Shown: positions 1 to 64,000, counted from the first letter of the stretch. The stretch is 64,000 nucleotides of DNA from Tagaea sp. (GCA_041917215.1 JAYRYC010000001.1:905605-969604), one strand, 5' to 3'. Translations and numbers: made by a program. The notes: a model not told the origin generated them from the sequence alone.

Positions 1-551
1 CGCTGACCTCGCGCTTGTGCCACATCAAGCCGGGCGACAAGGTTTTGGTCGGCCGCAAGGCGACCGGCACGCTGCTGATCGACAACCTGGAACCGGGCCG
101 CAATCTCTATCTCGTCGGCACGGGCACGGGTTTGGCGCCGTTCATGAGCATCGTGCGCGATCCCGAAACCTACGAGCGTTTCGAGAAAGTCGTGCTGATG
201 CATGGCTGCCGCGAAGTTGCCGAACTCGCCTATGCGGACTATCTCGAAAAGGAACTGCCCAACCACGAGCTGATCGGCGAAATGGTGCGCGACAAGCTGC
301 TCTATTTCCCGACCGTTACGCGCGAAGGCTTCCGCAACCAAGGCCGCGTCACCGATCTGATCGAGCAGGGCGAAGTCGAGAAGAAGCTGGGCTTGCCCAA
401 GCTCGACGCCGCCCATGATCGCGCGATGATCTGCGGCAGCCCGGCCTTGCTGGCCGATTTCGTCGCGATCCTGAAGGGCCGCGGTTTCGTCGAAGGGAAT
501 TCGTCGAAGCCGGGAACGTACGTCGTCGAACGCGCCTTCGTCGAAAAGTAA
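1..551 (+). CDS. fpr: ferredoxin--NADP(+) reductase, C-terminal part (5' end truncated by window edge)
   Basis: ORF 15..551 carries the LYLVGTGTGLAPFMS NAD(P)-binding motif and an ...ERAFVEK C-terminus typical of bacterial Fpr. No start codon is present in the window. Confidence 0.75.
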   Translation, partial: LTSRLCHIKPGDKVLVGRKATGTLLIDNLEPGRNLYLVGTGTGLAPFMSIVRDPETYERFEKVVLMHGCREVAELAYADYLEKELPNHELIGEMVRDKLLYFPTVTREGFRNQGRVTDLIEQGEVEKKLGLPKLDAAHDRAMICGSPALLADFVAILKGRGFVEGNSSKPGTYVVERAFVEK

Positions 552-589
552 CGAAATCCCCCCTCCATCCTCCCAAGGAGAATAGAGAT

Positions 590-1807
590 ATGACCCTCAA
601 GCGACGCGAACTTCTGGCGGGTACCGCCGCGGCGGGCGTCCTGCTTGGTTCGCCCACGATCCTGCGCGCCCAAAACGCGCCGATCCGGATCGGCGAAATC
701 AATTCCTATTCCACGCAAGCGGCCTTCCTCGGCCCCTATCGCAACGGCTGGAACCTGGCGCTCGAGGAAGCCAACGCGTCGGGCGGCATCGAAGGCCGCC
801 GTCTCGAAGCGCTGTTCCGCGACGACGCCGGTAAACCCGAGGACGCCGTGCGCCATGCGGGCGAACTCGTCGCGGCCGAGAAGGTCGATCTGCTCGCCGG
901 CGGCTATCTTTCCAATATCGGCCTCGCCATCGCGGGCTACGCCAAGCAGAACAAGAAGCTCTATGTCGCGTCCGAACCGCTGACCGACGCGATCGTGTGG
1001 AGCCAGGGCAACCGCTACACGTTCCGCCTGCGCCCCTCGACCTATATGCAGGCGGCGATGCTGGTCGAAGAAGCGGCGAAGCTGCCGATCACGCGCTGGG
1101 CGACGATCGCCCCCAACTACGAATACGGCCAGTCGGCGGTGAAGTGGTTCAAGGAACTGCTCGCCCGGAAGAAGCCCGGCGTGCAATTCGTGGCCGAGCA
1201 ATTCCCGGCTTTGGGCCGTATCGATGCGGGCGCCACGGCGCAGGCGATCGCCGCGGCGAATCCGGAAGGCATTTTCAACGTCACCTTCGGTGCGGATCTC
1301 GCCAATCTCGTGCGCCAGGGCAATACGCGCGGGCTGTTCGAACGCCGCGCGGTCGCGTCGATGCTGACGGGCGAGCCCGAATATCTCGACCCGCTGGCCG
1401 ACGAAGCGCCGGAAGGCTGGATCGTCACCGGCTATCCCTGGGATCAGGTGAACACGCCCAACCACGTGAAGTTCCGCGAGGCTTATCGCCGGCGCTTCAA
1501 CGATTACCCGCGCCTCGGCTCGGTCGTCGGTTACGACACGGTCAACGCCATCGTCACGATGCTGCGCCAAAGCCGCACGGTCGACACCGAAAAGATGGTC
1601 GACGCGATGGAAGGCTTGAAGTTCCAAAGCGCGTTCGGCGACGTCGAATTCCGTAAGATCGACCACCAGGCCACGCTCGGCGCCTTCGTCGGCAAGACGA
1701 AGCTGGTGAACGGCAAGGGCACGATGGTCGATTGGCGCTATGCCGACGGCAAGGACTACCTGCCTTCCGACGCGGAAGTCGCGGCGATGCGGCCCAAGGA
1801 CGCCTGA
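590..1807 (+). CDS. branched-chain amino acid ABC transporter substrate-binding protein (LivK/LivJ family)
   Basis: 405 aa with a signal peptide (LLAGTAAAGVLLGSPTILRAQ) followed by a periplasmic-binding-protein type I fold (IRIGEINSYS...). An RBS (GGAGAATAGAG) precedes the ATG. First gene of a liv-type operon. Confidence 0.85.
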   Translation: MTLKRRELLAGTAAAGVLLGSPTILRAQNAPIRIGEINSYSTQAAFLGPYRNGWNLALEEANASGGIEGRRLEALFRDDAGKPEDAVRHAGELVAAEKVDLLAGGYLSNIGLAIAGYAKQNKKLYVASEPLTDAIVWSQGNRYTFRLRPSTYMQAAMLVEEAAKLPITRWATIAPNYEYGQSAVKWFKELLARKKPGVQFVAEQFPALGRIDAGATAQAIAAANPEGIFNVTFGADLANLVRQGNTRGLFERRAVASMLTGEPEYLDPLADEAPEGWIVTGYPWDQVNTPNHVKFREAYRRRFNDYPRLGSVVGYDTVNAIVTMLRQSRTVDTEKMVDAMEGLKFQSAFGDVEFRKIDHQATLGAFVGKTKLVNGKGTMVDWRYADGKDYLPSDAEVAAMRPKDA

Positions 1808-1829
1808 TCGACCTTTTCCGGACGCGGCG

Positions 1830-3704
1830 ATGTCCGCGCTCGTCGTCCAGTTCCTGAACGGGCTCGCCAGCGCGTCCGCGCTGTTCCTGGTCGCGTGCGG
1901 CTTGTCGATCATTTTCGGCGTCAGCCGGATCGTCAATTTCGCGCATGGCTCGTTCTACATGCTGGGCGCCTATCTCGCCTGGACGTTGACGCGCGGGCTG
2001 GGCTGGGTCGGCTACGGCCCGCTCGGCTTCTGGGGCGGCATTCTCGTCGCCGCACTGATCGTCGGGCTGATCGGCGTATTGATCGAATTGGTTCTGCTCC
2101 GGCGCATCTATCAAGCGCCGGAGCTGTTCCAATTGCTCGCGACCTTCGGCGTGGTGCTCGTCGTTCAAGACGTGACGATGGCGATCTGGGGCGCCCAGGA
2201 TCTGCTCGGTCCCCGCGCGCCCGGTTTGCGCGGCGCCATCGACGTGATGGGCCAGCGTTTCCCCCAATACGACGCGCTGCTGATCCTGATCGGTCCCGCC
2301 GTGCTGGGGCTGCTGTGGCTGCTGTTCAACCGCACGCGCTGGGGCACGCTGGTGCGCGCGGCGACGGCGGATCGCGAGATGGTCGCGGCCTTGGGCGTCG
2401 ATCAGCGCAAGCTGTTCACGTCGGTCTTCTTCCTCGGCACGTTCTTGGCGGCGTTGGGCGGCGGGCTGCAATTGCCGCGCGAGCCCGTACAGCTCCATAT
2501 GGATATGGCGATCATCGCCGACGCCTTCGTCGTCGTGGTCGTGGGCGGCATGGGCAGCGTGGGCGGCGCCTATCTCGCCGCGTTGCTGATCGCGCAATTG
2601 CAGGCCTTCATGCTGCTGGTCCCGGATTTTGAAATCGCGGGGCTGACCATTTCCATCGCCAAGATGACGCTGATCCCCAGCTTCCTGGTCATGGCGGTGG
2701 TGCTGATCGCGCGGCCCTATGGCTTGCTGGGTAAGGCGCCGAGCCACCCGCGCAACGCCGCGAGCGTCGAGCCCGTGGTGCGCGCGACACCGCCGATCCT
2801 CGCGAAACTCGGCTTCGCCAGCGTGGCCGCGATGATCCTGCTGCCGCTGATCGCCGACGAATACGGGTTGATGGTCGCGACCGAAATCCTGATCTTCGTG
2901 CTGATGGCGGCGAGCCTCCATTTCATGATGGGCCCGGGCGGCATGGCGTCGTTCGGCCACGCCGCCTATTTCGGCCTCGGCGCTTATGGGGCCGCGCTCG
3001 CCGCCAAGCATTTCGATGCGCCGATGGAAGCGGGGCTGGTCGCGGGGCCCGTGCTGGCCGCCCTCGGCGGCATTCTGTTCGGCTGGTTCTGCGTGCGGCT
3101 TTCGGGCGTCTATCTCGCGATGCTCACGCTTGCCTTCGCGCAGATCGTGTGGTCGATCGCCTTCCAATGGGTCGCGGTCACCGGCGGCGATAACGGCGTG
3201 CTGGGCGTGTGGCCGTCGATCGGCAAGACCGGATTTTTCTATCTGAGTCTCGCGTTTGCCGTGATCGGCGTATTGCTGCTGCGCCGCGCGATCTATTCGC
3301 CCTTCGGCTACGCGCTGCGGGGCGCGCGCGATTCCGCTTTGCGCGCCGATGCGATCGGCATCGACGTGAAGCGCGTGCAATGGACGGCCTTCGCCATCGC
3401 CGCAAGCTTCGCGGGGCTTGCGGGCGCGTCGTTCGCGTATTTCAAGGGCAGCGTCTTCCCGACCTATGCCGCGATCCCCAAATCGGTCGATGCGCTGATG
3501 ATGGTGCTGCTGGGCGGCGTGCAGACGATCTCCGGCCCATTGGTCGGGGCCGTCGTCTATATGGGCCTGCACGAACAGCTCGTGCGCGTGACCGAGCTGT
3601 GGCGCCTTGTGCTGGGGCTCGCGATCATCGCGCTGGTGCTCGCCTTCCCGCAAGGGATCGCCGGGTTCGTCGCCAAACGCTGGGCGAAGGCGGAGGACGC
3701 ATGA
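1830..3704 (+). CDS. fused branched-chain amino acid ABC transporter permease (LivH-like N half plus LivM-like C half)
   Basis: Internal ATG at 1830 (MSALVVQFLNGL...). The N half has the LivH signature (IVNFAHGSFYMLGAY). The C half has LivM-like topology (many TM segments, GAYGAALAAKHF...). 625 aa is about one LivH plus one LivM. Confidence 0.8.
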   Translation: MSALVVQFLNGLASASALFLVACGLSIIFGVSRIVNFAHGSFYMLGAYLAWTLTRGLGWVGYGPLGFWGGILVAALIVGLIGVLIELVLLRRIYQAPELFQLLATFGVVLVVQDVTMAIWGAQDLLGPRAPGLRGAIDVMGQRFPQYDALLILIGPAVLGLLWLLFNRTRWGTLVRAATADREMVAALGVDQRKLFTSVFFLGTFLAALGGGLQLPREPVQLHMDMAIIADAFVVVVVGGMGSVGGAYLAALLIAQLQAFMLLVPDFEIAGLTISIAKMTLIPSFLVMAVVLIARPYGLLGKAPSHPRNAASVEPVVRATPPILAKLGFASVAAMILLPLIADEYGLMVATEILIFVLMAASLHFMMGPGGMASFGHAAYFGLGAYGAALAAKHFDAPMEAGLVAGPVLAALGGILFGWFCVRLSGVYLAMLTLAFAQIVWSIAFQWVAVTGGDNGVLGVWPSIGKTGFFYLSLAFAVIGVLLLRRAIYSPFGYALRGARDSALRADAIGIDVKRVQWTAFAIAASFAGLAGASFAYFKGSVFPTYAAIPKSVDALMMVLLGGVQTISGPLVGAVVYMGLHEQLVRVTELWRLVLGLAIIALVLAFPQGIAGFVAKRWAKAEDA

Positions 3705-4459
3705 GCGTGCTGTCCGTGCGCGGTTTGCGCAAAGCCTTCGGCGGTGTCGAAGCCGTCGCCGGTGTCGATTTCGACGTCGCCGCCGGCGAAATGCTGGCGC
3801 TGATCGGCCCCAACGGGGCGGGCAAAACGACCTGCTTCAACATGCTGATGGGCCAGTTGACGCCCGATGCGGGCAGCGTATCGCTCGACGGTGCGGATAT
3901 CACCCGCTTGCCACCGCGCGAAATCTGGCGGCGCGGCGTCGGTCGCACGTTCCAGATCACCGCGACCTTCGCTTCGATGACCGTGGCGGAGAATGTGCAA
4001 ACGGCGCTGATGTCGCATCGCGGCGATCTCGGCCGGTTCTTCGCGCGCGCGACGGCGCTGCATAAAGACGAAGCCGTCGCCTTGCTCGATCAAGTCGGCA
4101 TGGCGGATCAGTGCGACCGCGCCTGCGGCGTTCTCGCCTATGGCGACTTGAAGCGCGTCGAACTTGCGGTGGCGTTGGCCAACGCGCCGCGCTTGTTGCT
4201 GATGGACGAGCCCACGGCCGGCATGGCGCCCCAGGAACGCGTCGCGCTGATGGCGTTGACCGCCAAGCTCGCGCGTGCGCGGAACATCGCGGTGCTGTTC
4301 ACCGAACACGATATGGATGTCGTGTTCGGCCAGGCCGATCGCGTGATCGTGCTCAATCGCGGCAAACTGATCGCCCAAGGCACGCCCGCCGAGGTTCGCG
4401 CGCATAAGGCCGTGCGCGAGGTCTATCTCGGCGGCGGTGCCGTGTCGGGGGGGCATTGA
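3701..4459 (+). CDS. ABC transporter ATP-binding protein (LivG-like)
   Basis: Start MSVLSVRGLRKAFGG. Walker A motif [13 protein letters not shown] overlap with the permease stop. Confidence 0.85.
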   Translation: MSVLSVRGLRKAFGGVEAVAGVDFDVAAGEMLALIGPNGAGKTTCFNMLMGQLTPDAGSVSLDGADITRLPPREIWRRGVGRTFQITATFASMTVAENVQTALMSHRGDLGRFFARATALHKDEAVALLDQVGMADQCDRACGVLAYGDLKRVELAVALANAPRLLLMDEPTAGMAPQERVALMALTAKLARARNIAVLFTEHDMDVVFGQADRVIVLNRGKLIAQGTPAEVRAHKAVREVYLGGGAVSGGH

Positions 4460-5160
4460 TGCTGCGCGTCGAAGGTCTCCACACCTATTACGGCAGCGCG
4501 CATATTCTGGCGGATGTGTCGCTCGACGCGGCGAAGGGCGAGATCGTCGTGCTGCTGGGCCGCAACGGGGCGGGCAAGTCGACGACGCTCAAATCCATCA
4601 TGGGATTGGTCCCGGTGGCGCAAGGTTCGATCCGATTTCTGGATCGCGAGATCGCAGGCTTGCCGCCGCACGAAATCGCGCGCATGGGTCTCGGCTACGT
4701 GCCCGAGGATCGGCGCGTCTTCGCCGATTTGACGGTCATGGAAAATCTCGACGTCGGCCGCCAGCCGCCGCGCGACGACGCCCCCGCGTGGACGCCCGAG
4801 AAGCTCTTCGCGATTTTTCCGAACCTCGCCGAGATGCGCAATCGCCCCGGCGGAAGGATGAGCGGCGGCGAACAGCAAATGCTGACCATCGCGCGCACGC
4901 TGATGGGCAATCCGCGCGCGATCCTGCTCGACGAACCGTCGGAAGGGTTGGCGCCGGTGATCGTCGAACAAATGGCGCGCACGATCCAGGCGTTGAAAGC
5001 GGAAGGGCTGACGGTCGTGCTGTCCGAACAGAATCTCCACTTCGCGACGATGGTCGCCGACCGCGCCTATATCGTCGAGAAGGGCCGCATCCGCTATTCC
5101 GGCACGATGGCGGCCCTGGCGGCGGACGAAGCGATTCGGCTCCAATATCTCAGCGTTTGA
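4456..5160 (+). CDS. ABC transporter ATP-binding protein (LivF-like)
   Basis: MMLRVEGLHTYYGSAHIL.., Walker A GRNGAGKST, signature SGGEQQML. Overlaps the livG-like stop by 4 nt. Confidence 0.85.
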   Translation: MMLRVEGLHTYYGSAHILADVSLDAAKGEIVVLLGRNGAGKSTTLKSIMGLVPVAQGSIRFLDREIAGLPPHEIARMGLGYVPEDRRVFADLTVMENLDVGRQPPRDDAPAWTPEKLFAIFPNLAEMRNRPGGRMSGGEQQMLTIARTLMGNPRAILLDEPSEGLAPVIVEQMARTIQALKAEGLTVVLSEQNLHFATMVADRAYIVEKGRIRYSGTMAALAADEAIRLQYLSV

Positions 5161-5668
5161 GTTCCAGCGCCGCTTCGACGGCTTTCATCAAAGCACGCAG
5201 CCCCTCCGCCAGTTCGGTGCGCGATTTGGCGCCGAACCCCTCCAGCAATCGCGCCTCGAATTCAAGATCGTCGCGATAGGCCGCCTCGACCGCGCGTCGG
5301 CCTTTCTCGGTCAGTTCGGCCGCCAGCACGCGGCCGTCGTGCTCGTCTGGCACCCGGCGCACGAAGCCCGCGCGTTCGAGCCGCCCGAGGCGATGCGTGA
5401 GGCTGCCGGAAGCGACGAGCAGCGCCGCGTAGAGGTCGGTCGGCGTCAGCCGGAAGGGCGGACCGTGGCGGCGCAGGGTCGCCAGCACGTCGAACTCGCC
5501 GCGATCGAGTCCGTGGCGCGCGAGGGCCGCTTCGATCCCCGGCGCGATCAGGCGCGAAAGCCGGTGGATGCGCCCGAAGATTTCAACCGGCGATGTGTCG
5601 AGATCGGGCCGCGCCGCGCGCCATTGGGCACGAAGCCTGTCGACGTGATCGGTTTCGGCTTTTCCCAT
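5150..5668 (-). CDS. MarR family transcriptional regulator
   Basis: Winged-helix MarR core (FDVLATLRRHGPPFRLTPTDLYAALLVASGSLTHRLGRLERAGFVRRVPDEHDGRVLAAELTEKGR). Divergent from an EamA transporter. Confidence 0.8.
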   Translation of the reverse strand: MGKAETDHVDRLRAQWRAARPDLDTSPVEIFGRIHRLSRLIAPGIEAALARHGLDRGEFDVLATLRRHGPPFRLTPTDLYAALLVASGSLTHRLGRLERAGFVRRVPDEHDGRVLAAELTEKGRRAVEAAYRDDLEFEARLLEGFGAKSRTELAEGLRALMKAVEAALELKR

Positions 5669-5688
5669 CCGGCCCTCCGGCACGCGGA

Positions 5689-5744
5689 ATATCTTGACAT
5701 GAAGATATTATTGCCACAGATATCTTTACGTCAAGATATTTGGG
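5689..5744. promoter_or_regulatory. imperfect inverted repeat (TTGACATGAAGATAT ... ATATCTTTACGTCAA) in the MarR/EamA divergent intergenic region; putative MarR operator overlapping -35-like TTGAC elements
   Basis: Seen directly in the sequence. AT-rich palindromic pair between divergent genes. Confidence 0.45.
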
Positions 5745-5752
5745 GGAAGCGC

Positions 5753-6682
5753 ATGTCGTCGAAGGACGCGCCCGGCGGCGGATTGGTCGCGCAGATGCTG
5801 CTGTGCTCCTTCTTGTGGGCAAGCGCGTTCCTGTTGCTGAAGGTCGCGGGCACCAGCTTGTCGCCGCTCGCCTTGGCGGCGTTGCGCGGCGTGATGGGGG
5901 CGGGCTTGCTCGCCGCGTGGCTGAAGCTGCAGCGCATTTCCGTCGTACCGCGCGGGCGCGAATGGCGCGACTGGGCGGTGCTGGGCCTGCTGCAGGGCGT
6001 GATCCCCAACGCGCTCACCGTCTATGCGCTGATACAAATCTCTGCCGGCCTCGCGTCGATGATCCAGGCGACCACGCCCTTGATCGTTGCGGTGTTGGCC
6101 CAGGCGCTGTTCGCCGACGAGAAATTGACGGCGCGGCGCGCGCGCGGCCTTGCCGTCGGTTTCGCAGGCATGACGCTGCTGGTTGGTCCGGCGGCGTTCG
6201 ACGGCGGGCCGGTCGACGGGATGGGCGTCGCGGCGATGGTCGTCGTCGCGGTCAGCTACGCGCTGGGCAACGTCTATGTCCGCGCCGTGCCGTCGCCCGA
6301 CCCGCTGCGTTTGGCGTTCGGCCAGCAATTCTTTTCCGGCGTGCCGACATTTCTATGCGTAATGCTGATCGCGGGGCCGGCGGCTTTCGCGGGCGTGGCG
6401 GATTCGCTGCCGGTCTTGGCGATGCTGGGCATTTTCGGCACCGCCATGCCGATCGTACTTTATATGCGCATCTTGCGGCGTGCCGGCCCGACGATCGGCT
6501 CGATGAACGGTTATTTCCTGCCGCCCTGGACGATCCTGCTCGGCTTCGTGCTGCTGGGCGAGACGATCAGCCTGCGCGAAATCGCGGCGACCGCGATCGT
6601 GCTGACCGGGGTGGCGATGGTCACCGCCGGGCCCAAGCCGCTCGCGCGCGTCGCGGCGTTTATCGCCAGCCGGCGCGTTTAA
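5753..6682 (+). CDS. EamA/DMT family transporter
   Basis: About 10 TM helices in two EamA-like halves. Start placed at MSSKDAPGG, after the long upstream GC-artefact extension. Confidence 0.7.
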   Translation: MSSKDAPGGGLVAQMLLCSFLWASAFLLLKVAGTSLSPLALAALRGVMGAGLLAAWLKLQRISVVPRGREWRDWAVLGLLQGVIPNALTVYALIQISAGLASMIQATTPLIVAVLAQALFADEKLTARRARGLAVGFAGMTLLVGPAAFDGGPVDGMGVAAMVVVAVSYALGNVYVRAVPSPDPLRLAFGQQFFSGVPTFLCVMLIAGPAAFAGVADSLPVLAMLGIFGTAMPIVLYMRILRRAGPTIGSMNGYFLPPWTILLGFVLLGETISLREIAATAIVLTGVAMVTAGPKPLARVAAFIASRRV

Positions 6683-6685
6683 AGA

Positions 6686-7528
6686 TCACGTCGCCAGCGG
6701 ATAAAGGTCGCCGCGCCGGTCCTGCCAGGTTTTGACCGAGCCGCCGGCGCGCGCGCGGGCGAGCGCTTCCATATCGAAATCGCCGCACACGACTTGATCG
6801 TCGTTCATCTCGCCCTCGGCCAGCACGCCGCCGGGCGGATAGGGGTAGTCGCAGGGCGTGTGCAGCGAGGCGCGGCCGTAATTGGCGCGCATCAACGGCA
6901 CGCTGGGCAGCGAGCCCGTGGTCATCGACAGCGCCACGTAAATCTGGTTCTCGATCGCGCGCGCGGCCGCGCACAGGCGCACGCGGTGATAGCCATGCGC
7001 GTCGTCGGTGCAGCTGGGGACGAGCAGAATATCCGCCCCGCGCGCGCGGGCTTGGCGCGCCAGTTCGGGGAATTCGATGTCGTAGCAAACCGGCATCGCG
7101 GCGCGCGCGAAGCCCAGATCGACGATCTTCAAGCCGTCGCCGGGTTTGAGATTCCACGGCGTGACTTCGCACGGCGTCAGGTGGTTCTTCGCTTGGCGTT
7201 CGATCCGCCCGTCGGGGAAGAACAGATGCGCGGTGTTGCGCAAGGCGTTGCCGTCGGACACCAGATGCGTGCCGGCGAGCACGGGGATCGCGTGGCGCGC
7301 GCTTAAGCCTTTGAACAATTCTTCGTAGGCTTGCGTCGCCTGCGGCAGGGTTTCGATGCCGCCGGCCCCGGGCACGGTCAGCAATTCGAAGCTGAGATAT
7401 TCGGGCATCACCAGCAGCTTCGCGCCGAACTCGGCGGCGGACGCGACATGCGTTTCGACGCGCCGCGCGAACTCGCCGAACGACGCGACGGACTGGAAGC
7501 GATACTGGGACGCGGCGATGCGGATCAA
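6686..7528 (-). CDS. carbon-nitrogen hydrolase (nitrilase superfamily) protein
   Basis: Catalytic E-K-C arrangement: MPEYL (Glu), KNHL (Lys), PVCYDIEFPE (Cys). 280 aa. Confidence 0.8.
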   Translation of the reverse strand: MIRIAASQYRFQSVASFGEFARRVETHVASAAEFGAKLLVMPEYLSFELLTVPGAGGIETLPQATQAYEELFKGLSARHAIPVLAGTHLVSDGNALRNTAHLFFPDGRIERQAKNHLTPCEVTPWNLKPGDGLKIVDLGFARAAMPVCYDIEFPELARQARARGADILLVPSCTDDAHGYHRVRLCAAARAIENQIYVALSMTTGSLPSVPLMRANYGRASLHTPCDYPYPPGGVLAEGEMNDDQVVCGDFDMEALARARAGGSVKTWQDRRGDLYPLAT

Positions 7529-7571
7529 CGACTCTCTCCGGCTTGTGTGGGGCCGGAGTGTCGCCGCCCGC

Positions 7572-7835
7572 TTAGTGCAGCGTCAACAGCGCGGCGTTGG
7601 CGTGGAACTCGGCGGGCTTGATCAGCCCGGCGGACGCCACGCGCACTTGATAGAGCTTGCCCTCGATCTCGCGCTCCCAGAAATCGAGGAACTTGCGCAA
7701 GACCGGGAATTGCGGCGCGAGGTCGAGATCCTGCCAAAGATAGCTCTGCAACACGGCGGGATGATCGGGCAGGCGGTAAAGGATTTCCGCCGTGGTCAGG
7801 CGGTAGTCGGCAAGTTGTTTGGCGAAATCGGACAT
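7572..7835 (-). CDS. usg: Usg family protein
   Basis: MSDFAKQLADYRLTTAEILYRLPDHP...SYLWQDLDLAP..FLDFW pattern of the small alphaproteobacterial Usg family. Start trimmed to the internal Met. Confidence 0.6.
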   Translation of the reverse strand: MSDFAKQLADYRLTTAEILYRLPDHPAVLQSYLWQDLDLAPQFPVLRKFLDFWEREIEGKLYQVRVASAGLIKPAEFHANAALLTLH

Positions 7836-7993
7836 TGCGCGAAGCCTCCTTTCCAATCGGTCCCGTAGAAACGGGACGCCCTTATTCTGAAGCAAAGCGC
7901 ACGCCAAAATTCAACAATTTCAACATGTTAGCAGCGTGCAAAAGCGAGTGCTGCCAATCCCCTTGAAGCCGGATTTCGGATTTCCTATGTGGC

Positions 7994-8018
7994 TGGCACT
8001 CGGGCTTCCCGAGTGCCA
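7994..8018. promoter_or_regulatory. CIRCE-like HrcA operator (TGGCACTC-N9-GAGTGCCA) upstream of groES; a second, degenerate copy (TTAGCAgcg-N9-GAGTGCTg) lies at ~7928-7955
   Basis: Perfect 8-bp inverted arms with a 9-bp spacer, matching the CIRCE architecture TTAGCACTC-N9-GAGTGCTAA. Position is immediately 5' of groES. Confidence 0.7.
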
Positions 8019-8040
8019 ATTCCAAGAGGGAGTCACGCTG

Positions 8041-8361
8041 ATGAAGTTCAAACCGCTGCATGACCGCGTCCTGGTCCGTCGGATCGACGAGGAAGCCAAG
8101 ACCGCGGGCGGCATCATCATTCCCGACACCGCGAAGGAAAAGCCGTCGCAAGGCGAAGTGATCGCCGTCGGCCCCGGTGCGCGTAACGAGAAGGGCGAGC
8201 TGGTCGCGCCGACCGTGAAGGCGGGCGAGCGCGTGCTGTTCGGCAAATGGTCGGGCACCGAAGTGAAGATCGACGGCGAAGAGCTGTTGATCATGAAGGA
8301 GTCGGACATTCTCGGCATTCTCGAAGGCGTCGCTTCGGCGCCGGCGAAGAAGGCCGCCTAA
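8041..8361 (+). CDS. groES: co-chaperonin GroES
   Basis: [46 protein letters not shown]... is a canonical GroES. Confidence 0.95.
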
Positions 8362-10011
<1,650 letters not shown>

Positions 10012-10045
10012 GCCCGCCCGCACCACGAAACGCTATGGCACGCGG

Positions 10046-10077
10046 AACCCCCGGGGGCGACCCCGGGGGTTTTTCGT
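10046..10077 (+). terminator. rho-independent terminator after groEL (GC palindrome CCCCCGGGGG..CCCCGGGGG followed by TTTTT)
   Basis: Seen directly in the sequence. A stem-loop plus T-run lies 35 nt after the groEL stop. Confidence 0.7.
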
Positions 10078-10113
10078 TGCGGGCCGCGCGGCGGCGAAAT
10101 AGGGTCCGCCGCC

Positions 10114-11076
10114 ATGCAACCCGTTTTCGACGTCGTCCTGCCGGTCTTCGGCATCATCTTCGCCGGCTATCTGTCCGGCCGCCTGCGTATTCTGGGCGCG
10201 GATAGTTCCGAAGCGCTGAACAAGTTTTGTTATTGGTTCGCCTTGCCGCCGGTGCTGTTCTTGGGGCCCGCGCGCGTGCCGCTCGAGCAGGTGTTCAACT
10301 TGCCCTATATCGCGACCACGATGGGCGGTGTGGCGATCGCGTGGCTGGTCGCGCTGGCCGGATTGCTGCTGTTCTTCCGCGCGAGCCAGGCGCAAACCGC
10401 CTTGGCGCTGTCCTGCGCCACCTTCGCGAATTCCGGTTATATGGGCATTCCGCTGTTCATCGCGGCCTTCGGCGCGTCGAACGCGCTGCCCGCGATCATC
10501 GTGACGGTCGCGTATACGTTGACCCTCGTCGCCGCGACGGTGGTGCTGGTCGAAAGCGGGCTCAGCGGGCAAGGCGGAGCACGTCACGCCTTGGTCAACG
10601 TCGCCAAGGGCCTCGTAAAAAGCCCGCTGGTCGTTCCGCCGCTGCTCGGTCTCGCCTGGAACCTGACCGGCGTGCCCTTGCCCAAGCCCGTGGTCAATTT
10701 CGGCGAATTGCTGGGCGCCGCCGCCGGGCCTTGCGCGCTGTTCGCGATCGGGCTGTTTTTGTCCGGCCGATCCTTGGGAACGCTCGCCGGCGGGCGCAAA
10801 TCGGTCGAAGTCGGCTGGCTCGTTTTCGTGAAGCTGCTGGTGCAGCCGCTCGCGACATGGTGGCTCGCGGCCTATTTCGGGCTCGACCCGTTCTGGACCG
10901 CGTCGGCCGTCATCCTCGCGGCGCTGCCGACGGCCGCTTTGTGCTTCGTGCTGGCCCAGCAATATCGGCTTTATGTCGAGCGCGCGTCGGCGGCGATCCT
11001 CGTCTCGACCGTGCTGTCGGCCGTGACGATCTCGGTCCTTATGGTTCGCTACGGTTCGGTTCCGCCGCCGCATTGA
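10114..11076 (+). CDS. AEC (auxin efflux carrier) family transporter
   Basis: MQPVFDVVLPVFGIIFAGYLSGR.. with a 10-TM AEC/malate-permease-like profile. Confidence 0.75.
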   Translation: MQPVFDVVLPVFGIIFAGYLSGRLRILGADSSEALNKFCYWFALPPVLFLGPARVPLEQVFNLPYIATTMGGVAIAWLVALAGLLLFFRASQAQTALALSCATFANSGYMGIPLFIAAFGASNALPAIIVTVAYTLTLVAATVVLVESGLSGQGGARHALVNVAKGLVKSPLVVPPLLGLAWNLTGVPLPKPVVNFGELLGAAAGPCALFAIGLFLSGRSLGTLAGGRKSVEVGWLVFVKLLVQPLATWWLAAYFGLDPFWTASAVILAALPTAALCFVLAQQYRLYVERASAAILVSTVLSAVTISVLMVRYGSVPPPH

Positions 11077-13855
11077 AGAATTCGCGCGTCGCGGCGATCG
11101 CGTCGGCAAGCCCCATGCGCTCGACCTTCGTGCCCGGCGGGAAGGCGCCCGCGAGGCGCGATGGGAAGCGCCCGTCGAGCAGCACGAACACGCCCGAATC
11201 GTCGGCTTTGCGAACGAGCCGCCCGAACGCCTGACGCAAACGCAAGCGCACGATGCGGTCGTCATAGGCGCTTTTGCCGAAGGCCGCGCGCCGCGCCTTG
11301 TGCAGAATATCGGGGCGCGGCCAAGGCACGCGATCGAACACGATCAAGCGCAGCGCGCGCCCCGGTACGTCGACGCCGTCGCGCACGGCATCCGTACCCA
11401 GCAGGCACGAATCTTCCTCGGCGCGGAAAATATCGACCAAAGTCGACACGTCCAAGCGATCCACGTGTTGGGCGTAAAGCGGCAAGCCCGCCGCTTCGAT
11501 CGCCTTGCCGATGCGGTTATGCACGGCTTTCAAACGGCCGATGGCGGTGAACAGGCCCAGCGCGCCGCCGCCCGACGCCAGGAATAGCTCGCGATACGCC
11601 GCGGCGACGCGATCGGGCTCGTCGCGGCCCAAATCGTTGACGACCAGCACGCGCGTGCGCGACGCGTAATCGAAGGGCGAGGGCACTTGGGCACGCACAT
11701 AGTCGGGCATGTGGCGTGCCCCGGTGCGTTCGGCCGCCGCCGCCCAGTCCTTATCGACGTCGCCGGTCGCGTCGGTCAGCGTCGCCGACGTGATCAACGC
11801 GCCATGCGCCGGGCGCAGCACGGTCGCGGCGAAGGGTACGGTCGGATCGACCCAGCGCCGGTTGAGGCCGACATCCGTGTCGCGCCCGTCGATACGGTCG
11901 AGCGAGATCCAATCGACGAACTCGGGCGGCGTTTCGCTCGACAGCGATTTGAGCATCGCGCGCCAGCCGGCGAGTTCGTTGTTGGCGCGGCGTGCAAGGC
12001 CGCGCGCGACGGCTTCGATGCGCGCGCGTGTGGCGGTATCGAGCTCGGCGGCTTCGTCGTCGAGTTTTTCGGCAAGGCGTTTGGCGAGTGCCACCAACGG
12101 CTCGGCGATGCGCGCGAGCGACGCGTCGAGCTTGTCCGCCGCTTCGATCAAGCCGGGGATCGCCGGGCGCGGATCGGTTTCCAGCGAGTACCCGTCGTCT
12201 TCGCCTTCGGCGCGCGCGATGGTTTGTTTGCGCAACAAAGCGAGGAACGCTTCGGTCGTGCCGATGGTTTCGCCCGACAAGCGCGCAAGCCAGCCTTCGC
12301 CCGGCAGCGATCGTGCGGCGGCGATCGCGTGTTCGATCATCGCTTCGGCGCGTTCGTCGCCCGCGACCAGATCGTTGGCGCGTGCCTTCAATCCGCGCGC
12401 GCGCTGGCGCCCGCCTTCCGCGCCGACGATCCAGCGGCGAAGCTCGCTCGTCTCCAGACCGGACAGCGCTGAACCGAAGGCCGAGTCCGCCGCTTCGAAG
12501 ACGTGATGGCCTTCGTCGAACACGTAGCGCAAAGGCTGGCGCGCATCGGTGGCGCCCGCCGTTTGATCGGCGGTCGCGGCCCCCAACGCCGCTTGGATCA
12601 TCACCAGCGCATGATTGGCGATGACGATTTCCGCCCGGCGCGCGCGCCGCACGCTCTTCTCGATCGGGCAGCGCGAATAATGCGCGCAAGCGGCGTAGAC
12701 GCATTCGCCGCGCCGGTCGGCGAGGCCGCGTGTGCGCACCTTGCCGACGAGGTCGGGCAGCCACGCCGGGAAATCGCCGCCGACCATGTCGCCGTCGCGG
12801 CTCGCCGCCGCCCAGCGCGCCATCAGCCCAAGCGGTACGGCGTCCGACGGGCGCGTGATCACGCCACGCACCGCCTCTTCCATGTTCAGCAGGCACAGAT
12901 AATTCTCGCGGCCCTTGCGCAGCACGACTTTGTTGCGCTTCTCGGCGGGTTCTTCGAACAGCCGATCGAGCTCGCGGTCGATCTGGTGCTGGAGATTCTT
13001 GGTGTAGGTCGAAACCCACACCGCCCCGTTGTTCTTCTCGGCCCACAATGTCGCCGGCGCGAGATAGCCGAGCGTCTTGCCCACACCCGTTCCCGCTTCG
13101 GCGACGACGAGGCGCGTATGCTCGGGATCGTCCTTGGGCAGGAAGGCGGCACTGGCGGCCGAAGCGTAGTCGGCTTGCTCGGGCCGCGCTTCGCTGCCCT
13201 CGCCCAGCATATCGGCCAAGCGGCGGCGCGCTTCGCCCGGATCGATCGCATCGTTGCCGGGGGCGGATTCGGGCGCTTGCTCTTCCCATTCGTCGAGGCG
13301 CCGCCAGACTTCCAAGCCTTGCAGCGAACGATCCTTCTCGAAGGCGTCCGGCGCGTCGCCCAACGCCGCGAGCACCGACGGCGCCCAGCGCCAGCCGCCC
13401 CGCGCCATCGCGCGCGCGACCGCCAGGATGTCGGGGTTGCGCGCGGTCAACGGTTCGGCGAGTTCGGCGAGCAACGCCGCGACCGCTTCGCGCACCGCTT
13501 GCGCTTCGGCCGCCAGCGCGTGGGGCACGGTCATGCCCATCGCTTGCGCGAGGCCGCGCGGTGTCGGCACGCAAAATTTCGCGGGCCGCACGAAGGCATA
13601 GAGTTCGAGCGCGTCGATCGCCGCGATCCGGTCGAGGCCCAGGCGTTTGCTTTGCGCAGGCGCATGGACCAGCAGCGGCGCTTCGGCCAAGGCGCGCGAT
13701 GCGGCCTCGCGCAGACCGATCTCTTCGATCTCGCCATCGGCGGTCAGCCAGGCGGCGCGCGCCACGCCGGCCACCAGGATCGGGGCGTCGGGCAGCCTTA
13801 CCGCGCCGGAGGACCGGCGGGCGAAAGGGACGATCGAAGGCGGCGAATCGGGCAT
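11039..13855 (-). CDS. ATP-dependent DNA helicase, DinG/Rad3 family (large alphaproteobacterial form)
   Basis: Walker A (EAGTGVGKT), a DEGH box (YVFDEGHHVFEA), C-terminal helicase motifs, and a Cys cluster (CVYAACAHYSRCP) consistent with an FeS domain. Start trimmed to MPDSPP so that the divergent lysK promoter region is not overlapped. Confidence 0.75.
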   Translation of the reverse strand: MPDSPPSIVPFARRSSGAVRLPDAPILVAGVARAAWLTADGEIEEIGLREAASRALAEAPLLVHAPAQSKRLGLDRIAAIDALELYAFVRPAKFCVPTPRGLAQAMGMTVPHALAAEAQAVREAVAALLAELAEPLTARNPDILAVARAMARGGWRWAPSVLAALGDAPDAFEKDRSLQGLEVWRRLDEWEEQAPESAPGNDAIDPGEARRRLADMLGEGSEARPEQADYASAASAAFLPKDDPEHTRLVVAEAGTGVGKTLGYLAPATLWAEKNNGAVWVSTYTKNLQHQIDRELDRLFEEPAEKRNKVVLRKGRENYLCLLNMEEAVRGVITRPSDAVPLGLMARWAAASRDGDMVGGDFPAWLPDLVGKVRTRGLADRRGECVYAACAHYSRCPIEKSVRRARRAEIVIANHALVMIQAALGAATADQTAGATDARQPLRYVFDEGHHVFEAADSAFGSALSGLETSELRRWIVGAEGGRQRARGLKARANDLVAGDERAEAMIEHAIAAARSLPGEGWLARLSGETIGTTEAFLALLRKQTIARAEGEDDGYSLETDPRPAIPGLIEAADKLDASLARIAEPLVALAKRLAEKLDDEAAELDTATRARIEAVARGLARRANNELAGWRAMLKSLSSETPPEFVDWISLDRIDGRDTDVGLNRRWVDPTVPFAATVLRPAHGALITSATLTDATGDVDKDWAAAAERTGARHMPDYVRAQVPSPFDYASRTRVLVVNDLGRDEPDRVAAAYRELFLASGGGALGLFTAIGRLKAVHNRIGKAIEAAGLPLYAQHVDRLDVSTLVDIFRAEEDSCLLGTDAVRDGVDVPGRALRLIVFDRVPWPRPDILHKARRAAFGKSAYDDRIVRLRLRQAFGRLVRKADDSGVFVLLDGRFPSRLAGAFPPGTKVERMGLADAIAATREFFNAAAEPNRSEP

Positions 13856-13920
13856 TTCCGGCACTATAGGCGTTCGGCGGCGTTGACGCACCGCGTGCCA
13901 ACACCTAGTTTCGCGGCCCC

Positions 13921-15516
13921 ATGACCGAAACGACACAAATGCCGGTTTCCCGCGAGGACGCGCTCAAAGGGCGCGCCTGGCCCTTCGAAGAAGCGCGCAA
14001 GCTGATCGCCCGTCTGGGCGGCAAAGCGCCGGGAAAAGGCTATGTGCTGTTCGAAACGGGCTACGGCCCGTCGGGCCTGCCGCATATCGGCACGTTCGGC
14101 GAGGTCGCGCGCACCACGATGGTGCGCAAGGCTTTCGAATTGATGACCGGTCTGAAGACGCGCCTGTTCGCGTTCTCGGACGACATGGACGGTCTGCGCA
14201 AGGTGCCGGACAATATCCCGAACCAGGAGATGATCCGTCCGCATCTGGGCAAGCCGCTGACGCAAGTGCCCGACCCGTTCGGCACGCATCCGTCCTTCGG
14301 CCAGCACAACAATGCGAAGCTGCGGTCGTTCCTCGACTCCTTCGGCTTCGAATACGAATTCGTCTCGGCGACCGATCGCTACAAGTCGGGTGCCTTCGAC
14401 GAAACGCTGCTGAAGGTCTTGCGCGCCTATGACGAGATCATGGCGATCATACTGCCCACGCTGGGCGAGGAACGCCGCGCGACCTATTCGCCGTTCTTGC
14501 CCGTGTCGCCGAAGTCCGGCCGCGTGCTGCAAACGCCGATCGTCGAGCGCAAGGCGTCGAGCGTCGTATTCCGCGACGAAGACGGCGAACTGGTCGAAGC
14601 GCCCGTCACCGGCGGGGCGTGCAAGCTGCAATGGAAGGTCGACTGGGCGATGCGCTGGGCGGCCCTCGGGGTCGACTACGAAATGTCCGGCAAGGATCTG
14701 ATCGACTCGGTCAAGCAATCCTCCAAGATCGTGCGCGCCATCGGCGGCAAGCCGCCCGAAGGTTTCAACTACGAGCTCTTCCTCGACGAAAACGGCGAGA
14801 AGATCTCGAAGTCGCGCGGCAACGGCCTGACGATCGAGGAATGGCTGACCTACGGCCCGCCGGAAAGCCTGTCGCTGTTCATGTTCCAGCAGCCCAAGGC
14901 CGCCAAGCGCCTGCATTTCGACGTGATCCCGCGCCACGTGGACGATTACCTGTCCTTCGTCGAGCGCTATCCGACGCAGAACATGCAGCAGCGTTTGGAT
15001 AATCCGGTCTTCCATATCCATGGCGGCAATCCGCCGGCACCCGAAGCCAATGCGCTGCCGTTCAACATTCTGCTGAACCTCGCCTCGGTCGCGAATACCG
15101 AGGACAAGGCCGTGCTGTGGGGCTTCATCTCGCGCTACGCGCCGCAGGCCAGTCCGCAGGCGAACCCGATGCTCGACCGTTTGGTCGGGCACGCGATCGC
15201 GTATTTCCGCGACAAGGTGAAGCCGACGCGGGTTTATCGCGCACCCACGGACGCGGAGAAGAAAGCGCTCAGCGATCTCGACGCGATGCTGGCGGGCTTG
15301 CCCGCCGGTGCGGATGCGACGGCGATCCAGAACCACATCTACGAAATCGGCAAGCGGCCGGATTTCGCGGATCTCAAAGCGTGGTTCCAGTGCCTTTACG
15401 AAACGCTGCTCGGGTCGAGCCAGGGGCCGCGCATGGGCTCGTTCGTGGCGCTTTATGGAGTGCCCGAAACGCGCGCGCTGATCGCCAAGGCGCTGTCGGG
15501 CGAACTCTCGAAGTAG
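13921..15516 (+). CDS. lysK: lysine--tRNA ligase, class I
   Basis: HIGH-type motif ([12 protein letters not shown]), a KMSKS-like motif (KISKSRGN), and class I LysRS architecture of 531 aa. Confidence 0.9.
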
Positions 15517-15785
15517 AGTCTGATCCAGGGGAATTGGACCGCCTGCGCCGCAGGGATTTTGTGACGCAGGTAGGAGAAGGGCGCCGCGCGTAGTGGTTCT
15601 ACGCGCCAGCCCTTCGACGACCCTGCGGCGCAAAAGAACGCGGCCCTTCGGGTTGGGTTCCGGCGGGCGCCCGCTTTGTTGCGGTCCTCGCCGATAGAAC
15701 CACTATCGGCTTCGAACCGCGCCGCGCGGATCGCACACGCCGGATACCCAACGCAGACGGCCCAATTCCCCTGGATCAGACTCTA
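15515..15785. repeat. ~270-bp element bounded by perfect 22-bp terminal inverted repeats (GAGTCTGATCCAGGGGAATTGG ... CCAATTCCCCTGGATCAGACTC) with nested internal palindromes; MITE-like or structured RNA
   Basis: Seen directly in the sequence. It fills the whole lysK / repressor intergenic space, and each arm abuts a stop codon. Confidence 0.6.
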
Positions 15786-16427
15786 TTACTGGCTCGCCCA
15801 AACGATGCGATGGATGAAGGCGACACCGCCGGCATCCATCGTTTCGATCGTGTTGTCGCCGACGAGCGGCAACACTTCCACATGGCGCGGCAAGCGGCGC
15901 ACGAATTCGCGCGCGACCAGGCGGCCGACGATGCTGCGCAGGATCACGCGGTCGCCACGCCGCGCGGGTGCGTGCGGGCTAACGATCAAAACATTGCCGT
16001 CGCGATAGAGGGGCTCCAGCGAATCCCCGTTGACGATCAGCGCGTAAGCGTCGTCGTCGAACAGATCGGGGAAGGCGAGTTCGTCCCACGCCGCCCCGGT
16101 GGGTTTACCGGCGTTATCGAACGCATCGCGCAACTGCGCGTCGGAAATCGACAGCGACGGCAGTTTTTTGCGCGCCCCGATTCCGCCCGCCGACGGCACG
16201 ACGCCCGCTTGCGCCAGAAAATCCAACGGGTTGGTCCCCGTGGTGTCGAAGATTCGCGCCAAGGATTCGAGCGAGGGGAAGCGCAAGCGCCCGTCCGGGC
16301 CGATGCGCTTGGAGCGATTGAACGCGCTGGGGTCGAGGCCCGCGCGCTTCGCGAGCCCCGACAACGTGAAGTTATGGTCGCGCGCGACCTTGTCGATCGC
16401 CGACCAGATATCCGCATGACGCAACAT
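15786..16427 (-). CDS. phage CI/LexA-like repressor (N-terminal DNA-binding domain plus C-terminal S24 peptidase domain)
   Basis: C-terminal S24 signature (LIVNGDSLEPLYRDGNVLIV...) with an N-terminal DNA-binding region. Transcribed divergently from the phage structural module. Confidence 0.7.
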   Translation of the reverse strand: MLRHADIWSAIDKVARDHNFTLSGLAKRAGLDPSAFNRSKRIGPDGRLRFPSLESLARIFDTTGTNPLDFLAQAGVVPSAGGIGARKKLPSLSISDAQLRDAFDNAGKPTGAAWDELAFPDLFDDDAYALIVNGDSLEPLYRDGNVLIVSPHAPARRGDRVILRSIVGRLVAREFVRRLPRHVEVLPLVGDNTIETMDAGGVAFIHRIVWASQ

Positions 16428-16489
16428 GACGGTGAAATCTTCGCACGCACCGCCGGATTTGGCGACCGGAATTTCAGCCTTAAAACATG

Positions 16490-16510
16490 AATATAGGAAA
16501 ATATTCCTAT
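16490..16510. promoter_or_regulatory. perfect palindrome ATAGGAA-AATA-TTCCTAT in the AT-rich repressor/structural-module divergent intergenic region; putative operator
   Basis: Seen directly in the sequence. It is the only AT-rich stretch in this intergenic region and lies next to TTTAAAAAT. Confidence 0.5.
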
Positions 16511-16592
16511 TTAAAAATCCATTGAGCGGGCTGCCCGCGAATCGTTATTCCTGGGGCGTCGAATTGATCCGCAACCCTCAGGAAACCGCGTC

Positions 16593-17066
16593 ATGGGCCT
16601 CGACTTCGCCGAACCGCAGACCGCCGAATTCGCGCTGATCCGCCCCGGATCGGAAGCGTTGGTCGTGTTCCGCGACCAGACCGAGATCGCGTGGTTGCGC
16701 TGGCTGAAACGCGGCTTCCGCCATTGCGCGGTGGTGGTGCGGATCGGCGGCGAGTGGGTGATGATCGATTCGCTGTCGCATTCGATTTGTGTCGGTAAAT
16801 TCAGCGCCGAACCGATGTCGCGTCTCGCCTGGCGCTATCGCAAGGCGGGTCACATCGTGATCGAAACGGCGGTCGGCGAAGGCAAGGCGCGCGTGGCGCC
16901 GCCGCTGCCCTTCACCTGCGTCGAGGCGGTCAAGCGCGTGCTGGGCATCCAAAGCTGGTTCGTGCTCACGCCCTATCAGCTCTATCGCCACCTGCGCGGC
17001 CGCGCGCGCGATCGCCGCCCCGAAATCGGCGGCGAAATCCGCCCCGTCGCCGCCGAAGCGGCGTGA
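16593..17066 (+). CDS. hypothetical protein, first gene of the phage-like module (possible His/Cys hydrolase)
   Basis: 157-aa intact ORF with no recognisable family. Contains a conserved-looking H..C pair (LSHSICVGKF). Confidence 0.35.
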   Translation: MGLDFAEPQTAEFALIRPGSEALVVFRDQTEIAWLRWLKRGFRHCAVVVRIGGEWVMIDSLSHSICVGKFSAEPMSRLAWRYRKAGHIVIETAVGEGKARVAPPLPFTCVEAVKRVLGIQSWFVLTPYQLYRHLRGRARDRRPEIGGEIRPVAAEAA

Positions 17067-17123
17067 GAACAAACATCGATCATATTTGTAACCGCCGAAC
17101 GAAAAGGAAATCAGGAGATCGCC

Positions 17124-17336
17124 ATGGGTTCCGTGTTTTCTTCCGCTCCGTCCGCACCGCCGCCGCCCCCGCCGCCGCCGCCTTTGCCCGACCCCGAAGT
17201 CGAACGCCGCGAAGCGCGCATCAAGGCGATGCTGCGCCGCCGGCGCGGGCGTCAGGGTCTGTTGTCGACGGGCGAGCGCGGCGTGCTGACCGCGTCGGTC
17301 CTGCCCGATCAGACCCAAACCAAGCTGGGGGCGTGA
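17124..17336 (+). CDS. small basic proline-rich protein (PPPPPPPPPLP run)
   Basis: 70-aa ORF with an AGGAG RBS. The coding region contains a (CCG)n tract. Confidence 0.35.
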   Translation: MGSVFSSAPSAPPPPPPPPPLPDPEVERREARIKAMLRRRRGRQGLLSTGERGVLTASVLPDQTQTKLGA

Positions 17337-17341
17337 CGATC

Positions 17342-18910
17342 ATGGACGCCGCACCCGACGCCGCGCCCGACCGGGCGCAGGAGATTCTGCGCCGCTATCG
17401 CCGCGCCAAACAGGCGCGGGGACCGTGGGAGTCGATCTGGCAGGATTGCTACGACTTCGCCTTGCCGCAGCGTTCGGCCCTGGCGCCGTCCGTCGCCCCC
17501 GATCGCCGTGCCGATCGTTTGTTCGATGGCACGGCGCCCGATGCGGCCGACCAGCTCGCCGCGTCGTTGATGTCGCAATTGGTGCCGCCCTGGACGCGCT
17601 GGTTCGGCTTGCAGCCGGGCAGCGACGTGCCCGAGGAGGTGCACGCCCAAGTCGGCGAGGTGCTGGAGAAGACCGCCGCGATTCTTCAGACGCATTTCGA
17701 TCGCTCGAATTTCGCGGTCGAGGCGCATCAATGCTTCCTCGATCTGATCGTCGCGGGCACCGCGGCGCTGCAGTTCGAGGAAGCCACGCCCGGCGCGGAC
17801 AGCGCCTTCCGTTTTACCGCCGTGCCCCTGGCACAGATCAGCGTGGAGGAGGGCGGCGATGGCTTGCCCGACACGGTGTTCCGCACCAGCGAGGTAACGG
17901 CCACACGTTTGCGCGCCCGCTTCCCGCGCGCCGAATTGCCCGAGGCGATCTTGCGCGAAGCCGAGGAGCGCACGAGCGAAGGTGTCGAAAAGCGCCACAC
18001 GCTGGTCGAAGCGGCGTTGCCCGAAGCGTCGGGCGTGCGATACGCGGCCGTGCTCGAAACCGGGGCGGGGGCGCAAACGCCCACGCTGCTCGCCGAAGGC
18101 CGCTTCGCGCAATCGCCGTTCCTCGTCTTCCGCTGGCTGAAGGCGCCGGGCGAATCCTATGGCCGTTCGCCGGTCATGAAGGCGCTGCCCGATATCAAGA
18201 CCGCGAACAAGGTCGTCGAACTCGTGCTCAAGAACGCGTCGATCGCGGTCACGGGCATTTGGCAGGCCGACGACGACGGGGTGCTCAACCCCGCCAATAT
18301 CAAGCTTCAGCCCGGCACGATCATCCCCAAGGCCGTGGGCTCGGCGGGACTGACACCGCTGGAAGCGCCGGGCCGTTTCGACGTGTCGAATCTCGTGCTC
18401 TCCGATCTGCGCGCGCGCATCCGCAACGCGCTGCTCGCCGACAAGCTCGGTGCCATCGAAGGGCCGAAGATGACGGCGACGGAAGTTCTCGAACGCTCGG
18501 CCGAAATGGCGCGCGTGCTCGGCGCCACCTATGGCCGCTTGCAGTCTGAACTGCTCACGCCGCTGGTCGCGCGCTCGATCGCCATCCTGCGCCGGCGCGG
18601 CGAGGTGCCGCCGATCGTGATCGACGGGCGCGTGGTGGAGCTTCGCTACAAATCGCCGCTTGCGCGCGTGCAGGCCGAAAGCGACGTGCGCAACGCGCTG
18701 CTGTGGATCCAGCAAACCGCGATGCTCGGCCCCGAAGGCCAAGCGACGGTCGATAGTGCCGCCGCCGCGCGCTGGATCGCGCGCGCGATGAACGTGCCCG
18801 CCGATCTGGTGAAGCCCGTTCAGGCCTTGCCCGACCCCGCGATGCTCGCCGCCGCATTGGGGCTTGGGCCCCAAGCAGCACCCGCCCCCGTTCCGCCACT
18901 CCCGAACTGA
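17342..18910 (+). CDS. phage portal (head-to-tail connector) protein, T7 gp8-like
   Basis: ~520 aa. Motif FRWLKAPGESYGRSPVMKALPDIKTANKVVELV matches the T7 connector R(M)VRLDGESYGRSYIEEYLGDL... Position is directly upstream of scaffold and capsid, as in T7. Confidence 0.8.
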   Translation: MDAAPDAAPDRAQEILRRYRRAKQARGPWESIWQDCYDFALPQRSALAPSVAPDRRADRLFDGTAPDAADQLAASLMSQLVPPWTRWFGLQPGSDVPEEVHAQVGEVLEKTAAILQTHFDRSNFAVEAHQCFLDLIVAGTAALQFEEATPGADSAFRFTAVPLAQISVEEGGDGLPDTVFRTSEVTATRLRARFPRAELPEAILREAEERTSEGVEKRHTLVEAALPEASGVRYAAVLETGAGAQTPTLLAEGRFAQSPFLVFRWLKAPGESYGRSPVMKALPDIKTANKVVELVLKNASIAVTGIWQADDDGVLNPANIKLQPGTIIPKAVGSAGLTPLEAPGRFDVSNLVLSDLRARIRNALLADKLGAIEGPKMTATEVLERSAEMARVLGATYGRLQSELLTPLVARSIAILRRRGEVPPIVIDGRVVELRYKSPLARVQAESDVRNALLWIQQTAMLGPEGQATVDSAAAARWIARAMNVPADLVKPVQALPDPAMLAAALGLGPQAAPAPVPPLPN

Positions 18911-18928
18911 TCCGCGAAAGGAAACGCT

Positions 18929-19690
18929 ATGACCACCGAAACCGCTGCGCCCGCCACGCCGATGCCCACGCCCGAGCCCGTCTCGCTGCTGCCGAATCCT
19001 GCACCCGCCGGCGGCCGTCCGGAATCGCTGCCCGAGAAATTCTGGGACAGCGAGAAGGGCGCCATCCGCACCGAAGATCTCGCCAAAGCCTATACCGAGC
19101 TCGAGCGGCGCATGTCGGGCTCCGTTCCCGGGCCCGGCAGTGCGGAGTGGGATTCCACGCTGCGTCGCGCGTTGGAAATTCCCGAAACGCCCGACGGCTA
19201 TCAGATCGCGATGAAAGACGATCTGCTGACGGTCGATCCCGCCGTGAACGCGCGCTTGCATCAGGCGGGTTTCTCGCCGCGCCAGGCGCAGCTCGTCTAC
19301 GACCTGGCGGTCGAGCGTATCGTTCCGCTGGCGGCACAGCTTGCCGCCGATGCGCGCCACGAGCAGACGATGGAACGCCTGACCGAGGAATTCGGCGGGA
19401 CCGAGAAATGGAACGCGCTGTCGGGCCAGATCGCCGCGTGGGGCCAGCGCAATCTCTCGCCGGTCGTGTACGCGGCACTCGCCGCGTCGCCCGACGGGAT
19501 CCGCGCGATGCGCCGCTTGATGGAATCGGGCGAGCCGCCCTTGGGCATGCCCGGCGGCGCGCCCATGCCCGCCAGCGAAGGCGATCTGCGCGAGATGATG
19601 AAGGACAAGCGCTATTGGCGCGATCGCGACCCCGCTTTCATCCGCGCGGTCACCGACGGCTATCGCCGCCTTTACGACGGCAAAGCCTGA
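18929..19690 (+). CDS. putative capsid scaffolding protein (T7 gp9 position)
   Basis: 253 aa, acidic and Pro/Ala-rich. Lies between the portal and capsid genes. Confidence 0.4.
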   Translation: MTTETAAPATPMPTPEPVSLLPNPAPAGGRPESLPEKFWDSEKGAIRTEDLAKAYTELERRMSGSVPGPGSAEWDSTLRRALEIPETPDGYQIAMKDDLLTVDPAVNARLHQAGFSPRQAQLVYDLAVERIVPLAAQLAADARHEQTMERLTEEFGGTEKWNALSGQIAAWGQRNLSPVVYAALAASPDGIRAMRRLMESGEPPLGMPGGAPMPASEGDLREMMKDKRYWRDRDPAFIRAVTDGYRRLYDGKA

Positions 19691-19791
19691 CGCCATTCGG
19701 CGGCGCCGCCCGCCCGTGATGTGCCGCTTGCGACGCGGCACCAACGGATAACGGAACGGCACCCGAAGAACGCGCCGGGATAACCGTCGCA

Positions 19792-19836
19792 CCCGGAAAG
19801 GCGCCTAGGCCGGTCGCACGGCCAAGCCTTTCCGGG
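19792..19836 (+). other. 11-bp stem / 23-nt loop hairpin (CCCGGAAAGGC...GCCTTTCCGGG) in the 229-bp scaffold-capsid intergenic region
   Basis: Seen directly in the sequence. It lies upstream of a strong AGGAGA RBS for the capsid gene. Confidence 0.4.
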
Positions 19837-19919
19837 ACGGACGGCCCCGGCGCCGAACCCACCCCGCCGGCCGCTTCTCGGACGTCCGGTCAACCTCTAC
19901 GCCAGGAGACAATCTAAAG

Positions 19920-20732
19920 ATGCCGAATATCGAAACGGCCTTCGTCAAAAACTACGAAGGCGAAGTCCACACCGCCTATCAGCGGCTGGGCTCCAAGCTG
20001 CGCAACACCGTGCGATCGAAGAAGCAGATCGAGGGTGCATCGACCGTGTTCCAGAAGATGGGCAAGGGGGCCGCGTCCACCAAGGCGCGTCACGCCCAGG
20101 TCCCGGTGATGAATGTCGACCATTCCACGGTCGAAGTGTTCCTCAAGGACTACTACGCCGGCGAATGGCTCGACGCGCTCGACGAGATCAAGGTCGGCAG
20201 CGACGAACGCCAAGCGGTGATCAATTCGGGCGCCTACGCGCTGGGCCGCAAGACCGACGAACTGATCATCGAAGCGCTGGGCGTGTCGAGCAACTACGCG
20301 GGCGACAACGTCTCGGGCCTCACCAAGGCCAAGGTGCTGACCGCCTTCGAGATGCTGGGTGCGGTCGACGTGCCCGACGACGGCGAGCGCTACGCCGTGG
20401 TCGGCTGGGGCCAGTGGAGCGATCTGCTCGACATCGAGGAGTTCGCCAACGCCGATTACGTCGGATCGGAAGATCTGCCGTGGAACGGCACGCAGGCCAA
20501 ACGCTGGCTCGGCACGCTGTGGATGCCGCATTCGGGCCTGACCAAAACGGCCGGCGTGCGCTTCTGCCACTGGTACCACAAATCGGCGATCGGCCACGCG
20601 TCCGGCAAGGACGTGACGACCGACATCACCTGGCACGGCGACCGCGCCAGCTTCTTCATCTCGAACATGATGAGCCAGGGTGCCGGCATCATCGACGCCG
20701 AAGGCGTCGTCACCCTGCGTTGCGCCGAGTAA
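19920..20732 (+). CDS. major capsid protein, T7 gp10-like
   Basis: FVKNYEGEVHTAYQRLGSKLRNTVRSK aligns with T7 gp10 FLKVFGGEVLTAFARTSVTTSRHMVRS. A strong SD precedes it, and it sits in the gp10 position. Confidence 0.7.
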   Translation: MPNIETAFVKNYEGEVHTAYQRLGSKLRNTVRSKKQIEGASTVFQKMGKGAASTKARHAQVPVMNVDHSTVEVFLKDYYAGEWLDALDEIKVGSDERQAVINSGAYALGRKTDELIIEALGVSSNYAGDNVSGLTKAKVLTAFEMLGAVDVPDDGERYAVVGWGQWSDLLDIEEFANADYVGSEDLPWNGTQAKRWLGTLWMPHSGLTKTAGVRFCHWYHKSAIGHASGKDVTTDITWHGDRASFFISNMMSQGAGIIDAEGVVTLRCAE

Positions 20733-20748
20733 CGGAAAGGAGACGCAC

Positions 20749-21018
20749 ATGGCTTTCGTCCAGAAAAACCTCAGCGTGCTCGCCTACGCCAACGGCTTCA
20801 CGCTTTGGCACTACACCACGCCCGACACGGCCGCGACGGTCGACACGACGGGCTACTTCAACGCGGCCGCGGACATGCTGCGCCCCGGCGACATGCTGCT
20901 CGCCAACACCTCGACCGGGGGCACCACGGTCAACGGGATCTTCGCGGTCGCGTCGAACGCGAGCGGAATTGTCGATACCGCCGATATGACGCGGTTCGAT
21001 TCCGCCGACACCGACTGA
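20749..21018 (+). CDS. small phage structural protein (possible minor capsid or decoration protein)
   Basis: 89-aa ORF with a GGAAAGGAGA RBS, immediately after the capsid gene. Confidence 0.35.
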   Translation: MAFVQKNLSVLAYANGFTLWHYTTPDTAATVDTTGYFNAAADMLRPGDMLLANTSTGGTTVNGIFAVASNASGIVDTADMTRFDSADTD

Positions 21019-21101
21019 CGCTTGTAACCGCGAAGGGAAGGCGCGCCGGATCCAACCTCCCTGGAACCGGCGCGCCGGACCCGTCGACAGGAGATTCCAA
21101 A

Positions 21102-21671
21102 ATGGCCCTCACGCCCATTGCGCTTTGCTCGCGGGCACTCATCAAGCTCGGCGCCCGGCCGATCGCGTCCTTCGTCGAAGGCACGGTCGAAGCCCAGGTC
21201 GCCGCCGCGCTCTATCCTTCGGTGCGCGACGCGCTGATTTCGGCGCATCCGTGGAGCTTCGCGTCCGCGCAAGCAACGCTGCCGCGTTTGGCGGCCGCGC
21301 CCGTCGCGGATTTGCGCTACGCGCATCAATTGCCCGTCGATTTTCTGCGCGCACTCTCCGTCGGCTCGGGCGCGCGCGGGCGCGGGGCGGAATATCGCAT
21401 CGTCGAATCGACGCTGCAGAGCGATCTCGACGAGGTCGTGCTCTCCTACATCTTCCGGCCCGACGAAAGCGGCTTTCCGCCGTTCTTCGATTCCGCGTTG
21501 ATCGCGTCGCTGGCGGCGGAGTTCTGCCTGCCGATCACCGAAAGCACGTCGCGCTCGGAGCTTCTCTACAAGCTCGCCGACGGCGAGTTCCGCCGCGCGC
21601 GGCTGATCGACGCGCAACAGGACACGCCCGGCCGCGTCGAGGACTTCACGCTGGTGGAGGCGCGCCGATGA
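21102..21671 (+). CDS. putative tail tubular protein A (T7 gp11 position and size)
   Basis: 190 aa (T7 gp11 is 196 aa). Sits between capsid and tubular B. Its stop overlaps the next start (ATGA). Confidence 0.45.
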   Translation: MALTPIALCSRALIKLGARPIASFVEGTVEAQVAAALYPSVRDALISAHPWSFASAQATLPRLAAAPVADLRYAHQLPVDFLRALSVGSGARGRGAEYRIVESTLQSDLDEVVLSYIFRPDESGFPPFFDSALIASLAAEFCLPITESTSRSELLYKLADGEFRRARLIDAQQDTPGRVEDFTLVEARR

Positions 21672-23569
21672 GCCTCGCCCGCACGGTCAAAACCTCCTTC
21701 GCGTCGGGGGAGATCGGCGACGCGATGCTGGGGCGCGTGGACTTACGCGCCTACGAGAACGGGGCGCGCGCCTTGCGCAACGTGTTCGTGCAGCCCACAG
21801 GCGGGGTGCGCCGCCGGCCGGGCCTTGCCTATGTCGGTCCGTTGCCGGGCGAGACGCGCCTCGTGCCGTTCGAGTTCAATACCGAACAAGCCTATCTGCT
21901 CGCCTTCGGCGACCTGACGATGCGCGTCTACAAGGACGGCGTGCTGCAAGCGACGATCGCCACGCCGTGGAATGCGGCGCAACTCGCCCAGCTCGCCTGG
22001 ACGCAGAGTGCCGATACGCTGCTGGTCGTCCATCCCGACGTGGCCCCACGCAAGATCACGCGCCAGTCGCATGCGAGCTGGACGGTCGAGGCGTGGAGCT
22101 ACTTCGAGGACAAGGGCGCCATCCACCAGCCCTTCCATAAATTCGCCGGCGATGCGGTGACGCTGCAACCGAGTGCCACGAGCGGTACGGTCACGCTGAC
22201 CGCGTCGGCGGCGGTTTTCGACGCCGCGCATGTGGGGACACGCATCCGCATCGCGCAGAAGCAAGCGATCGTGACGGCCGTCGCGTCCGCCACATCGGCG
22301 ACCGCGACGGTGCCCGCGGGACAAGGTTTTGCGGACACGGCCGCGAACAAGGATTGGGAGGAGCAGGCCTTCTCCGCCCGTCGCGGCTGGCCGACCAGTG
22401 TCACCTTCCATCAGGACCGCTTGGTGATCGGCGGCTCGCGCGATTTGCCCAATCGCCTGTGGTTGTCGAAATCGGGCGATCTGTTCAATTTCGATCTCGG
22501 CTCGGCGCTCGACGACGAGGCGATCGAATTCGCGCTGCTGTCCGACCAGGTCAACGCGATCCGCGCCGTGTTCTCCGGCCGGCATTTGCAGGTGCTGACC
22601 TCCGGCGCGGAATGGATGGTCACCGGCGATCCGCTCACACCCGAGAACGTCCAGCTCAACCGCCAGACGCGCATCGGCGCGCCGATCGATCGCTATATAA
22701 GGCCGCGCGACGTGGATGGCGCCACGCTGTTCGTCGGGCGCGGCGGCAAGGATCTGCGCGAGTTTTTATTCGCGGAGGCCGAGCAGGCCTACCAATCGAC
22801 GGATCTCGCCTTGCTCGCATCGCATTTGGTGCGCGCACCCGTCGATCTCGATTACGACCCGGACGATCGCCTCGTCCATCTCGTCAACGCCGACGGCACG
22901 CTGGCGACCGTCACCGTCTATCGCGCCGAGCAGGTCACCGCTTGGTCGCTGCAAACGACCGATGGCGCGTTCCGCTCGATCGCGGTCGTGACGGGCGAAT
23001 GCTATTTCGCGATCGAGCGTGGCGGCGTGTGGAGCGTCGAGCGCTTCGACAAGGCGAGTGCGACCGATGCGTGCGTGCGTGGCGTTTCGGTCGCGGGCGA
23101 TCCGCCGCGACTGGAAGGGCTCGGCCATTTGAACGGCCGGACCGTCGACGTGGTGATCGACGGCTTGCCGCTGGGCCAACGCATCGTCGCTTCGGGCGGC
23201 GTCGATCTGCCCGACGAAGCCGATCTCGCCGAAGCTGGCTTGCCGTTCGTGGCGACGATCGAGCCTTTGCCGCCGGGCGGACCCGCCGGCACGCCGCGCT
23301 CCGTGCGTTTGATCGAAGCGTCCTTCCGCTTGCTCGACACCGCGCAGATGCGCGTCGACACGGGCTCGGGCTTCGTCGATGTGCCGTTCCGCGGTTTCGG
23401 CGGGGCGAATGCGTTCGACTCGGCGCCGCGACTTTTCACCGGCGAAAAACGTTTCCGGGCACTCGGCTGGAAACGCGCGGGCGTCGAGCCGCTATGGCGG
23501 GTCGAACTGCCGGCCCCGCTGCCCTTCCAACTTCTTTCCGTAACCCAAGAGATGAAGGTGAACGACTGA
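21668..23569 (+). CDS. putative tail tubular protein B (T7 gp12-like)
   Basis: 633-aa beta-rich protein in the gp12 position. TGATG overlap with the downstream gene. Confidence 0.55.
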   Translation: MSLARTVKTSFASGEIGDAMLGRVDLRAYENGARALRNVFVQPTGGVRRRPGLAYVGPLPGETRLVPFEFNTEQAYLLAFGDLTMRVYKDGVLQATIATPWNAAQLAQLAWTQSADTLLVVHPDVAPRKITRQSHASWTVEAWSYFEDKGAIHQPFHKFAGDAVTLQPSATSGTVTLTASAAVFDAAHVGTRIRIAQKQAIVTAVASATSATATVPAGQGFADTAANKDWEEQAFSARRGWPTSVTFHQDRLVIGGSRDLPNRLWLSKSGDLFNFDLGSALDDEAIEFALLSDQVNAIRAVFSGRHLQVLTSGAEWMVTGDPLTPENVQLNRQTRIGAPIDRYIRPRDVDGATLFVGRGGKDLREFLFAEAEQAYQSTDLALLASHLVRAPVDLDYDPDDRLVHLVNADGTLATVTVYRAEQVTAWSLQTTDGAFRSIAVVTGECYFAIERGGVWSVERFDKASATDACVRGVSVAGDPPRLEGLGHLNGRTVDVVIDGLPLGQRIVASGGVDLPDEADLAEAGLPFVATIEPLPPGGPAGTPRSVRLIEASFRLLDTAQMRVDTGSGFVDVPFRGFGGANAFDSAPRLFTGEKRFRALGWKRAGVEPLWRVELPAPLPFQLLSVTQEMKVND

Positions 23570-24054
23570 TGGGTGCCGCAACCGCCGTAACGCCGTGGCT
23601 CACGGGCGCATCGCTGGGCCTCGGGGCCGTCCAAACCGTCGCCGGTATGGCGCAGGCGAATTCCGCCGCGAAAGCGCAAGCCGACGCGACGCGCGCGCAG
23701 GCCGAACAGCAGCGTCAATTGCTGGAGCGCCAATACGAAACCGAATCGCGCCGGCGCAACGACATCCTGGAACGCGCCCAGGCGCGCGCGCGGGCGTCGT
23801 TCGGATCGCGCGGCCTGTCGCCGACCGATGGCTCGGCGGGCGCCTTGCTCGATTCGATCGAGACGCAAGCCGGGACCGAAGCCGCCGATGCGCGCTCGCT
23901 GTTCGATTGGCGCATGTCCGGCCTCGACGCCGGGCTCGCCGCGTCGTTGCAGCGGATCGATTCGCGCCAGCCCGACCTTCTGTCCGGCGCGCATCGCACG
24001 CTTGGGCAAGTCAACCAGCTTCTGCGCTGGGGCAAGGAAATGAGCCTCTCCTGA
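23569..24054 (+). CDS. phage internal virion or tail-associated protein (gp13/gp14 position)
   Basis: 161 aa, Ala/Gln-rich and helical. Confidence 0.35.
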   Translation: MGAATAVTPWLTGASLGLGAVQTVAGMAQANSAAKAQADATRAQAEQQRQLLERQYETESRRRNDILERAQARARASFGSRGLSPTDGSAGALLDSIETQAGTEAADARSLFDWRMSGLDAGLAASLQRIDSRQPDLLSGAHRTLGQVNQLLRWGKEMSLS

Positions 24055-24065
24055 AAGGAAACACC

Positions 24066-24989
24066 ATGGCTACGCATGTGCAAATCGGCGCGGAAAGCCC
24101 GCGCAAAGACTACATCGCATCGGGCGCGCAGACCGTGTTCGGGTTCGACTTCGCGGTGTTCGAACCCGAGGACGTCGAGGTGCGGGTCGACGGCGCCGTC
24201 GCGGCCGCCGGCTTCACGACAAGCGTCAACGCCGATGGGCGCGGCAATGTCGTGTTCGCGGCGGCACCGGCGGCCGATGCGCGCGTCACGTTGATCCGGC
24301 GCCTGACCATCCGCCGCCAATCCGACTTCCAGGAAGGCGGCGAATTGCGCGCCAAAACGCTGAACGACGAGCTCGATTTCCAGACCGCGTCGATCCAGCA
24401 AGTCGGCTACGAGATCGGCCGCGCGTTGCGCCAGGACGATTCCGATCCCGCCGGAATCGATATGCGCTTGCCGCCCAAAGCGACGCGCGCGGGCCAGATG
24501 CTCGGCTTCGACGCGAGCGGGAAGCCCGTCGCGCTCGCCACGCCCGAAACCGCGCTGGAACTGCCGATCGCCGTGGCGCAAGGCGGCACGGGCGGCACCG
24601 ATGCGGCCGCGGCGCGCGCCAATCTCGGCCTCGGTTCGGCGGCACTGCTCGACGCGGTGCAAGCCTTCACGCGTGCACAGCGTTACGCGCCTGCGACGTT
24701 GACCGATGCGGCGACGATCGCCTGGGATCTCGACGCCGCGCCGATGGCGCGTGTGACGCTCGCGGGCAATCGCACGATGGCGGCACCGTCGAATCAACGC
24801 GACGGCGGCATGTTCGCGTTGACCGCGATCCAGGACGGCACCGGCGGACGCAGCCTTGCCTGGAACGCCGCCTACGATTTCGGCGCCGCCGGCGTGCCGA
24901 CCTTGCCGTCGGGGGCGGGCAAGATCGCGATCTTCGTCTTTCTATCCGACGGCGCCGCGATGCGCTGCGTCGGCCGCTGGAGCAACTGA
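24066..24989 (+). CDS. phage tail fiber/adaptor-like protein
   Basis: 308 aa. IAVAQGGTGGTDAAAARANLGLG resembles the motif common in phage tail-fiber proximal domains. Confidence 0.45.
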   Translation: MATHVQIGAESPRKDYIASGAQTVFGFDFAVFEPEDVEVRVDGAVAAAGFTTSVNADGRGNVVFAAAPAADARVTLIRRLTIRRQSDFQEGGELRAKTLNDELDFQTASIQQVGYEIGRALRQDDSDPAGIDMRLPPKATRAGQMLGFDASGKPVALATPETALELPIAVAQGGTGGTDAAAARANLGLGSAALLDAVQAFTRAQRYAPATLTDAATIAWDLDAAPMARVTLAGNRTMAAPSNQRDGGMFALTAIQDGTGGRSLAWNAAYDFGAAGVPTLPSGAGKIAIFVFLSDGAAMRCVGRWSN

Positions 24990-24990
24990 G

Positions 24991-27390
24991 ATGCTCCCGA
25001 TCCTCCCATCCGGCACGGGCGGCGACTTCGCGATCGCGCGATCCTTGCGCATTCGCGGCACGGCGAATGCCGGTCTCTACCGCGCCGTCGCGACGACGAC
25101 CAACCGGCGGACCTACACCCTGTCGCGCTGGTTCAAGCTCGGCGCGCAAGATCAGGGCTTCGCGCTCTGGCAGGGTTATATCAACGCGTCGAACTGGACG
25201 AGTTTCATCATCCATACGTCCAGCCGCCAATTCTCCTTCGCGCAAGCGGATGGCGGCGTGGGCAACTGGTCGGTGATCTCCACCGCGGCCTTCCGCGACC
25301 CCGGCGCCTGGTATCACCTCGTCATCCAGGTCGATACGACCGACGCGACCGCGGCCAATCGCGTGCGCGCCTGGGTGAACGGCGTCGCGGTCCCGCTATC
25401 GGTGTCGGGCGCGGGATTCCCGTCCTTGAACAAGGACACGCATATCAATGTCGGCGGCGCGCAGCAGGGCTTCGGGTATGAGCCGACGAACTATCTGCTG
25501 CCGAGCGACGGGCATCATGCCGAGATCCACTTCGTCGATGGACAGCTTGCGGCGCCGTCGGCGTTCGGGCGTATCGATCCGGCGACCGGGGTCTGGGTGC
25601 CGATCGCTTACGCGGGCGCGCATGGCGGGGCCAACGGCGCTTTTCACGATTTCCGCGACGCGACCAGCGCGGCGACGCTCGGGCTCGACTATTCGGGCAA
25701 CGGCGCGCATCTGACCGTCGGCGGAGTCGGTGTCGCCGCCGGCGTCGCGTTCGACCAATCGAACGACACCCCGACGAACAACCACGCGACGATCAATCCG
25801 TTGCGTCGGATGCAAGCGACCGGACCCGTGGCGAGCTGGGGCAACGCCCGGTATCGATCCGGCAATGGCAGCTATTATCCGCGCGGTGTCGCCACGCAGC
25901 CCTTCGAGGATGACGCGACCGGCTGGTATTGCGAATTCACTTTGACGACCGCGCATCTCGGCGTCGAAGGTTTCGGCGTCGTCACGGGCGGCGCATATCT
26001 AAACGACGCGAACGCCATTGGCTTTGAGGCGGCCGAGTGGGGCTACCAGGGCAACGGCGCCGCCGGCCGGATCGCCAACAACGGCGTCAACGCTTTCACC
26101 GGTCTCCCGCTTTGGAGTGCCGGCCAAGTCGGGAAAATCGCCTATCGCAACGGCAGCCTTTGGCTTGGCATCGACAATACGTGGTTCAACGCCGGCAATC
26201 CGGGGGCGGGCACCGGCGCCGTCTATACCGGCTTGGCCGGACCGCTGTTCCCGTTGTGCCTGGCCGGATCCACGACGCCCGTCATCGACGCCAATTTCGG
26301 CCAGCGCCCCTTCGCGTACACGCCGCCCGCCGGGTTCAAGGCGCTTAACGCGCGCAACATGTCGGCGCCGCCTATCAAGAACCCGGCGGACTATGTCGAT
26401 GTCGTCAACTACGATGGCAATGGCGGGACGCAAGCGATTTCGTCGCTCCGCTTCCAGCCGGATTTCGTGCGGATCAAGTGCCGGTCGAAGTCGTCGACGT
26501 CGCACGCGATGTTCGACGCCCTTCGCGGCGTTCGTAAGTTTCTTTACGCCGAGACGGGCGGCGTCGAACAAAACTTCACGGCGCCGAATTACGGCGTCGA
26601 TTCCTTCGACGCGAACGGCTTCACCGTCGTCGACGACGCGAACGGATCGAAGAACGTCAACGGCGTCCCGGCGGGAACCTGGGGCGGCAACTACAACGCT
26701 TGGGCCATGAAGCGGGGTGTCGCGCCCGGCTTCGATATCGTGACCTACGCGGGCAACGCGACGGCCGGGCGCGCGGTCGGTCATGCCCTGGGTGCCGTGC
26801 CGCATCTGATGATCGTGAAGGCCCGAAGCGCGGGAACCGATTGGGCGGTCTATCATCGCAACGCGGCGGCGAATGCCCATAACGGCGTGCTGTATCTCAA
26901 CTACACGAACGCTTATCTCGCCTCCGGCGCGACGCTGCAATGGAATCAAACGGCCCCGACCAGCGGCGTCTTCTTCCTCGGCGGCAGCGGGTACAGCGTC
27001 AACAACAGCGGCGAAACCTATGTCGCCTATTTGTGGACCGAGATCCCCGGTTTCAGTCGCATCGGTGCCTATACCGGCAATGGCGGCGCCGACGGGCCGT
27101 TCGTTTGGTGCGGCTTCCGGCCGCGCTTCGTGCTGATCAAGCGCACCGACGGCGCCAACACATGGTGGCTGTACGACACGGCACGCAATCCGTTCAACGT
27201 CGCGAACGCGGTGCTCGGCGCGAATGACGGATCGGCCGAAAGCACCGCCTTCGGCGGCGCGAGCCGCGACATCGACATCCTGTCGAACGGCTTCAAGCTT
27301 CGCACGTCGAACGATCCGAACGGCGGCGGCGGAAACTTCGTCTTCGCCGCCTTCGCCGAGACGCCCTTCAAACACGCCAACGCCCGATAA
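24991..27390 (+). CDS. large glycine-rich tail fiber / receptor-binding-like protein
   Basis: 799 aa with repeated NG/GNG/GxG motifs and a predicted beta-rich fold. Not similar to T7 gp15/gp16. Confidence 0.45.
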   Translation: MLPILPSGTGGDFAIARSLRIRGTANAGLYRAVATTTNRRTYTLSRWFKLGAQDQGFALWQGYINASNWTSFIIHTSSRQFSFAQADGGVGNWSVISTAAFRDPGAWYHLVIQVDTTDATAANRVRAWVNGVAVPLSVSGAGFPSLNKDTHINVGGAQQGFGYEPTNYLLPSDGHHAEIHFVDGQLAAPSAFGRIDPATGVWVPIAYAGAHGGANGAFHDFRDATSAATLGLDYSGNGAHLTVGGVGVAAGVAFDQSNDTPTNNHATINPLRRMQATGPVASWGNARYRSGNGSYYPRGVATQPFEDDATGWYCEFTLTTAHLGVEGFGVVTGGAYLNDANAIGFEAAEWGYQGNGAAGRIANNGVNAFTGLPLWSAGQVGKIAYRNGSLWLGIDNTWFNAGNPGAGTGAVYTGLAGPLFPLCLAGSTTPVIDANFGQRPFAYTPPAGFKALNARNMSAPPIKNPADYVDVVNYDGNGGTQAISSLRFQPDFVRIKCRSKSSTSHAMFDALRGVRKFLYAETGGVEQNFTAPNYGVDSFDANGFTVVDDANGSKNVNGVPAGTWGGNYNAWAMKRGVAPGFDIVTYAGNATAGRAVGHALGAVPHLMIVKARSAGTDWAVYHRNAAANAHNGVLYLNYTNAYLASGATLQWNQTAPTSGVFFLGGSGYSVNNSGETYVAYLWTEIPGFSRIGAYTGNGGADGPFVWCGFRPRFVLIKRTDGANTWWLYDTARNPFNVANAVLGANDGSAESTAFGGASRDIDILSNGFKLRTSNDPNGGGGNFVFAAFAETPFKHANAR

Positions 27391-27401
27391 GGAGAACCGA
27401 C

Positions 27402-27941
27402 ATGCGTTTCCAACTTCCCGATGGCCGGATCGTCGCCCTCGATCAGGCATTCGCCCATGACGGCGTCAACTATCCGGCCGATTGGCTGCGCCGCGCATCG
27501 TCCGCGGATCGCGCCGCGTTGGGCGCGATCGAGCTGGCGCCGCCGCCCGCATTCGACGAACGCTGGTACTTCGCGCCCGGCGAAGCACGGCCGCTCGACG
27601 CGATCAAAGCGACGCGCCTGGCCGAACTCGCGGCGATCCGGTTCGGACACGAAACGGCGGGCGTCTCGGGTTTGCGCAGCGATCGCGAAAGCCAGGCGCT
27701 GCTGACCGGGGCGGCGCTGGCCGCCACGCTCGATCCCGAATACACGGTCGACTGGAAAGGCGAGGGCGGCTGGACGCCCCTCGACGCCGTGCAATTACTG
27801 GCGGCGGCGCAATCCGTGCGCGGCCATGTGCAGGCGTGTTTCTCCAACGAACGCGTTCTCGCCGCCGCGATCGATGCGGCGGCCGATATGGACGCGGTTC
27901 TCGCCGTCGATCTGGGCCAAGGCTGGCCTTCGTCGAACTGA
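27402..27941 (+). CDS. hypothetical phage protein (possible fiber assembly or chaperone)
   Basis: 179-aa ORF directly downstream of the fiber-like gene. Confidence 0.3.
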   Translation: MRFQLPDGRIVALDQAFAHDGVNYPADWLRRASSADRAALGAIELAPPPAFDERWYFAPGEARPLDAIKATRLAELAAIRFGHETAGVSGLRSDRESQALLTGAALAATLDPEYTVDWKGEGGWTPLDAVQLLAAAQSVRGHVQACFSNERVLAAAIDAAADMDAVLAVDLGQGWPSSN

Positions 27942-27951
27942 CGCCACGCCG

Positions 27952-29520
27952 ATGCCCGAACCCAAAACGCGGCGCCGCGCGCCCGCGAAGGCGAAGCCGC
28001 GCCCGCGCGCCAAGAAGCCGGTGGCGGAGATCGTCGTACGGCCCGCGGCCCCCGGCTTCGTCGCCTTCGTCGATGCGTGGAATGCACTCCAGAACCAGAC
28101 GACGCCGTCGCTCCATACCCGCATCGCCGCGTGGCTCGAAGGCAGCCGCGTGGAAAAGCGCGACCGGTTGGTGCTGCTCGCCTTCCGCTCCAGCGGCAAA
28201 TCGACCTTGGTCGGCTTGTTCTGCGCCTGGCTGTTCGCCTGCGATCCCGATCTGCGCGTGCTCGTGCTCGCGGCGACGCATGCGCTCGCCCGCAAGATGG
28301 TGCGCAACGTCAAACGCATCGTCGAGCGGCACCCGGCTTGCGCGGGCCTCAAGCCCGTGAAGACCGAGCAATGGGCGGCCGATCAATTCATCGTCGCGCG
28401 CCAGGCGGAATTGCGCGACCCGTCGATGGTCGCCAAAGGGATGCTCGGCAACGTCACCGGCAGCCGCGCCGATATCGTCATCTGCGACGACGTCGAGGTG
28501 CCCAACAATTGCGACACGGCGGCCAAACGCGAGGATTTGCGCGAACGCTTGCACGAGATCGAATACGTGATCGTGCCCGGCGGCTTGCAGCTTTATATCG
28601 GCACGCCGCACGCGCATGAATCGATCTATGCCGAGGAAACGGGCGACGAAGACGAAGCGCCCGTCTTCCTCGAAGGCTTCGCGCGATTGCGCATTCCTTT
28701 GCTGGACGCCGAAGGCCGCAGCGCCTGGCCCGAACGATTCGACGAAGCCAAAATCTCGGCGATCCGCAAACGGACGGGCCCGCGCAAATTCCAAGCGCAG
28801 ATGATGCTGGAGCCGCTGCCCGAAAACGGCGGGCGGCTCGATCTCGACCGCATGGTCCCGTATGAGGCTTCGCTGGTTTATTCGGAAGCGAACCGCATCC
28901 CGACGCTGACGCTCGACGGCAAGCGCCTGGTCTCGGCGAGCTGCTGGTGGGATCCGTCTTTCGGGAAACCCACGGGCGATCGGTCGGTCGTCGCGGTCGT
29001 GTTCGTCGATGAGACCGGCGGCTATTGGCTGCACGAGATCGCCTATTTGGCCGCGCCCAAGGCGGGGGCGAAGGACACGGACGAAGCCGCGCATTATTGC
29101 CGCCAGGTCGCGGAATTCGCGCGGCGCAATCACGTGCAGCGTTTGCATGTCGAGCAGAACGGGATCGGCGCGTTCCTGCCGGGTTTGCTGCGCAAGGCGA
29201 TGGCGGAAGCGGAAGTGGCGTGCGCCGTCACACCCGTGCATACGCGCCGCTCCAAAGACGCGCGCATTCTCGATGCGTTCGACGCGCGCCTCGCCGCGCG
29301 CGCGTTGCGCGCCCATCGCTCGGTCTGGGCGTCGCCCTTCGCGGTCGAGATGCGCGAATGGCGGCCGGGCGGGGGCGGGCGCGACGACGGGCTCGATGCG
29401 GTCGCGGGTTGTTTGCTGTCCGAGCCCGTTCGCTTCGGTCCGCCGGAAAGCACCGCCAAACGCAAGGATTGGCGCCCGGGCACGGCCGGCCATGCGGCCA
29501 AAACCGAATTCGAACCATAG
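27952..29520 (+). CDS. phage terminase large subunit (T7 gp19-like DNA maturase B)
   Basis: Walker A (AFRSSGKSTLVG), an ATPase plus RNaseH-like nuclease arrangement, ~520 aa. Located after the fiber genes, as in T7. Confidence 0.75.
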   Translation: MPEPKTRRRAPAKAKPRPRAKKPVAEIVVRPAAPGFVAFVDAWNALQNQTTPSLHTRIAAWLEGSRVEKRDRLVLLAFRSSGKSTLVGLFCAWLFACDPDLRVLVLAATHALARKMVRNVKRIVERHPACAGLKPVKTEQWAADQFIVARQAELRDPSMVAKGMLGNVTGSRADIVICDDVEVPNNCDTAAKREDLRERLHEIEYVIVPGGLQLYIGTPHAHESIYAEETGDEDEAPVFLEGFARLRIPLLDAEGRSAWPERFDEAKISAIRKRTGPRKFQAQMMLEPLPENGGRLDLDRMVPYEASLVYSEANRIPTLTLDGKRLVSASCWWDPSFGKPTGDRSVVAVVFVDETGGYWLHEIAYLAAPKAGAKDTDEAAHYCRQVAEFARRNHVQRLHVEQNGIGAFLPGLLRKAMAEAEVACAVTPVHTRRSKDARILDAFDARLAARALRAHRSVWASPFAVEMREWRPGGGGRDDGLDAVAGCLLSEPVRFGPPESTAKRKDWRPGTAGHAAKTEFEP

Positions 29521-29536
29521 AGAAGGAGTGCGCGCG

Positions 29537-29830
29537 ATGCCGGCGATGGAATTCCCGCCCGACATGTTGTTGGGCGCCGCGACCAACACTTCGGCGCTCG
29601 GCGCCATGGTGTGGCTCGTCTGGCGCCATCGGCGCGACGCCGAACAGGCGATCGACGCCGCGCGCCGCGTCGCGTCGGAAGAAGCGCGCGAACTGCGCGA
29701 AGCGCTCGCCGATTTCAAATTGCAGGTCGCGCGCGGCTACGCGTCGATTGGCTATCTGAAGGACGTCGAGAACCGGCTCACGCGCCATTTGCTGCGCATC
29801 GAGGCGAAGCTCGACGGAGCCCAACCATGA
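29537..29830 (+). CDS. small single-TM protein (holin or i-spanin candidate)
   Basis: 97 aa with an N-terminal TM helix (LLGAATNTSALGAMVWLVW) followed by a coiled coil. Confidence 0.4.
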   Translation: MPAMEFPPDMLLGAATNTSALGAMVWLVWRHRRDAEQAIDAARRVASEEARELREALADFKLQVARGYASIGYLKDVENRLTRHLLRIEAKLDGAQP

Positions 29831-30381
29831 TCCCCGCCTTGTTGCTGCAAGCGGGCGTACCGTTGCTGGCGCGCTGGCTCGGCCAAGCCTTGGGCGGGAT
29901 CGAGCATCCGGCCGCGAAGGCGGCGTCCAAAGCCTTGGGCGAGGTCGGCGAGGCGATCGCGGCCGAGCGTATCGATCCCGAACAGCTGGCGGCAGCACAG
30001 CGCCATCTCGAGGAAATGGCGAAGATCGACGGCGAGAATTATCGCGCGACCTTGGCCGAGGTGAACGCGACCGCGCGCGTCGAAGCGCAAAGCGACGATC
30101 CCTATGTGCGCCGCATGCGCCCGACCTTTGGCTACGTCATGGCGATTACGTGGGCCGCACAGATGATCGCCGTCGCCTGGTCGATCGTGACCGCGCCGAA
30201 GGACGCGGCGCAGGTGGTCGAAGCGTTGGGCGCCTTGTCGCTGATTTGGTCGGTCGGGCTCTCGGTGCTCGGCGTCTATGTCTACAAGCGCTCGGCCGAC
30301 AAAGCCGTATCTGCAGGTCTGCCGCCGCCGGCCGCCGCGATCGCGACGATCGCCAAAATTCTCAAACCCCGGAAAGGATAG
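29827..30381 (+). CDS. putative 3-TM holin (gene-transfer-release type holin family)
   Basis: 184 aa. Soluble helical middle region, C-terminal TM helices, and a terminal basic tail (YVYKRSADK..KPRKG). Architecture resembles PF11351-type holins. ATGA overlap with the upstream gene. Confidence 0.4.
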   Translation: MIPALLLQAGVPLLARWLGQALGGIEHPAAKAASKALGEVGEAIAAERIDPEQLAAAQRHLEEMAKIDGENYRATLAEVNATARVEAQSDDPYVRRMRPTFGYVMAITWAAQMIAVAWSIVTAPKDAAQVVEALGALSLIWSVGLSVLGVYVYKRSADKAVSAGLPPPAAAIATIAKILKPRKG

Positions 30382-30384
30382 ACC

Positions 30385-31320
30385 ATGCCGAGCTACACGC
30401 TGGCGCAACTGCGCGCGATGCAGGCCGATCGCCGCTATTGGGACAAGCGCGACCCGGCGAACGCCGATTTCGTCGCGCAAGTCTATCAGGGCTATCGCGA
30501 TCTTTTCGACGAACCGGCCGGGCTCGTTGCCACGCCCGAGCAGGAGGAACAGTCGCGCCGTCTCGAAGAAGATCTGCGCCGCCGCATGGCGCGATCCGAG
30601 TATTGGAATCCGCGCCATGCGGATTACGAGCGCCTGCACGACGATGTCGCGCAAGGTTACGCGAAGCTCTATCCGGCGGCGGCACCGGCCTCACCGATGG
30701 CCGAGCCCGAGCAGACACCGCCGCCCGAACCGGTGAACCTGTTGGAACTGACGCGACGGATGTTGCCCGTAGGTTCAAGCTCTAGAATGAATCTGCAAGA
30801 AGTGAAGCCAAGTTCGGAAAGCAATCTGGTCCTCTCAACAAGTGGATCCCAAATTGCTCTATCGCCATATTGGCAGAAACCTCCAGCACCTGAACCAACG
30901 GTTCCGGAGCGTAGCCCTGTTCCCATGCCGCCAAAGATAATTCACCCCGACATTTCGGCGCCGCCCAATAGCGATCCGAATTTGATCTATTCACCGCTCC
31001 AAGTCGATCCTTCTCAAATTGAGAAACTGTGGAAATTTTTGGATGATCCGGAGTGGGGATATCAGAAGTTCCTCGAAGAGTGGGGCAACAAGAAATGGAA
31101 GGATCCTGTCACCGGGGAGGAGCGCCCATTCACCGAGAAAGAGCTTAGGGACAGTTTCGAGCGGGATCAGGACAAAACAAAAGAGTTTCTTTGGGACTAC
31201 TATCACCGACGAGATTCTGTTTTTCCTGAGGACAAGGAACGCGCATTTCCGCCTGGTGTCGAGGAGCCCAACGAATGGTTCGAACGGGAAGATAAAGAGT
31301 TTGAAGGGCGCTTTGGTTGA
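30385..31320 (+). CDS. hypothetical charged protein with chimeric composition (GC-rich 5' half, ~50% GC 3' half)
   Basis: 311-aa ORF. GC drops sharply from ~nt 30760 onward. The C-terminus is a W/E/K/D-rich low-complexity region. Confidence 0.4.
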   Translation: MPSYTLAQLRAMQADRRYWDKRDPANADFVAQVYQGYRDLFDEPAGLVATPEQEEQSRRLEEDLRRRMARSEYWNPRHADYERLHDDVAQGYAKLYPAAAPASPMAEPEQTPPPEPVNLLELTRRMLPVGSSSRMNLQEVKPSSESNLVLSTSGSQIALSPYWQKPPAPEPTVPERSPVPMPPKIIHPDISAPPNSDPNLIYSPLQVDPSQIEKLWKFLDDPEWGYQKFLEEWGNKKWKDPVTGEERPFTEKELRDSFERDQDKTKEFLWDYYHRRDSVFPEDKERAFPPGVEEPNEWFEREDKEFEGRFG

Positions 31321-31425
31321 ACCGGCTAGATAAATTCATTGCAGTCCTGCGGTTGAGTTCATGACGCAATCGCAGGATATTTTTCTAATATGACTTTGTT
31401 GATATTCGTTGATATTCTTTTTTAC

Positions 31426-31923
31426 ATGAAGAATTGGCAATCTATCTTTAGAAAGCATAGTTGCGCTGGGTACAGAAGATTCGCCGCATATCGGGTTGCA
31501 TGTCGAATCGTGTTGCCTATTTTTTTCGCGCCTTTAGTGGCGTGCGCGCCGTCGGGTATCTATGGGCCCTATGGCTTACCGGTTGAAGTGTATTCGCAGT
31601 GCAATGAGGCCCCGCATCCCGGACCATCCGCCTGTACGCGCGGACCTTTATCGCTCGTTCCGCTCGCCGATCCGCGCGGCTGCGTTCCTTACGCCGCATC
31701 GCGCGAAACGACGCTCGCACGCCGTGCTTCGGTCGAAACGCTCTGCCGCGACAACGTGCTCGATACCGAGGGCCGCGTGTTGGTTTCCAAAGCGCGGCTC
31801 GCCGATCGGATCGAGGCGGCGGAAAGCGCGCGCCGGCTGTCGGGAGATCCGGCGCGCCAGGCGCAGGCCGCAGCCGATCTCGCGGTCTTGCGCGAATTGA
31901 TACCCCAAGCGCCAGCCGAATAG
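31426..31923 (+). CDS. putative Cys-rich lipoprotein (moron or o-spanin candidate)
   Basis: Signal peptide with lipobox-like PLVAC. Start lies in an AT-rich region, and an alternative ATG is present at 31390. Confidence 0.35.
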   Translation: MKNWQSIFRKHSCAGYRRFAAYRVACRIVLPIFFAPLVACAPSGIYGPYGLPVEVYSQCNEAPHPGPSACTRGPLSLVPLADPRGCVPYAASRETTLARRASVETLCRDNVLDTEGRVLVSKARLADRIEAAESARRLSGDPARQAQAAADLAVLRELIPQAPAE

Positions 31924-31965
31924 CGATCTCGCGCGGGCGGCTTCGGCCTGCTAATTTCCCGCGCC

Positions 31966-32313
31966 ATGGCGACTCCGATCTATCACATGTGCCGCGCCGA
32001 CGAATGGGATGCCGCCCAGGCGTCGGGTTCCTATGCCGGCTCCTCGCAGGACAAGGCCGACGGCTTCATCCATTTCTCGACCGCCGAACAGATCGTCGTG
32101 TCGGCGGCGAAGCATCGCGCCGGGCAGGATAATCTGGTGCTGATCGAGGTGCCCGACGCGGCGTTGGGCGACGCGCTCAAATGGGAAGTCTCGCGCGGCG
32201 GCGCGCTGTTCCCGCATCTCTACGGCGCGCTCGATATTGCCAAAGTCGCGCGCCACGCGCCGCTGAAACTCGGGCCCGACGGGCTGCATATCTTCCCCTG
32301 GGGGCTGGCATGA
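31966..32313 (+). CDS. DUF952 domain protein
   Basis: MATPIYHMCRADEWDAAQASGSY...GFIHFSTAEQ matches the conserved DUF952 family. Overlaps the pyrD start. Confidence 0.7.
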   Translation: MATPIYHMCRADEWDAAQASGSYAGSSQDKADGFIHFSTAEQIVVSAAKHRAGQDNLVLIEVPDAALGDALKWEVSRGGALFPHLYGALDIAKVARHAPLKLGPDGLHIFPWGLA

Positions 32314-33368
32314 GCGTTTTCTACAAACTGATCCGCCCGTTCCTGCACGCCTTCGACGCGGAAACGGCGCATGGTTTGTCGATCACGGCGCTGAAGCATG
32401 GCTTGGTGCCGCTGCCCGCCCCGGTCGACGAGCCGTCGTTGCGCGTCAAGCTTTGGGGGCTCGATTTTCCGCATCCGATCGGCCTTGCCGCCGGGCTCGA
32501 CAAACATATCGAGGTGCCGGATGCGTTGCTCGCCCAAGGCTTCGGCTTCGTCGAAGTCGGCTCGGTCACGCCCAAGCCGCAAACCGGCAATCCGCGCCCG
32601 CGCCTGTTCCGCCTGACCGAGGACGAGGCGGTCATCAACCGCTTCGGCTTCAATTCCTGCGGACTCGATGCGGCGGCGGGACGCCTCGCGGCGCGTGCGC
32701 GGCGCGGCATCGTCGGCATCAATCTCGGCAAGAACAAGGAAACGCCGGACGCGGCCGACGATTACGTCAAGCTGATCGCCGGTTTGGGGCCGCACGCCGA
32801 TTACGTCGTGTGCAACGTCTCCTCGCCCAACACGCCGGGTCTGCGCGCCCTGCAAAGCCGCGAACAGCTCGACGCGATCGTGGTGCGCGTGCAAGCGGCG
32901 ATGGACGCCTTGCCGGTCGATCCCAAGCCGCCGCTCGTGTTCAAGATCGCGCCCGATCTGACCGACGCGGATTTGGAGGACGTGGTCCGCGTGGCGCTCG
33001 ATCGCGGCCTTGCCGGACTCGTCGTCGGCAACACCACCTTGTCGCGGCCGGAAAGCTTGCGTTCGCCCCACGCCAAGGAAAGCGGCGGACTGTCGGGCAA
33101 GCCGCTTTTTCCGCTGGCGACGGCGGTGCTGCAAAAGACCTATCGCTTGGCGGGCGGAAAAATTCCGCTGATCGGCGTGGGCGGCGTGTCGGACGCGCGC
33201 ACGGCCTATGCCAAGATCCGGGCGGGGGCGAGCCTCGTGCAGCTCTATTCGGCCTTGGTTTATCAAGGTCCGGACCTTGCCGTGCGGATCGCCCGGCAAT
33301 TGCCTTCCCTGCTGAAGGCGGATGGTTACGCCCATGTGTCGGAGGCCGTCGGCGCCGATTGCCGTTGA
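32310..33368 (+). CDS. pyrD: dihydroorotate dehydrogenase (quinone)
   Basis: FGFVEVGSVTPKPQTGNPRPRLFRL and GINLGKNK motifs, ~352 aa, class 2 DHODH. Confidence 0.92.
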   Translation: MSVFYKLIRPFLHAFDAETAHGLSITALKHGLVPLPAPVDEPSLRVKLWGLDFPHPIGLAAGLDKHIEVPDALLAQGFGFVEVGSVTPKPQTGNPRPRLFRLTEDEAVINRFGFNSCGLDAAAGRLAARARRGIVGINLGKNKETPDAADDYVKLIAGLGPHADYVVCNVSSPNTPGLRALQSREQLDAIVVRVQAAMDALPVDPKPPLVFKIAPDLTDADLEDVVRVALDRGLAGLVVGNTTLSRPESLRSPHAKESGGLSGKPLFPLATAVLQKTYRLAGGKIPLIGVGGVSDARTAYAKIRAGASLVQLYSALVYQGPDLAVRIARQLPSLLKADGYAHVSEAVGADCR

Positions 33369-33404
33369 CCGAATCGGCCCGGCTTGGGATACCGGAACGG
33401 TCCC

Positions 33405-34547
33405 ATGAACAAGATGCCGCATATTCTCGCCGGTCTCGCCTATCTGCTGGGCGGGCTGGCGCTTGCGCTGGGCGTAAGTCCGCTTTGGGGCCTCGCCGGC
33501 TTCGCGGCCGCCGTGGCCCTGCATGGCATTTGGTGGGGCTTGGTTCTCGCGGGCCATCTTGAGACCGCGCAAGCGCGGATCGGCGAATTGCGCCGCGACG
33601 TCAAATTCGCGCGCGAGGAAATCCAAAGCGTGCTTGAGGCCATCGAAAGCATGGCGAGCAAGAACGCCGAAATGGCGAATGTGTCGACCGAGCTGCGCTT
33701 CCTGAAAGGCTTGGTCGAGCAATTGTCGGGCAAGCCGATCACGCTGCCCGGCGAAGCGCCGCATCCCAAGGCGCCGCCCAAGCCCAATCTGCCCGACGCG
33801 CAGGTGCTCGACATCGTGCGCGAGGCGTTGCGCGAAGGCCGCGTCGATCTCTATTTGCAGCCGATCGTCGATCTGCCGCAGCGCCGCCGCCGCCACTACG
33901 AATGCTTCTCGCGCGTGCGCGGGCCCGACGGCACAATGATCGGCCCGGATTCCTATCTGGCGCTGGCCGAGGCGTATGGCCTCGTCGCCGCGATCGACAA
34001 CATGCTGCTGTTCCGCGGCGTGCAGCTCGTGCGCCGCGTGCAGGGCCGCGGCGGTGCCGGGGCGGGGACGGGCATCTTCGTCAATATCTCGCAGCACACG
34101 CTGGCGGATAAGCGCTTCTTCGACGAGTTCGTCGCCTTCATGGCGCAGAATCGCGATCTCGCCCCCAATCTCGTGTTCGAGTTGGCGGAAGCGCAAGCCC
34201 GCCGCCTGACCGAGGAACAATGGAAGGCGCTCGCGCAATTGGCCGCGCACGGCTTCCGCTTCTCGATGGATCAGGTGGTCGAGCCCGCCACGCTCGATCC
34301 CGTGGCGCTCGCCCAGCACAGCTTCCGCTTCATCAAGGTCGAAGCGCGCAAGATGGTGGAATTCGCGTCCGCCGGCGGCGGGCTTGCCTTCACGAGGCTG
34401 CGCCAAGGCTTGCTCGATTCACGCGTCGACCTCATCGTCGACAAGATCGAAAGCGAGCAAGTATTGCTCGAAGTGCTGGAACTCGATGCCAGCTACGGCC
34501 AGGGCTATCTTTTCGGCGAGCCCAAGCCGCTCAAGGAATCTCAATGA
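33405..34547 (+). CDS. membrane-anchored EAL-domain cyclic-di-GMP phosphodiesterase
   Basis: Two N-terminal TM segments, a coiled coil, then an EAL domain (YLQPIVDL..., ...YGQGYLFGEP). Confidence 0.8.
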   Translation: MNKMPHILAGLAYLLGGLALALGVSPLWGLAGFAAAVALHGIWWGLVLAGHLETAQARIGELRRDVKFAREEIQSVLEAIESMASKNAEMANVSTELRFLKGLVEQLSGKPITLPGEAPHPKAPPKPNLPDAQVLDIVREALREGRVDLYLQPIVDLPQRRRRHYECFSRVRGPDGTMIGPDSYLALAEAYGLVAAIDNMLLFRGVQLVRRVQGRGGAGAGTGIFVNISQHTLADKRFFDEFVAFMAQNRDLAPNLVFELAEAQARRLTEEQWKALAQLAAHGFRFSMDQVVEPATLDPVALAQHSFRFIKVEARKMVEFASAGGGLAFTRLRQGLLDSRVDLIVDKIESEQVLLEVLELDASYGQGYLFGEPKPLKESQ

Positions 34548-35404
34548 CGCAAGCGTTGGACGGTTTGGGACCGGTCGTCGACCGGTACGACGTGTTTTTG
34601 CTCGACATGTGGGGCTGCATCCACGATGGCGTGCGCGTGTTTCCGGGGGTGGCCGATTTTCTGACGCGCATTCGCGCCAAGGGCAAGAAGGCGATCGTGC
34701 TGTCCAACGCGCCGCGCCGCGTGCCCGTGCTGGTGAAGCAGATGCCGGGCTACGGCGTGTCGGCCGATCAATTCGACGCGATCGTCACCTCGGGCGAGGA
34801 TACGTGGCGCGCGCTCGCCGCGAAGAAGCATGGGCTGGGCCCGCGTTTCTATCATATCGGCCAGGACGCGAATTTGACCGACCCGGCCGAGATTGGCTTG
34901 CGTGAAGTGGCCACGCTCGCCGATTGCGATTTCATCCTCGCCTCGGGCGCGGCGGGCGACGGCACGCTGGAGATGGACAAGCTCCAGCCCATCCTCGCCG
35001 ACGGTGTCGCGCGCGGCTTGACGATGGTATGCGCCAATCCCGATCTGGAAGTCTTGCGCGGCGAGGATCGCTATCTTTGCGCGGGCACGGCCGCCGCCGC
35101 TTACGAAGCGTTGGGCGGCACGGTGCATTATCACGGCAAGCCGCATCGCGGCGTCTACGAATGGGCGCTGGAACTCGCGGGCAATCCCGATCGCCGGCGC
35201 GTGATCGGGGTGGGCGACGCGATGCGCACCGATGTCGCCGGCGGGCGCAAGGCCGGGATCGATCAAGCCTTCATCCCCGGCGGCATTCACGCCGTCGCGT
35301 TGGGATCGCCGATGGGCACGCTACCGACGGCCGAACGAATGGCGGCTTTGTCGGCCGAGTTCGGCTTCGCGCCGACCTATATGTTGGCCGAATTGCGCTG
35401 GTAA
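34544..35404 (+). CDS. HAD-superfamily class IIA hydrolase (TIGR01459-like)
   Basis: YDVFLLDMWGCIHDG (DxWG nucleophile motif) ... GVGDAMRTDVAGG. ATGA overlap with the EAL gene. Confidence 0.75.
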   Translation: MTQALDGLGPVVDRYDVFLLDMWGCIHDGVRVFPGVADFLTRIRAKGKKAIVLSNAPRRVPVLVKQMPGYGVSADQFDAIVTSGEDTWRALAAKKHGLGPRFYHIGQDANLTDPAEIGLREVATLADCDFILASGAAGDGTLEMDKLQPILADGVARGLTMVCANPDLEVLRGEDRYLCAGTAAAAYEALGGTVHYHGKPHRGVYEWALELAGNPDRRRVIGVGDAMRTDVAGGRKAGIDQAFIPGGIHAVALGSPMGTLPTAERMAALSAEFGFAPTYMLAELRW

Positions 35405-35587
35405 ACCCGAGTCGTCGCGAATCCCCAAATATGGGGGTGTAACGGCGACTTACCCACAAGCTGTCGATAAGTGCGATTCGCTGCGGCGAATCAACCCCTT
35501 GTCATCGCCGCGCCATGTGCTCGAGTCGGAGGCCTATTTTGGGGCCCCGAACGCCCCTTAAGATCATGAAATCAGGGGAGTAGAGCC

Positions 35588-37738
35588 ATGGCCGATTTCG
35601 CGCGTCCCGACCTGGCGCAATGGGAAAAGCTGGCGTCCGCCGAGTTGAAGGGCGCGGCGAGCGATTCGCTGACCTGGACGACCCCCGAAGGCATCAAGGT
35701 CAAACCGCTCTACACCCAAGACGACCTCGCCGGCCTCGAACATGTCGGCGGCATGCCGGGCTTTGCGCCTTATGTGCGCGGGCCCCGCGCCACGATGTAC
35801 GCGAACCGCCCGTGGACGATCCGCCAATATGCCGGCTTCTCGACCGCCGAAGAGTCGAACGCCTTCTATCGCCGCGCGCTGGCGGCGGGCCAAGCGGGTT
35901 TGTCGGTCGCGTTCGATCTCGCCACGCATCGCGGCTACGACAGCGATCATCCGCGCGTCGTGGGCGACGTGGGCAAGGCCGGCGTGGCGATCGATTCCGT
36001 CGAGGACATGAAAATCCTGTTCGACGGCATCCCGCTCGACAAGATGTCCGTGTCGATGACCATGAACGGCGCGGTGCTGCCCGTGCTGGCGTCGTTCATC
36101 GTCGCGGGCGAGGAGCAGGGTGTCGATCAAGCCAAGCTTTCCGGCACGATCCAGAACGACATCCTCAAAGAATTCATGGTGCGGAATACGTATATCTATC
36201 CGCCCGCACCCTCCATGCGCATCGTGGCCGACATCATCGAGCACACGGCCAAGCGCATGCCCAAGTTCAACTCGATCTCGATCAGCGGCTACCACATGCA
36301 GGAAGCCGGGGCGACCTGCGTGCAGGAACTCGCCTTCACGCTGGCCGATGGCCTGGAGTATGTCCGCGCGGCGCTGTCGAAGGGGCTCGATGTCGACGCC
36401 TTCGCACCGCGCCTGTCGTTCTTCTTCGCGATCGGCATGAACTTCTTCATGGAGATCGCCAAGCTGCGCGCCGCCCGTCTGCTGTGGGCCGAGCTGATGC
36501 GGGACTTCAATCCGAAGAAGGCCGACAGCTTGGCGCTGCGCACCCATTGCCAAACGTCCGGCGTGTCGCTGACCGAGCAGGATCCCTACAACAACGTCGT
36601 GCGCACGGCGATCGAAGCGATGGCCGCCGCGTTGGGCGGTACCCAATCGCTGCACACGAATTCCTTCGACGAAGCCTTGGCGTTGCCCACCCCGTTCAGC
36701 GCCCGCATCGCGCGCAACACGCAGCTGATCCTTCAGGAAGAGACGGGCATCACCAAGGTGGTCGATCCGCTGGCCGGGTCCTACTACGTCGAAAGCCTGA
36801 CCGCCTCGATCGCTTCTCATGCGCGCGCGTTGATCGGCGAGGTCGAAGCGCTGGGCGGCATGACCAAGGCCGTGGAAAGCGGCATGCCCAAGCTGAAGAT
36901 CGAGGAATCGGCGGCGCTGCGCCAAGCGCGCGTCGATCGTGGCGAGGAGACGATCGTCGGCGTCAACAAATATAAGGTCGAAAATCCCGAGAAGGTCGAC
37001 ATTCTCGACATCGACAATACCGCCGTGCGCGAAGCGCAGGTGAAGCGCCTCAAAGACGTCCGCGCCAAGCGCGACGAGGCGAGATGCCGCGAGACGCTGG
37101 AAGCGCTGACGCGCGCGGCCAGCGGCGGCAACGGCAATCTGCTGGAGCTGTCGATCGAAGCGATGCGCGCGCGCGCCACGGTGGGCGAAGTCTCCGACGC
37201 GTTGGAGAAAGTCTATACCCGTCATCGCGCGACGATCCGTTCGGTCACCGGCATTTACGGCTCGGCCTATGACGGCGACGAAGGCTTCGCGAAGATCAAG
37301 ACCGACGTCGCCGCCTTCGCGGCCGAGGAAGGCCGCCGCCCGCGCATGCTGGTGGTGAAGCTCGGCCAAGACGGCCATGACCGCGGCGCCAAAGTGATCG
37401 CGACGGCCTTCGCCGATATCGGCTTCGACGTGGACGTGGGCCCGCTGTTCCAAACGCCGGACGAAGCCGCGCGCCAAGCGGTCGAGAACGACGTGCATGT
37501 GATCGGCGTGTCGTCGCAAGCGGCGGGCCACAAGACGCTGGTGCCCGCGTTGATCGACGCGCTGAAGGGCCGCAAGGCCGACGACATTCTGGTCGTGTGC
37601 GGCGGGGTGATCCCGCCGCAGGATTACGACGAACTCCTGAAACAAGGTGTGGCGGCCATCTACGGCCCCGGCACCAACATTCCGCACGCGGCGGCCGAAG
37701 TGCTCGGCCTGATCCGGCGGCGCAAACGGGCGGCATAG
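35588..37738 (+). CDS. methylmalonyl-CoA mutase, large (alpha) subunit with C-terminal B12-binding domain
   Basis: 716 aa. Canonical N-terminus ([47 protein letters not shown]) and a C-terminal B12-binding domain ([13 protein letters not shown]). Confidence 0.93.
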
Positions 37739-37741
37739 CAA

Positions 37742-40700
37742 ATGAGCGAGAACGACAACAACTCCGGTCCCGGTTCCCAGCGTCTGCGCGTGTTGAGCGG
37801 TGCCGCCGAGCGCGAGCAGGAACGCTTGCGCGCGGCGAACGATCCCGCCGGCCCGGTCTACGAACCGCTCGCCCCCGCCGGCAAGCGCACGATGGCGGCG
37901 GCCTTGGCCGCCTCGGCCGTGTGGTCCGTCGCCGTGCTTTGGTACGCGATCGCCTATATCGGCCTGGGCGCCTTCGCGTCGATGTTGCCGCACGAGCTGG
38001 GCGCTTTCGTCGCGGGTGCGACGATGCCGCTGCTCGTGCTGTGGTTCGTGCTCGGCTATCGCGCGCGCGGCCAGGACCTCGTGCGCCATGCCCGCGCGCT
38101 CGAAGTGCGCTTGGCCGAACTCGTCTATCCCGCCGATCAGGCGGATTCGAAGCTGCAATCCATCGCCGTCACGCTGCACGACCAGGCGCGCGCATTGACC
38201 GATGCGTCGGACGCCGCAACGCGCCGTTTGGCCGAAGCGCGCCAAGGCCTGGCGAGCCAGGCGGGCGAGCTCACGACCGTGTCCGATCAGGCCGCGACGC
38301 GCGCCATGCAGGTGATGGCCGGTTTGCGCCGTCACGCCGAAGGGCTCGAGCGCGTCACCGGTTTGCTGACCAGCCGCGTGCAGATCGTCGAGGCCGCCGT
38401 GCGCGAACAGGCCGAGGCGCTGTCGGGCGCTTCCGACCGCGCGATGTCGCAATCGCGCGAGATCAACGCGACCCTGCGCGAGCAGGTGGAACGCCTTGCC
38501 GCGACGAACGAGAAAACCGCCGCGAATGCGGGTGCCATCCGCGAAGCCTTGCGCGAACAGTCGCAGGATCTGGCCGAGACGACCGAGCGCGCGCGCAGCC
38601 GCGCGGCGGAAATTCGCGCCATCCTCGCCGACCAGACCGGCGCCTTGGTCGAGGCGACCGAAAAGGCGCTCGACCGCGCGCGCGAAGTGGGCGATTTGCT
38701 GCGCCGACAGGCCGAGGCGTTCGTCGACGCGACCGAAACCGCCGAAGGCCGCGCCAGTTCGGCGTCGGTCGAAATCGGCTCGGCCAAGCGCCAGGCCGAG
38801 GCGGCGGGTGAAGCGCTCGCCGAAATGGCCGATCGCTTGATCGAAACCGCGCGCGATCTCGCCAAGCAATCCGACGCGACGCAATCCACGCTGCGCCACC
38901 AGATCGAAGCGCTGGCCGACGCCTCGGGTGCGGCCGAGGGCAAGATCGTCGCGGCGGGCGATTTGATCCGCTCGCGCACCGAGGATGTCGCCAACGCGTC
39001 GACCCGCATGAGCGAGGTCGCGACCACGCTGGGCGGCGAAACGCGCGCGATGCAAAGCACGCTCGAACGCCTCACCGCGCGCACCGAAGCCTCGACCGAA
39101 TCCGTGCGCCGCCAAAGCCACGAACTAGCCACCGCCGCCGATCAGGCGGTTGTGCGCGTGCGCGCGGCGGGCGAAACCTTCCAAACGCAATCGCGCGAAC
39201 TCGCAGACGCGGCCGGCCAAGCCTTGGCGCGCGTTGGTGCTGCGAATGCCGGCTTCTCCGAAGCCGCGCGCGATCTGGCGCTGGCGGGCGAAGCCGTCGA
39301 AGCCAAGGCCGCCGCGATCGGCGAGGATTTGCGCCGCCACGGCTCGGGCCTGATCGAGTCGGCCGACACGGCCGGACGCACGGGCATCGAAGCGGGCCAG
39401 CGCCTGTCGCGCGAGGTCGAATCCTTGCTGCGCACCGCCGGCGCCTTGTCGGCCGAAGCGCAAGCGGCCGAAACGCTGCTGCAATCGGAAAACCATGCGC
39501 TGGCCGAAGCCGCCGCGCGCGCCAAGGCGACGGTGGACGCCGCCGGGGCGGCGTTGCGCGTGCGCTCGGAAGAACTCGACGCGGTCAATCGCCGCGTGGG
39601 CGAATCCCACGCGACGTTGGAAACGACCGCGCAGCGCGGCCAGGAAGCTTTGGACCGCGTGGCGTCGCGCATCGACGCCTCGGCCGAAGTCGCGCGCCGC
39701 CGCTCCGACGAATTGGTCGTTGCCGCCGATCAAGCGGCCCAGCGCGTGCGCGCGACGAGCGAAGGCTTCCGCGTCCATACGCAGGATATGACCCATTCGG
39801 CGGAGCTGTCGCTCGCTCGCGCGACGGAATTGGGCGAAACACTCAAGCGCCGCGCGGACGAGATCGACGGGGCGACCGAGCGCACGACCCAGCGCATGGA
39901 TACGCTCGCCGCGGCGTTGCGCGACGGCGCGGTGGCGCTGGGCGATACGGCCAGCGAGGTCGCGCACAAGCTCGGCAATTCGGGCGAAGCGGTGCGCCAG
40001 CGCACCGAAGCGCTGGAACGCGCGGCCGATACGGCGCTGGATCGCATGGGCGATGCCGCCGCCGAGATCGAGCGTAAGGCCAAGGACCTCGACGCGACCG
40101 CGTTGTCGGCGCAAGACCGCTTGAACGAAACCGCCGAAGCCTTGCGCGCGCGCGGAGCCGAATCCGAAAACGCCGTCGCGTCGGCCGTGCGCCGCTTGGA
40201 TGCGGCGACGCAAGCGCTGGCCGACGATGCGCGCGAAGTCTCCGCCGCCCTCGACCGGACGGGGGCGCGCATCGAAGCGAATTCCGACGCCGCGAAGCGC
40301 GAGACCGAGCAGCTCGGCCTCGCCGCCGATCAGGCGGGTTCGCGCATGCGCCAAGCGGGCGAAACCTTCCGCGACCAGACGCTGTCGCTGACCCGCGCGG
40401 CCGAACTCGGTATCGAGCGCGCCGACGCTTACGCCGATACGCTGCGTTTGCGCACCGAAGAACTCGCCGCCGCCGATCGCGCGACGGGCGAGCGCTTGGA
40501 AGCGCTGGGCGAAACCTTGGCCCAGCGCACGCAGGCTTTGTCCGACGCCGCGTCGGAAACGGCGCAAACGCTCGACCGTTCGGGCGAAGCCGTGCGCTTG
40601 AAGACGGCGGCACTGGACGATACGGCGGCGAACGCGCAAGCGCGCCTGTCGGCGGCGGCGCAGGATATCGACGCGCGCGCGCGCGAACTCGAAAGCACGT

Positions 40701-43081
40701 CGCATCGCCTGGACGAACGCCTGCGCGCCTCGGGCGATACGGTGCGCTCGATTTCGCAGATCGCGGATGCGGATATGCAAGGTGTGGTGCGCCGCCTCGA
40801 CGCGTCGGCCGAAGCCTTGGCGCGCGACAGCCACGAAGTGGCGCATGCGGTCGACCGCGCGTCGGAACGCATGCTGGCGTCGTCGGACGTCGCCAAGCGC
40901 GAAAACGCGGCGCTGGTCGTCGCGTCGGACGCCGCCGCGCAGCATGTGCGCGAGGCGGGGGCGAATTTCCGCCAGGAAACGCAAAGCCTCGTCCACGCCG
41001 CCAATCAGGGCTTGGATCGCGCCAATCTTTTGGAAACCGCGATCGCGCAGCGCACGGCGGAAACCAACGCCGCCGCCGACCGCACGCTCGCGCGGTTGGA
41101 CGAGGCGGGGCTCGCCTTGCGCCAGCGCGGGGCCGATCTCGACGAGACCGCGACCGAATCGGTCAAGGCGATCGCCAATGCGGGCGATGCGCTGCGCCGG
41201 GAGACAAGCGAGCTGCTCGCGACCGGTCAATCCGCGTCTTCGCGCATCAACGACGTGGCGGCGTTGCTCGATCAGCGTTCGGGTGAGCTGGCGTCCATCG
41301 CCGCGACGGCGGCGCAGAAGCTGAAGGAATCGTCGGACTCGCTGCGCGCGCGCTCGGGCGAACTCGACCAGTCCGCCGATCGCGCGGCTTTGCGCGTGGG
41401 CGCGATCGACGCCGGTTTGCGCGACCAGTCGCTGACGCTGCTCAAGACGATGGAAACCGCCTCGGGCCGGGCGGGCGAACTCGGCGCGCAATTGGAAACG
41501 CAGGCCGCGTCGGTCGGCCGCGCGTCGGACGATGCGGCGGCGCGCCTGCGCGCGACCGCCGATGCGTTCCGCGACCGCGCGGTCGAAATGGGGAACGTCG
41601 CCGATATCGCGACCGGCAAGGTCGCCGATACGGGCGCGGAGGCCGAGCGCCGCTTGCAGGCTTTGGCGACCCATGCGGTCGAAACCGCCGGGCGTCTGGA
41701 GGAAAGCGGCGAGACGTTCCGTCAGCGTCTGGCCGATCTCAACCGCGCGGCCGGTTCGGTCGGCACGTTGATGGCCGAAGCGAGCGAGACCTTCCGCCAG
41801 CGCACCGGCGATCTGCAGATCGCGGTCGATCAGGCCAATACGCGCGTCGCGTCGGTGGGCCAAGCCTTGCGCGAGCGCACCGTCGATCTGGGCGGGGCGG
41901 CGGACGCGGCCGAAGCGCGCCTCTCGATGGTCGCGGAAATCCTGCGCGCCAATGCTTCCACGCTCGCCGACACGGCCGACCGTTCGTCGACCAAGCTCGA
42001 TGCGCTGGGCGAAGCGCTCGTGCGCCGGGCCGCCGAACTCTCGGCGATGTCGGATGGTACGGCCGCGCGCATGGCGACGGTCGATTCCGAACTCGCCAAG
42101 CAGCGCGCGACGCTGGCAGAGACGATCGAAAATCTCGGCAAGCGGTCGAGCGAACTGGGTGCGATCCTGCGCGGTCAGGCCGATCACCTCAACGGCGTCG
42201 TCGCCGAAGCGGGCGAGCGTCTGTCCGAAGTCGGCGCGCAATTCGATCGCCAAGCCCGCGAAGCGGCCGACGCCGCGACGGTGGCGAGCCAGCGCATCGG
42301 CCAGACGGGCGAAAGCTTGCGCCGTCGTGCCGACGAATTGTCGGGGGCGGCCCAGGAAGGCGGGACGCGCCTCGAAGCGACCGCCGACAGTTTCCGCCGC
42401 CGGGCGGAGGAAGTCATGGCCGCCGTCGGCCAAGCCGCGGCGCGCATCGCCTCGGTCGGCGAAAGCTTCGCGCGCCAGTCGCGCGAACTCGGCGTGGCGA
42501 TGGACGCGGCCGAACGGCGCATCGCCGAGGCCGAACGTCTTCTGTCGGTCCAGACCGACGCGCTCGACGCCGCCGCCGACAAGGCGACGGGCGAAGCCAA
42601 CGCCGCGACCGAGGCCTTCCGCCGCCAAGCGGAAGACCTCGCCGCCGCCTCGGCCGCCGCGAACGAAGCGCAAGCGCGCCTCACCGCCAGCGAATTCGAA
42701 GCCAAGCGCGGCCGCTTCCTGCGCGCCTCGCGTCTGGTCGTCGAAGGTCTCAACTCGCTGTCGATCGACCTCGCGCGCACGCTGGATTCGTCCGTCACCG
42801 ATCGCGTGTTGAAGGAATTCCTGGGCGGCGATCGCGGCGTGTTCGTGCGCCGCTTGCTGCGCCTCGATTGGGGCCCGACGGGCAAGACCGTGCAGCGTCG
42901 CTACGCCGAGGATCCGGATTTCCGCCGCTACGTGACCGATTATCTCACGCAATACGACCGCCTGATCGCGGACGCGCGCGAGGCCGATCCCGAAAACGTG
43001 CTGGTCTCGACCTTCCTGTCGGCTGACGTGGGCAAACTCTACATGACGCTCGCCTCGATCGTCGGCTGGAAGAAGAATTAG
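37742..43081 (+). CDS. giant (1779 aa) membrane-anchored coiled-coil protein built from ~190-aa internal repeats; TipN/PodJ-like polar landmark candidate
   Basis: N-terminal TM helices (AVWSVAVLWYAIAYIGLGAF, MPLLVLWFVLGY), then Ala/Arg/Glu/Asp-rich heptad-like sequence. Recurring units of the form (R/K)R.S.EL..AADQA..RVRA.GE.F...T..L, and a distinct C-terminal domain. A 4-nt gap separates it from the MCM gene. Confidence 0.7.
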   Translation: MSENDNNSGPGSQRLRVLSGAAEREQERLRAANDPAGPVYEPLAPAGKRTMAAALAASAVWSVAVLWYAIAYIGLGAFASMLPHELGAFVAGATMPLLVLWFVLGYRARGQDLVRHARALEVRLAELVYPADQADSKLQSIAVTLHDQARALTDASDAATRRLAEARQGLASQAGELTTVSDQAATRAMQVMAGLRRHAEGLERVTGLLTSRVQIVEAAVREQAEALSGASDRAMSQSREINATLREQVERLAATNEKTAANAGAIREALREQSQDLAETTERARSRAAEIRAILADQTGALVEATEKALDRAREVGDLLRRQAEAFVDATETAEGRASSASVEIGSAKRQAEAAGEALAEMADRLIETARDLAKQSDATQSTLRHQIEALADASGAAEGKIVAAGDLIRSRTEDVANASTRMSEVATTLGGETRAMQSTLERLTARTEASTESVRRQSHELATAADQAVVRVRAAGETFQTQSRELADAAGQALARVGAANAGFSEAARDLALAGEAVEAKAAAIGEDLRRHGSGLIESADTAGRTGIEAGQRLSREVESLLRTAGALSAEAQAAETLLQSENHALAEAAARAKATVDAAGAALRVRSEELDAVNRRVGESHATLETTAQRGQEALDRVASRIDASAEVARRRSDELVVAADQAAQRVRATSEGFRVHTQDMTHSAELSLARATELGETLKRRADEIDGATERTTQRMDTLAAALRDGAVALGDTASEVAHKLGNSGEAVRQRTEALERAADTALDRMGDAAAEIERKAKDLDATALSAQDRLNETAEALRARGAESENAVASAVRRLDAATQALADDAREVSAALDRTGARIEANSDAAKRETEQLGLAADQAGSRMRQAGETFRDQTLSLTRAAELGIERADAYADTLRLRTEELAAADRATGERLEALGETLAQRTQALSDAASETAQTLDRSGEAVRLKTAALDDTAANAQARLSAAAQDIDARARELESTSHRLDERLRASGDTVRSISQIADADMQGVVRRLDASAEALARDSHEVAHAVDRASERMLASSDVAKRENAALVVASDAAAQHVREAGANFRQETQSLVHAANQGLDRANLLETAIAQRTAETNAAADRTLARLDEAGLALRQRGADLDETATESVKAIANAGDALRRETSELLATGQSASSRINDVAALLDQRSGELASIAATAAQKLKESSDSLRARSGELDQSADRAALRVGAIDAGLRDQSLTLLKTMETASGRAGELGAQLETQAASVGRASDDAAARLRATADAFRDRAVEMGNVADIATGKVADTGAEAERRLQALATHAVETAGRLEESGETFRQRLADLNRAAGSVGTLMAEASETFRQRTGDLQIAVDQANTRVASVGQALRERTVDLGGAADAAEARLSMVAEILRANASTLADTADRSSTKLDALGEALVRRAAELSAMSDGTAARMATVDSELAKQRATLAETIENLGKRSSELGAILRGQADHLNGVVAEAGERLSEVGAQFDRQAREAADAATVASQRIGQTGESLRRRADELSGAAQEGGTRLEATADSFRRRAEEVMAAVGQAAARIASVGESFARQSRELGVAMDAAERRIAEAERLLSVQTDALDAAADKATGEANAATEAFRRQAEDLAAASAAANEAQARLTASEFEAKRGRFLRASRLVVEGLNSLSIDLARTLDSSVTDRVLKEFLGGDRGVFVRRLLRLDWGPTGKTVQRRYAEDPDFRRYVTDYLTQYDRLIADAREADPENVLVSTFLSADVGKLYMTLASIVGWKKN

Positions 43082-43082
43082 C

Positions 43083-43177
43083 CGTCACCCCGGACAAGCC
43101 GACGCGTCAGCGGCGGCGCGATCCGGGGTCTTGTCGAGATCCCGGCTCTCGCTGACGCTCGGCCGGGATGACGGTTT
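43083..43177. repeat. REP-like complex palindromic element, copy 1 (outer arms CCGTCAyCCCGG/CCGGGATGACGG, inner CGTCAGCG/CGCTGACG)
   Basis: Shares a 36-37-nt identical core with the element at 49224..49305, in inverted orientation. Lies between convergent gene ends. Confidence 0.65.
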
Positions 43178-43188
43178 GGGGGGAGGCG

Positions 43189-43719
43189 CTAAACCGCGCC
43201 CTTGAGTTTGGCGAGCGCCCAGATCGCCAGCGTCTCGGCGTCGTCCACGCGGCCGTCGGTCATCATGCGCTCGAACTCCGCGAGGGGTACACGCGCATGG
43301 ACCATGTCGGACTCGGTCGCTTCGCGCGCAGGGGCACCTTGCGTGAGGTCCGTCGCGAGATAGACATGCATCGCTTGGCGCAGGAAGCCGTTGGCGATGG
43401 CGAGCGTGCCGAGGAACTTCCAGGTTTTGGCGGTGAGGCCCGTTTCCTCGGCGAGCTCGCGCCGGGCGAGCGTTTCGGGGTCGAGGTCTTCGGCCTCCCA
43501 CGAGCCTTGCGGCAATTCCCAGGCGCGTTTTGAGGTCGCGTAGCGATACTGCTCGACCAGATGGATATGCCCCTCGTCGATCGCGACGATGCCGATGCAA
43601 TCCTTCTTCTCGGCGACGCCATAGATGCCGAGCGACCCGTCCGGAAACCGGACTTGGTCCTCGCGCACGGTCATCCAGCGGTTTTCGTAGACGACCCGCG
43701 TATCGAGACGGCGTATCAA
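43189..43719 (-). CDS. NUDIX hydrolase (ADP-ribose pyrophosphatase-like)
   Basis: Nudix box GSWEAEDLDPETLARRELAEETGL. 176 aa. Confidence 0.8.
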   Translation of the reverse strand: MIRRLDTRVVYENRWMTVREDQVRFPDGSLGIYGVAEKKDCIGIVAIDEGHIHLVEQYRYATSKRAWELPQGSWEAEDLDPETLARRELAEETGLTAKTWKFLGTLAIANGFLRQAMHVYLATDLTQGAPAREATESDMVHARVPLAEFERMMTDGRVDDAETLAIWALAKLKGAV

Positions 43720-43723
43720 GCGA

Positions 43724-46432
43724 CTACGAACGCCCGTGGCAGTGCTTGAATTTCTTGCCCGAACCGCAGGGGCAATTGGCGTTGCGCGGCACGTTGGCCC
43801 AGGTCGACGGATCGGTCGGGTCGATGCCGCGCTTGCGCGCCGCTTGGGTGGGCGAGGCGGCGTCGCGCGCTTCCATGCCTTCGGGCAGCGGATGCTGGGC
43901 GAGCAGCTTGCCCATCTCCGGATCCTCCGGCATCAGATCGGAGGCCGGGGGCGCGTCGATGCGGATCTGCACACGGGCGAGCAGCGTCGTCACGCGCTCG
44001 CGCAATTCGGCGAGCATCGCTTCGAACAGCTCGAACGCTTCCTTCTTGTACTCGTTCAGCGGATCGCGCTGCGCGTAGGCGCGCAGATTGATGCCCTGGC
44101 GCAGATGGTCGAGCGTGAGCAGGTGTTCCTTCCACGCGTGGTCGAGTTCCTGCAACAGCAGGCTCTTCTCGACCTGGCGCATGATCTCGGGGCCCGTCTC
44201 GGCGGTCTTCGACGCCATCTTGCGCTCGACGGCGTCGGCGATGCGCTCGCGGATTTCCTCCTCCGCGATGCCTTCTTCCTTCGCCCAATCCGCGACCGGC
44301 AAATCCATGCCGTAAAGGCGCAGGATTTCCTCGTGCAGCGCCGAAGTGTCCCATTGCTCGGGATAGGCATTGTGCGGAATGCAGCGCGCGATCAGCACGT
44401 CCAGCGTTTCGCGGCGCATATCCTGGATCTGCCCGGACACGTCGTCCTGGCGCATGATGTCGCGGCGCTGCTCGTAGACGACCTTGCGCTGGTCGTTCAT
44501 CACGTCGTCGTATTTCAGCAATTGCTTGCGGATTTCGAAGTTGCGCGCTTCGACCTTCTGCTGCGCCTTTTCCAGCGCCTTGTTGATCCAAACATGGACG
44601 ATCGCTTCGCCTTCCTTGAGGCCGAGCTTCTGCAACATGCCGTCCATGCGCTGCGAGCCGAAAATGCGCATCAGATCGTCGTCGAGCGACAGGAAGAACT
44701 TCGAAGCGCCCGGATCGCCCTGACGGCCCGAACGGCCGCGCAGCTGGTTGTCGATGCGCCGGCTTTCGTGGCGCTCGGTGCCGACGACGTAAAGACCGCC
44801 GGCGGCGAGCGCCGTCTTCTTCATTTCCTCGATTTCGGCGCGGATCGCGGCGGCGCGTGCGTCGAATTCCGGTCCCGGCGGCACGCCGGCCAGCTCGGCT
44901 TTCACGCGCATGTCGTAATTGCCGCCGAGCTGAATGTCGGTGCCGCGGCCGGCCATGTTGGTGGCGATGGTGACGGCGCCCGGGCGGCCGGCTTGCGAGA
45001 CGATCAGCGCTTCCTGCTCGTGATAGCGCGCGTTCAGCACCGCGTGCTGGATGCCGCGCTTCTTGAATTCCTCGGACAGCGCTTCCGATTTTTCGATCGA
45101 CACGGTGCCGACCAGCACGGGCTGGCCGCGCTTGCGGCAATCCTCGACCAGATCGGTGATCGCTTTGGCCTTCTCGCGCGCGGTCCGGTAGACCTCGTCG
45201 TCGTGGTCCTTGCGCTGGACGCCGACATTGGTCGGGATCTCGACGACTTCCAGCTTGTAGATCTCGGCGAATTCCGGCGCCTCGGTCATCGCCGTGCCCG
45301 TCATGCCGCCCAGCTTCGGGTACATGCGGAAGTAATTCTGGAAGGTGATCGAGGCGAGCGTCTGGTTCTCGCGCTGGACCTGGACCTTTTCCTTCGCTTC
45401 CAGCGCCTGATGCAGGCCTTCGGAATAGCGACGGCCTTCCATCATGCGGCCGGTAAACTCGTCGATGATGACGACTTTGCCTTCCTTGACGATGTAGTCG
45501 ACGTCGCGCGTGAACAGCTTATGCGCGCGCAAGGCCTGGTTGGCGTGATGGACGAGGTTGACGTTGGCGAGCTCGTACATCCCGCCTTCCTTCAGCAGGC
45601 CGGAATCGCGCAGCAATTGTTCGATCTTTTCCGCACCCGCTTCGGTCAAAGCGACGGTGCGCTGCTTCTCGTCCTTCTCGAAATCGGCGGCGTCGAGGGA
45701 CGGGATCAGCTTGTCGACGGCGATGTAAAGCTCGGAGGAATCATCGGCGGGGCCCGAAATGATCAAGGGCGTGCGCGCTTCGTCGATCAGGATCGAGTCG
45801 ACTTCGTCGACGATCGCGAAATGGAACGGCCGCTGGACCATATGCGCGAGATGGAACTTCATGTTGTCGCGCAAGTAATCGAAGCCGAATTCGTTGTTCG
45901 TGCCGTAGGTCACGTCGGCGGCGTAGGCGGCACGGCGCTCGTCGTCGGTCAGGCCGTGGATGATCGTGCCGGTGGTGAGGCCGAGGAAGCCGTAGACCCG
46001 GCCCATCCATTCGGCGTCGCGCTTGGCGAGGTAGTCGTTGACGGTGACGACATGCACGCCCTTGCCTTCCAGGGCGTTGAGATAAACCGCGAGCGTGGCG
46101 ACCAGCGTCTTGCCTTCGCCGGTCTTCATTTCCGCGATGCGGCCCTGATGCAGCACCATGCCGCCGAGCAGCTGCACGTCGAAATGGCGCTGGCCCAGCA
46201 CGCGCTTGGCGGCTTCGCGCACGGTGGCGAAGGCGTCGGGCAGGATGTCGTCGGTCGTTTCGCCCTTCGCCAGCCGATCCTTGAGCCACGGGGTGCGGGC
46301 TTTGAGGTCGTCGTCGCTGAGGGCGGCGATTTCCGCTTCCTTGGCGTTGATCGCGGCGACGGTCTTGGCGAAGCCTTTAAGGACGCGGTCGTTGGAAGAC
46401 CCGAAAAGCGCGCGGGCGATAGCGCCGAACAT
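43724..46432 (-). CDS. secA: preprotein translocase subunit SecA
   Basis: 902 aa. [16 protein letters not shown]..., a DEAD-like motor, and a C-terminal zinc motif [14 protein letters not shown]. Confidence 0.97.
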
Positions 46433-46635
46433 GCGGAAAGTCCTTGGAAATCTGTAGCGCCGCGAAATCGCCGGCGGCGGACCGGACCCGGAGAGATAGG
46501 CCTATCGCCGCGCCCTGTCAACGCGACCCGAACCCCCGGATATCGCACGGGTTTCGCCTTGTTCGGGCCCTAATGGCGTGCCACTCTCCCGGCCGGATTT
46601 CGGGGCGATCGGCGCCCCAGGAAGGAACCCGCAAT

Positions 46636-47511
46636 ATGCGTGCGATTTTCGGGGCCGCTTTGGCCCTGCTTGTGACGGCCGCCCCCCTGGCCGCACAGAA
46701 TTCCCCCCTGCCGGCCCCGGCCGGCGAAGACACGATCGTCGCGCGCGTCGACGGCCAGCCGATCCGCCGCTCGGACGTGCTGGCGTTCCAGCGCTCGCTG
46801 CCCGCCCAGTTCCAACAAGTGCCGATCGAAGCGCTGCTGGAGCCGATCGTCGAACGCCTCGTGTCGCAAAAGCTTCTCGTGGCCGATGGCCGCAAGAAGA
46901 ACCTGCAGACCGACGCCGAAGTGCGCCAGCGTTTGACGCAGTTCGAGGATCGCGTGATCCAGGAAGTGCTGCTCAACCGCGTGCTGGCCGACAAGGTCAA
47001 CGACGCGGCGTTGCGCACGCGCTACGCGGCCTATCAGAAGGAAAATCCGGGCAAGGAGGAAGTGCGCGCGAGCCATATCCTCGTGAACTCGGAAGCCCAG
47101 GCGAAGGAAATCCTGACCGCGCTGAAGGGCGGGGCGGATTTCGGCAAGCTCGCGAGCGAAAAGTCGATCGACCCCGCGGGCAAATCCTCGGGCGGCGATC
47201 TCGGCTATTTCGGCAAGGACGAAATGGTGCCCGAATTCGCCGAAGCCGCGTTCGGCATGAAGCCGGGCGACACGTCGGTCAACCCGGTCAAAACGCAATT
47301 CGGCTGGCACGTGATCCGCGTGGCCGACCGCCGCACGGTCGCCGAAAGCTTCGAGGAAGTGCGCGAACGCCTGTCCTCGGAAATGTCGCAGGAGATCATG
47401 CAGAGCTACGTCGAAGGCTTGCGCAAGACGGCGAAGGTCGAATTGTTCGGCCTCGACGGCAAGCCGCTGCCCGCCGCCCCGACCGGCCCGACCATCACGC
47501 CCGCCAAGTAA
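46636..47511 (+). CDS. parvulin-type peptidyl-prolyl cis-trans isomerase (SurA/PrsA-like, periplasmic)
   Basis: Signal peptide, then a rotamase domain (ASHILVNSEAQAKEI...GGDLGYFGKDEMVPEFAEAAFGMKPGD..FGWHVI). Confidence 0.85.
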   Translation: MRAIFGAALALLVTAAPLAAQNSPLPAPAGEDTIVARVDGQPIRRSDVLAFQRSLPAQFQQVPIEALLEPIVERLVSQKLLVADGRKKNLQTDAEVRQRLTQFEDRVIQEVLLNRVLADKVNDAALRTRYAAYQKENPGKEEVRASHILVNSEAQAKEILTALKGGADFGKLASEKSIDPAGKSSGGDLGYFGKDEMVPEFAEAAFGMKPGDTSVNPVKTQFGWHVIRVADRRTVAESFEEVRERLSSEMSQEIMQSYVEGLRKTAKVELFGLDGKPLPAAPTGPTITPAK

Positions 47512-47530
47512 GAAAACGGAAACAAGACGA

Positions 47531-48763
47531 ATGGCCCACGCCGTTTCGCCGCTCGCCCCGACCTCGTTCCCCGATCTGCAAGCGATCGGCGGTGTGCGCA
47601 TCGCCGCCGGCCTTACGGGGATGCGCTACAAGAATCGCGACGACATCGTGATGTTCGCGTTCGACAAGGGCACGTCGGTCGCGGGCGTGTTCACCAGCAA
47701 CAAGATGCCGGGCATGCCCGTCGATTGGTGCCGGAAATACGTGGGCAAGGGCAAGGCGCGCGCCTTGGTCGTCAACGCGGGCAACGCCAACGTCTTCACC
47801 GGCAAGCAAGGGCGCGACGCCTGTGCCGCCACGGCGAAGGCGGCGGCGAAGGCGCTGGGCTGCAAGGCCGAAGAAGTGATGCTCGCCTCGACCGGCGTGA
47901 TCGGTTTGATCCCGCAGGCCGATCTTCTCGCCAAGGCGGTCGCCGATTTGGGCGGGCGTTTGGGCACGGCGGATTGGGGCCGCGCGGCGCGCGCGATCAT
48001 GACGACCGATACCTTCGCCAAGGCCGCGACGACGACCGCCAAGATCGGCGGCAAGAAAGTGCGGATCTCGGGCATCTGCAAAGGCTCGGGCATGATCATG
48101 CCGCAGATGGCGACGATGCTCGCCTTCGTCGCGACCGACGCTGCGATCGATCCGGCCGTCTTGCGCAAGCTGGTGCGCGAGGAAGCGGATACGAGCTTCA
48201 ACGCCGTGACGGTCGACGGCGATACGTCGACCTCCGACACGCTGCTCGCTTTTGCCACGGGTGCGGCCGGCAACAAGCCGGTGAAGAGCCTGACCAGCGC
48301 CGACGGCAAGGCGTTGCGCAAGGCCTTCGCATTGGTGCTGCAGGATCTCGCGATCCAAATCGCGCGCGACGGCGAGGGTGCGCAAAAGCTCGTCACCATC
48401 GACGTCGCCGGCGCGCAGTCGGACGCGGCGGCGCGGCGCATCGCCATGTCGATCGGCAATTCACCCTTGGTCAAAACCGCCCTGGCGGCGGGCGACGCCA
48501 ATTGGGGCCGCATCGTCATGGCCGTGGGCAAGGCGGGCGAGAAGGCGAATCGCGACAAGCTGTCGGTGTCGATCGGCGGCATCACCATCGCGCGCAAAGG
48601 CGGATTGGTGCCGGGTTATGACGAAACTCCGGTCGCCAAGCATCTTGCGGGGCGCGAAGTGTTTCTGAAGGTCGATCTCGGCCTCGGCAAAGGCAAGGCG
48701 CGCGCGTGGACCTGCGATCTGACCCACGCCTATATCGATATCAATGCCGATTACCGGTCCTGA
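47531..48763 (+). CDS. argJ: bifunctional glutamate N-acetyltransferase / amino-acid acetyltransferase
   Basis: 410 aa. MIMPQMATMLAFVATDA autoprocessing-site region (the ATML motif) typical of ArgJ. Confidence 0.92.
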   Translation: MAHAVSPLAPTSFPDLQAIGGVRIAAGLTGMRYKNRDDIVMFAFDKGTSVAGVFTSNKMPGMPVDWCRKYVGKGKARALVVNAGNANVFTGKQGRDACAATAKAAAKALGCKAEEVMLASTGVIGLIPQADLLAKAVADLGGRLGTADWGRAARAIMTTDTFAKAATTTAKIGGKKVRISGICKGSGMIMPQMATMLAFVATDAAIDPAVLRKLVREEADTSFNAVTVDGDTSTSDTLLAFATGAAGNKPVKSLTSADGKALRKAFALVLQDLAIQIARDGEGAQKLVTIDVAGAQSDAAARRIAMSIGNSPLVKTALAAGDANWGRIVMAVGKAGEKANRDKLSVSIGGITIARKGGLVPGYDETPVAKHLAGREVFLKVDLGLGKGKARAWTCDLTHAYIDINADYRS

Positions 48764-49217
48764 TTCCGAACCGGAAGGCTGCGACGATCCGAAGCTGTCG
48801 GCGCTGCTCGCGGCCCCGGCGCGCGTCGTCACGGTCGTCGCGGCGGCGCTGATCGACGCGGACGGGCGCGTGTTGCTCGCCCAGCGCCCGCCGGGCAAGG
48901 CGATGGCGGGGCTGTGGGAGTTTCCCGGCGGCAAGCTCGACCCGAACGAAACGCCCGAGGCGGCGCTGACGCGCGAGTTGCACGAAGAGCTCGGCATCGA
49001 TCTTCGGCCCGCGTGTTTGGCGCCGCTGACCTTCGCGTCGCATCGCTATCCCGATTTCCATTTGCTGATGCCGCTTTACGCCGCGCGCAATTGGAAGGGC
49101 ACGCCGCAACCCAAGGAAGGGCAGAAGCTCGCCTGGGTGCGGATCGAGAATTTCAAGGATTATCCGATGCCGCCCGCGGACATCCCGCTGGTGGCGATGC
49201 TGCGGGATTTGCTCTAA
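48744..49217 (+). CDS. mutT: NUDIX hydrolase, MutT-like (8-oxo-dGTP diphosphatase)
   Basis: Nudix box WEFPGGKLDPNETPEAALTRELHEELGI. The start is uncertain (20-nt overlap with argJ). Confidence 0.8.
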   Translation: MPITGPDSEPEGCDDPKLSALLAAPARVVTVVAAALIDADGRVLLAQRPPGKAMAGLWEFPGGKLDPNETPEAALTRELHEELGIDLRPACLAPLTFASHRYPDFHLLMPLYAARNWKGTPQPKEGQKLAWVRIENFKDYPMPPADIPLVAMLRDLL

Positions 49218-49223
49218 CCCCAT

Positions 49224-49305
49224 CGTCATCCCGGCCGAGCGTCAGCGAGAGCCGGGATCCCGGGTCGCGCCATCGCTGCCGCGATAGCTTGCCCGGGATG
49301 ACGGG
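49224..49305. repeat. REP-like palindromic element, copy 2 (arms CGTCATCCCGG ... CCGGGATGACG)
   Basis: 36-nt identity to the reverse complement of 43138..43174. Lies between convergent gene ends (mutT and the methyltransferase). Confidence 0.65.
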
Positions 49306-49310
49306 AAGGG

Positions 49311-50246
49311 TCAGCGCGGTTGCGCGCGATCGCCGGTTTTGACCTCGACCGCGTCCAGCGCTTGGGCGAGGCGCGTCGTCGCCGTGCCCGGCCGCAAGGG
49401 CTTGGGCTGGTTCGCGGCCGGCGCCCAGGCGGTCAGCGTCAGCATCTGGAAGGTCGCGGGCATGCGGCCCGTGCTTTCCTTGCCGAAGCGATCCTCGTAG
49501 ATCGCGGCGGCGCGCAAAATCGTCGAGCGGCGGGAGAAATCCTTGCGCCGTTCCACGACCGCGTTGCTTTCGCCCATGCCGCGCAGATCGCGCATCAGGT
49601 CGAGCGCGTTTTCGTATTCGACGGTGATCGTATCGCTATCGGCGACCGGCAATGCGAAGCCCGCGCGTTGCAGCAGTGCTGCCGCGTCGCGCAGATCGGC
49701 GAAGGGCGACACGCGCGGGCCCGCCCCGCCGGTTTCGGCAAGCTCGGCGTCGAGCAACGCTTGGCGCAGTTCGATCAGGGTCTCGCCGCCCAGCAGCGTC
49801 ACCAGGAACAAGCCATCGGGCTTCAACGCGCGCCGCGCCTGGATCAAGGCGCCGGGCAAATCGTTCGTCCAGTGCAGCGACAGGCACGAGACGACCAGAT
49901 CGAAACTGCCTTCGGCGAAGGGCAGGAATTCCTCGTCCGCCACCACGACCGCGCGATCGGCGTCGCCATCGCACGCGCGCGCGCGGGCCGCACGCATCAT
50001 CGCGCAGGAAAGGTCGCTATGGACGAGCAGCTCCACGCCCTTGCGTTGCGCGATCAACGGCGCGAGCACGCCGGTGCGCGCCCCCATATCCAGCACGCGC
50101 GGGAATGTGCGGTTTATGTCGTCGAGACGTTCGACCAAACGTTCGGCGGCTTCGCGGAACAGGAAATCGTGATCGGCGAAATGCCGCGCGGCGCGCTCGC
50201 GATGCGCGCGCACGGCTTTGCGGTCGAAAACGATCGGCGATCCCAT
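49311..50246 (-). CDS. class I SAM-dependent methyltransferase (type 11, BioC-like)
   Basis: SAM motif I VLDMGARTG and post-I DLS. 311 aa. Confidence 0.7.
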   Translation of the reverse strand: MGSPIVFDRKAVRAHRERAARHFADHDFLFREAAERLVERLDDINRTFPRVLDMGARTGVLAPLIAQRKGVELLVHSDLSCAMMRAARARACDGDADRAVVVADEEFLPFAEGSFDLVVSCLSLHWTNDLPGALIQARRALKPDGLFLVTLLGGETLIELRQALLDAELAETGGAGPRVSPFADLRDAAALLQRAGFALPVADSDTITVEYENALDLMRDLRGMGESNAVVERRKDFSRRSTILRAAAIYEDRFGKESTGRMPATFQMLTLTAWAPAANQPKPLRPGTATTRLAQALDAVEVKTGDRAQPR

Positions 50247-50310
50247 GACCGATTCCTAGCCCAACCCCCGCGCGCGCGGAAAGGGGGGATGTAAAGTTCC
50301 TCACATTGAC

Positions 50311-51129
50311 TTGGCCGCCGTTTTCGTGTTGCGCTCGACAGCTGTGGACTTCGCCGCCCGCATCGCCGGATTGATGGCGTTGGGCGTCCGCGCCGGGCGC
50401 GCGGCGCTCGACGCGGTCGTGCCGCCGGTCTGTGTCGCTTGTCGCGAACCCGTTTCCGAATCGCATACATTGTGCGGCGCGTGCTGGGCGAAGCTCGGCT
50501 GGATCGATCGGCCGTTTTGCGCGCGCTGCGGCTTGCCGTTCGACTACGCTGCGTTGACGCCCGGTCCGGTCGAATGCGCGCCGTGCCTCGCGCGCCCGCC
50601 CGCCTTCGCCAAGGCACGCGCGGCGTTGCGCTACGAACCGGCCAGCCGCGAATTGGTGCTCGCCTTCAAACACGCCGATCGTACGCAAAACGCGCCGGCC
50701 TTCGCCGCGTGGATGGCGCGCGCGGGCGCGGAGCTGCTCGACGGTGCGGATCTGATCGTGCCGGTCCCGCTGCATTGGACGCGGCTGATCGCGCGGCGTT
50801 TCAATCAAGCGGCGCTGCTGGCGCGGGGTCTGTCGAAACGCACGCGCATTCCTTTCGAGCCCCGGTTACTGATCCGTACCCGGCGCACGCGAACGCAAGG
50901 TGATCTGACGCGGTCCCAGCGCATGCGCAATGTGCGGGGCGCCTTTGCGGTGCGCGCAAACGGGCGCTTGAAATTGAAAGGCCGGACCGTCGTTCTGGTG
51001 GACGACGTGATGACCACCGGCGCCACTTTGGAAGCCTGCGCCAAGGCCTTGCGCCGGGCCGGCGCCAAGGAAGTGCGCGTATTGGCGCTCGCGCGTGTCG
51101 TCCGGCCGGGCGAGGGCACGGCGGTATAA
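50311..51129 (+). CDS. comF: ComF family protein (double zinc ribbon plus phosphoribosyltransferase domain)
   Basis: CVACREP...CGACW...CARCGLPF...CAPC zinc ribbons and a PRTase motif (VVLVDDVMTTGATL). Confidence 0.85.
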   Translation: MAAVFVLRSTAVDFAARIAGLMALGVRAGRAALDAVVPPVCVACREPVSESHTLCGACWAKLGWIDRPFCARCGLPFDYAALTPGPVECAPCLARPPAFAKARAALRYEPASRELVLAFKHADRTQNAPAFAAWMARAGAELLDGADLIVPVPLHWTRLIARRFNQAALLARGLSKRTRIPFEPRLLIRTRRTRTQGDLTRSQRMRNVRGAFAVRANGRLKLKGRTVVLVDDVMTTGATLEACAKALRRAGAKEVRVLALARVVRPGEGTAV

Positions 51130-51200
51130 ATTCCCGGCACATACTGGTGTGCGCTGCGGTGATTTGCTAGTTTGGAAGCGTTCCAACAACGGAAACGACC

Positions 51201-51461
51201 ATGGCGACCAAGATCGAAATCTACTCCAGCCCCTTCTGCGGATATTGCGCGCGCGCCAAAAGCCTGCTGCGCCGCAAGGGCGTCGAGTTCGTCGAATACG
51301 ACGTGATGGAGCGCCCCGATCTGCGCGAGGAAATGGTGAAGCGCGCCGGCGGACGCTCGACCGTGCCGCAGATTTTCGCCGACGGCCAGCATCTGGGCGG
51401 CAGCGACGACATCCATGCGCTCGACGCGCAAGGCAAGCTCGACCCGATCCTCGCGGTCTAA
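51201..51461 (+). CDS. grxC: glutaredoxin 3
   Basis: IEIYSSPFCGYCARAK (CGYC active site), TVPQIF, GG.DD. 86 aa. Confidence 0.93.
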   Translation: MATKIEIYSSPFCGYCARAKSLLRRKGVEFVEYDVMERPDLREEMVKRAGGRSTVPQIFADGQHLGGSDDIHALDAQGKLDPILAV

Positions 51462-51988
51462 CGTTCCAACACGAATTCCAGCGTTTCGCGCGGCTTGTCG
51501 CGCGCGGGCTGGCTGCGGAGAAGTTTGCCGTTGGGCCGCATGCCGAGTTTGCGCGCGACCGCCAGCGAGGGCGCGTTGTCGGGCAACGCGCCGGCCGTCA
51601 GGCGCGTCATCTCCATCGACCAGCAGAATTCGACCAGCCGCGCCGCCGCTTCGAAGGCGTAGCCGTTGCCTTGATGCGGGATCGCGATCCACCAGCCCAG
51701 ATCGCCTTCCTTGCCGGGCCCGTCGAGCGCCACACCGATGCCGCCGATAGCTCCCGGTCCGTCGCGCCGCTCGATTACGAAAGTGAGTGCACGCGCCGCT
51801 TCGATCGAAGCGCGCACATCCGCGATCCAGGACCGCGCATTCTCGATGCCGTAGGGATGCGGGATATTCGCGGTCCAACGCGCGATTTCCCATTCCGCGA
51901 GCCACGCGGCCAGGGCTTCCGCATCGCTATCGTTGGGCACGCGCAAAATCAGGCGCGGCGTTTCCAGGCGCAGATCGAGCGGATTCAC
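51458..51988 (-). CDS. GNAT family N-acetyltransferase (RimJ/RimL-like)
   Basis: LETPRLILR N-terminal motif typical of RimL-like GNATs, and an acetyl-CoA-binding region (HQGNGYAFEAA). Confidence 0.75.
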   Translation of the reverse strand: MNPLDLRLETPRLILRVPNDSDAEALAAWLAEWEIARWTANIPHPYGIENARSWIADVRASIEAARALTFVIERRDGPGAIGGIGVALDGPGKEGDLGWWIAIPHQGNGYAFEAAARLVEFCWSMEMTRLTAGALPDNAPSLAVARKLGMRPNGKLLRSQPARDKPRETLEFVLER

Positions 51989-51989
51989 G

Positions 51990-52559
51990 TCACGGCTGGA
52001 CGCGGACGTGATTGACCACGGCGCGCACGTCTTCCGTGCCGCGCGCCAAATTCAGCGCGGTATTGAGCTCGGTCTGACTCAAGGCGCGGCCGAACAGATA
52101 GACCGTGCCGTTCACCGCGCGCACGCGGAAATTCCCGCTGGTGATGCCTTTTTCGGCCAAGAGCTTCACGCCCATCTTCTGCTCGATGGCGAGGTCCTTG
52201 GCGGTGGCACCGATCCCGCCTTGGTCGGTCACCTGAAGTTCGTTGATGACTTGGCTGACACCCTGGATGCCGCGCGCCAATTCCTCGGCGCGGGTTTTCA
52301 TCCGCGCTTCTTTGACCGAGCCCGTCAGCATCATCCGCCCGACATAGACGTCGGTCGATACGTCGCGGAACAAGGCACCCGACTCGCCCGCGACCGCGCG
52401 GTTGAAGGCCAGTAGGATGCGGTTGTCCTCGGTGATCTGCGACGTGGTGCGCGATTCGGTGGCCAACCGCGCGACGGTCGACACGCCCGGCGGGGCGCCG
52501 CAGGCGGTAAGGCCCGTCAGGGCGGCGAAGGCGATCACGACGGCGGCGACACGGCGCAT
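51990..52559 (-). CDS. BON-domain lipoprotein (OsmY-like)
   Basis: Lipobox LTGLTACG and two BON-like segments (..VYVGRMMLTGSV.. and ..VNGTVYLFGRAL..). Start set at the internal Met (MRRVAAVV). Confidence 0.7.
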   Translation of the reverse strand: MRRVAAVVIAFAALTGLTACGAPPGVSTVARLATESRTTSQITEDNRILLAFNRAVAGESGALFRDVSTDVYVGRMMLTGSVKEARMKTRAEELARGIQGVSQVINELQVTDQGGIGATAKDLAIEQKMGVKLLAEKGITSGNFRVRAVNGTVYLFGRALSQTELNTALNLARGTEDVRAVVNHVRVQP

Positions 52560-52581
52560 GGGGGATCTCCCGGTTCGGTGC

Positions 52582-54381
52582 CTAACCGTACAACGCTTCC
52601 AACCGATCGCCATAGACCCCGCGCACGATATGACGGCGAACTTTCAATGTCGGCGTCATTTGCTCGTTTTCGATCGTGAAAGGCTGGGTGGCGATCAGGA
52701 AGCGGCGGACGCGTTCGGGCTGCGGCAGCTTGGCGTTGGCGCGTTCCAACGCCGCCTCGATGACCGCGATCAAATCGCGGTCGCCCGCCAAGGCGCCAAG
52801 ATCGGCGGCCACGCCCTTCGTTTTCGCGATGGATTCGATCGTTTCGGGCTTGGGTACGATCACCGCGACCAGATAAGGCCGCTTGTCGCCATGGACCATC
52901 GCCTGGGCGATTTCCGGCTCCATAATCAACGTGCCTTCGATCTTCGACGGCGACAGCATGTCGCCGCCCGAATTCTTGATGAAATCTTTTTTACGGTCCG
53001 TGATCTTGATCCGGCCCGCTTCGTCGATCAGGCCCACATCGCCCGTGTGCAGCCAGCCATCGACGATCGTCTTTTCGGTCCATTCGGGCTCGTTCCAATA
53101 GCCCTTCATCACCAATTCGCCGCGCACCAGGATTTCGCCGTCATTGGCGATGCGCACGGTCACGCCCTTCATCGGCGGGCCGACCGTATCCATGCGCTCC
53201 TCGCCCGGCCGGTTGGCGGCGATGACCGGCGCGGATTCGGTCTGGCCGTAGCCTTGCAGCACGCGCACGCCCAACGCGTGGAAGAAAATTCCGATCTCCG
53301 GATTGAGCGCCGCACCGCCCGACACGAAGGCCTTCAAGCGCCCGCCGAACCGGCCGCGCACCTTGTCGCGCACGAGTTTTTCGAGCACGCGGTCGGCGAG
53401 CCATTCGAGCGGGTTCAAGCGTTCGCCGTTGTAGCGCTTGGTGCCGAGCTCGATCGTCTTGGCGAACAGGAATTGCTTGAGCGGCTTCTCGCGCTTCAGC
53501 CCTTGGGTGATGCGCGCGTGCAGGGATTCGTAAAGCCGGGGCACGGCGGTCATGATCGTCGGCCGCACCTCGACCATGTTGGAGCCGAGCTTGTCGATCC
53601 CTTCGGCGAAATAGATCGTGGCGCCGATGCCGATCATGAAGCCCATGCACACCGTGTGCTCGTAGGAATGCGACAGCGGCAGGAACGAAAGATACGTTTC
53701 CTCGGCCGGTGCAAGCGCGGTGAAGATCTCCCACGCCCCGTCGCAATTGCGCAGGATGGCGCCGTGATGGAGCATCACGCCCTTGGGCTTGCCGCCCGTG
53801 CCCGAGGTGTGGATCACGCAGGCCACATCATCGCGCATCAAGCCCGCATTCGCGGTGTCGGTGGGATCGGGCGCATCCTTGCCCAGCGTCAACGCGTCGT
53901 CCCACGACAGGATCTCGAGACCCATATCCTGCGCGTAGCCGGGCTTCTCGATCGCGATGGCGAAGCGGCAGCCCGGCGATTGGCGCGCGGCGGCGACGGC
54001 TTTCTCGGCCAGCGCTTTGGTCGACACGATCACGCCCTTGGCGTGGACGTTCGACAGGATGAACAAATGATCCTCGACCGTGTTGGTCGTATAGGTTGGC
54101 ACGCTGATCGCGCCCGCCGCCATGATGGCGAGATCGGCGATCACCCATTCGGGCCGGTTCTCGGCGATCAAGCCCACGCGGTCGCCGCGCCCGACGCCCA
54201 GCTTCACCAGGGCGGCGGCCAAAGCGCGGACCTGCCCTTCGGCTTGTGCCCAGCTCAGCGCTTTCCAGTCGCCGTCCTTCTTGGCCAGCAGAAACGGCCG
54301 ATCCGCGCGCTTCTTTGCCTGGTCCAAAAAGGCCCTGAGCAGGCTGGGGCATTTATCGAAATCGGTGGGGGGCACGATCAT
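52582..54381 (-). CDS. long-chain fatty acid--CoA ligase (AMP-dependent synthetase family)
   Basis: AMP-binding motif IHTSGTGGKPKGVMLHHG, TGD and GWLHTGD motifs. 599 aa. Confidence 0.88.
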   Translation of the reverse strand: MIVPPTDFDKCPSLLRAFLDQAKKRADRPFLLAKKDGDWKALSWAQAEGQVRALAAALVKLGVGRGDRVGLIAENRPEWVIADLAIMAAGAISVPTYTTNTVEDHLFILSNVHAKGVIVSTKALAEKAVAAARQSPGCRFAIAIEKPGYAQDMGLEILSWDDALTLGKDAPDPTDTANAGLMRDDVACVIHTSGTGGKPKGVMLHHGAILRNCDGAWEIFTALAPAEETYLSFLPLSHSYEHTVCMGFMIGIGATIYFAEGIDKLGSNMVEVRPTIMTAVPRLYESLHARITQGLKREKPLKQFLFAKTIELGTKRYNGERLNPLEWLADRVLEKLVRDKVRGRFGGRLKAFVSGGAALNPEIGIFFHALGVRVLQGYGQTESAPVIAANRPGEERMDTVGPPMKGVTVRIANDGEILVRGELVMKGYWNEPEWTEKTIVDGWLHTGDVGLIDEAGRIKITDRKKDFIKNSGGDMLSPSKIEGTLIMEPEIAQAMVHGDKRPYLVAVIVPKPETIESIAKTKGVAADLGALAGDRDLIAVIEAALERANAKLPQPERVRRFLIATQPFTIENEQMTPTLKVRRHIVRGVYGDRLEALYG

Positions 54382-54476
54382 TCGGGGGGGTCCTCGCCGG
54401 CCGGGTCTTTTCTGGGCGATGCGACCGGCTTATATCCATGAAATAGCTTATCGGCCCGATTTCAGGAACCCTATCC

Positions 54477-56255
54477 ATGACCGCTTCCGCCGCCGCCAAA
54501 ACCGCACTGCCCGAATGGGATTTGCGCGACCTGTTCCCGGGCCGGGATTCGCCCGAACTGGCCGCGGCCTTCGCGAAGGCGGAGAAGGATGCCGAGGCGT
54601 TTCAGGGGCGCTACGAAGGAAAATTGGCGGGCTTGACCGGGGCCGCCTTGGGCAAGGCGATCGCCGAATACGAGGCGCTGGAGGAATCCCTATCGCGGAT
54701 CACGTCCTTCGCCGACCTCACCTATGCCGGCAACCAAGCGGATTCGACGATCGCGAAATTCTATCAGACGGTTCAGGAGCGGGTGAACGGCATCTCCAGC
54801 CGCACGCTGTTCTTCACGCTGGAACTCAACCGGCTCGACGAAGCCGATATCGCCGCCAAGCTGAAGGCGCCGGAATTGGCGCGCTACGCGCCGTGGCTGC
54901 GCGATTTGCGCGCCTTCCGCCCGCACCAGCTGGGCGACGAGATGGAAAAGCTGCTGCACGAAAAATACGTCGCGGGGCGCGCGGCGTGGACGCGGCTGTT
55001 CGACGAAACGATGGCCGGCTTGCGCTTCGACGTGAACGGCAAAACGCTGACCTCGGCCGAAGCGTTCCATCTTCTGTCCGATCGCGACGGCAAGGTGCGC
55101 AAGGAAGCCGCGAAGGCGGTGGGCAAGACGCTGGGCGACAACGGCCGCCTGTTCGCCCTCATCACCAACACGCTGGCGAAAGATAAGGAGATCGAGGACA
55201 AGTGGCGCCGTTACGCGGCCCCGATCTCCTCGCGCAATCTCGCCAACCGCGTGGAAGATGAAGTCGTCGACGCGCTGGTTGGCGCCGTGCGCCAATCCTA
55301 TCCCAAGCTGTCGCATCGCTATTACGCGCTGAAGGCGAAATGGTTCGGCGTCGACAAGCTGGATTATTGGGATCGCAACGCGCCGCTGCCCAGTGCGGAC
55401 GAGCGCGATTTCGATTGGAACGCCGCGCGCGACACGGTGCTGACCGCCTATGCCGCGTTCAGCCCCGACATGGCGAAGGTCGGCAAACGTTTCTTCGACA
55501 ACGCGTGGATCGACGCCGGCGTGCGGCCGGGCAAGGCGCCGGGCGCCTTCGCGCATCCGACCGTGCCGTCGGCGCATCCTTATTTGCTGGTCAATTTCCA
55601 GGGCAAGACGCGCGACGTGATGACGCTCGCGCACGAGCTGGGTCACGGCGTACATCAGGTGCTCGCGGGCGGGCAGGGGCATTTGCTGGCCGACACACCG
55701 TTGACGCTGGCGGAAACCGCGTCGGTGTTCGGCGAGATGCTGACCTTCCGCAAATTGCTCGACGACGCCAAGGACCCCAAGCGGCGCAAATCGATGCTCG
55801 CGGGCAAGGTCGAAGACATGCTCAACACCGTCGTGCGCCAAGTCGCGTTCTGCGAGTTCGAGCGGCGCTTGCATGCCGAACGCCGCCAGGGCGAGCTGGA
55901 GCCGCAGCGCATCGGCGAAATCTGGATGGAAGTGCAGGTCGAAAGCCTCGGGCCCGCGTTCCGCTACGATCCCGAATATGCGTGGTACTGGACCTATATC
56001 CCGCATTTCGTGCACACGCCGTTCTACGTCTACGCCTATGCGTTCGGCGATTGCCTGGTGAATTCGCTCTATGCGCTTTACGCCAAGGCGCCGGCCGGCT
56101 TCGCCGAGAAATATCTCGACATGCTGCGCGCGGGCGGCACCAAGCGGCATAAGGAATTGCTCGCCCCGTTCGGGTTGAACGCCGCCGATCCGGCGTTCTG
56201 GCGCCAGGGTCTATCGCTCGTCGAAGGCTTCATCGACGAGCTGGAAACGCTCTAA
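54477..56255 (+). CDS. pepF: M3-family oligoendopeptidase (PepF-like)
   Basis: HELGHGVH zinc-binding motif plus a downstream E. ~592 aa. Confidence 0.85.
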   Translation: MTASAAAKTALPEWDLRDLFPGRDSPELAAAFAKAEKDAEAFQGRYEGKLAGLTGAALGKAIAEYEALEESLSRITSFADLTYAGNQADSTIAKFYQTVQERVNGISSRTLFFTLELNRLDEADIAAKLKAPELARYAPWLRDLRAFRPHQLGDEMEKLLHEKYVAGRAAWTRLFDETMAGLRFDVNGKTLTSAEAFHLLSDRDGKVRKEAAKAVGKTLGDNGRLFALITNTLAKDKEIEDKWRRYAAPISSRNLANRVEDEVVDALVGAVRQSYPKLSHRYYALKAKWFGVDKLDYWDRNAPLPSADERDFDWNAARDTVLTAYAAFSPDMAKVGKRFFDNAWIDAGVRPGKAPGAFAHPTVPSAHPYLLVNFQGKTRDVMTLAHELGHGVHQVLAGGQGHLLADTPLTLAETASVFGEMLTFRKLLDDAKDPKRRKSMLAGKVEDMLNTVVRQVAFCEFERRLHAERRQGELEPQRIGEIWMEVQVESLGPAFRYDPEYAWYWTYIPHFVHTPFYVYAYAFGDCLVNSLYALYAKAPAGFAEKYLDMLRAGGTKRHKELLAPFGLNAADPAFWRQGLSLVEGFIDELETL

Positions 56256-56262
56256 GCGCGGC

Positions 56263-57606
56263 ATGGCGGAGCAAAACTCCCTCGGCGGGCGCCTTGCGCG
56301 CTACGCGCGCGTCGGCACGGCGATGGGCGGGCTCGCGGTCCGCTTGGGGGCGGAGCGCGTGCTGGGCGTGGAGATGGACCGCGCCAAGCACGCGTCCGAA
56401 TTGCGCGCGGCCTTGGGCGGCTTGAAAGGCCCGCTGATGAAGGTGGCGCAGTTGATCGCCACCGTGCCCGACGCCTTGCCCGACGAATACGTGCAGGAGC
56501 TGTTGCAGCTTCAATCCGACGCGCCGGCGATGGGCTGGCCCTTCGTCAAGCGCCGCATGGCGGCGGAGCTGGGTGCCGATTGGCAAGCGAAGTTCCGCGA
56601 CTTCCCGCGCGAGGCGACGGCCGCCGCGTCGCTGGGCCAAGTCCATCGCGCGACCTTGCCCGACGGCCGCATCGTCGCCTGCAAGCTGCAATATCCGGAT
56701 ATGGCGTCGGCGGTCGAAGCGGATTTGAAACAGCTCAAACTCGCCTTCGGCGTCTACGAGCGTTACGACCGCGCGATCCGCACCGAACAGATCTTCGCCG
56801 AGATTTCGGCGCGGCTGCGCGAGGAACTCGATTACGGCCGCGAGGCGGCGCATATGCGCCTCTATGCGCATATCTTGCGGGACGAAGATCTCGTCCATGT
56901 GCCCGAACCGGTGGCGGAACTCTCGACCGGGCGGTTGCTGACCATGACCTGGCTCGACGGCGCCAAGCTGTTGACGGTCACGGAACGCGACGCCGATTTC
57001 CGCAACAAGGTTGCGCGCGCGATGTTCCGCGCCTGGTACGTGCCGTTCTACGAAAGCGGCGTGATCCACGGCGATCCGCATCTGGGCAACTACGCCGTGC
57101 GCGACGACGGCACGGTCAATCTGCTCGATTTCGGCTGCATCCGGATCTTCCCGGCGAAATTCGTCGGCGCGGTCATCGATCTCTACCGCGCGATCCGCGA
57201 CGGCGACGAGGCGCTCGCCGTGTCCGCCTATGAAAGCTGGGGCTTCACGAATCTCAACAAGGAGATGATCGAGTGCCTCAGCAATTGGGCGCGCTTCGTC
57301 TATGCGCCCATTCTGGAAGATCGCGCCAAGCAGGTCGCCGAGACCAACGCCGCCGTCTATGGCCGCGAAGTGGCGGAGAAAGTGCACAAACGCCTGCGCG
57401 AATTGGGCGGCGTGGCCCCGCCGCGCGAATTCGTGCTGATGGATCGCGCGGCCATCGGCCTTGGCTCGGTCTTCATGCATTTGAAGGCCGAGATCAATTG
57501 GTACCGGGAGTTCCATGGCCTGATCGACGGCTTCTCGGTCGACCGCCTCGCCAAGCGCCAAGCGGCGGCGCTCAAACACGCAAAGGTCCCCAAAGCGGTG
57601 GCTTGA
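56263..57606 (+). CDS. ABC1/UbiB-family atypical protein kinase
   Basis: LGQVHRATLPDGRIVACKLQYP and DPHLGN motifs of AarF/ABC1 kinases. Confidence 0.85.
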   Translation: MAEQNSLGGRLARYARVGTAMGGLAVRLGAERVLGVEMDRAKHASELRAALGGLKGPLMKVAQLIATVPDALPDEYVQELLQLQSDAPAMGWPFVKRRMAAELGADWQAKFRDFPREATAAASLGQVHRATLPDGRIVACKLQYPDMASAVEADLKQLKLAFGVYERYDRAIRTEQIFAEISARLREELDYGREAAHMRLYAHILRDEDLVHVPEPVAELSTGRLLTMTWLDGAKLLTVTERDADFRNKVARAMFRAWYVPFYESGVIHGDPHLGNYAVRDDGTVNLLDFGCIRIFPAKFVGAVIDLYRAIRDGDEALAVSAYESWGFTNLNKEMIECLSNWARFVYAPILEDRAKQVAETNAAVYGREVAEKVHKRLRELGGVAPPREFVLMDRAAIGLGSVFMHLKAEINWYREFHGLIDGFSVDRLAKRQAAALKHAKVPKAVA

Positions 57607-57705
57607 GCGTTCCCATCGGTTCTTGTATAGTTCCCTCGAAGTTCCCAATGATATCTGTGGGTAGTTCGAGGGCTCGTATGGAGCGATGCGTCGAACCGCA
57701 ATATC

Positions 57706-58125
57706 TTGTTCGCCATGGATCGTCTGACGCCGGAACGGCGCAGTTGGCTGATGGGCAGAGTGCGCGGCGCGGATACCGGGCCGGAGCGGATCGTACGTGC
57801 GCTCGTGCGCAAACTCGGTCTGAGACCGAAGTTCAACGCGGCCGATTTGCCCGGACGCCCCGATCTGGTCTTCCCGAGACGCAAGAAGGCGATCTTCGTG
57901 CATGGATGTTTCTGGCATCGGCACGCGGCGAAGACATGTGGTCGCGCGCGATTGCCGAAGTCGCGCTTGGGGTTTTGGCGGGCGAAGTTGGAGGCGAATC
58001 GACGTCGCGATCGGCGCAACAGATCGCAATTGAAGACGTTCGGCTGGTCGTCGATCGTCGTTTGGGAATGCCAGTTGAGCGATCCGGCGCGCGTGGTCGC
58101 GCGCGTCTCCAAGTTTCTCGGATGA
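57706..58125 (+). CDS. vsr: very-short-patch-repair endonuclease
   Basis: RRSWLMGRVRGADTGPE...VFPRRKKAIFVHGCFWHRH..FW..K matches Vsr motifs. Lies upstream of a C5-MTase. Confidence 0.85.
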   Translation: MFAMDRLTPERRSWLMGRVRGADTGPERIVRALVRKLGLRPKFNAADLPGRPDLVFPRRKKAIFVHGCFWHRHAAKTCGRARLPKSRLGFWRAKLEANRRRDRRNRSQLKTFGWSSIVVWECQLSDPARVVARVSKFLG

Positions 58126-58129
58126 TCGG

Positions 58130-59299
58130 ATGAAGGCGATCGAACTATTCGCGGGAGCGGGCGGGTTGGGGCTCGGCGTCAGCGGCGCCGGGTTCAAACC
58201 GGTGCTCGTGATCGAGCGCGACCGCTGGTGCTGCGATACGATTCGCGAGAACCGCCGCAACGGCGTCGCGGCGATGCGGAGTTGGCCGGCGCCGACGGAG
58301 CGCGACGTCCGGAAATTCGACTTCTCGCCTTACGAAGGTTCGATCGATTTGGTAACGGGCGGGCCGCCTTGCCAACCGTTCTCGCTCGGCGGCAAGCATC
58401 GCGCGCACAAGGACGAACGCGATATGTGGCCGGAGGCCGTCCGCGCCGTCCGCGAGTCGAAGCCGAAGGCTTTCGTGTTCGAGAACGTGAAGGGGCTGAC
58501 CCGTCGGGCCTTCGCGACTTATTTGGAGTACGTGAAACTTCAACTGCGTTTTCCCGAAATCGAGAAGCGTCTGGTCGAAACGACGGATGGTCATTTCCGG
58601 CGACTGTCGCAACATGCGTCGGCGCGCAAACGCGGCGCGTTGGAATACGATCTGCATTTCAAAATCCTGAATGCCGCCGACTACGGCGTGCCGCAGAAGC
58701 GCGAACGGGTCGTATTCGTCGGGATACGTCGCGATCTCGGGCTCGATTGGACGTACCCGGCGCCGTCGCATAGCCGTGAAGCATTGCTGGTCGAACAATC
58801 GACCGACGCATACTGGGACCGTCACGAAGTCGCGCGGAAGGATCGCCCCGAGAAGACCATTATCGTCGGGCTCGCGGCCTTCGACGGCGGGCTGAAGCCG
58901 TGGACGACCGTTCGGGATGCGCTCGCCGATCTTCCCGACCCCGAGACCCATCCGGCCAAGGCGGCCAAGTTCGCGAATCATGTCTTTCAAGCGGGTGCGC
59001 GGAGCTATCCGGGGCACACCGGCAGCCCGCTCGACGAACCCGCGAAGACGCTTAAAGCCGGCGTTCACGGCGTCCCCGGCGGCGAGAACATGCTGTTGCG
59101 CCCGGACGGGACGGTCCGCTATTTCACCGTCCGCGAAAGCGCGCGGTTGCAAACGTTCCCGGACGAGTTCGTTTTTCACGGTTCGTGGACGGAGACGATG
59201 CGTCAACTCGGTAACGCGGTTCCCGTTCGTTTGGCGCGCGTGGTGATGGACGGCGTGGCGAAACGTTTGCGCGTTTCGTCGGCGATGGCGGCCGAATGA
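58130..59299 (+). CDS. DNA (cytosine-5)-methyltransferase
   Basis: Motif I FAGAGG, motif IV GGPPCQPFS, motif VI ENV, motif VIII QKRERV. 389 aa. Confidence 0.92.
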   Translation: MKAIELFAGAGGLGLGVSGAGFKPVLVIERDRWCCDTIRENRRNGVAAMRSWPAPTERDVRKFDFSPYEGSIDLVTGGPPCQPFSLGGKHRAHKDERDMWPEAVRAVRESKPKAFVFENVKGLTRRAFATYLEYVKLQLRFPEIEKRLVETTDGHFRRLSQHASARKRGALEYDLHFKILNAADYGVPQKRERVVFVGIRRDLGLDWTYPAPSHSREALLVEQSTDAYWDRHEVARKDRPEKTIIVGLAAFDGGLKPWTTVRDALADLPDPETHPAKAAKFANHVFQAGARSYPGHTGSPLDEPAKTLKAGVHGVPGGENMLLRPDGTVRYFTVRESARLQTFPDEFVFHGSWTETMRQLGNAVPVRLARVVMDGVAKRLRVSSAMAAE

Positions 59300-60054
59300 T
59301 CCCCGGATACGTGGAATTCGAGTTCGACCTTCCCAAGGCGTTGCTTGAGCGTCTTGCCGCGACGTTGGACGGTACCGCGCCCGCGCCTTTGACCGTGGAT
59401 GCCGCGACCCAAATCGGCGAAGTCCAAGGCGTGTACGAGCTGTTCCATAAAGGAAAGCTTGTTTACGTTGGCAAGACCGACGCCAAAGCGGGATTGCGGC
59501 AAAGACTGTCGCGGCACGCGGAGAAGATCCGGCATCGGATCGGCCTCGACCCCGATGACGTTTCGTTTAAAGCGGTCCGGATTTTCGTCTTCACGGCGAT
59601 GGACCTGGAAGCCGATTTGATCGTCCATCATGCGAAGGACGGAAAGCTCGCTTGGAACAACAGCGGCTTCGGGGCGAACGATCCCGGCCGCAATCGCGAC
59701 CAGTCGATCGTCAAGCCGGACCATTTCGACGCCCGTTTTCCGATCGATACGGACCGGTCGATCGCGAAACTGTCTTTCGGTCGAGGATCGACCGCCGCCG
59801 CCGCGCTCGACGCGCTCAGATCGCGTGTTCCGTACATCGTCAGATACGAAAGGGACGGTGCCGCGCCGCACCCGGCGCTGTCGGCGGCCACTTTCGCGCG
59901 ACCGATCAAGCCGCGAAACGCCCGCGAAGCGCTTACGGCGATCGTCGAAACGCTTCCTGCCGGGTGGACCGCGACGGTTTTGAAGGGGTACATCATCGTT
60001 TATCGTGAGCGCGCGATGTATCCTTCTTCGCAGTATCAACTTAAGTCCGCTTGA
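59296..60054 (+). CDS. type II restriction endonuclease, GIY-YIG family (Eco29kI/Cfr42I-like candidate)
   Basis: GIY-YIG-like core GVYELFHKGKLVYVGKT...LRQRLSRH...N. ATGA overlap with the MTase gene. Completes a vsr-M-R cassette. Confidence 0.6.
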   Translation: MIPGYVEFEFDLPKALLERLAATLDGTAPAPLTVDAATQIGEVQGVYELFHKGKLVYVGKTDAKAGLRQRLSRHAEKIRHRIGLDPDDVSFKAVRIFVFTAMDLEADLIVHHAKDGKLAWNNSGFGANDPGRNRDQSIVKPDHFDARFPIDTDRSIAKLSFGRGSTAAAALDALRSRVPYIVRYERDGAAPHPALSAATFARPIKPRNAREALTAIVETLPAGWTATVLKGYIIVYRERAMYPSSQYQLKSA

Positions 60055-60118
60055 CGCCGCCGCACGCGGCGGGCTTCACTCCGGCCAATTCCAAATTCCG
60101 TTCGGAGGACGCTTTCCC

Positions 60119-61354
60119 GTGACTCAGACGACAAAATTCGGCCGCCGCGCCGTTCTCGCCGGCTCGGCCGCCGGCGCCGCCATCCTCGCCGCCCCCGGCA
60201 TCGTGCGCGCGCAAGCGCCCGTCATCCGCATCGGCATGCTGCTGCCGCGCTCGGGCTTCTTCGCCCAGGCCGGGCAGAGTTGCCATCGTGGTGCTTTGGC
60301 CGCCCCGCGCGTGCTGTCCGATCTCGGTTACCGGGTCGAGCTCGTGCATATCGACACCGAGTCGAACGCCGATATCGCCCGCACCCAGGCCGAACGCGCG
60401 ATCAATGACGGCGTGCATTGCCTCGTCGGCGCGTTCGATTCCGGCCACACGCTCGCCATCGCCCAGGTCGCCGAACAGCGCCAAGTGCCGCTGGTGATCA
60501 ACATCGCCGCCGCCCCGCCGATCACCGAGCAGGGCTACAAATTCCTGGTGCGCAACTTCCAGACGGGCCCGCAGCTCGTGACCAACGGTCTGCGCCTGAT
60601 CGGCGAGACGATCACGGCGACGAAGATTGCGCCCAAGACCGCCGTGTTCCTGCACGCCAACGACACGTTCGGCCAAGCCCAGCGTAGCGCGATGGACGCG
60701 CTGTTCCCGCGCGCCAATCTGCCGTTCACGCTGGCCGAAAGCATCGCCTACGACCCGCGCTCGCAGGATCTGTCGGTGGAAGTCACGCGTCTGCGCGCGT
60801 TGCGCCCCGATCTCGTGCTCGTCGTCACGCGCGCCTCGGATGCGGTGAAGCTGGTGCGCGACATGGTGCGCCAGCGTTTCGAGCCGATGGGCATCGTCTC
60901 GCCGGGCTCGCCCGGCATGTATGACGAGGAATTCTACCAAGCGCTCGGGCCGCTGGCCGATTTCCACATCTCCAATCTGCCCTGGGTCAATCCGCGCTCG
61001 GCGATGACCAAGGCGCTGGAAACGGCGTTCACGGCCGTGAACCCCAACAACCGCTTCGCGGCCGACGCGTTCAACGCCGGCTTCACCTTCGAAGCGATCC
61101 TGATCGCGGCCGACGCGTTCAAGCGCGCGGGTACGACCAACGGCCCGCAGCTGATGGCAGCGATCAAGGCAACCGACATCGCCGAACACGTGATGATCGG
61201 CGGCCCGATCAAGTTCGACGAAAAGGGCCAGAACCCGAATATCGGCTCGGCGGCGGTGCAGAACCGCAACCGCACGCCGACCGTGGTGCTGCCGGCCGAT
61301 TCCTCGGCCGCGACCCCCGTTCTGCCGATGCCGGGCTGGCAGGGTCGTACGTAA
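60119..61354 (+). CDS. ABC transporter substrate-binding protein (branched-chain amino acid / Leu-Ile-Val binding family)
   Basis: GTG start 10 nt after GGAGG. Signal peptide (RRAVLAGSAAGAAILAAPGIVRA) then a PBP type I fold (IRIGMLLPRSG). Confidence 0.75.
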   Translation: MTQTTKFGRRAVLAGSAAGAAILAAPGIVRAQAPVIRIGMLLPRSGFFAQAGQSCHRGALAAPRVLSDLGYRVELVHIDTESNADIARTQAERAINDGVHCLVGAFDSGHTLAIAQVAEQRQVPLVINIAAAPPITEQGYKFLVRNFQTGPQLVTNGLRLIGETITATKIAPKTAVFLHANDTFGQAQRSAMDALFPRANLPFTLAESIAYDPRSQDLSVEVTRLRALRPDLVLVVTRASDAVKLVRDMVRQRFEPMGIVSPGSPGMYDEEFYQALGPLADFHISNLPWVNPRSAMTKALETAFTAVNPNNRFAADAFNAGFTFEAILIAADAFKRAGTTNGPQLMAAIKATDIAEHVMIGGPIKFDEKGQNPNIGSAAVQNRNRTPTVVLPADSSAATPVLPMPGWQGRT

Positions 61355-61427
61355 GCGCCCTTTCCAAGCCGCAGCGGTTTGGGTAAGGAACAATCCCCTT
61401 CGCCGATCCCGGCGGAGGGGATTTTCT

Positions 61428-62318
61428 TTGGCCCTGACGACGCGCCCGATGCCTTTCGATTTCTATGTCAACGTCGCCCTGCAGGGCGTTTTGACCGGCC
61501 TGGTCTACGGGCTGATGGCGCTCGGCCTGTCGGTGATTTTCGGCGTCATCCGGCTTGTCAATTTCGCGCACGGCGAATTCGCGGTCGTGGCGATGTATCT
61601 CGCCTTCGTGTTCTTCGCCTGGGCGGGCGTGGACCCCATGCTCTCGATGCTGCCTATCGCGGCGGGATTCTTCGGCCTCGGTTATCTCCTCCAACGCCAT
61701 ACGATCGACCCGTTCGTCGGCCGGCCGGAACACGAGCAATTCATCCTGCTGGTCGGCCTCGCCATCGTCATGGTCAACGGCTTGCTGATGATCTTCGGCC
61801 CCGATCTGCGCCACGCGAATCTGTCCTACGCCTTCGATTCCTACGAGATCGGCACGCTGCTGATCGACAAGGTGCGCGTCTACGCGGCCGCCGCGTCGCT
61901 CGTCGTGTCGGCGCTGCTGTTCGCGTTTTTCCGTTTCGCGCGCACCGGCATGGCGATCCGCGCTTGCGCCGATAACCTCACCGGCGCGGCCGTCGTCGGG
62001 CTCGACGTCAAGCATCTCTACGCGCTGACCTTCGGCATCGGCATGGCTTGCGTGGGGGCTGCCGGTGCCTTGATGGTCGTGCTGGCCGATGCCACGCCGA
62101 TGTTGGCGCCCGCTTTTACGCTGCTCGCCTTCACCATCGTCATCGTCGGCGGCATGGGCTCGATGGCGGGGGCCTTGGTTGCGGGCATCGTCATCGGCGT
62201 GTCGGAGGCGTTCGCGAGCTTCCTGCTCGCCCCCTCGATGAAAAGCATGTTCTCATTCGGCTTGCTCATCGCCGTTTTGCTGTTCCGCCCGCAAGGCTTG
62301 CTGGGGAAGCGCAAATGA
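61428..62318 (+). CDS. ABC transporter permease (LivH-like)
   Basis: LVNFAHGEFAVVAMY signature. 296 aa. Confidence 0.85.
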   Translation: MALTTRPMPFDFYVNVALQGVLTGLVYGLMALGLSVIFGVIRLVNFAHGEFAVVAMYLAFVFFAWAGVDPMLSMLPIAAGFFGLGYLLQRHTIDPFVGRPEHEQFILLVGLAIVMVNGLLMIFGPDLRHANLSYAFDSYEIGTLLIDKVRVYAAAASLVVSALLFAFFRFARTGMAIRACADNLTGAAVVGLDVKHLYALTFGIGMACVGAAGALMVVLADATPMLAPAFTLLAFTIVIVGGMGSMAGALVAGIVIGVSEAFASFLLAPSMKSMFSFGLLIAVLLFRPQGLLGKRK

Positions 62319-63313
62319 CGGCGTTGGTGCGCATCTGGACCGCGACGAACCCGCGCGCGCGCGCGGCCTTGGCGCTGTTCTTCGGCGCGTTGCTGGTGGC
62401 GCCCCTGTTCGCCGACCGCTATTTGCTGTCGGTGCTGATCCTGATTTTCTATTTCGCGTTCGTCGGCCAAGCCTGGAACGTGATGATGGGCTTCGCGGGC
62501 CAGCTCTCGCTGGGCCATGCGCTCTATGTCGGCGTCGGCGCCTATGTCTCGGCGGCGCTCTGGGTGAAGTTCGGCATCGGCCCTTGGGCGGGGCTGTTCG
62601 CCGCCATCGCGGTTTGCGTGGCGCTAGGCCTCATCATCGGCGCGCTTGGATTCCGCTTCGGCATCGAAGGCGTTTATTTCGCGATGCTGACCATCGCCAT
62701 CGCCGAATTCGTGCGCATCGCCTTCGACCATATGGAATGGACCGGCAAGGCCGGCGGCTTCTTCCTGCCGGTGCAAGCCGACGCGGCGGGCGAATGGTGG
62801 AATCTGCGTGGCGGGCCGCTGCTGTTCTACTATGTCGGCCTCGGCTTGATGGCGGGCGCGTTCGTGATCTGCGCCATGCTGCGCCGCTCGCGCATCGGCC
62901 ATCAATGGCTGGCGATCCGCGAGGACGAGCAAGCCGCCCGCGCACTCGGCATCGACGTATTCCGCGCCAAGCTGATCGCGGTCGCGATCTCCTCGGCGAT
63001 GACCGGCATCGGCGGCGTGTTCTATGCCTTCTATTACAACAACCTGTTTCCGGCGCAGGTCTTCGACATTTCGCGCTCGATCGAACTAATCCTCGGCCCC
63101 ATCGTCGGCGGGCTCGGCACGTTGTTCGGGCCGATCCTCGGCGCCTTCATCCTCACACCGCTGGGCGAAGCCTTGATCGGCGCTACGGAACGCATGGGCG
63201 TGAACGTGCCCGGCGCCAAGGCCGTGTTCTACGGCGTGGCGTTGATGGCGATCATCTACGCCGCCCCATCGGGCGTGTGGCCATGGCTCAAGAAAAAGCT
63301 GGGGCTCGCATGA
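62315..63313 (+). CDS. ABC transporter permease (LivM-like)
   Basis: Start at MTALVRIW (ATGA overlap). Multi-TM, with [14 protein letters not shown]. Confidence 0.8.
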
Positions 63314-64000
63314 CCCAGCCCATCCTCAGCGTAAAGGGCGTCACCCAGCGCTTCCGCGGCCTCGTCGCCGTCGACGACGTGTCGTTCGATGTCGCCAAGG
63401 GCCAGATATTCGCCGTGATCGGGCCCAACGGGGCGGGCAAGACGACGTTGTTCAATCTGATCGCCGGCGTCTATACGCCCGGTGCGGGCACGATCGAATT
63501 CGAGGGCGCGCGCATCGACGGGCTGAAGCCCGAAAAGATCTGCGCACGCGGCATCGCGCGAACCTTCCAGATCGTGCGGCCATTCCCCGGATTGACGACG
63601 CTGGAAAACGCGACGATCGGCGCCTTGCTGCGCGATTCCGATCCGGACGCCGCCACCGAACACGCGGGCGAAATCTTGCGGCGCTTGGATCTGTGGGACA
63701 AGCGCGATGCGCGCGCGGGGGCGTTGACGCTGCCCGACCGCAAGCGTCTGGAAGTCGCGCGCGCTTTGGCGACGAAGCCCAAATTGCTGCTGCTCGACGA
63801 AGTGATGGCGGGTCTGCGGCCCACCGAAACCGACCGTCTGGTCGCGATCTTCCGTGACCTCGCGCGCGAAACCGGCGTCACGATCCTGCTGATCGAACAT
63901 GTCATGCGCGCGGTGATGGCGCTGGCCGAACGCATCCTCGTGCTGCATCACGGCGCCAAGCTGGTCGAAGGCGCCCCCGCCGAGATCGTGCGCGACCAGC
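63310..64000 (+). CDS. ABC transporter ATP-binding protein (LivG-like), 3' end truncated by window edge
   Basis: [17 protein letters not shown], Walker [10 protein letters not shown]. Runs off the end of the window. Confidence 0.85.

Follow-up and report, generated by a model that had tools for sequence, protein, structure and literature searches.

The gene transfer agent (GTA) RcGTA has its genes at several loci. Defective prophages of the PBSX type in Bacillus, which are phage-like bacteriocins, are contractile-tailed, occur in Firmicutes, and have a narrow taxonomic spread. Satellites spread horizontally; they have no tails and possess integrase, replication, and helper-interference genes. 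The particles of Desulfovibrio Dd1 are very short-tailed and are a possible exception to the generalization, made in an earlier sequence-only reading of the DNA analyzed here, that known GTAs are siphovirus-like; the generalization stands for genetically defined GTAs. Known GTA small terminases (TerS) lack a DNA-binding domain (PMC11841831), and RcGTA-type large clusters are reported to be absent from Rhodospirillales and Micavibrio (PMC5721377).

Here, we analyze a 16-kb block of T7-like head, tail, DNA-packaging, and lysis genes at positions 15786–31923 of a 64-kb stretch of Tagaea DNA (the window). The sequence-only reading had proposed a domesticated podovirus particle, and every computational test that it suggested favored domestication. 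We judge it reasonably likely, if far from certain, that the block is an anciently domesticated T7-supergroup podovirus late module, chromosomally fixed in Rhodospirillales-type Alphaproteobacteria, that still makes DNA-filled, short-tailed particles with an inferred GTA-like role. It is probably a previously undescribed GTA-like particle system; random packaging and transfer are inferred, without expression, particle, packaging, or transfer data. Our literature search found no description of the element.

Results

A T7-type late module at a host locus

The annotated features of the island are as follows.

15786–16427, − strand: divergent repressor, 213 aa, Cro/C1-type HTH and S24 (LexA/CI-like) domain (PF00717, PF13443, phrog_4)
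16493–16510, no strand: operator candidate, perfect 7-N4-7 palindrome ATAGGAA-AATA-TTCCTAT (palindrome search)
16593–17066, + strand: first operon gene (o157), 157 aa, probable permuted NlpC/P60-type (papain-like) cysteine hydrolase
17124–17336, + strand: 70-aa Pro-rich basic small protein, no assigned role (phrog_831, E 9e-5; a called gene in locus L001)
17342–18910, + strand: portal, T7 gp8-type head-tail connector, 522 aa (PF12236, E 2e-141; phrog_332)
18929–19690, + strand: scaffolding protein, T7 gp9-type (PF05396, E 8e-12; phrog_1018, phrog_3742)
19920–20732, + strand: major capsid protein (MCP), 270 aa (PF19821, E 2e-80; phrog_3437)
20749–21018, + strand: conserved 89-aa protein (o89; phrog_18004, E 7e-22)
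21040–21076, + strand: stable GC hairpin between capsid block and tail block (MFE −40.9 kcal/mol, z −3.7)
21102–21671, + strand: tail tubular protein A, gp11-type (phrog_394, E 2e-42)
21668–23569, + strand: tail tubular protein B, gp12-type nozzle, 633 aa (phrog_376, E 3e-143)
23569–24054, + strand: gp14-like internal virion (ejection) protein, 161 aa (phrog_418, phrog_15746, phrog_805, "internal virion protein")
24066–24989, + strand: tail fibre, T7 gp17-type N-terminal tail-attachment domain (phrog_1640, E 3e-21; PF03906, weak)
24991–27390, + strand: LamG and DUF7483 fibre or receptor-binding protein (PF13385, PF24299, phrog_19943, phrog_24898)
27402–27941, + strand: DUF4376 fibre-associated protein (PF14301, E 4e-21; phrog_10508)
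27952–29520, + strand: large terminase (TerL), T7 gp19-type, Lys/Arg-rich N-terminal tail (phrog_38, E 4e-87)
29537–29830, + strand: 97-aa protein (o98), N-terminal TM segment and coiled coil (phrog_29007, E 1e-26)
29827–30381, + strand: holin, 3-TM "GTA holin" family (PF11351, E 4e-11; phrog_3427)
30385–31320, + strand: 311-aa low-complexity protein, no assigned function (no family match)
31390–31923, + strand: lineage-specific ORF, lipobox-like LVAC motif, low-GC patch

All late genes lie on the + strand, and only the repressor, at the start of the cluster, is divergent. HMM searches recovered all of the T7 late genes that had been claimed, in T7 order, together with the divergent repressor; the palindromic operator was also located, and three translationally coupled junctions were verified (tubular A/tubular B, ATGA overlap; tubular B/gp14-like, TGATG; o98/holin, ATGA overlap). 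The earlier gene model held for genes and order, but the boundaries of the portal, tubular B, fibre, LamG/DUF7483, TerL, and holin genes were corrected, the 97-aa gene between terL and holin was added, and the first operon gene was identified as the permuted NlpC/P60-like hydrolase. As in the earlier reading, Pfam and PHROG profile matches within the island included no integrase, polymerase, primase, or RNA polymerase and no small terminase or gp15/gp16 family. An early or replication half plus an integrase in the flanks would have refuted domestication; instead, the island is flanked by conserved host genes with no phage early region, and the rest of the window was housekeeping only among the Pfam families listed (25 of 33). 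No att-like direct repeats flanking the island were found, and GC3 of island genes matched that of host genes.

Distribution, co-divergence, and selection

Relatives of tubular B are encoded in at least 504 species genomes, and carriers of the cluster include Tagaea, Magnetospirillum, Terasakiella, Elioraea, and Micavibrio. Tubular B homologues were 626–643 aa in all 80 genome loci fetched, and the conserved order was repressor (− strand), o157, portal, scaffold, MCP, o89, tubular A, tubular B, gp14-like protein, fibre, TerL, and holin, with compact versions spanning only ~12.8 kb. A synteny comparison of the lysK–pyrD interval placed the same island there in related and distant genomes: 16 loci, among them those of Elioraea and an Acetobacteraceae MAG, had lysK upstream, and DUF952 and/or pyrD lay downstream in 15 of 80. 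Some lineages had host genes inserted within the cluster or a split or rearranged cluster, which are signs of long residence; the leading Pfam families of 240 extra ORFs included no integrase or polymerase. At 35–50% identity, tubular B formed a continuum with thousands of uncharacterised proteins, and thus the limits of the domesticated clade are not defined.

Divergence of island proteins correlated with that of lysK (Mantel r 0.92–0.98) and pyrD (r 0.89–0.94; p ≤ 0.0005, slope 0.7–0.9), and loci grouped by host genus in a tubular B tree. For the closest pair, the window and locus L005, dS of island genes equaled dS of flanking housekeeping genes, and dN/dS of conserved core genes was 0.00–0.29, with the MCP (0.036), portal (0.061), tubular B, and TerL (0.088) all between 0.036 and 0.088 and a fibre cassette (0.54) as the exception. 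Nine further pairs gave values up to 0.58, reached in the more diverged comparison of the window with locus L006. These results uphold the earlier inference of purifying selection rather than decay. As judged from such comparisons, the element evolves at host-gene rates under purifying selection, and the cluster has passed down by vertical descent, as host genes do, in at least 500 species of Rhodospirillales-type Alphaproteobacteria.

Frameshifts or premature stops in the islands of relatives would also have argued against domestication, but orthologous islands were overwhelmingly intact, with truncation in 0/67 capsid, 0/78 tubular B, and 0/60 terminase genes and disruption in 3/46 portal genes (truncated or split) and 1/78 tubular A genes (frameshifted). 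Those few disrupted genes, the absence from the window copy of several genes of its relatives, and the loss of catalytic residues from its repressor might suggest an inert remnant, a decaying and non-functional prophage fossil kept by chance or for one useful gene. We give this idea hardly any credence, as at least 12 genes have kept their reading frames and order over divergence at the family or order level, closest-pair dN/dS is mostly 0.03–0.2 with dS equal to that of housekeeping genes, and neutral decay would erase ORFs at dS above 0.3–0.8.

Might the island instead belong to an element that is still mobile, namely a temperate phage, split or satellite-like, whose replication, integration, gp15/gp16, and TerS functions are encoded elsewhere or supplied by a helper phage? 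Only 64 kb of the window's genome was inspected, some genomes have split or rearranged clusters, and unlinked components are plausible given that RcGTA itself is encoded at more than one locus. However, the island keeps one chromosomal position in different families, its divergence follows that of the flanking genes, att repeats were not found, and GC3 has ameliorated to the host level. Moreover, IMG/VR and 50,697 phage records contained no full-length phage genome with close late genes; IMG/VR matches were provirus calls only, on contigs of at most ~44 kb, with island portions of 12–19 kb running from the repressor to just after terL or holin. A still-mobile element therefore seems very unlikely.

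Head, tail, and packaging genes

The portal has the GESYGRS motif at residue 270, and homologues of the 70-aa protein lie between o157 and the portal in other loci. The 89-aa protein, present in 71 loci and at the same position in Pelagibacter phage Hodr, is probably a minor head or decoration protein; a tRNA-Asp called by ARAGORN at 20934–21015 is a false positive inside this conserved gene and has no Rfam support. The GC hairpin lacks a U-tract, folded better than all shuffles (0/200 fold as well), and holds a position analogous to that of T-phi after gene 10 of T7. Of 59 TerL sequences, at least 90% keep the Walker A, Walker B, and nuclease acidic motifs. In many relatives, a conserved gene of ~120 aa that may encode a small terminase lies directly upstream of terL; this gene is absent from the window, which also lacks endolysin types, a regulator, and Bbp19-like genes carried by many relatives. 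Based upon its predicted products, the element has the full gene set for a DNA-filled, short-tailed particle, comprising portal, scaffold, capsid, tubular A/B nozzle, gp14-like ejection protein, fibres, and a terminase with intact catalytic motifs.

The gp14-like family has 25 members at the position between tubular B and fibre, and its match to PF24072 (T7_gp14) is weak. Conservation of the tail fibre across loci is confined to its N-terminal half, and the DUF4376 protein is lineage-specific. The N-terminal two-thirds of the LamG/DUF7483 protein is a swapped, hypervariable cassette; the protein is ~45% identical to its L005 counterpart, whereas its neighbors are 88–99% identical, and blastn found no match in L005 to window positions 24994–27000.

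Swapping of a receptor-binding cassette between near-identical islands is expected under strain-level targeting, as by a PBSX-like particle that is released by lysis and mainly kills competing strains upon adsorption, with DNA packaging incidental. The full head, tail, and lysis set, phage-type repressor, fixed locus, and lack of replication genes match the PBSX arrangement, and the island keeps a pore-forming gp14-like ejection protein while having lost gp15/gp16. We nevertheless find such a role doubtful, without dismissing it: we know of no podovirus-type killing particle as a precedent, a short non-contractile tail offers no obvious killing mechanism, no immunity gene was identified, and the terminase, portal, and scaffold are under strong purifying selection, which indicates that filled heads matter. 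The sequence-only reading had left GTA-like and tailocin-like roles both conceivable; the former survives as an inference about function, but a tailocin is disfavored because selection has conserved the capsid, scaffold, and portal as well as a terminase whose ATPase and nuclease motifs are intact.

Lysis and repression

The putative lysis set comprises the TM/coiled-coil protein, the holin, and the permuted NlpC/P60-type hydrolase o157, a candidate peptidoglycan hydrolase. The TM/coiled-coil protein, whose gene has an RBS and whose family occurs directly after terL in 21 loci, resembles a spanin- or antiholin-like lysis accessory. The 311-aa protein had no family matches and a full-length homologue in only one of the 80 loci (L005; dN/dS 0.20), which marks it as a lineage-specific add-on rather than core. 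The last ORF (GC 0.55 versus about 0.66) likewise had no family matches and a homologue in L005 only; its product is possibly an outer-membrane lipoprotein or o-spanin.

All particle and lysis genes are located downstream of one divergent HTH-S24 repressor and a candidate operator. The operator candidate sits in the AT-rich, 165-bp repressor/operon intergenic region (16428–16592), and TAGGA/TCCTA-type palindromes recur at the matching position in four distant loci (L023, L054, L058, and L082). A repressor adjoined the cluster at full or near-full length in 35 of 80 loci, and most homologues keep AQAG, GDSMEP, and the catalytic Lys. By contrast, the window repressor has GDSLEP, an Arg replacing the Lys, and no AQAG, so that the LexA-type Ala-Gly cleavage site and catalytic Lys have been lost in this lineage; it may be non-cleavable, and SOS induction is doubtful there. 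Repressor dN/dS was 0.053 for the window and L005. Between the window and L006, repressors were 52% identical and lysK 89%, the specificity region diverging fast; a phage-type repressor of this kind is more phage-like than host-integrated regulation and counts against domestication.

A damage-type repressor in most members, together with holin and lysis genes, would also fit programmed altruistic lysis, in which an exapted module provides lysis and capsids without DNA delivery, either for biofilm DNA or public-goods release or as an abortive, decoy-type anti-phage defense. This possibility seems to us quite unlikely, as it leaves selection on the tail nozzle and fibres and diversification of the receptor-binding protein unexplained.

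Discussion

A domesticated, GTA-like podovirus particle could operate as follows. First, a subpopulation of cells would lose repression, turning on the operon; in most family members, derepression would occur via RecA-stimulated self-cleavage of the repressor, but what would trigger it in the window's lineage is unknown, as the cleavage site and catalytic Lys are missing from the repressor there. Second, the terminase would fill proheads with chromosomal DNA, with no recognisable sequence-specific small terminase present. Third, cell lysis would release particles unable to propagate themselves. Finally, fibres would bind a related cell and the gp14-like protein would open the outer membrane; without gp15/gp16, DNA would be delivered only to the periplasm, and, as with RcGTA, the recipient would have to take it up from there. 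If this model is true, the cluster would ultimately serve GTA-like gene exchange or DNA repair.

Several points count against or limit this model. Terminases of the T7 type ordinarily rely on gp18 and concatemer junctions, and how one would act on a chromosome is unknown. Relatives of the island's capsid family package 31–39 kb, and a capsid of this capacity, if retained, could hold the whole island, unlike that of RcGTA; inability to package itself is thus not established. The possibly non-cleavable repressor and missing genes of the window copy weigh against the model, as do the few disrupted portal and tubular A genes. Genes for further components could also lie in other parts of the genome, beyond the window.

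Comparison with known systems

T7-supergroup podophages (Pelagibacter phage EXVC031P Hodr, pelagiphages HTVC203P and HTVC024P, Methylophilales phage MEP301, and Yersinia phage YeP4) share a T7 gp19-type terminase with the island. Portal, scaffold, MCP, 89-aa protein, tubular A/B, and fibre N-domain of Hodr are homologous to and collinear with those of the island (24–48% identity). The best deposited phages were 48% (MCP, Hodr), 34% (tubular B, the maximum for MEP301 and YeP4-6), and 32% (TerL, nearest phages 28–32%) identical, 31–48% for the nearest overall. The podophages are 31–44 kb and encode early/replication genes and large internal core proteins, none of which the island has; Hodr, for example, has 783-aa and 1247-aa ORFs after a gp14-sized ORF, and the island lacks both. 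Unlike these phages, the island has a fixed place in the host chromosome and evolves as fast as host genes do.

Like the island, capsid-forming phage-inducible chromosomal islands (cf-PICIs) and other satellites are small, lie in the chromosome, and code for capsid, portal, and terminase, but integrase, replication, and helper-interference genes, lack of tails, and horizontal movement do not apply to the island. Tailocins (R-/F-type pyocins) are also domesticated phage structural modules with lysis release and receptor-binding protein diversification, but derive from long-tailed phages and lack capsid, portal, scaffold, and terminase, whereas the island keeps head and packaging genes under selection. 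PBSX shares a complete particle and lysis module, fixed chromosomal site, phage-type repressor, non-propagating character, and conservation within a host group, but is contractile-tailed; the island is podovirus-type and spans several families.

RcGTA and the island are both 13–16 kb chromosomal head-tail-terminase clusters without replication or integration genes; both are under purifying selection and pass vertically through a large clade of Alphaproteobacteria, and their holins belong to the same Pfam family (PF11351), the only RcGTA-type family detected among island gene products. No recognisable DNA-binding small terminase occurs in the window, and TerS of known GTAs has no DNA-binding domain (PMC11841831). 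RcGTA is siphovirus-like and HK97-type and is controlled by CtrA and GafA, whereas the island has a T7-type podovirus architecture (tubular A/B, gp14, gp17-type fibre, gp19-type terminase) and its own HTH-S24 repressor. The host range of the island is complementary to that of RcGTA large clusters (PMC5721377).

Gene content and layout of the island

Family scans upheld the earlier proposal that a T7-like late-gene island devoid of replication and integration genes occupies the interval between lysK and DUF952/pyrD, with the gene starts corrected and two genes added. Because GC content is high (~0.65), raw ORF lists for the window were noisy. The gene model rests on codon-position GC, on family searches, and on the genes called in metagenome contigs of identical sequence.

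Features of the island and its flanks, in order, with window coordinates where assigned
Upstream flank: DinG-type helicase and lysK
15786-16427, divergent to the remaining island genes: repressor
165 bp, AT-rich: intergenic region between repressor and operon, holding the palindrome
16493-16510: perfect palindrome, ATAGGAA-N4-TTCCTAT
16593-17066, + strand: 157-aa protein (o157), first after the intergenic region
+ strand, between o157 and portal: 70-aa Pro-rich basic protein (phrog_831)
+ strand: portal (PF12236, E 2e-141; GESYGRS at residue 270)
+ strand, between portal and capsid: scaffold (PF05396)
+ strand: capsid (PF19821 / phrog_3437)
+ strand, 3' of capsid: conserved 89-aa protein, o89 (phrog_18004)
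+ strand: tubular A, tubA (phrog_394)
+ strand: tubular B, tubB (phrog_376)
+ strand, between tubular B and fiber: gp14-like internal virion protein
+ strand, after the gp14-like gene: fiber with T7 gp17-type N-domain
+ strand, between the gp17-type fiber and terminase: LamG+DUF7483 fiber protein, then DUF4376 protein
+ strand: large terminase, terL, T7 gp19-type (phrog_38)
+ strand, between terminase and holin: 97-aa TM and coiled-coil protein, o98 (phrog_29007)
+ strand: holin (PF11351)
+ strand, distal end, after holin: two lineage-specific ORFs (o311, o177)
Downstream flank: DUF952, pyrD, and an EAL protein

Three junctions (tubA/tubB, tubB/gp14-like gene, and o98/holin) have ATGA or TGATG overlaps, and a stable hairpin (z -3.7) lies between the capsid and tail blocks. 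Pfam, PHROG, and NCBIfam scans of the island ORFs detected no integrase, polymerase, primase, RNA polymerase, small terminase, gp15, or gp16 family, and found no family match for o311 or o177. No att-like direct repeats bracket the island beyond chance GC-rich matches, and scans for sigma-70 promoters and terminators were uninformative, giving nothing above shuffled expectation. In the rest of the 64-kb window, the Pfam families listed (25 of 33) are all housekeeping, including SecA, GroES/EL, ArgJ, methylmalonyl-CoA mutase, and ABC transporters. An 82-nt tRNA-Asp called by ARAGORN at 20934-21015 is a false positive, as Rfam finds nothing there and the call falls inside the gene for the 89-aa protein, which is conserved in 71 loci.

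Both edges of the island carry local peculiarities. A MITE-like insert of 269 bp (15517-15785) fills exactly the gap that separates the stop codons of the convergent lysK and repressor genes, with perfect 22-nt terminal inverted repeats, GAGTCTGATCCAGGGGAATTGG, that extend to ~27 nt; it is missing from L005, the closest Tagaea MAG locus (92% identical), and has no second copy in the window. At the distal edge, GC falls to 0.55 within 31000-32000, around an ORF at 31390-31923 that has a lipobox-like LVAC motif, is present only in the window and L005, and is probably a recent acquisition. Farther downstream, a very large ORF of 1779 aa (37742-43081) coincides with a GC-rich stretch (0.70-0.71, versus a window mean of ~0.65).

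The first operon gene, o157, has no sequence match in Pfam, PHROG, NCBIfam, or the PDB but is conserved in 41 related loci, and residues invariant among 40 homologues include GFRHC (41-45) and C109, V110, E111, K114, and R115 of a CVExxKR motif. In permuted NlpC/P60 enzymes, the fold is papain-like, and the catalytic Cys, which sits at the N-terminus of a helix, and the His occur in permuted order. Fold comparison offers, as a lead only, that o157 may be a permuted NlpC/P60 cysteine hydrolase (YiiX/TseH-like), with activity being inferred.

Distribution and chromosomal locus

Close homologues of tubular B number in the thousands and hardly vary in length, and many sit on Mb-scale chromosomal contigs from Rhodospirillales. 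When each GTDB species was represented by one genome, at least 504 genomes encoded a relative. The best 80 of these are 53-97% identical in tubular B and include loci from Tagaea (97%), Magnetospirillum, Phaeospirillum, Paramagnetospirillum, Terasakiella, Caenispirillum, Pacificispira, Hwanghaeella, Magnetovibrio, Elioraea/Acetobacteraceae, and Micavibrio. When all window proteins were compared with these 80 loci by tblastn, gene order was the same in nearly all; the gp14-like and post-terminase genes, which tblastn missed, were recovered by family clustering. Among the same 80 loci, the cluster is directly preceded by lysK in 16 and followed by DUF952 and/or pyrD in 15, and carriers of the conserved locus include Elioraea and an Acetobacteraceae MAG (~57% tubular B identity). 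An ordinary temperate prophage can be rejected, as there is no integrase, there are no flanking direct repeats, and the position of the island is shared by all six loci labelled Tagaea among these 80 and by distant genera.

In other lineages, the cluster is inverted or split, for example in the related loci L035/L041/L061 and L051/L071/L074 and in the isolate Thalassospiraceae LMO-JJ14, and it carries insertions of 1-3.5 kb at scaffold|MCP (major capsid protein) and o89|tubA. Fiber domains vary across loci. The insertions bring in host-type ORFs (ODP/metallo-beta-lactamase, chemoreceptor, PilZ, DUF2927, Rce1-like, GST) or genes for cell-wall hydrolases. These two junctions are also the longest intergenic gaps and recurrent sites of host-gene insertion (L016, L025, L066, L067, and many more loci). 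The 240 extra ORFs of the 80 loci gave no integrase, polymerase, or primase among their top Pfam families.

In an exhaustive search, the tubular B family formed a continuum down to ~30% identity. L167, a locus from a low-GC organism whose tubular B is 38% identical, keeps the compact layout, with the fiber gene directly followed by terL; a second query yielded no locus. The domesticated clade is probably wider than the 53-97% set, with limits that are undefined. In L167 (IMGVR_UViG_3300028422_001972; GC 0.38), the terminase is encoded by two ORFs ~200 nt apart (8179-9925), which could reflect an intervening element or a pseudogene.

Selection and co-divergence with the host

The island is domesticated and vertically inherited, a conclusion that we hold with high confidence and on which several observations bear. 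First, dN/dS was calculated by the Nei-Gojobori method for ten pairs; between the window and L005, values were 0.00-0.29 for core genes and 0.036-0.088 for the MCP, portal, tubular B, and terL genes, and they reached 0.58 in the more diverged pair of the window and L006. Second, dS between the window and L005 was 0.12-0.49 for island genes versus 0.22-0.34 for the flanking helicase, lysK, DUF952, pyrD, and EAL genes. Third, protein distances of tubular B, capsid, terminase, and tubular A track those of lysK (Mantel r 0.92-0.98) and pyrD (r 0.89-0.94), with island-versus-host slopes of 0.7-0.9 and intercepts near zero. Fourth, the tubular B tree places all five Terasakiella loci together, groups the Tagaea loci and likewise the Elioraea/Acetobacteraceae pair, unites all 12 loci labelled Magnetospirillum, Phaeospirillum, or Paramagnetospirillum in one clade with five MAGs that have only higher-rank labels, and puts the two Micavibrio-labelled loci inside one larger clade with Alphaproteobacteria MAGs. 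Finally, island GC and GC3 are at the level of the host.

Gene integrity bears on the reading of the island as an inert remnant. Portal genes are disrupted in 3 of 46 cases and tubular A genes in 1 of 78, some of which may be MAG assembly errors, and no truncations were found among 67 capsid, 78 tubular B, and 60 terminase genes; with these few disruptions on its side and purifying selection on the other, we find an inert remnant scarcely credible. Separately, the N-terminal two-thirds of the LamG/DUF7483 fiber gene (24994-27000) has been replaced relative to L005, or has diverged past blastn detection, within surrounding DNA that is 89-92% identical, a pattern suggestive of recombination having exchanged a receptor-binding cassette.

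Repressor and operator

Approximately 30 repressor homologues keep three features: the Ala-Gly motif AQAG, the motif GDSMEP, and a Lys that matches the catalytic Lys of LexA in position. As judged from sequence, these features are hallmarks of a RecA-stimulated self-cleaving repressor for the family as a whole, which meets the S24 pattern of a Ser-Lys dyad and an Ala-Gly/Cys-Gly site. The lineage of the window, L005, and L006 does not meet it, having lost AQAG and carrying Arg or Cys at the Lys position; the window protein itself retains the Ser (GDSLEP) but has Arg in place of Lys. Despite these losses, strong purifying selection acts on the repressor gene (dN/dS 0.053). The operator is also lineage-specific, with TAGGAA/TTCCTA palindromes in the window clade. 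In the sister Tagaea clade (L007-L015), a conserved GTTT-N7-GTTC lies upstream of the o157 homologue; this motif, which is missing from the window, resembles the alphaproteobacterial LexA box, GTTC-N7-GTTC. SOS induction of the cluster is a reasonable inference family-wide, but the lost repressor residues and the operator difference make it doubtful for the window.

In 21 loci, the interval between the repressor gene and o157 (L076 1995-2357, for example) encodes a conserved protein of ~120-140 aa with the signature EEAWFWF...RPCDPxD...KGIV. It is missing from Tagaea lineages, has no detectable relatives, and could be one more regulator of these genes.

Terminase, packaging, and delivery

Walker A (AFRSSGKST), Walker B (VICDDVE), and nuclease acidic motifs were present in at least 90% of 59 terminase sequences. 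A conserved gene of ~120 aa with no detectable relatives lies directly upstream of terL in 32 loci, a position that suggests a small terminase; it is missing from Tagaea lineages. HMMs for five families from other loci (this gene, the EEAWFWF protein, a Bbp19-like protein, a SleB-type hydrolase, and a PG-binding protein) had no match among all six-frame window ORFs even at E<=10, and PDB profile searches with the ~120-aa and EEAWFWF proteins returned nothing. Most Tagaea-clade terminases (window 27952-28056; L005, L007, L009-L011, L015) have an N-terminal tail of 20-40 residues rich in Lys/Arg, and terminases with the ~120-aa gene upstream have no basic tail, with only ~8 residues before the first conserved motif. 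It is possible, by inference only, that the tail substitutes for a small terminase by binding DNA non-specifically.

Because selection acts on every head, tail, and packaging gene, the cluster is predicted to produce DNA-filled, short-tailed particles. The roles of T7 ejection proteins are established, and gene transfer by the Rhodobacter capsulatus gene transfer agent (RcGTA) depends on recipient competence genes. Analogy with these systems suggests that particles retaining gp14 but lacking gp15 and gp16 would deliver DNA to the periplasm only.

Relatives of the island MCP family have genomes of 31-39 kb, and capacity cannot be read from sequence, so self-packaging of the cluster is not excluded. 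A still-mobile split or satellite-like element, a reading that the split or rearranged clusters of some genomes would fit, is distinctly improbable, and the island is not classed as a satellite.

Function and implications

The element is a domesticated phage-derived particle system, for which a GTA-like role, inferred to include random packaging of host DNA and its transfer to recipients, is the best-supported function. The complete statement, that a domesticated, vertically inherited podovirus module makes DNA-filled particles with a GTA-like role, we regard as probable, with real room for error. The sequence-only reading had also entertained a tailocin-like killing particle, which we reject since head and packaging genes are conserved: capsid, portal, scaffold, and terminase are all present, intact, and under purifying selection. 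A PBSX-like system, in which the particles would kill, is in our judgment unlikely, and some other exapted role is improbable. We favor the GTA-like role.

Several carriers can be cultured (Magnetospirillum fulvum, M. molischianum, Terasakiella pusilla, Elioraea thermophila, Caenispirillum bisanense, Paramagnetospirillum caucaseum, and Pacificispira spongiicola), which makes the particle hypothesis directly testable. If a vertically inherited podovirus-type system is real in at least 500 species of the very branches without RcGTA, then phage particles would have been domesticated repeatedly and whatever their morphotype, Rhodospirillales of magnetotactic, marine, and soil types would gain a candidate explanation for gene exchange, and loss of gp15/gp16 with retention of gp14 would provide a natural experiment on minimal podovirus DNA delivery. 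Virome and prophage surveys are affected as well, as IMG/VR lists such islands as viral genomes. Full-text literature searches, which left subscription-only papers out of scope, found no description of this element.

Comparison with phages and known particle systems

The closest deposited phages are podophages of 31-44 kb, namely Pelagibacter phage EXVC031P Hodr, other pelagiphages, Methylophilales phage MEP301, Yersinia YeP4-6, and Vibrio phages, with identities of 48% for capsid, at most 34% for tubular B, and ~28-32% for terminase. Hodr is collinear with the island from portal to fiber but has proteins of 783 and 1247 aa at the gp15/gp16 position, after a gp14-sized ORF, which the island lacks. 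The best 80 of 302 IMG/VR relatives are all on short contigs, one at 44 kb; their provirus calls start at the repressor and stop after the terminase or holin, and none of the 80 has a replication module.

The T7 late order is 8-9-10-11-12-14-15-16-17-(18)-19, in which gp15 and gp16 are internal core proteins. The island keeps 8-9-10-11-12-14-17-19, with the fiber gene directly after the gp14-like gene, but lacks gp15, gp16, and gp18. A T7-like (Autographiviridae-type) prophage is rejected by the absence of single-subunit RNA polymerase, DNA polymerase, primase-helicase, and other early/middle genes, none of which turned up in the island, in the families listed for the whole 64 kb, or in the top families of related loci.

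RcGTA clusters are marked by an HK97-type capsid with a prohead protease, an SPP1-type portal, a tail tube, and a tape measure. The island families are of T7 type (PF12236, PF05396, PF19821, tubular A/B, and PF24072), and the PF11351 holin is the sole family in common, ruling out membership in the RcGTA-like family (Rhodogtaviriformidae). Two general features of GTAs and viriforms are nevertheless met: a structural cluster resides in the chromosome without replication, integration, or excision genes of its own, and it shows vertical inheritance, co-evolution with the host, and purifying selection. To our knowledge, only a few GTAs have been defined genetically, and every one descends from a long-tailed phage. 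Desulfovibrio Dd1 particles have short tails and poorly defined genetics, which calls for caution in speaking of a 'first podovirus-type GTA'.

Large clusters of the RcGTA type are reported to be missing from Rhodospirillales, from Micavibrio, and from deep alphaproteobacterial branches related to them (Shakya et al., 2017; PMC5721377), and the distribution of the island is therefore complementary to that of RcGTA. We tentatively propose, at somewhat less than even confidence, that the island represents a second, independently domesticated alphaproteobacterial GTA lineage, of T7-like podovirus origin and as old as Rhodospirillales-type orders, that fills the clades without RcGTA and couples periplasm-only delivery to uptake by the recipient. 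If so, it would be a solution convergent with the one that RcGTA reached from a siphovirus.
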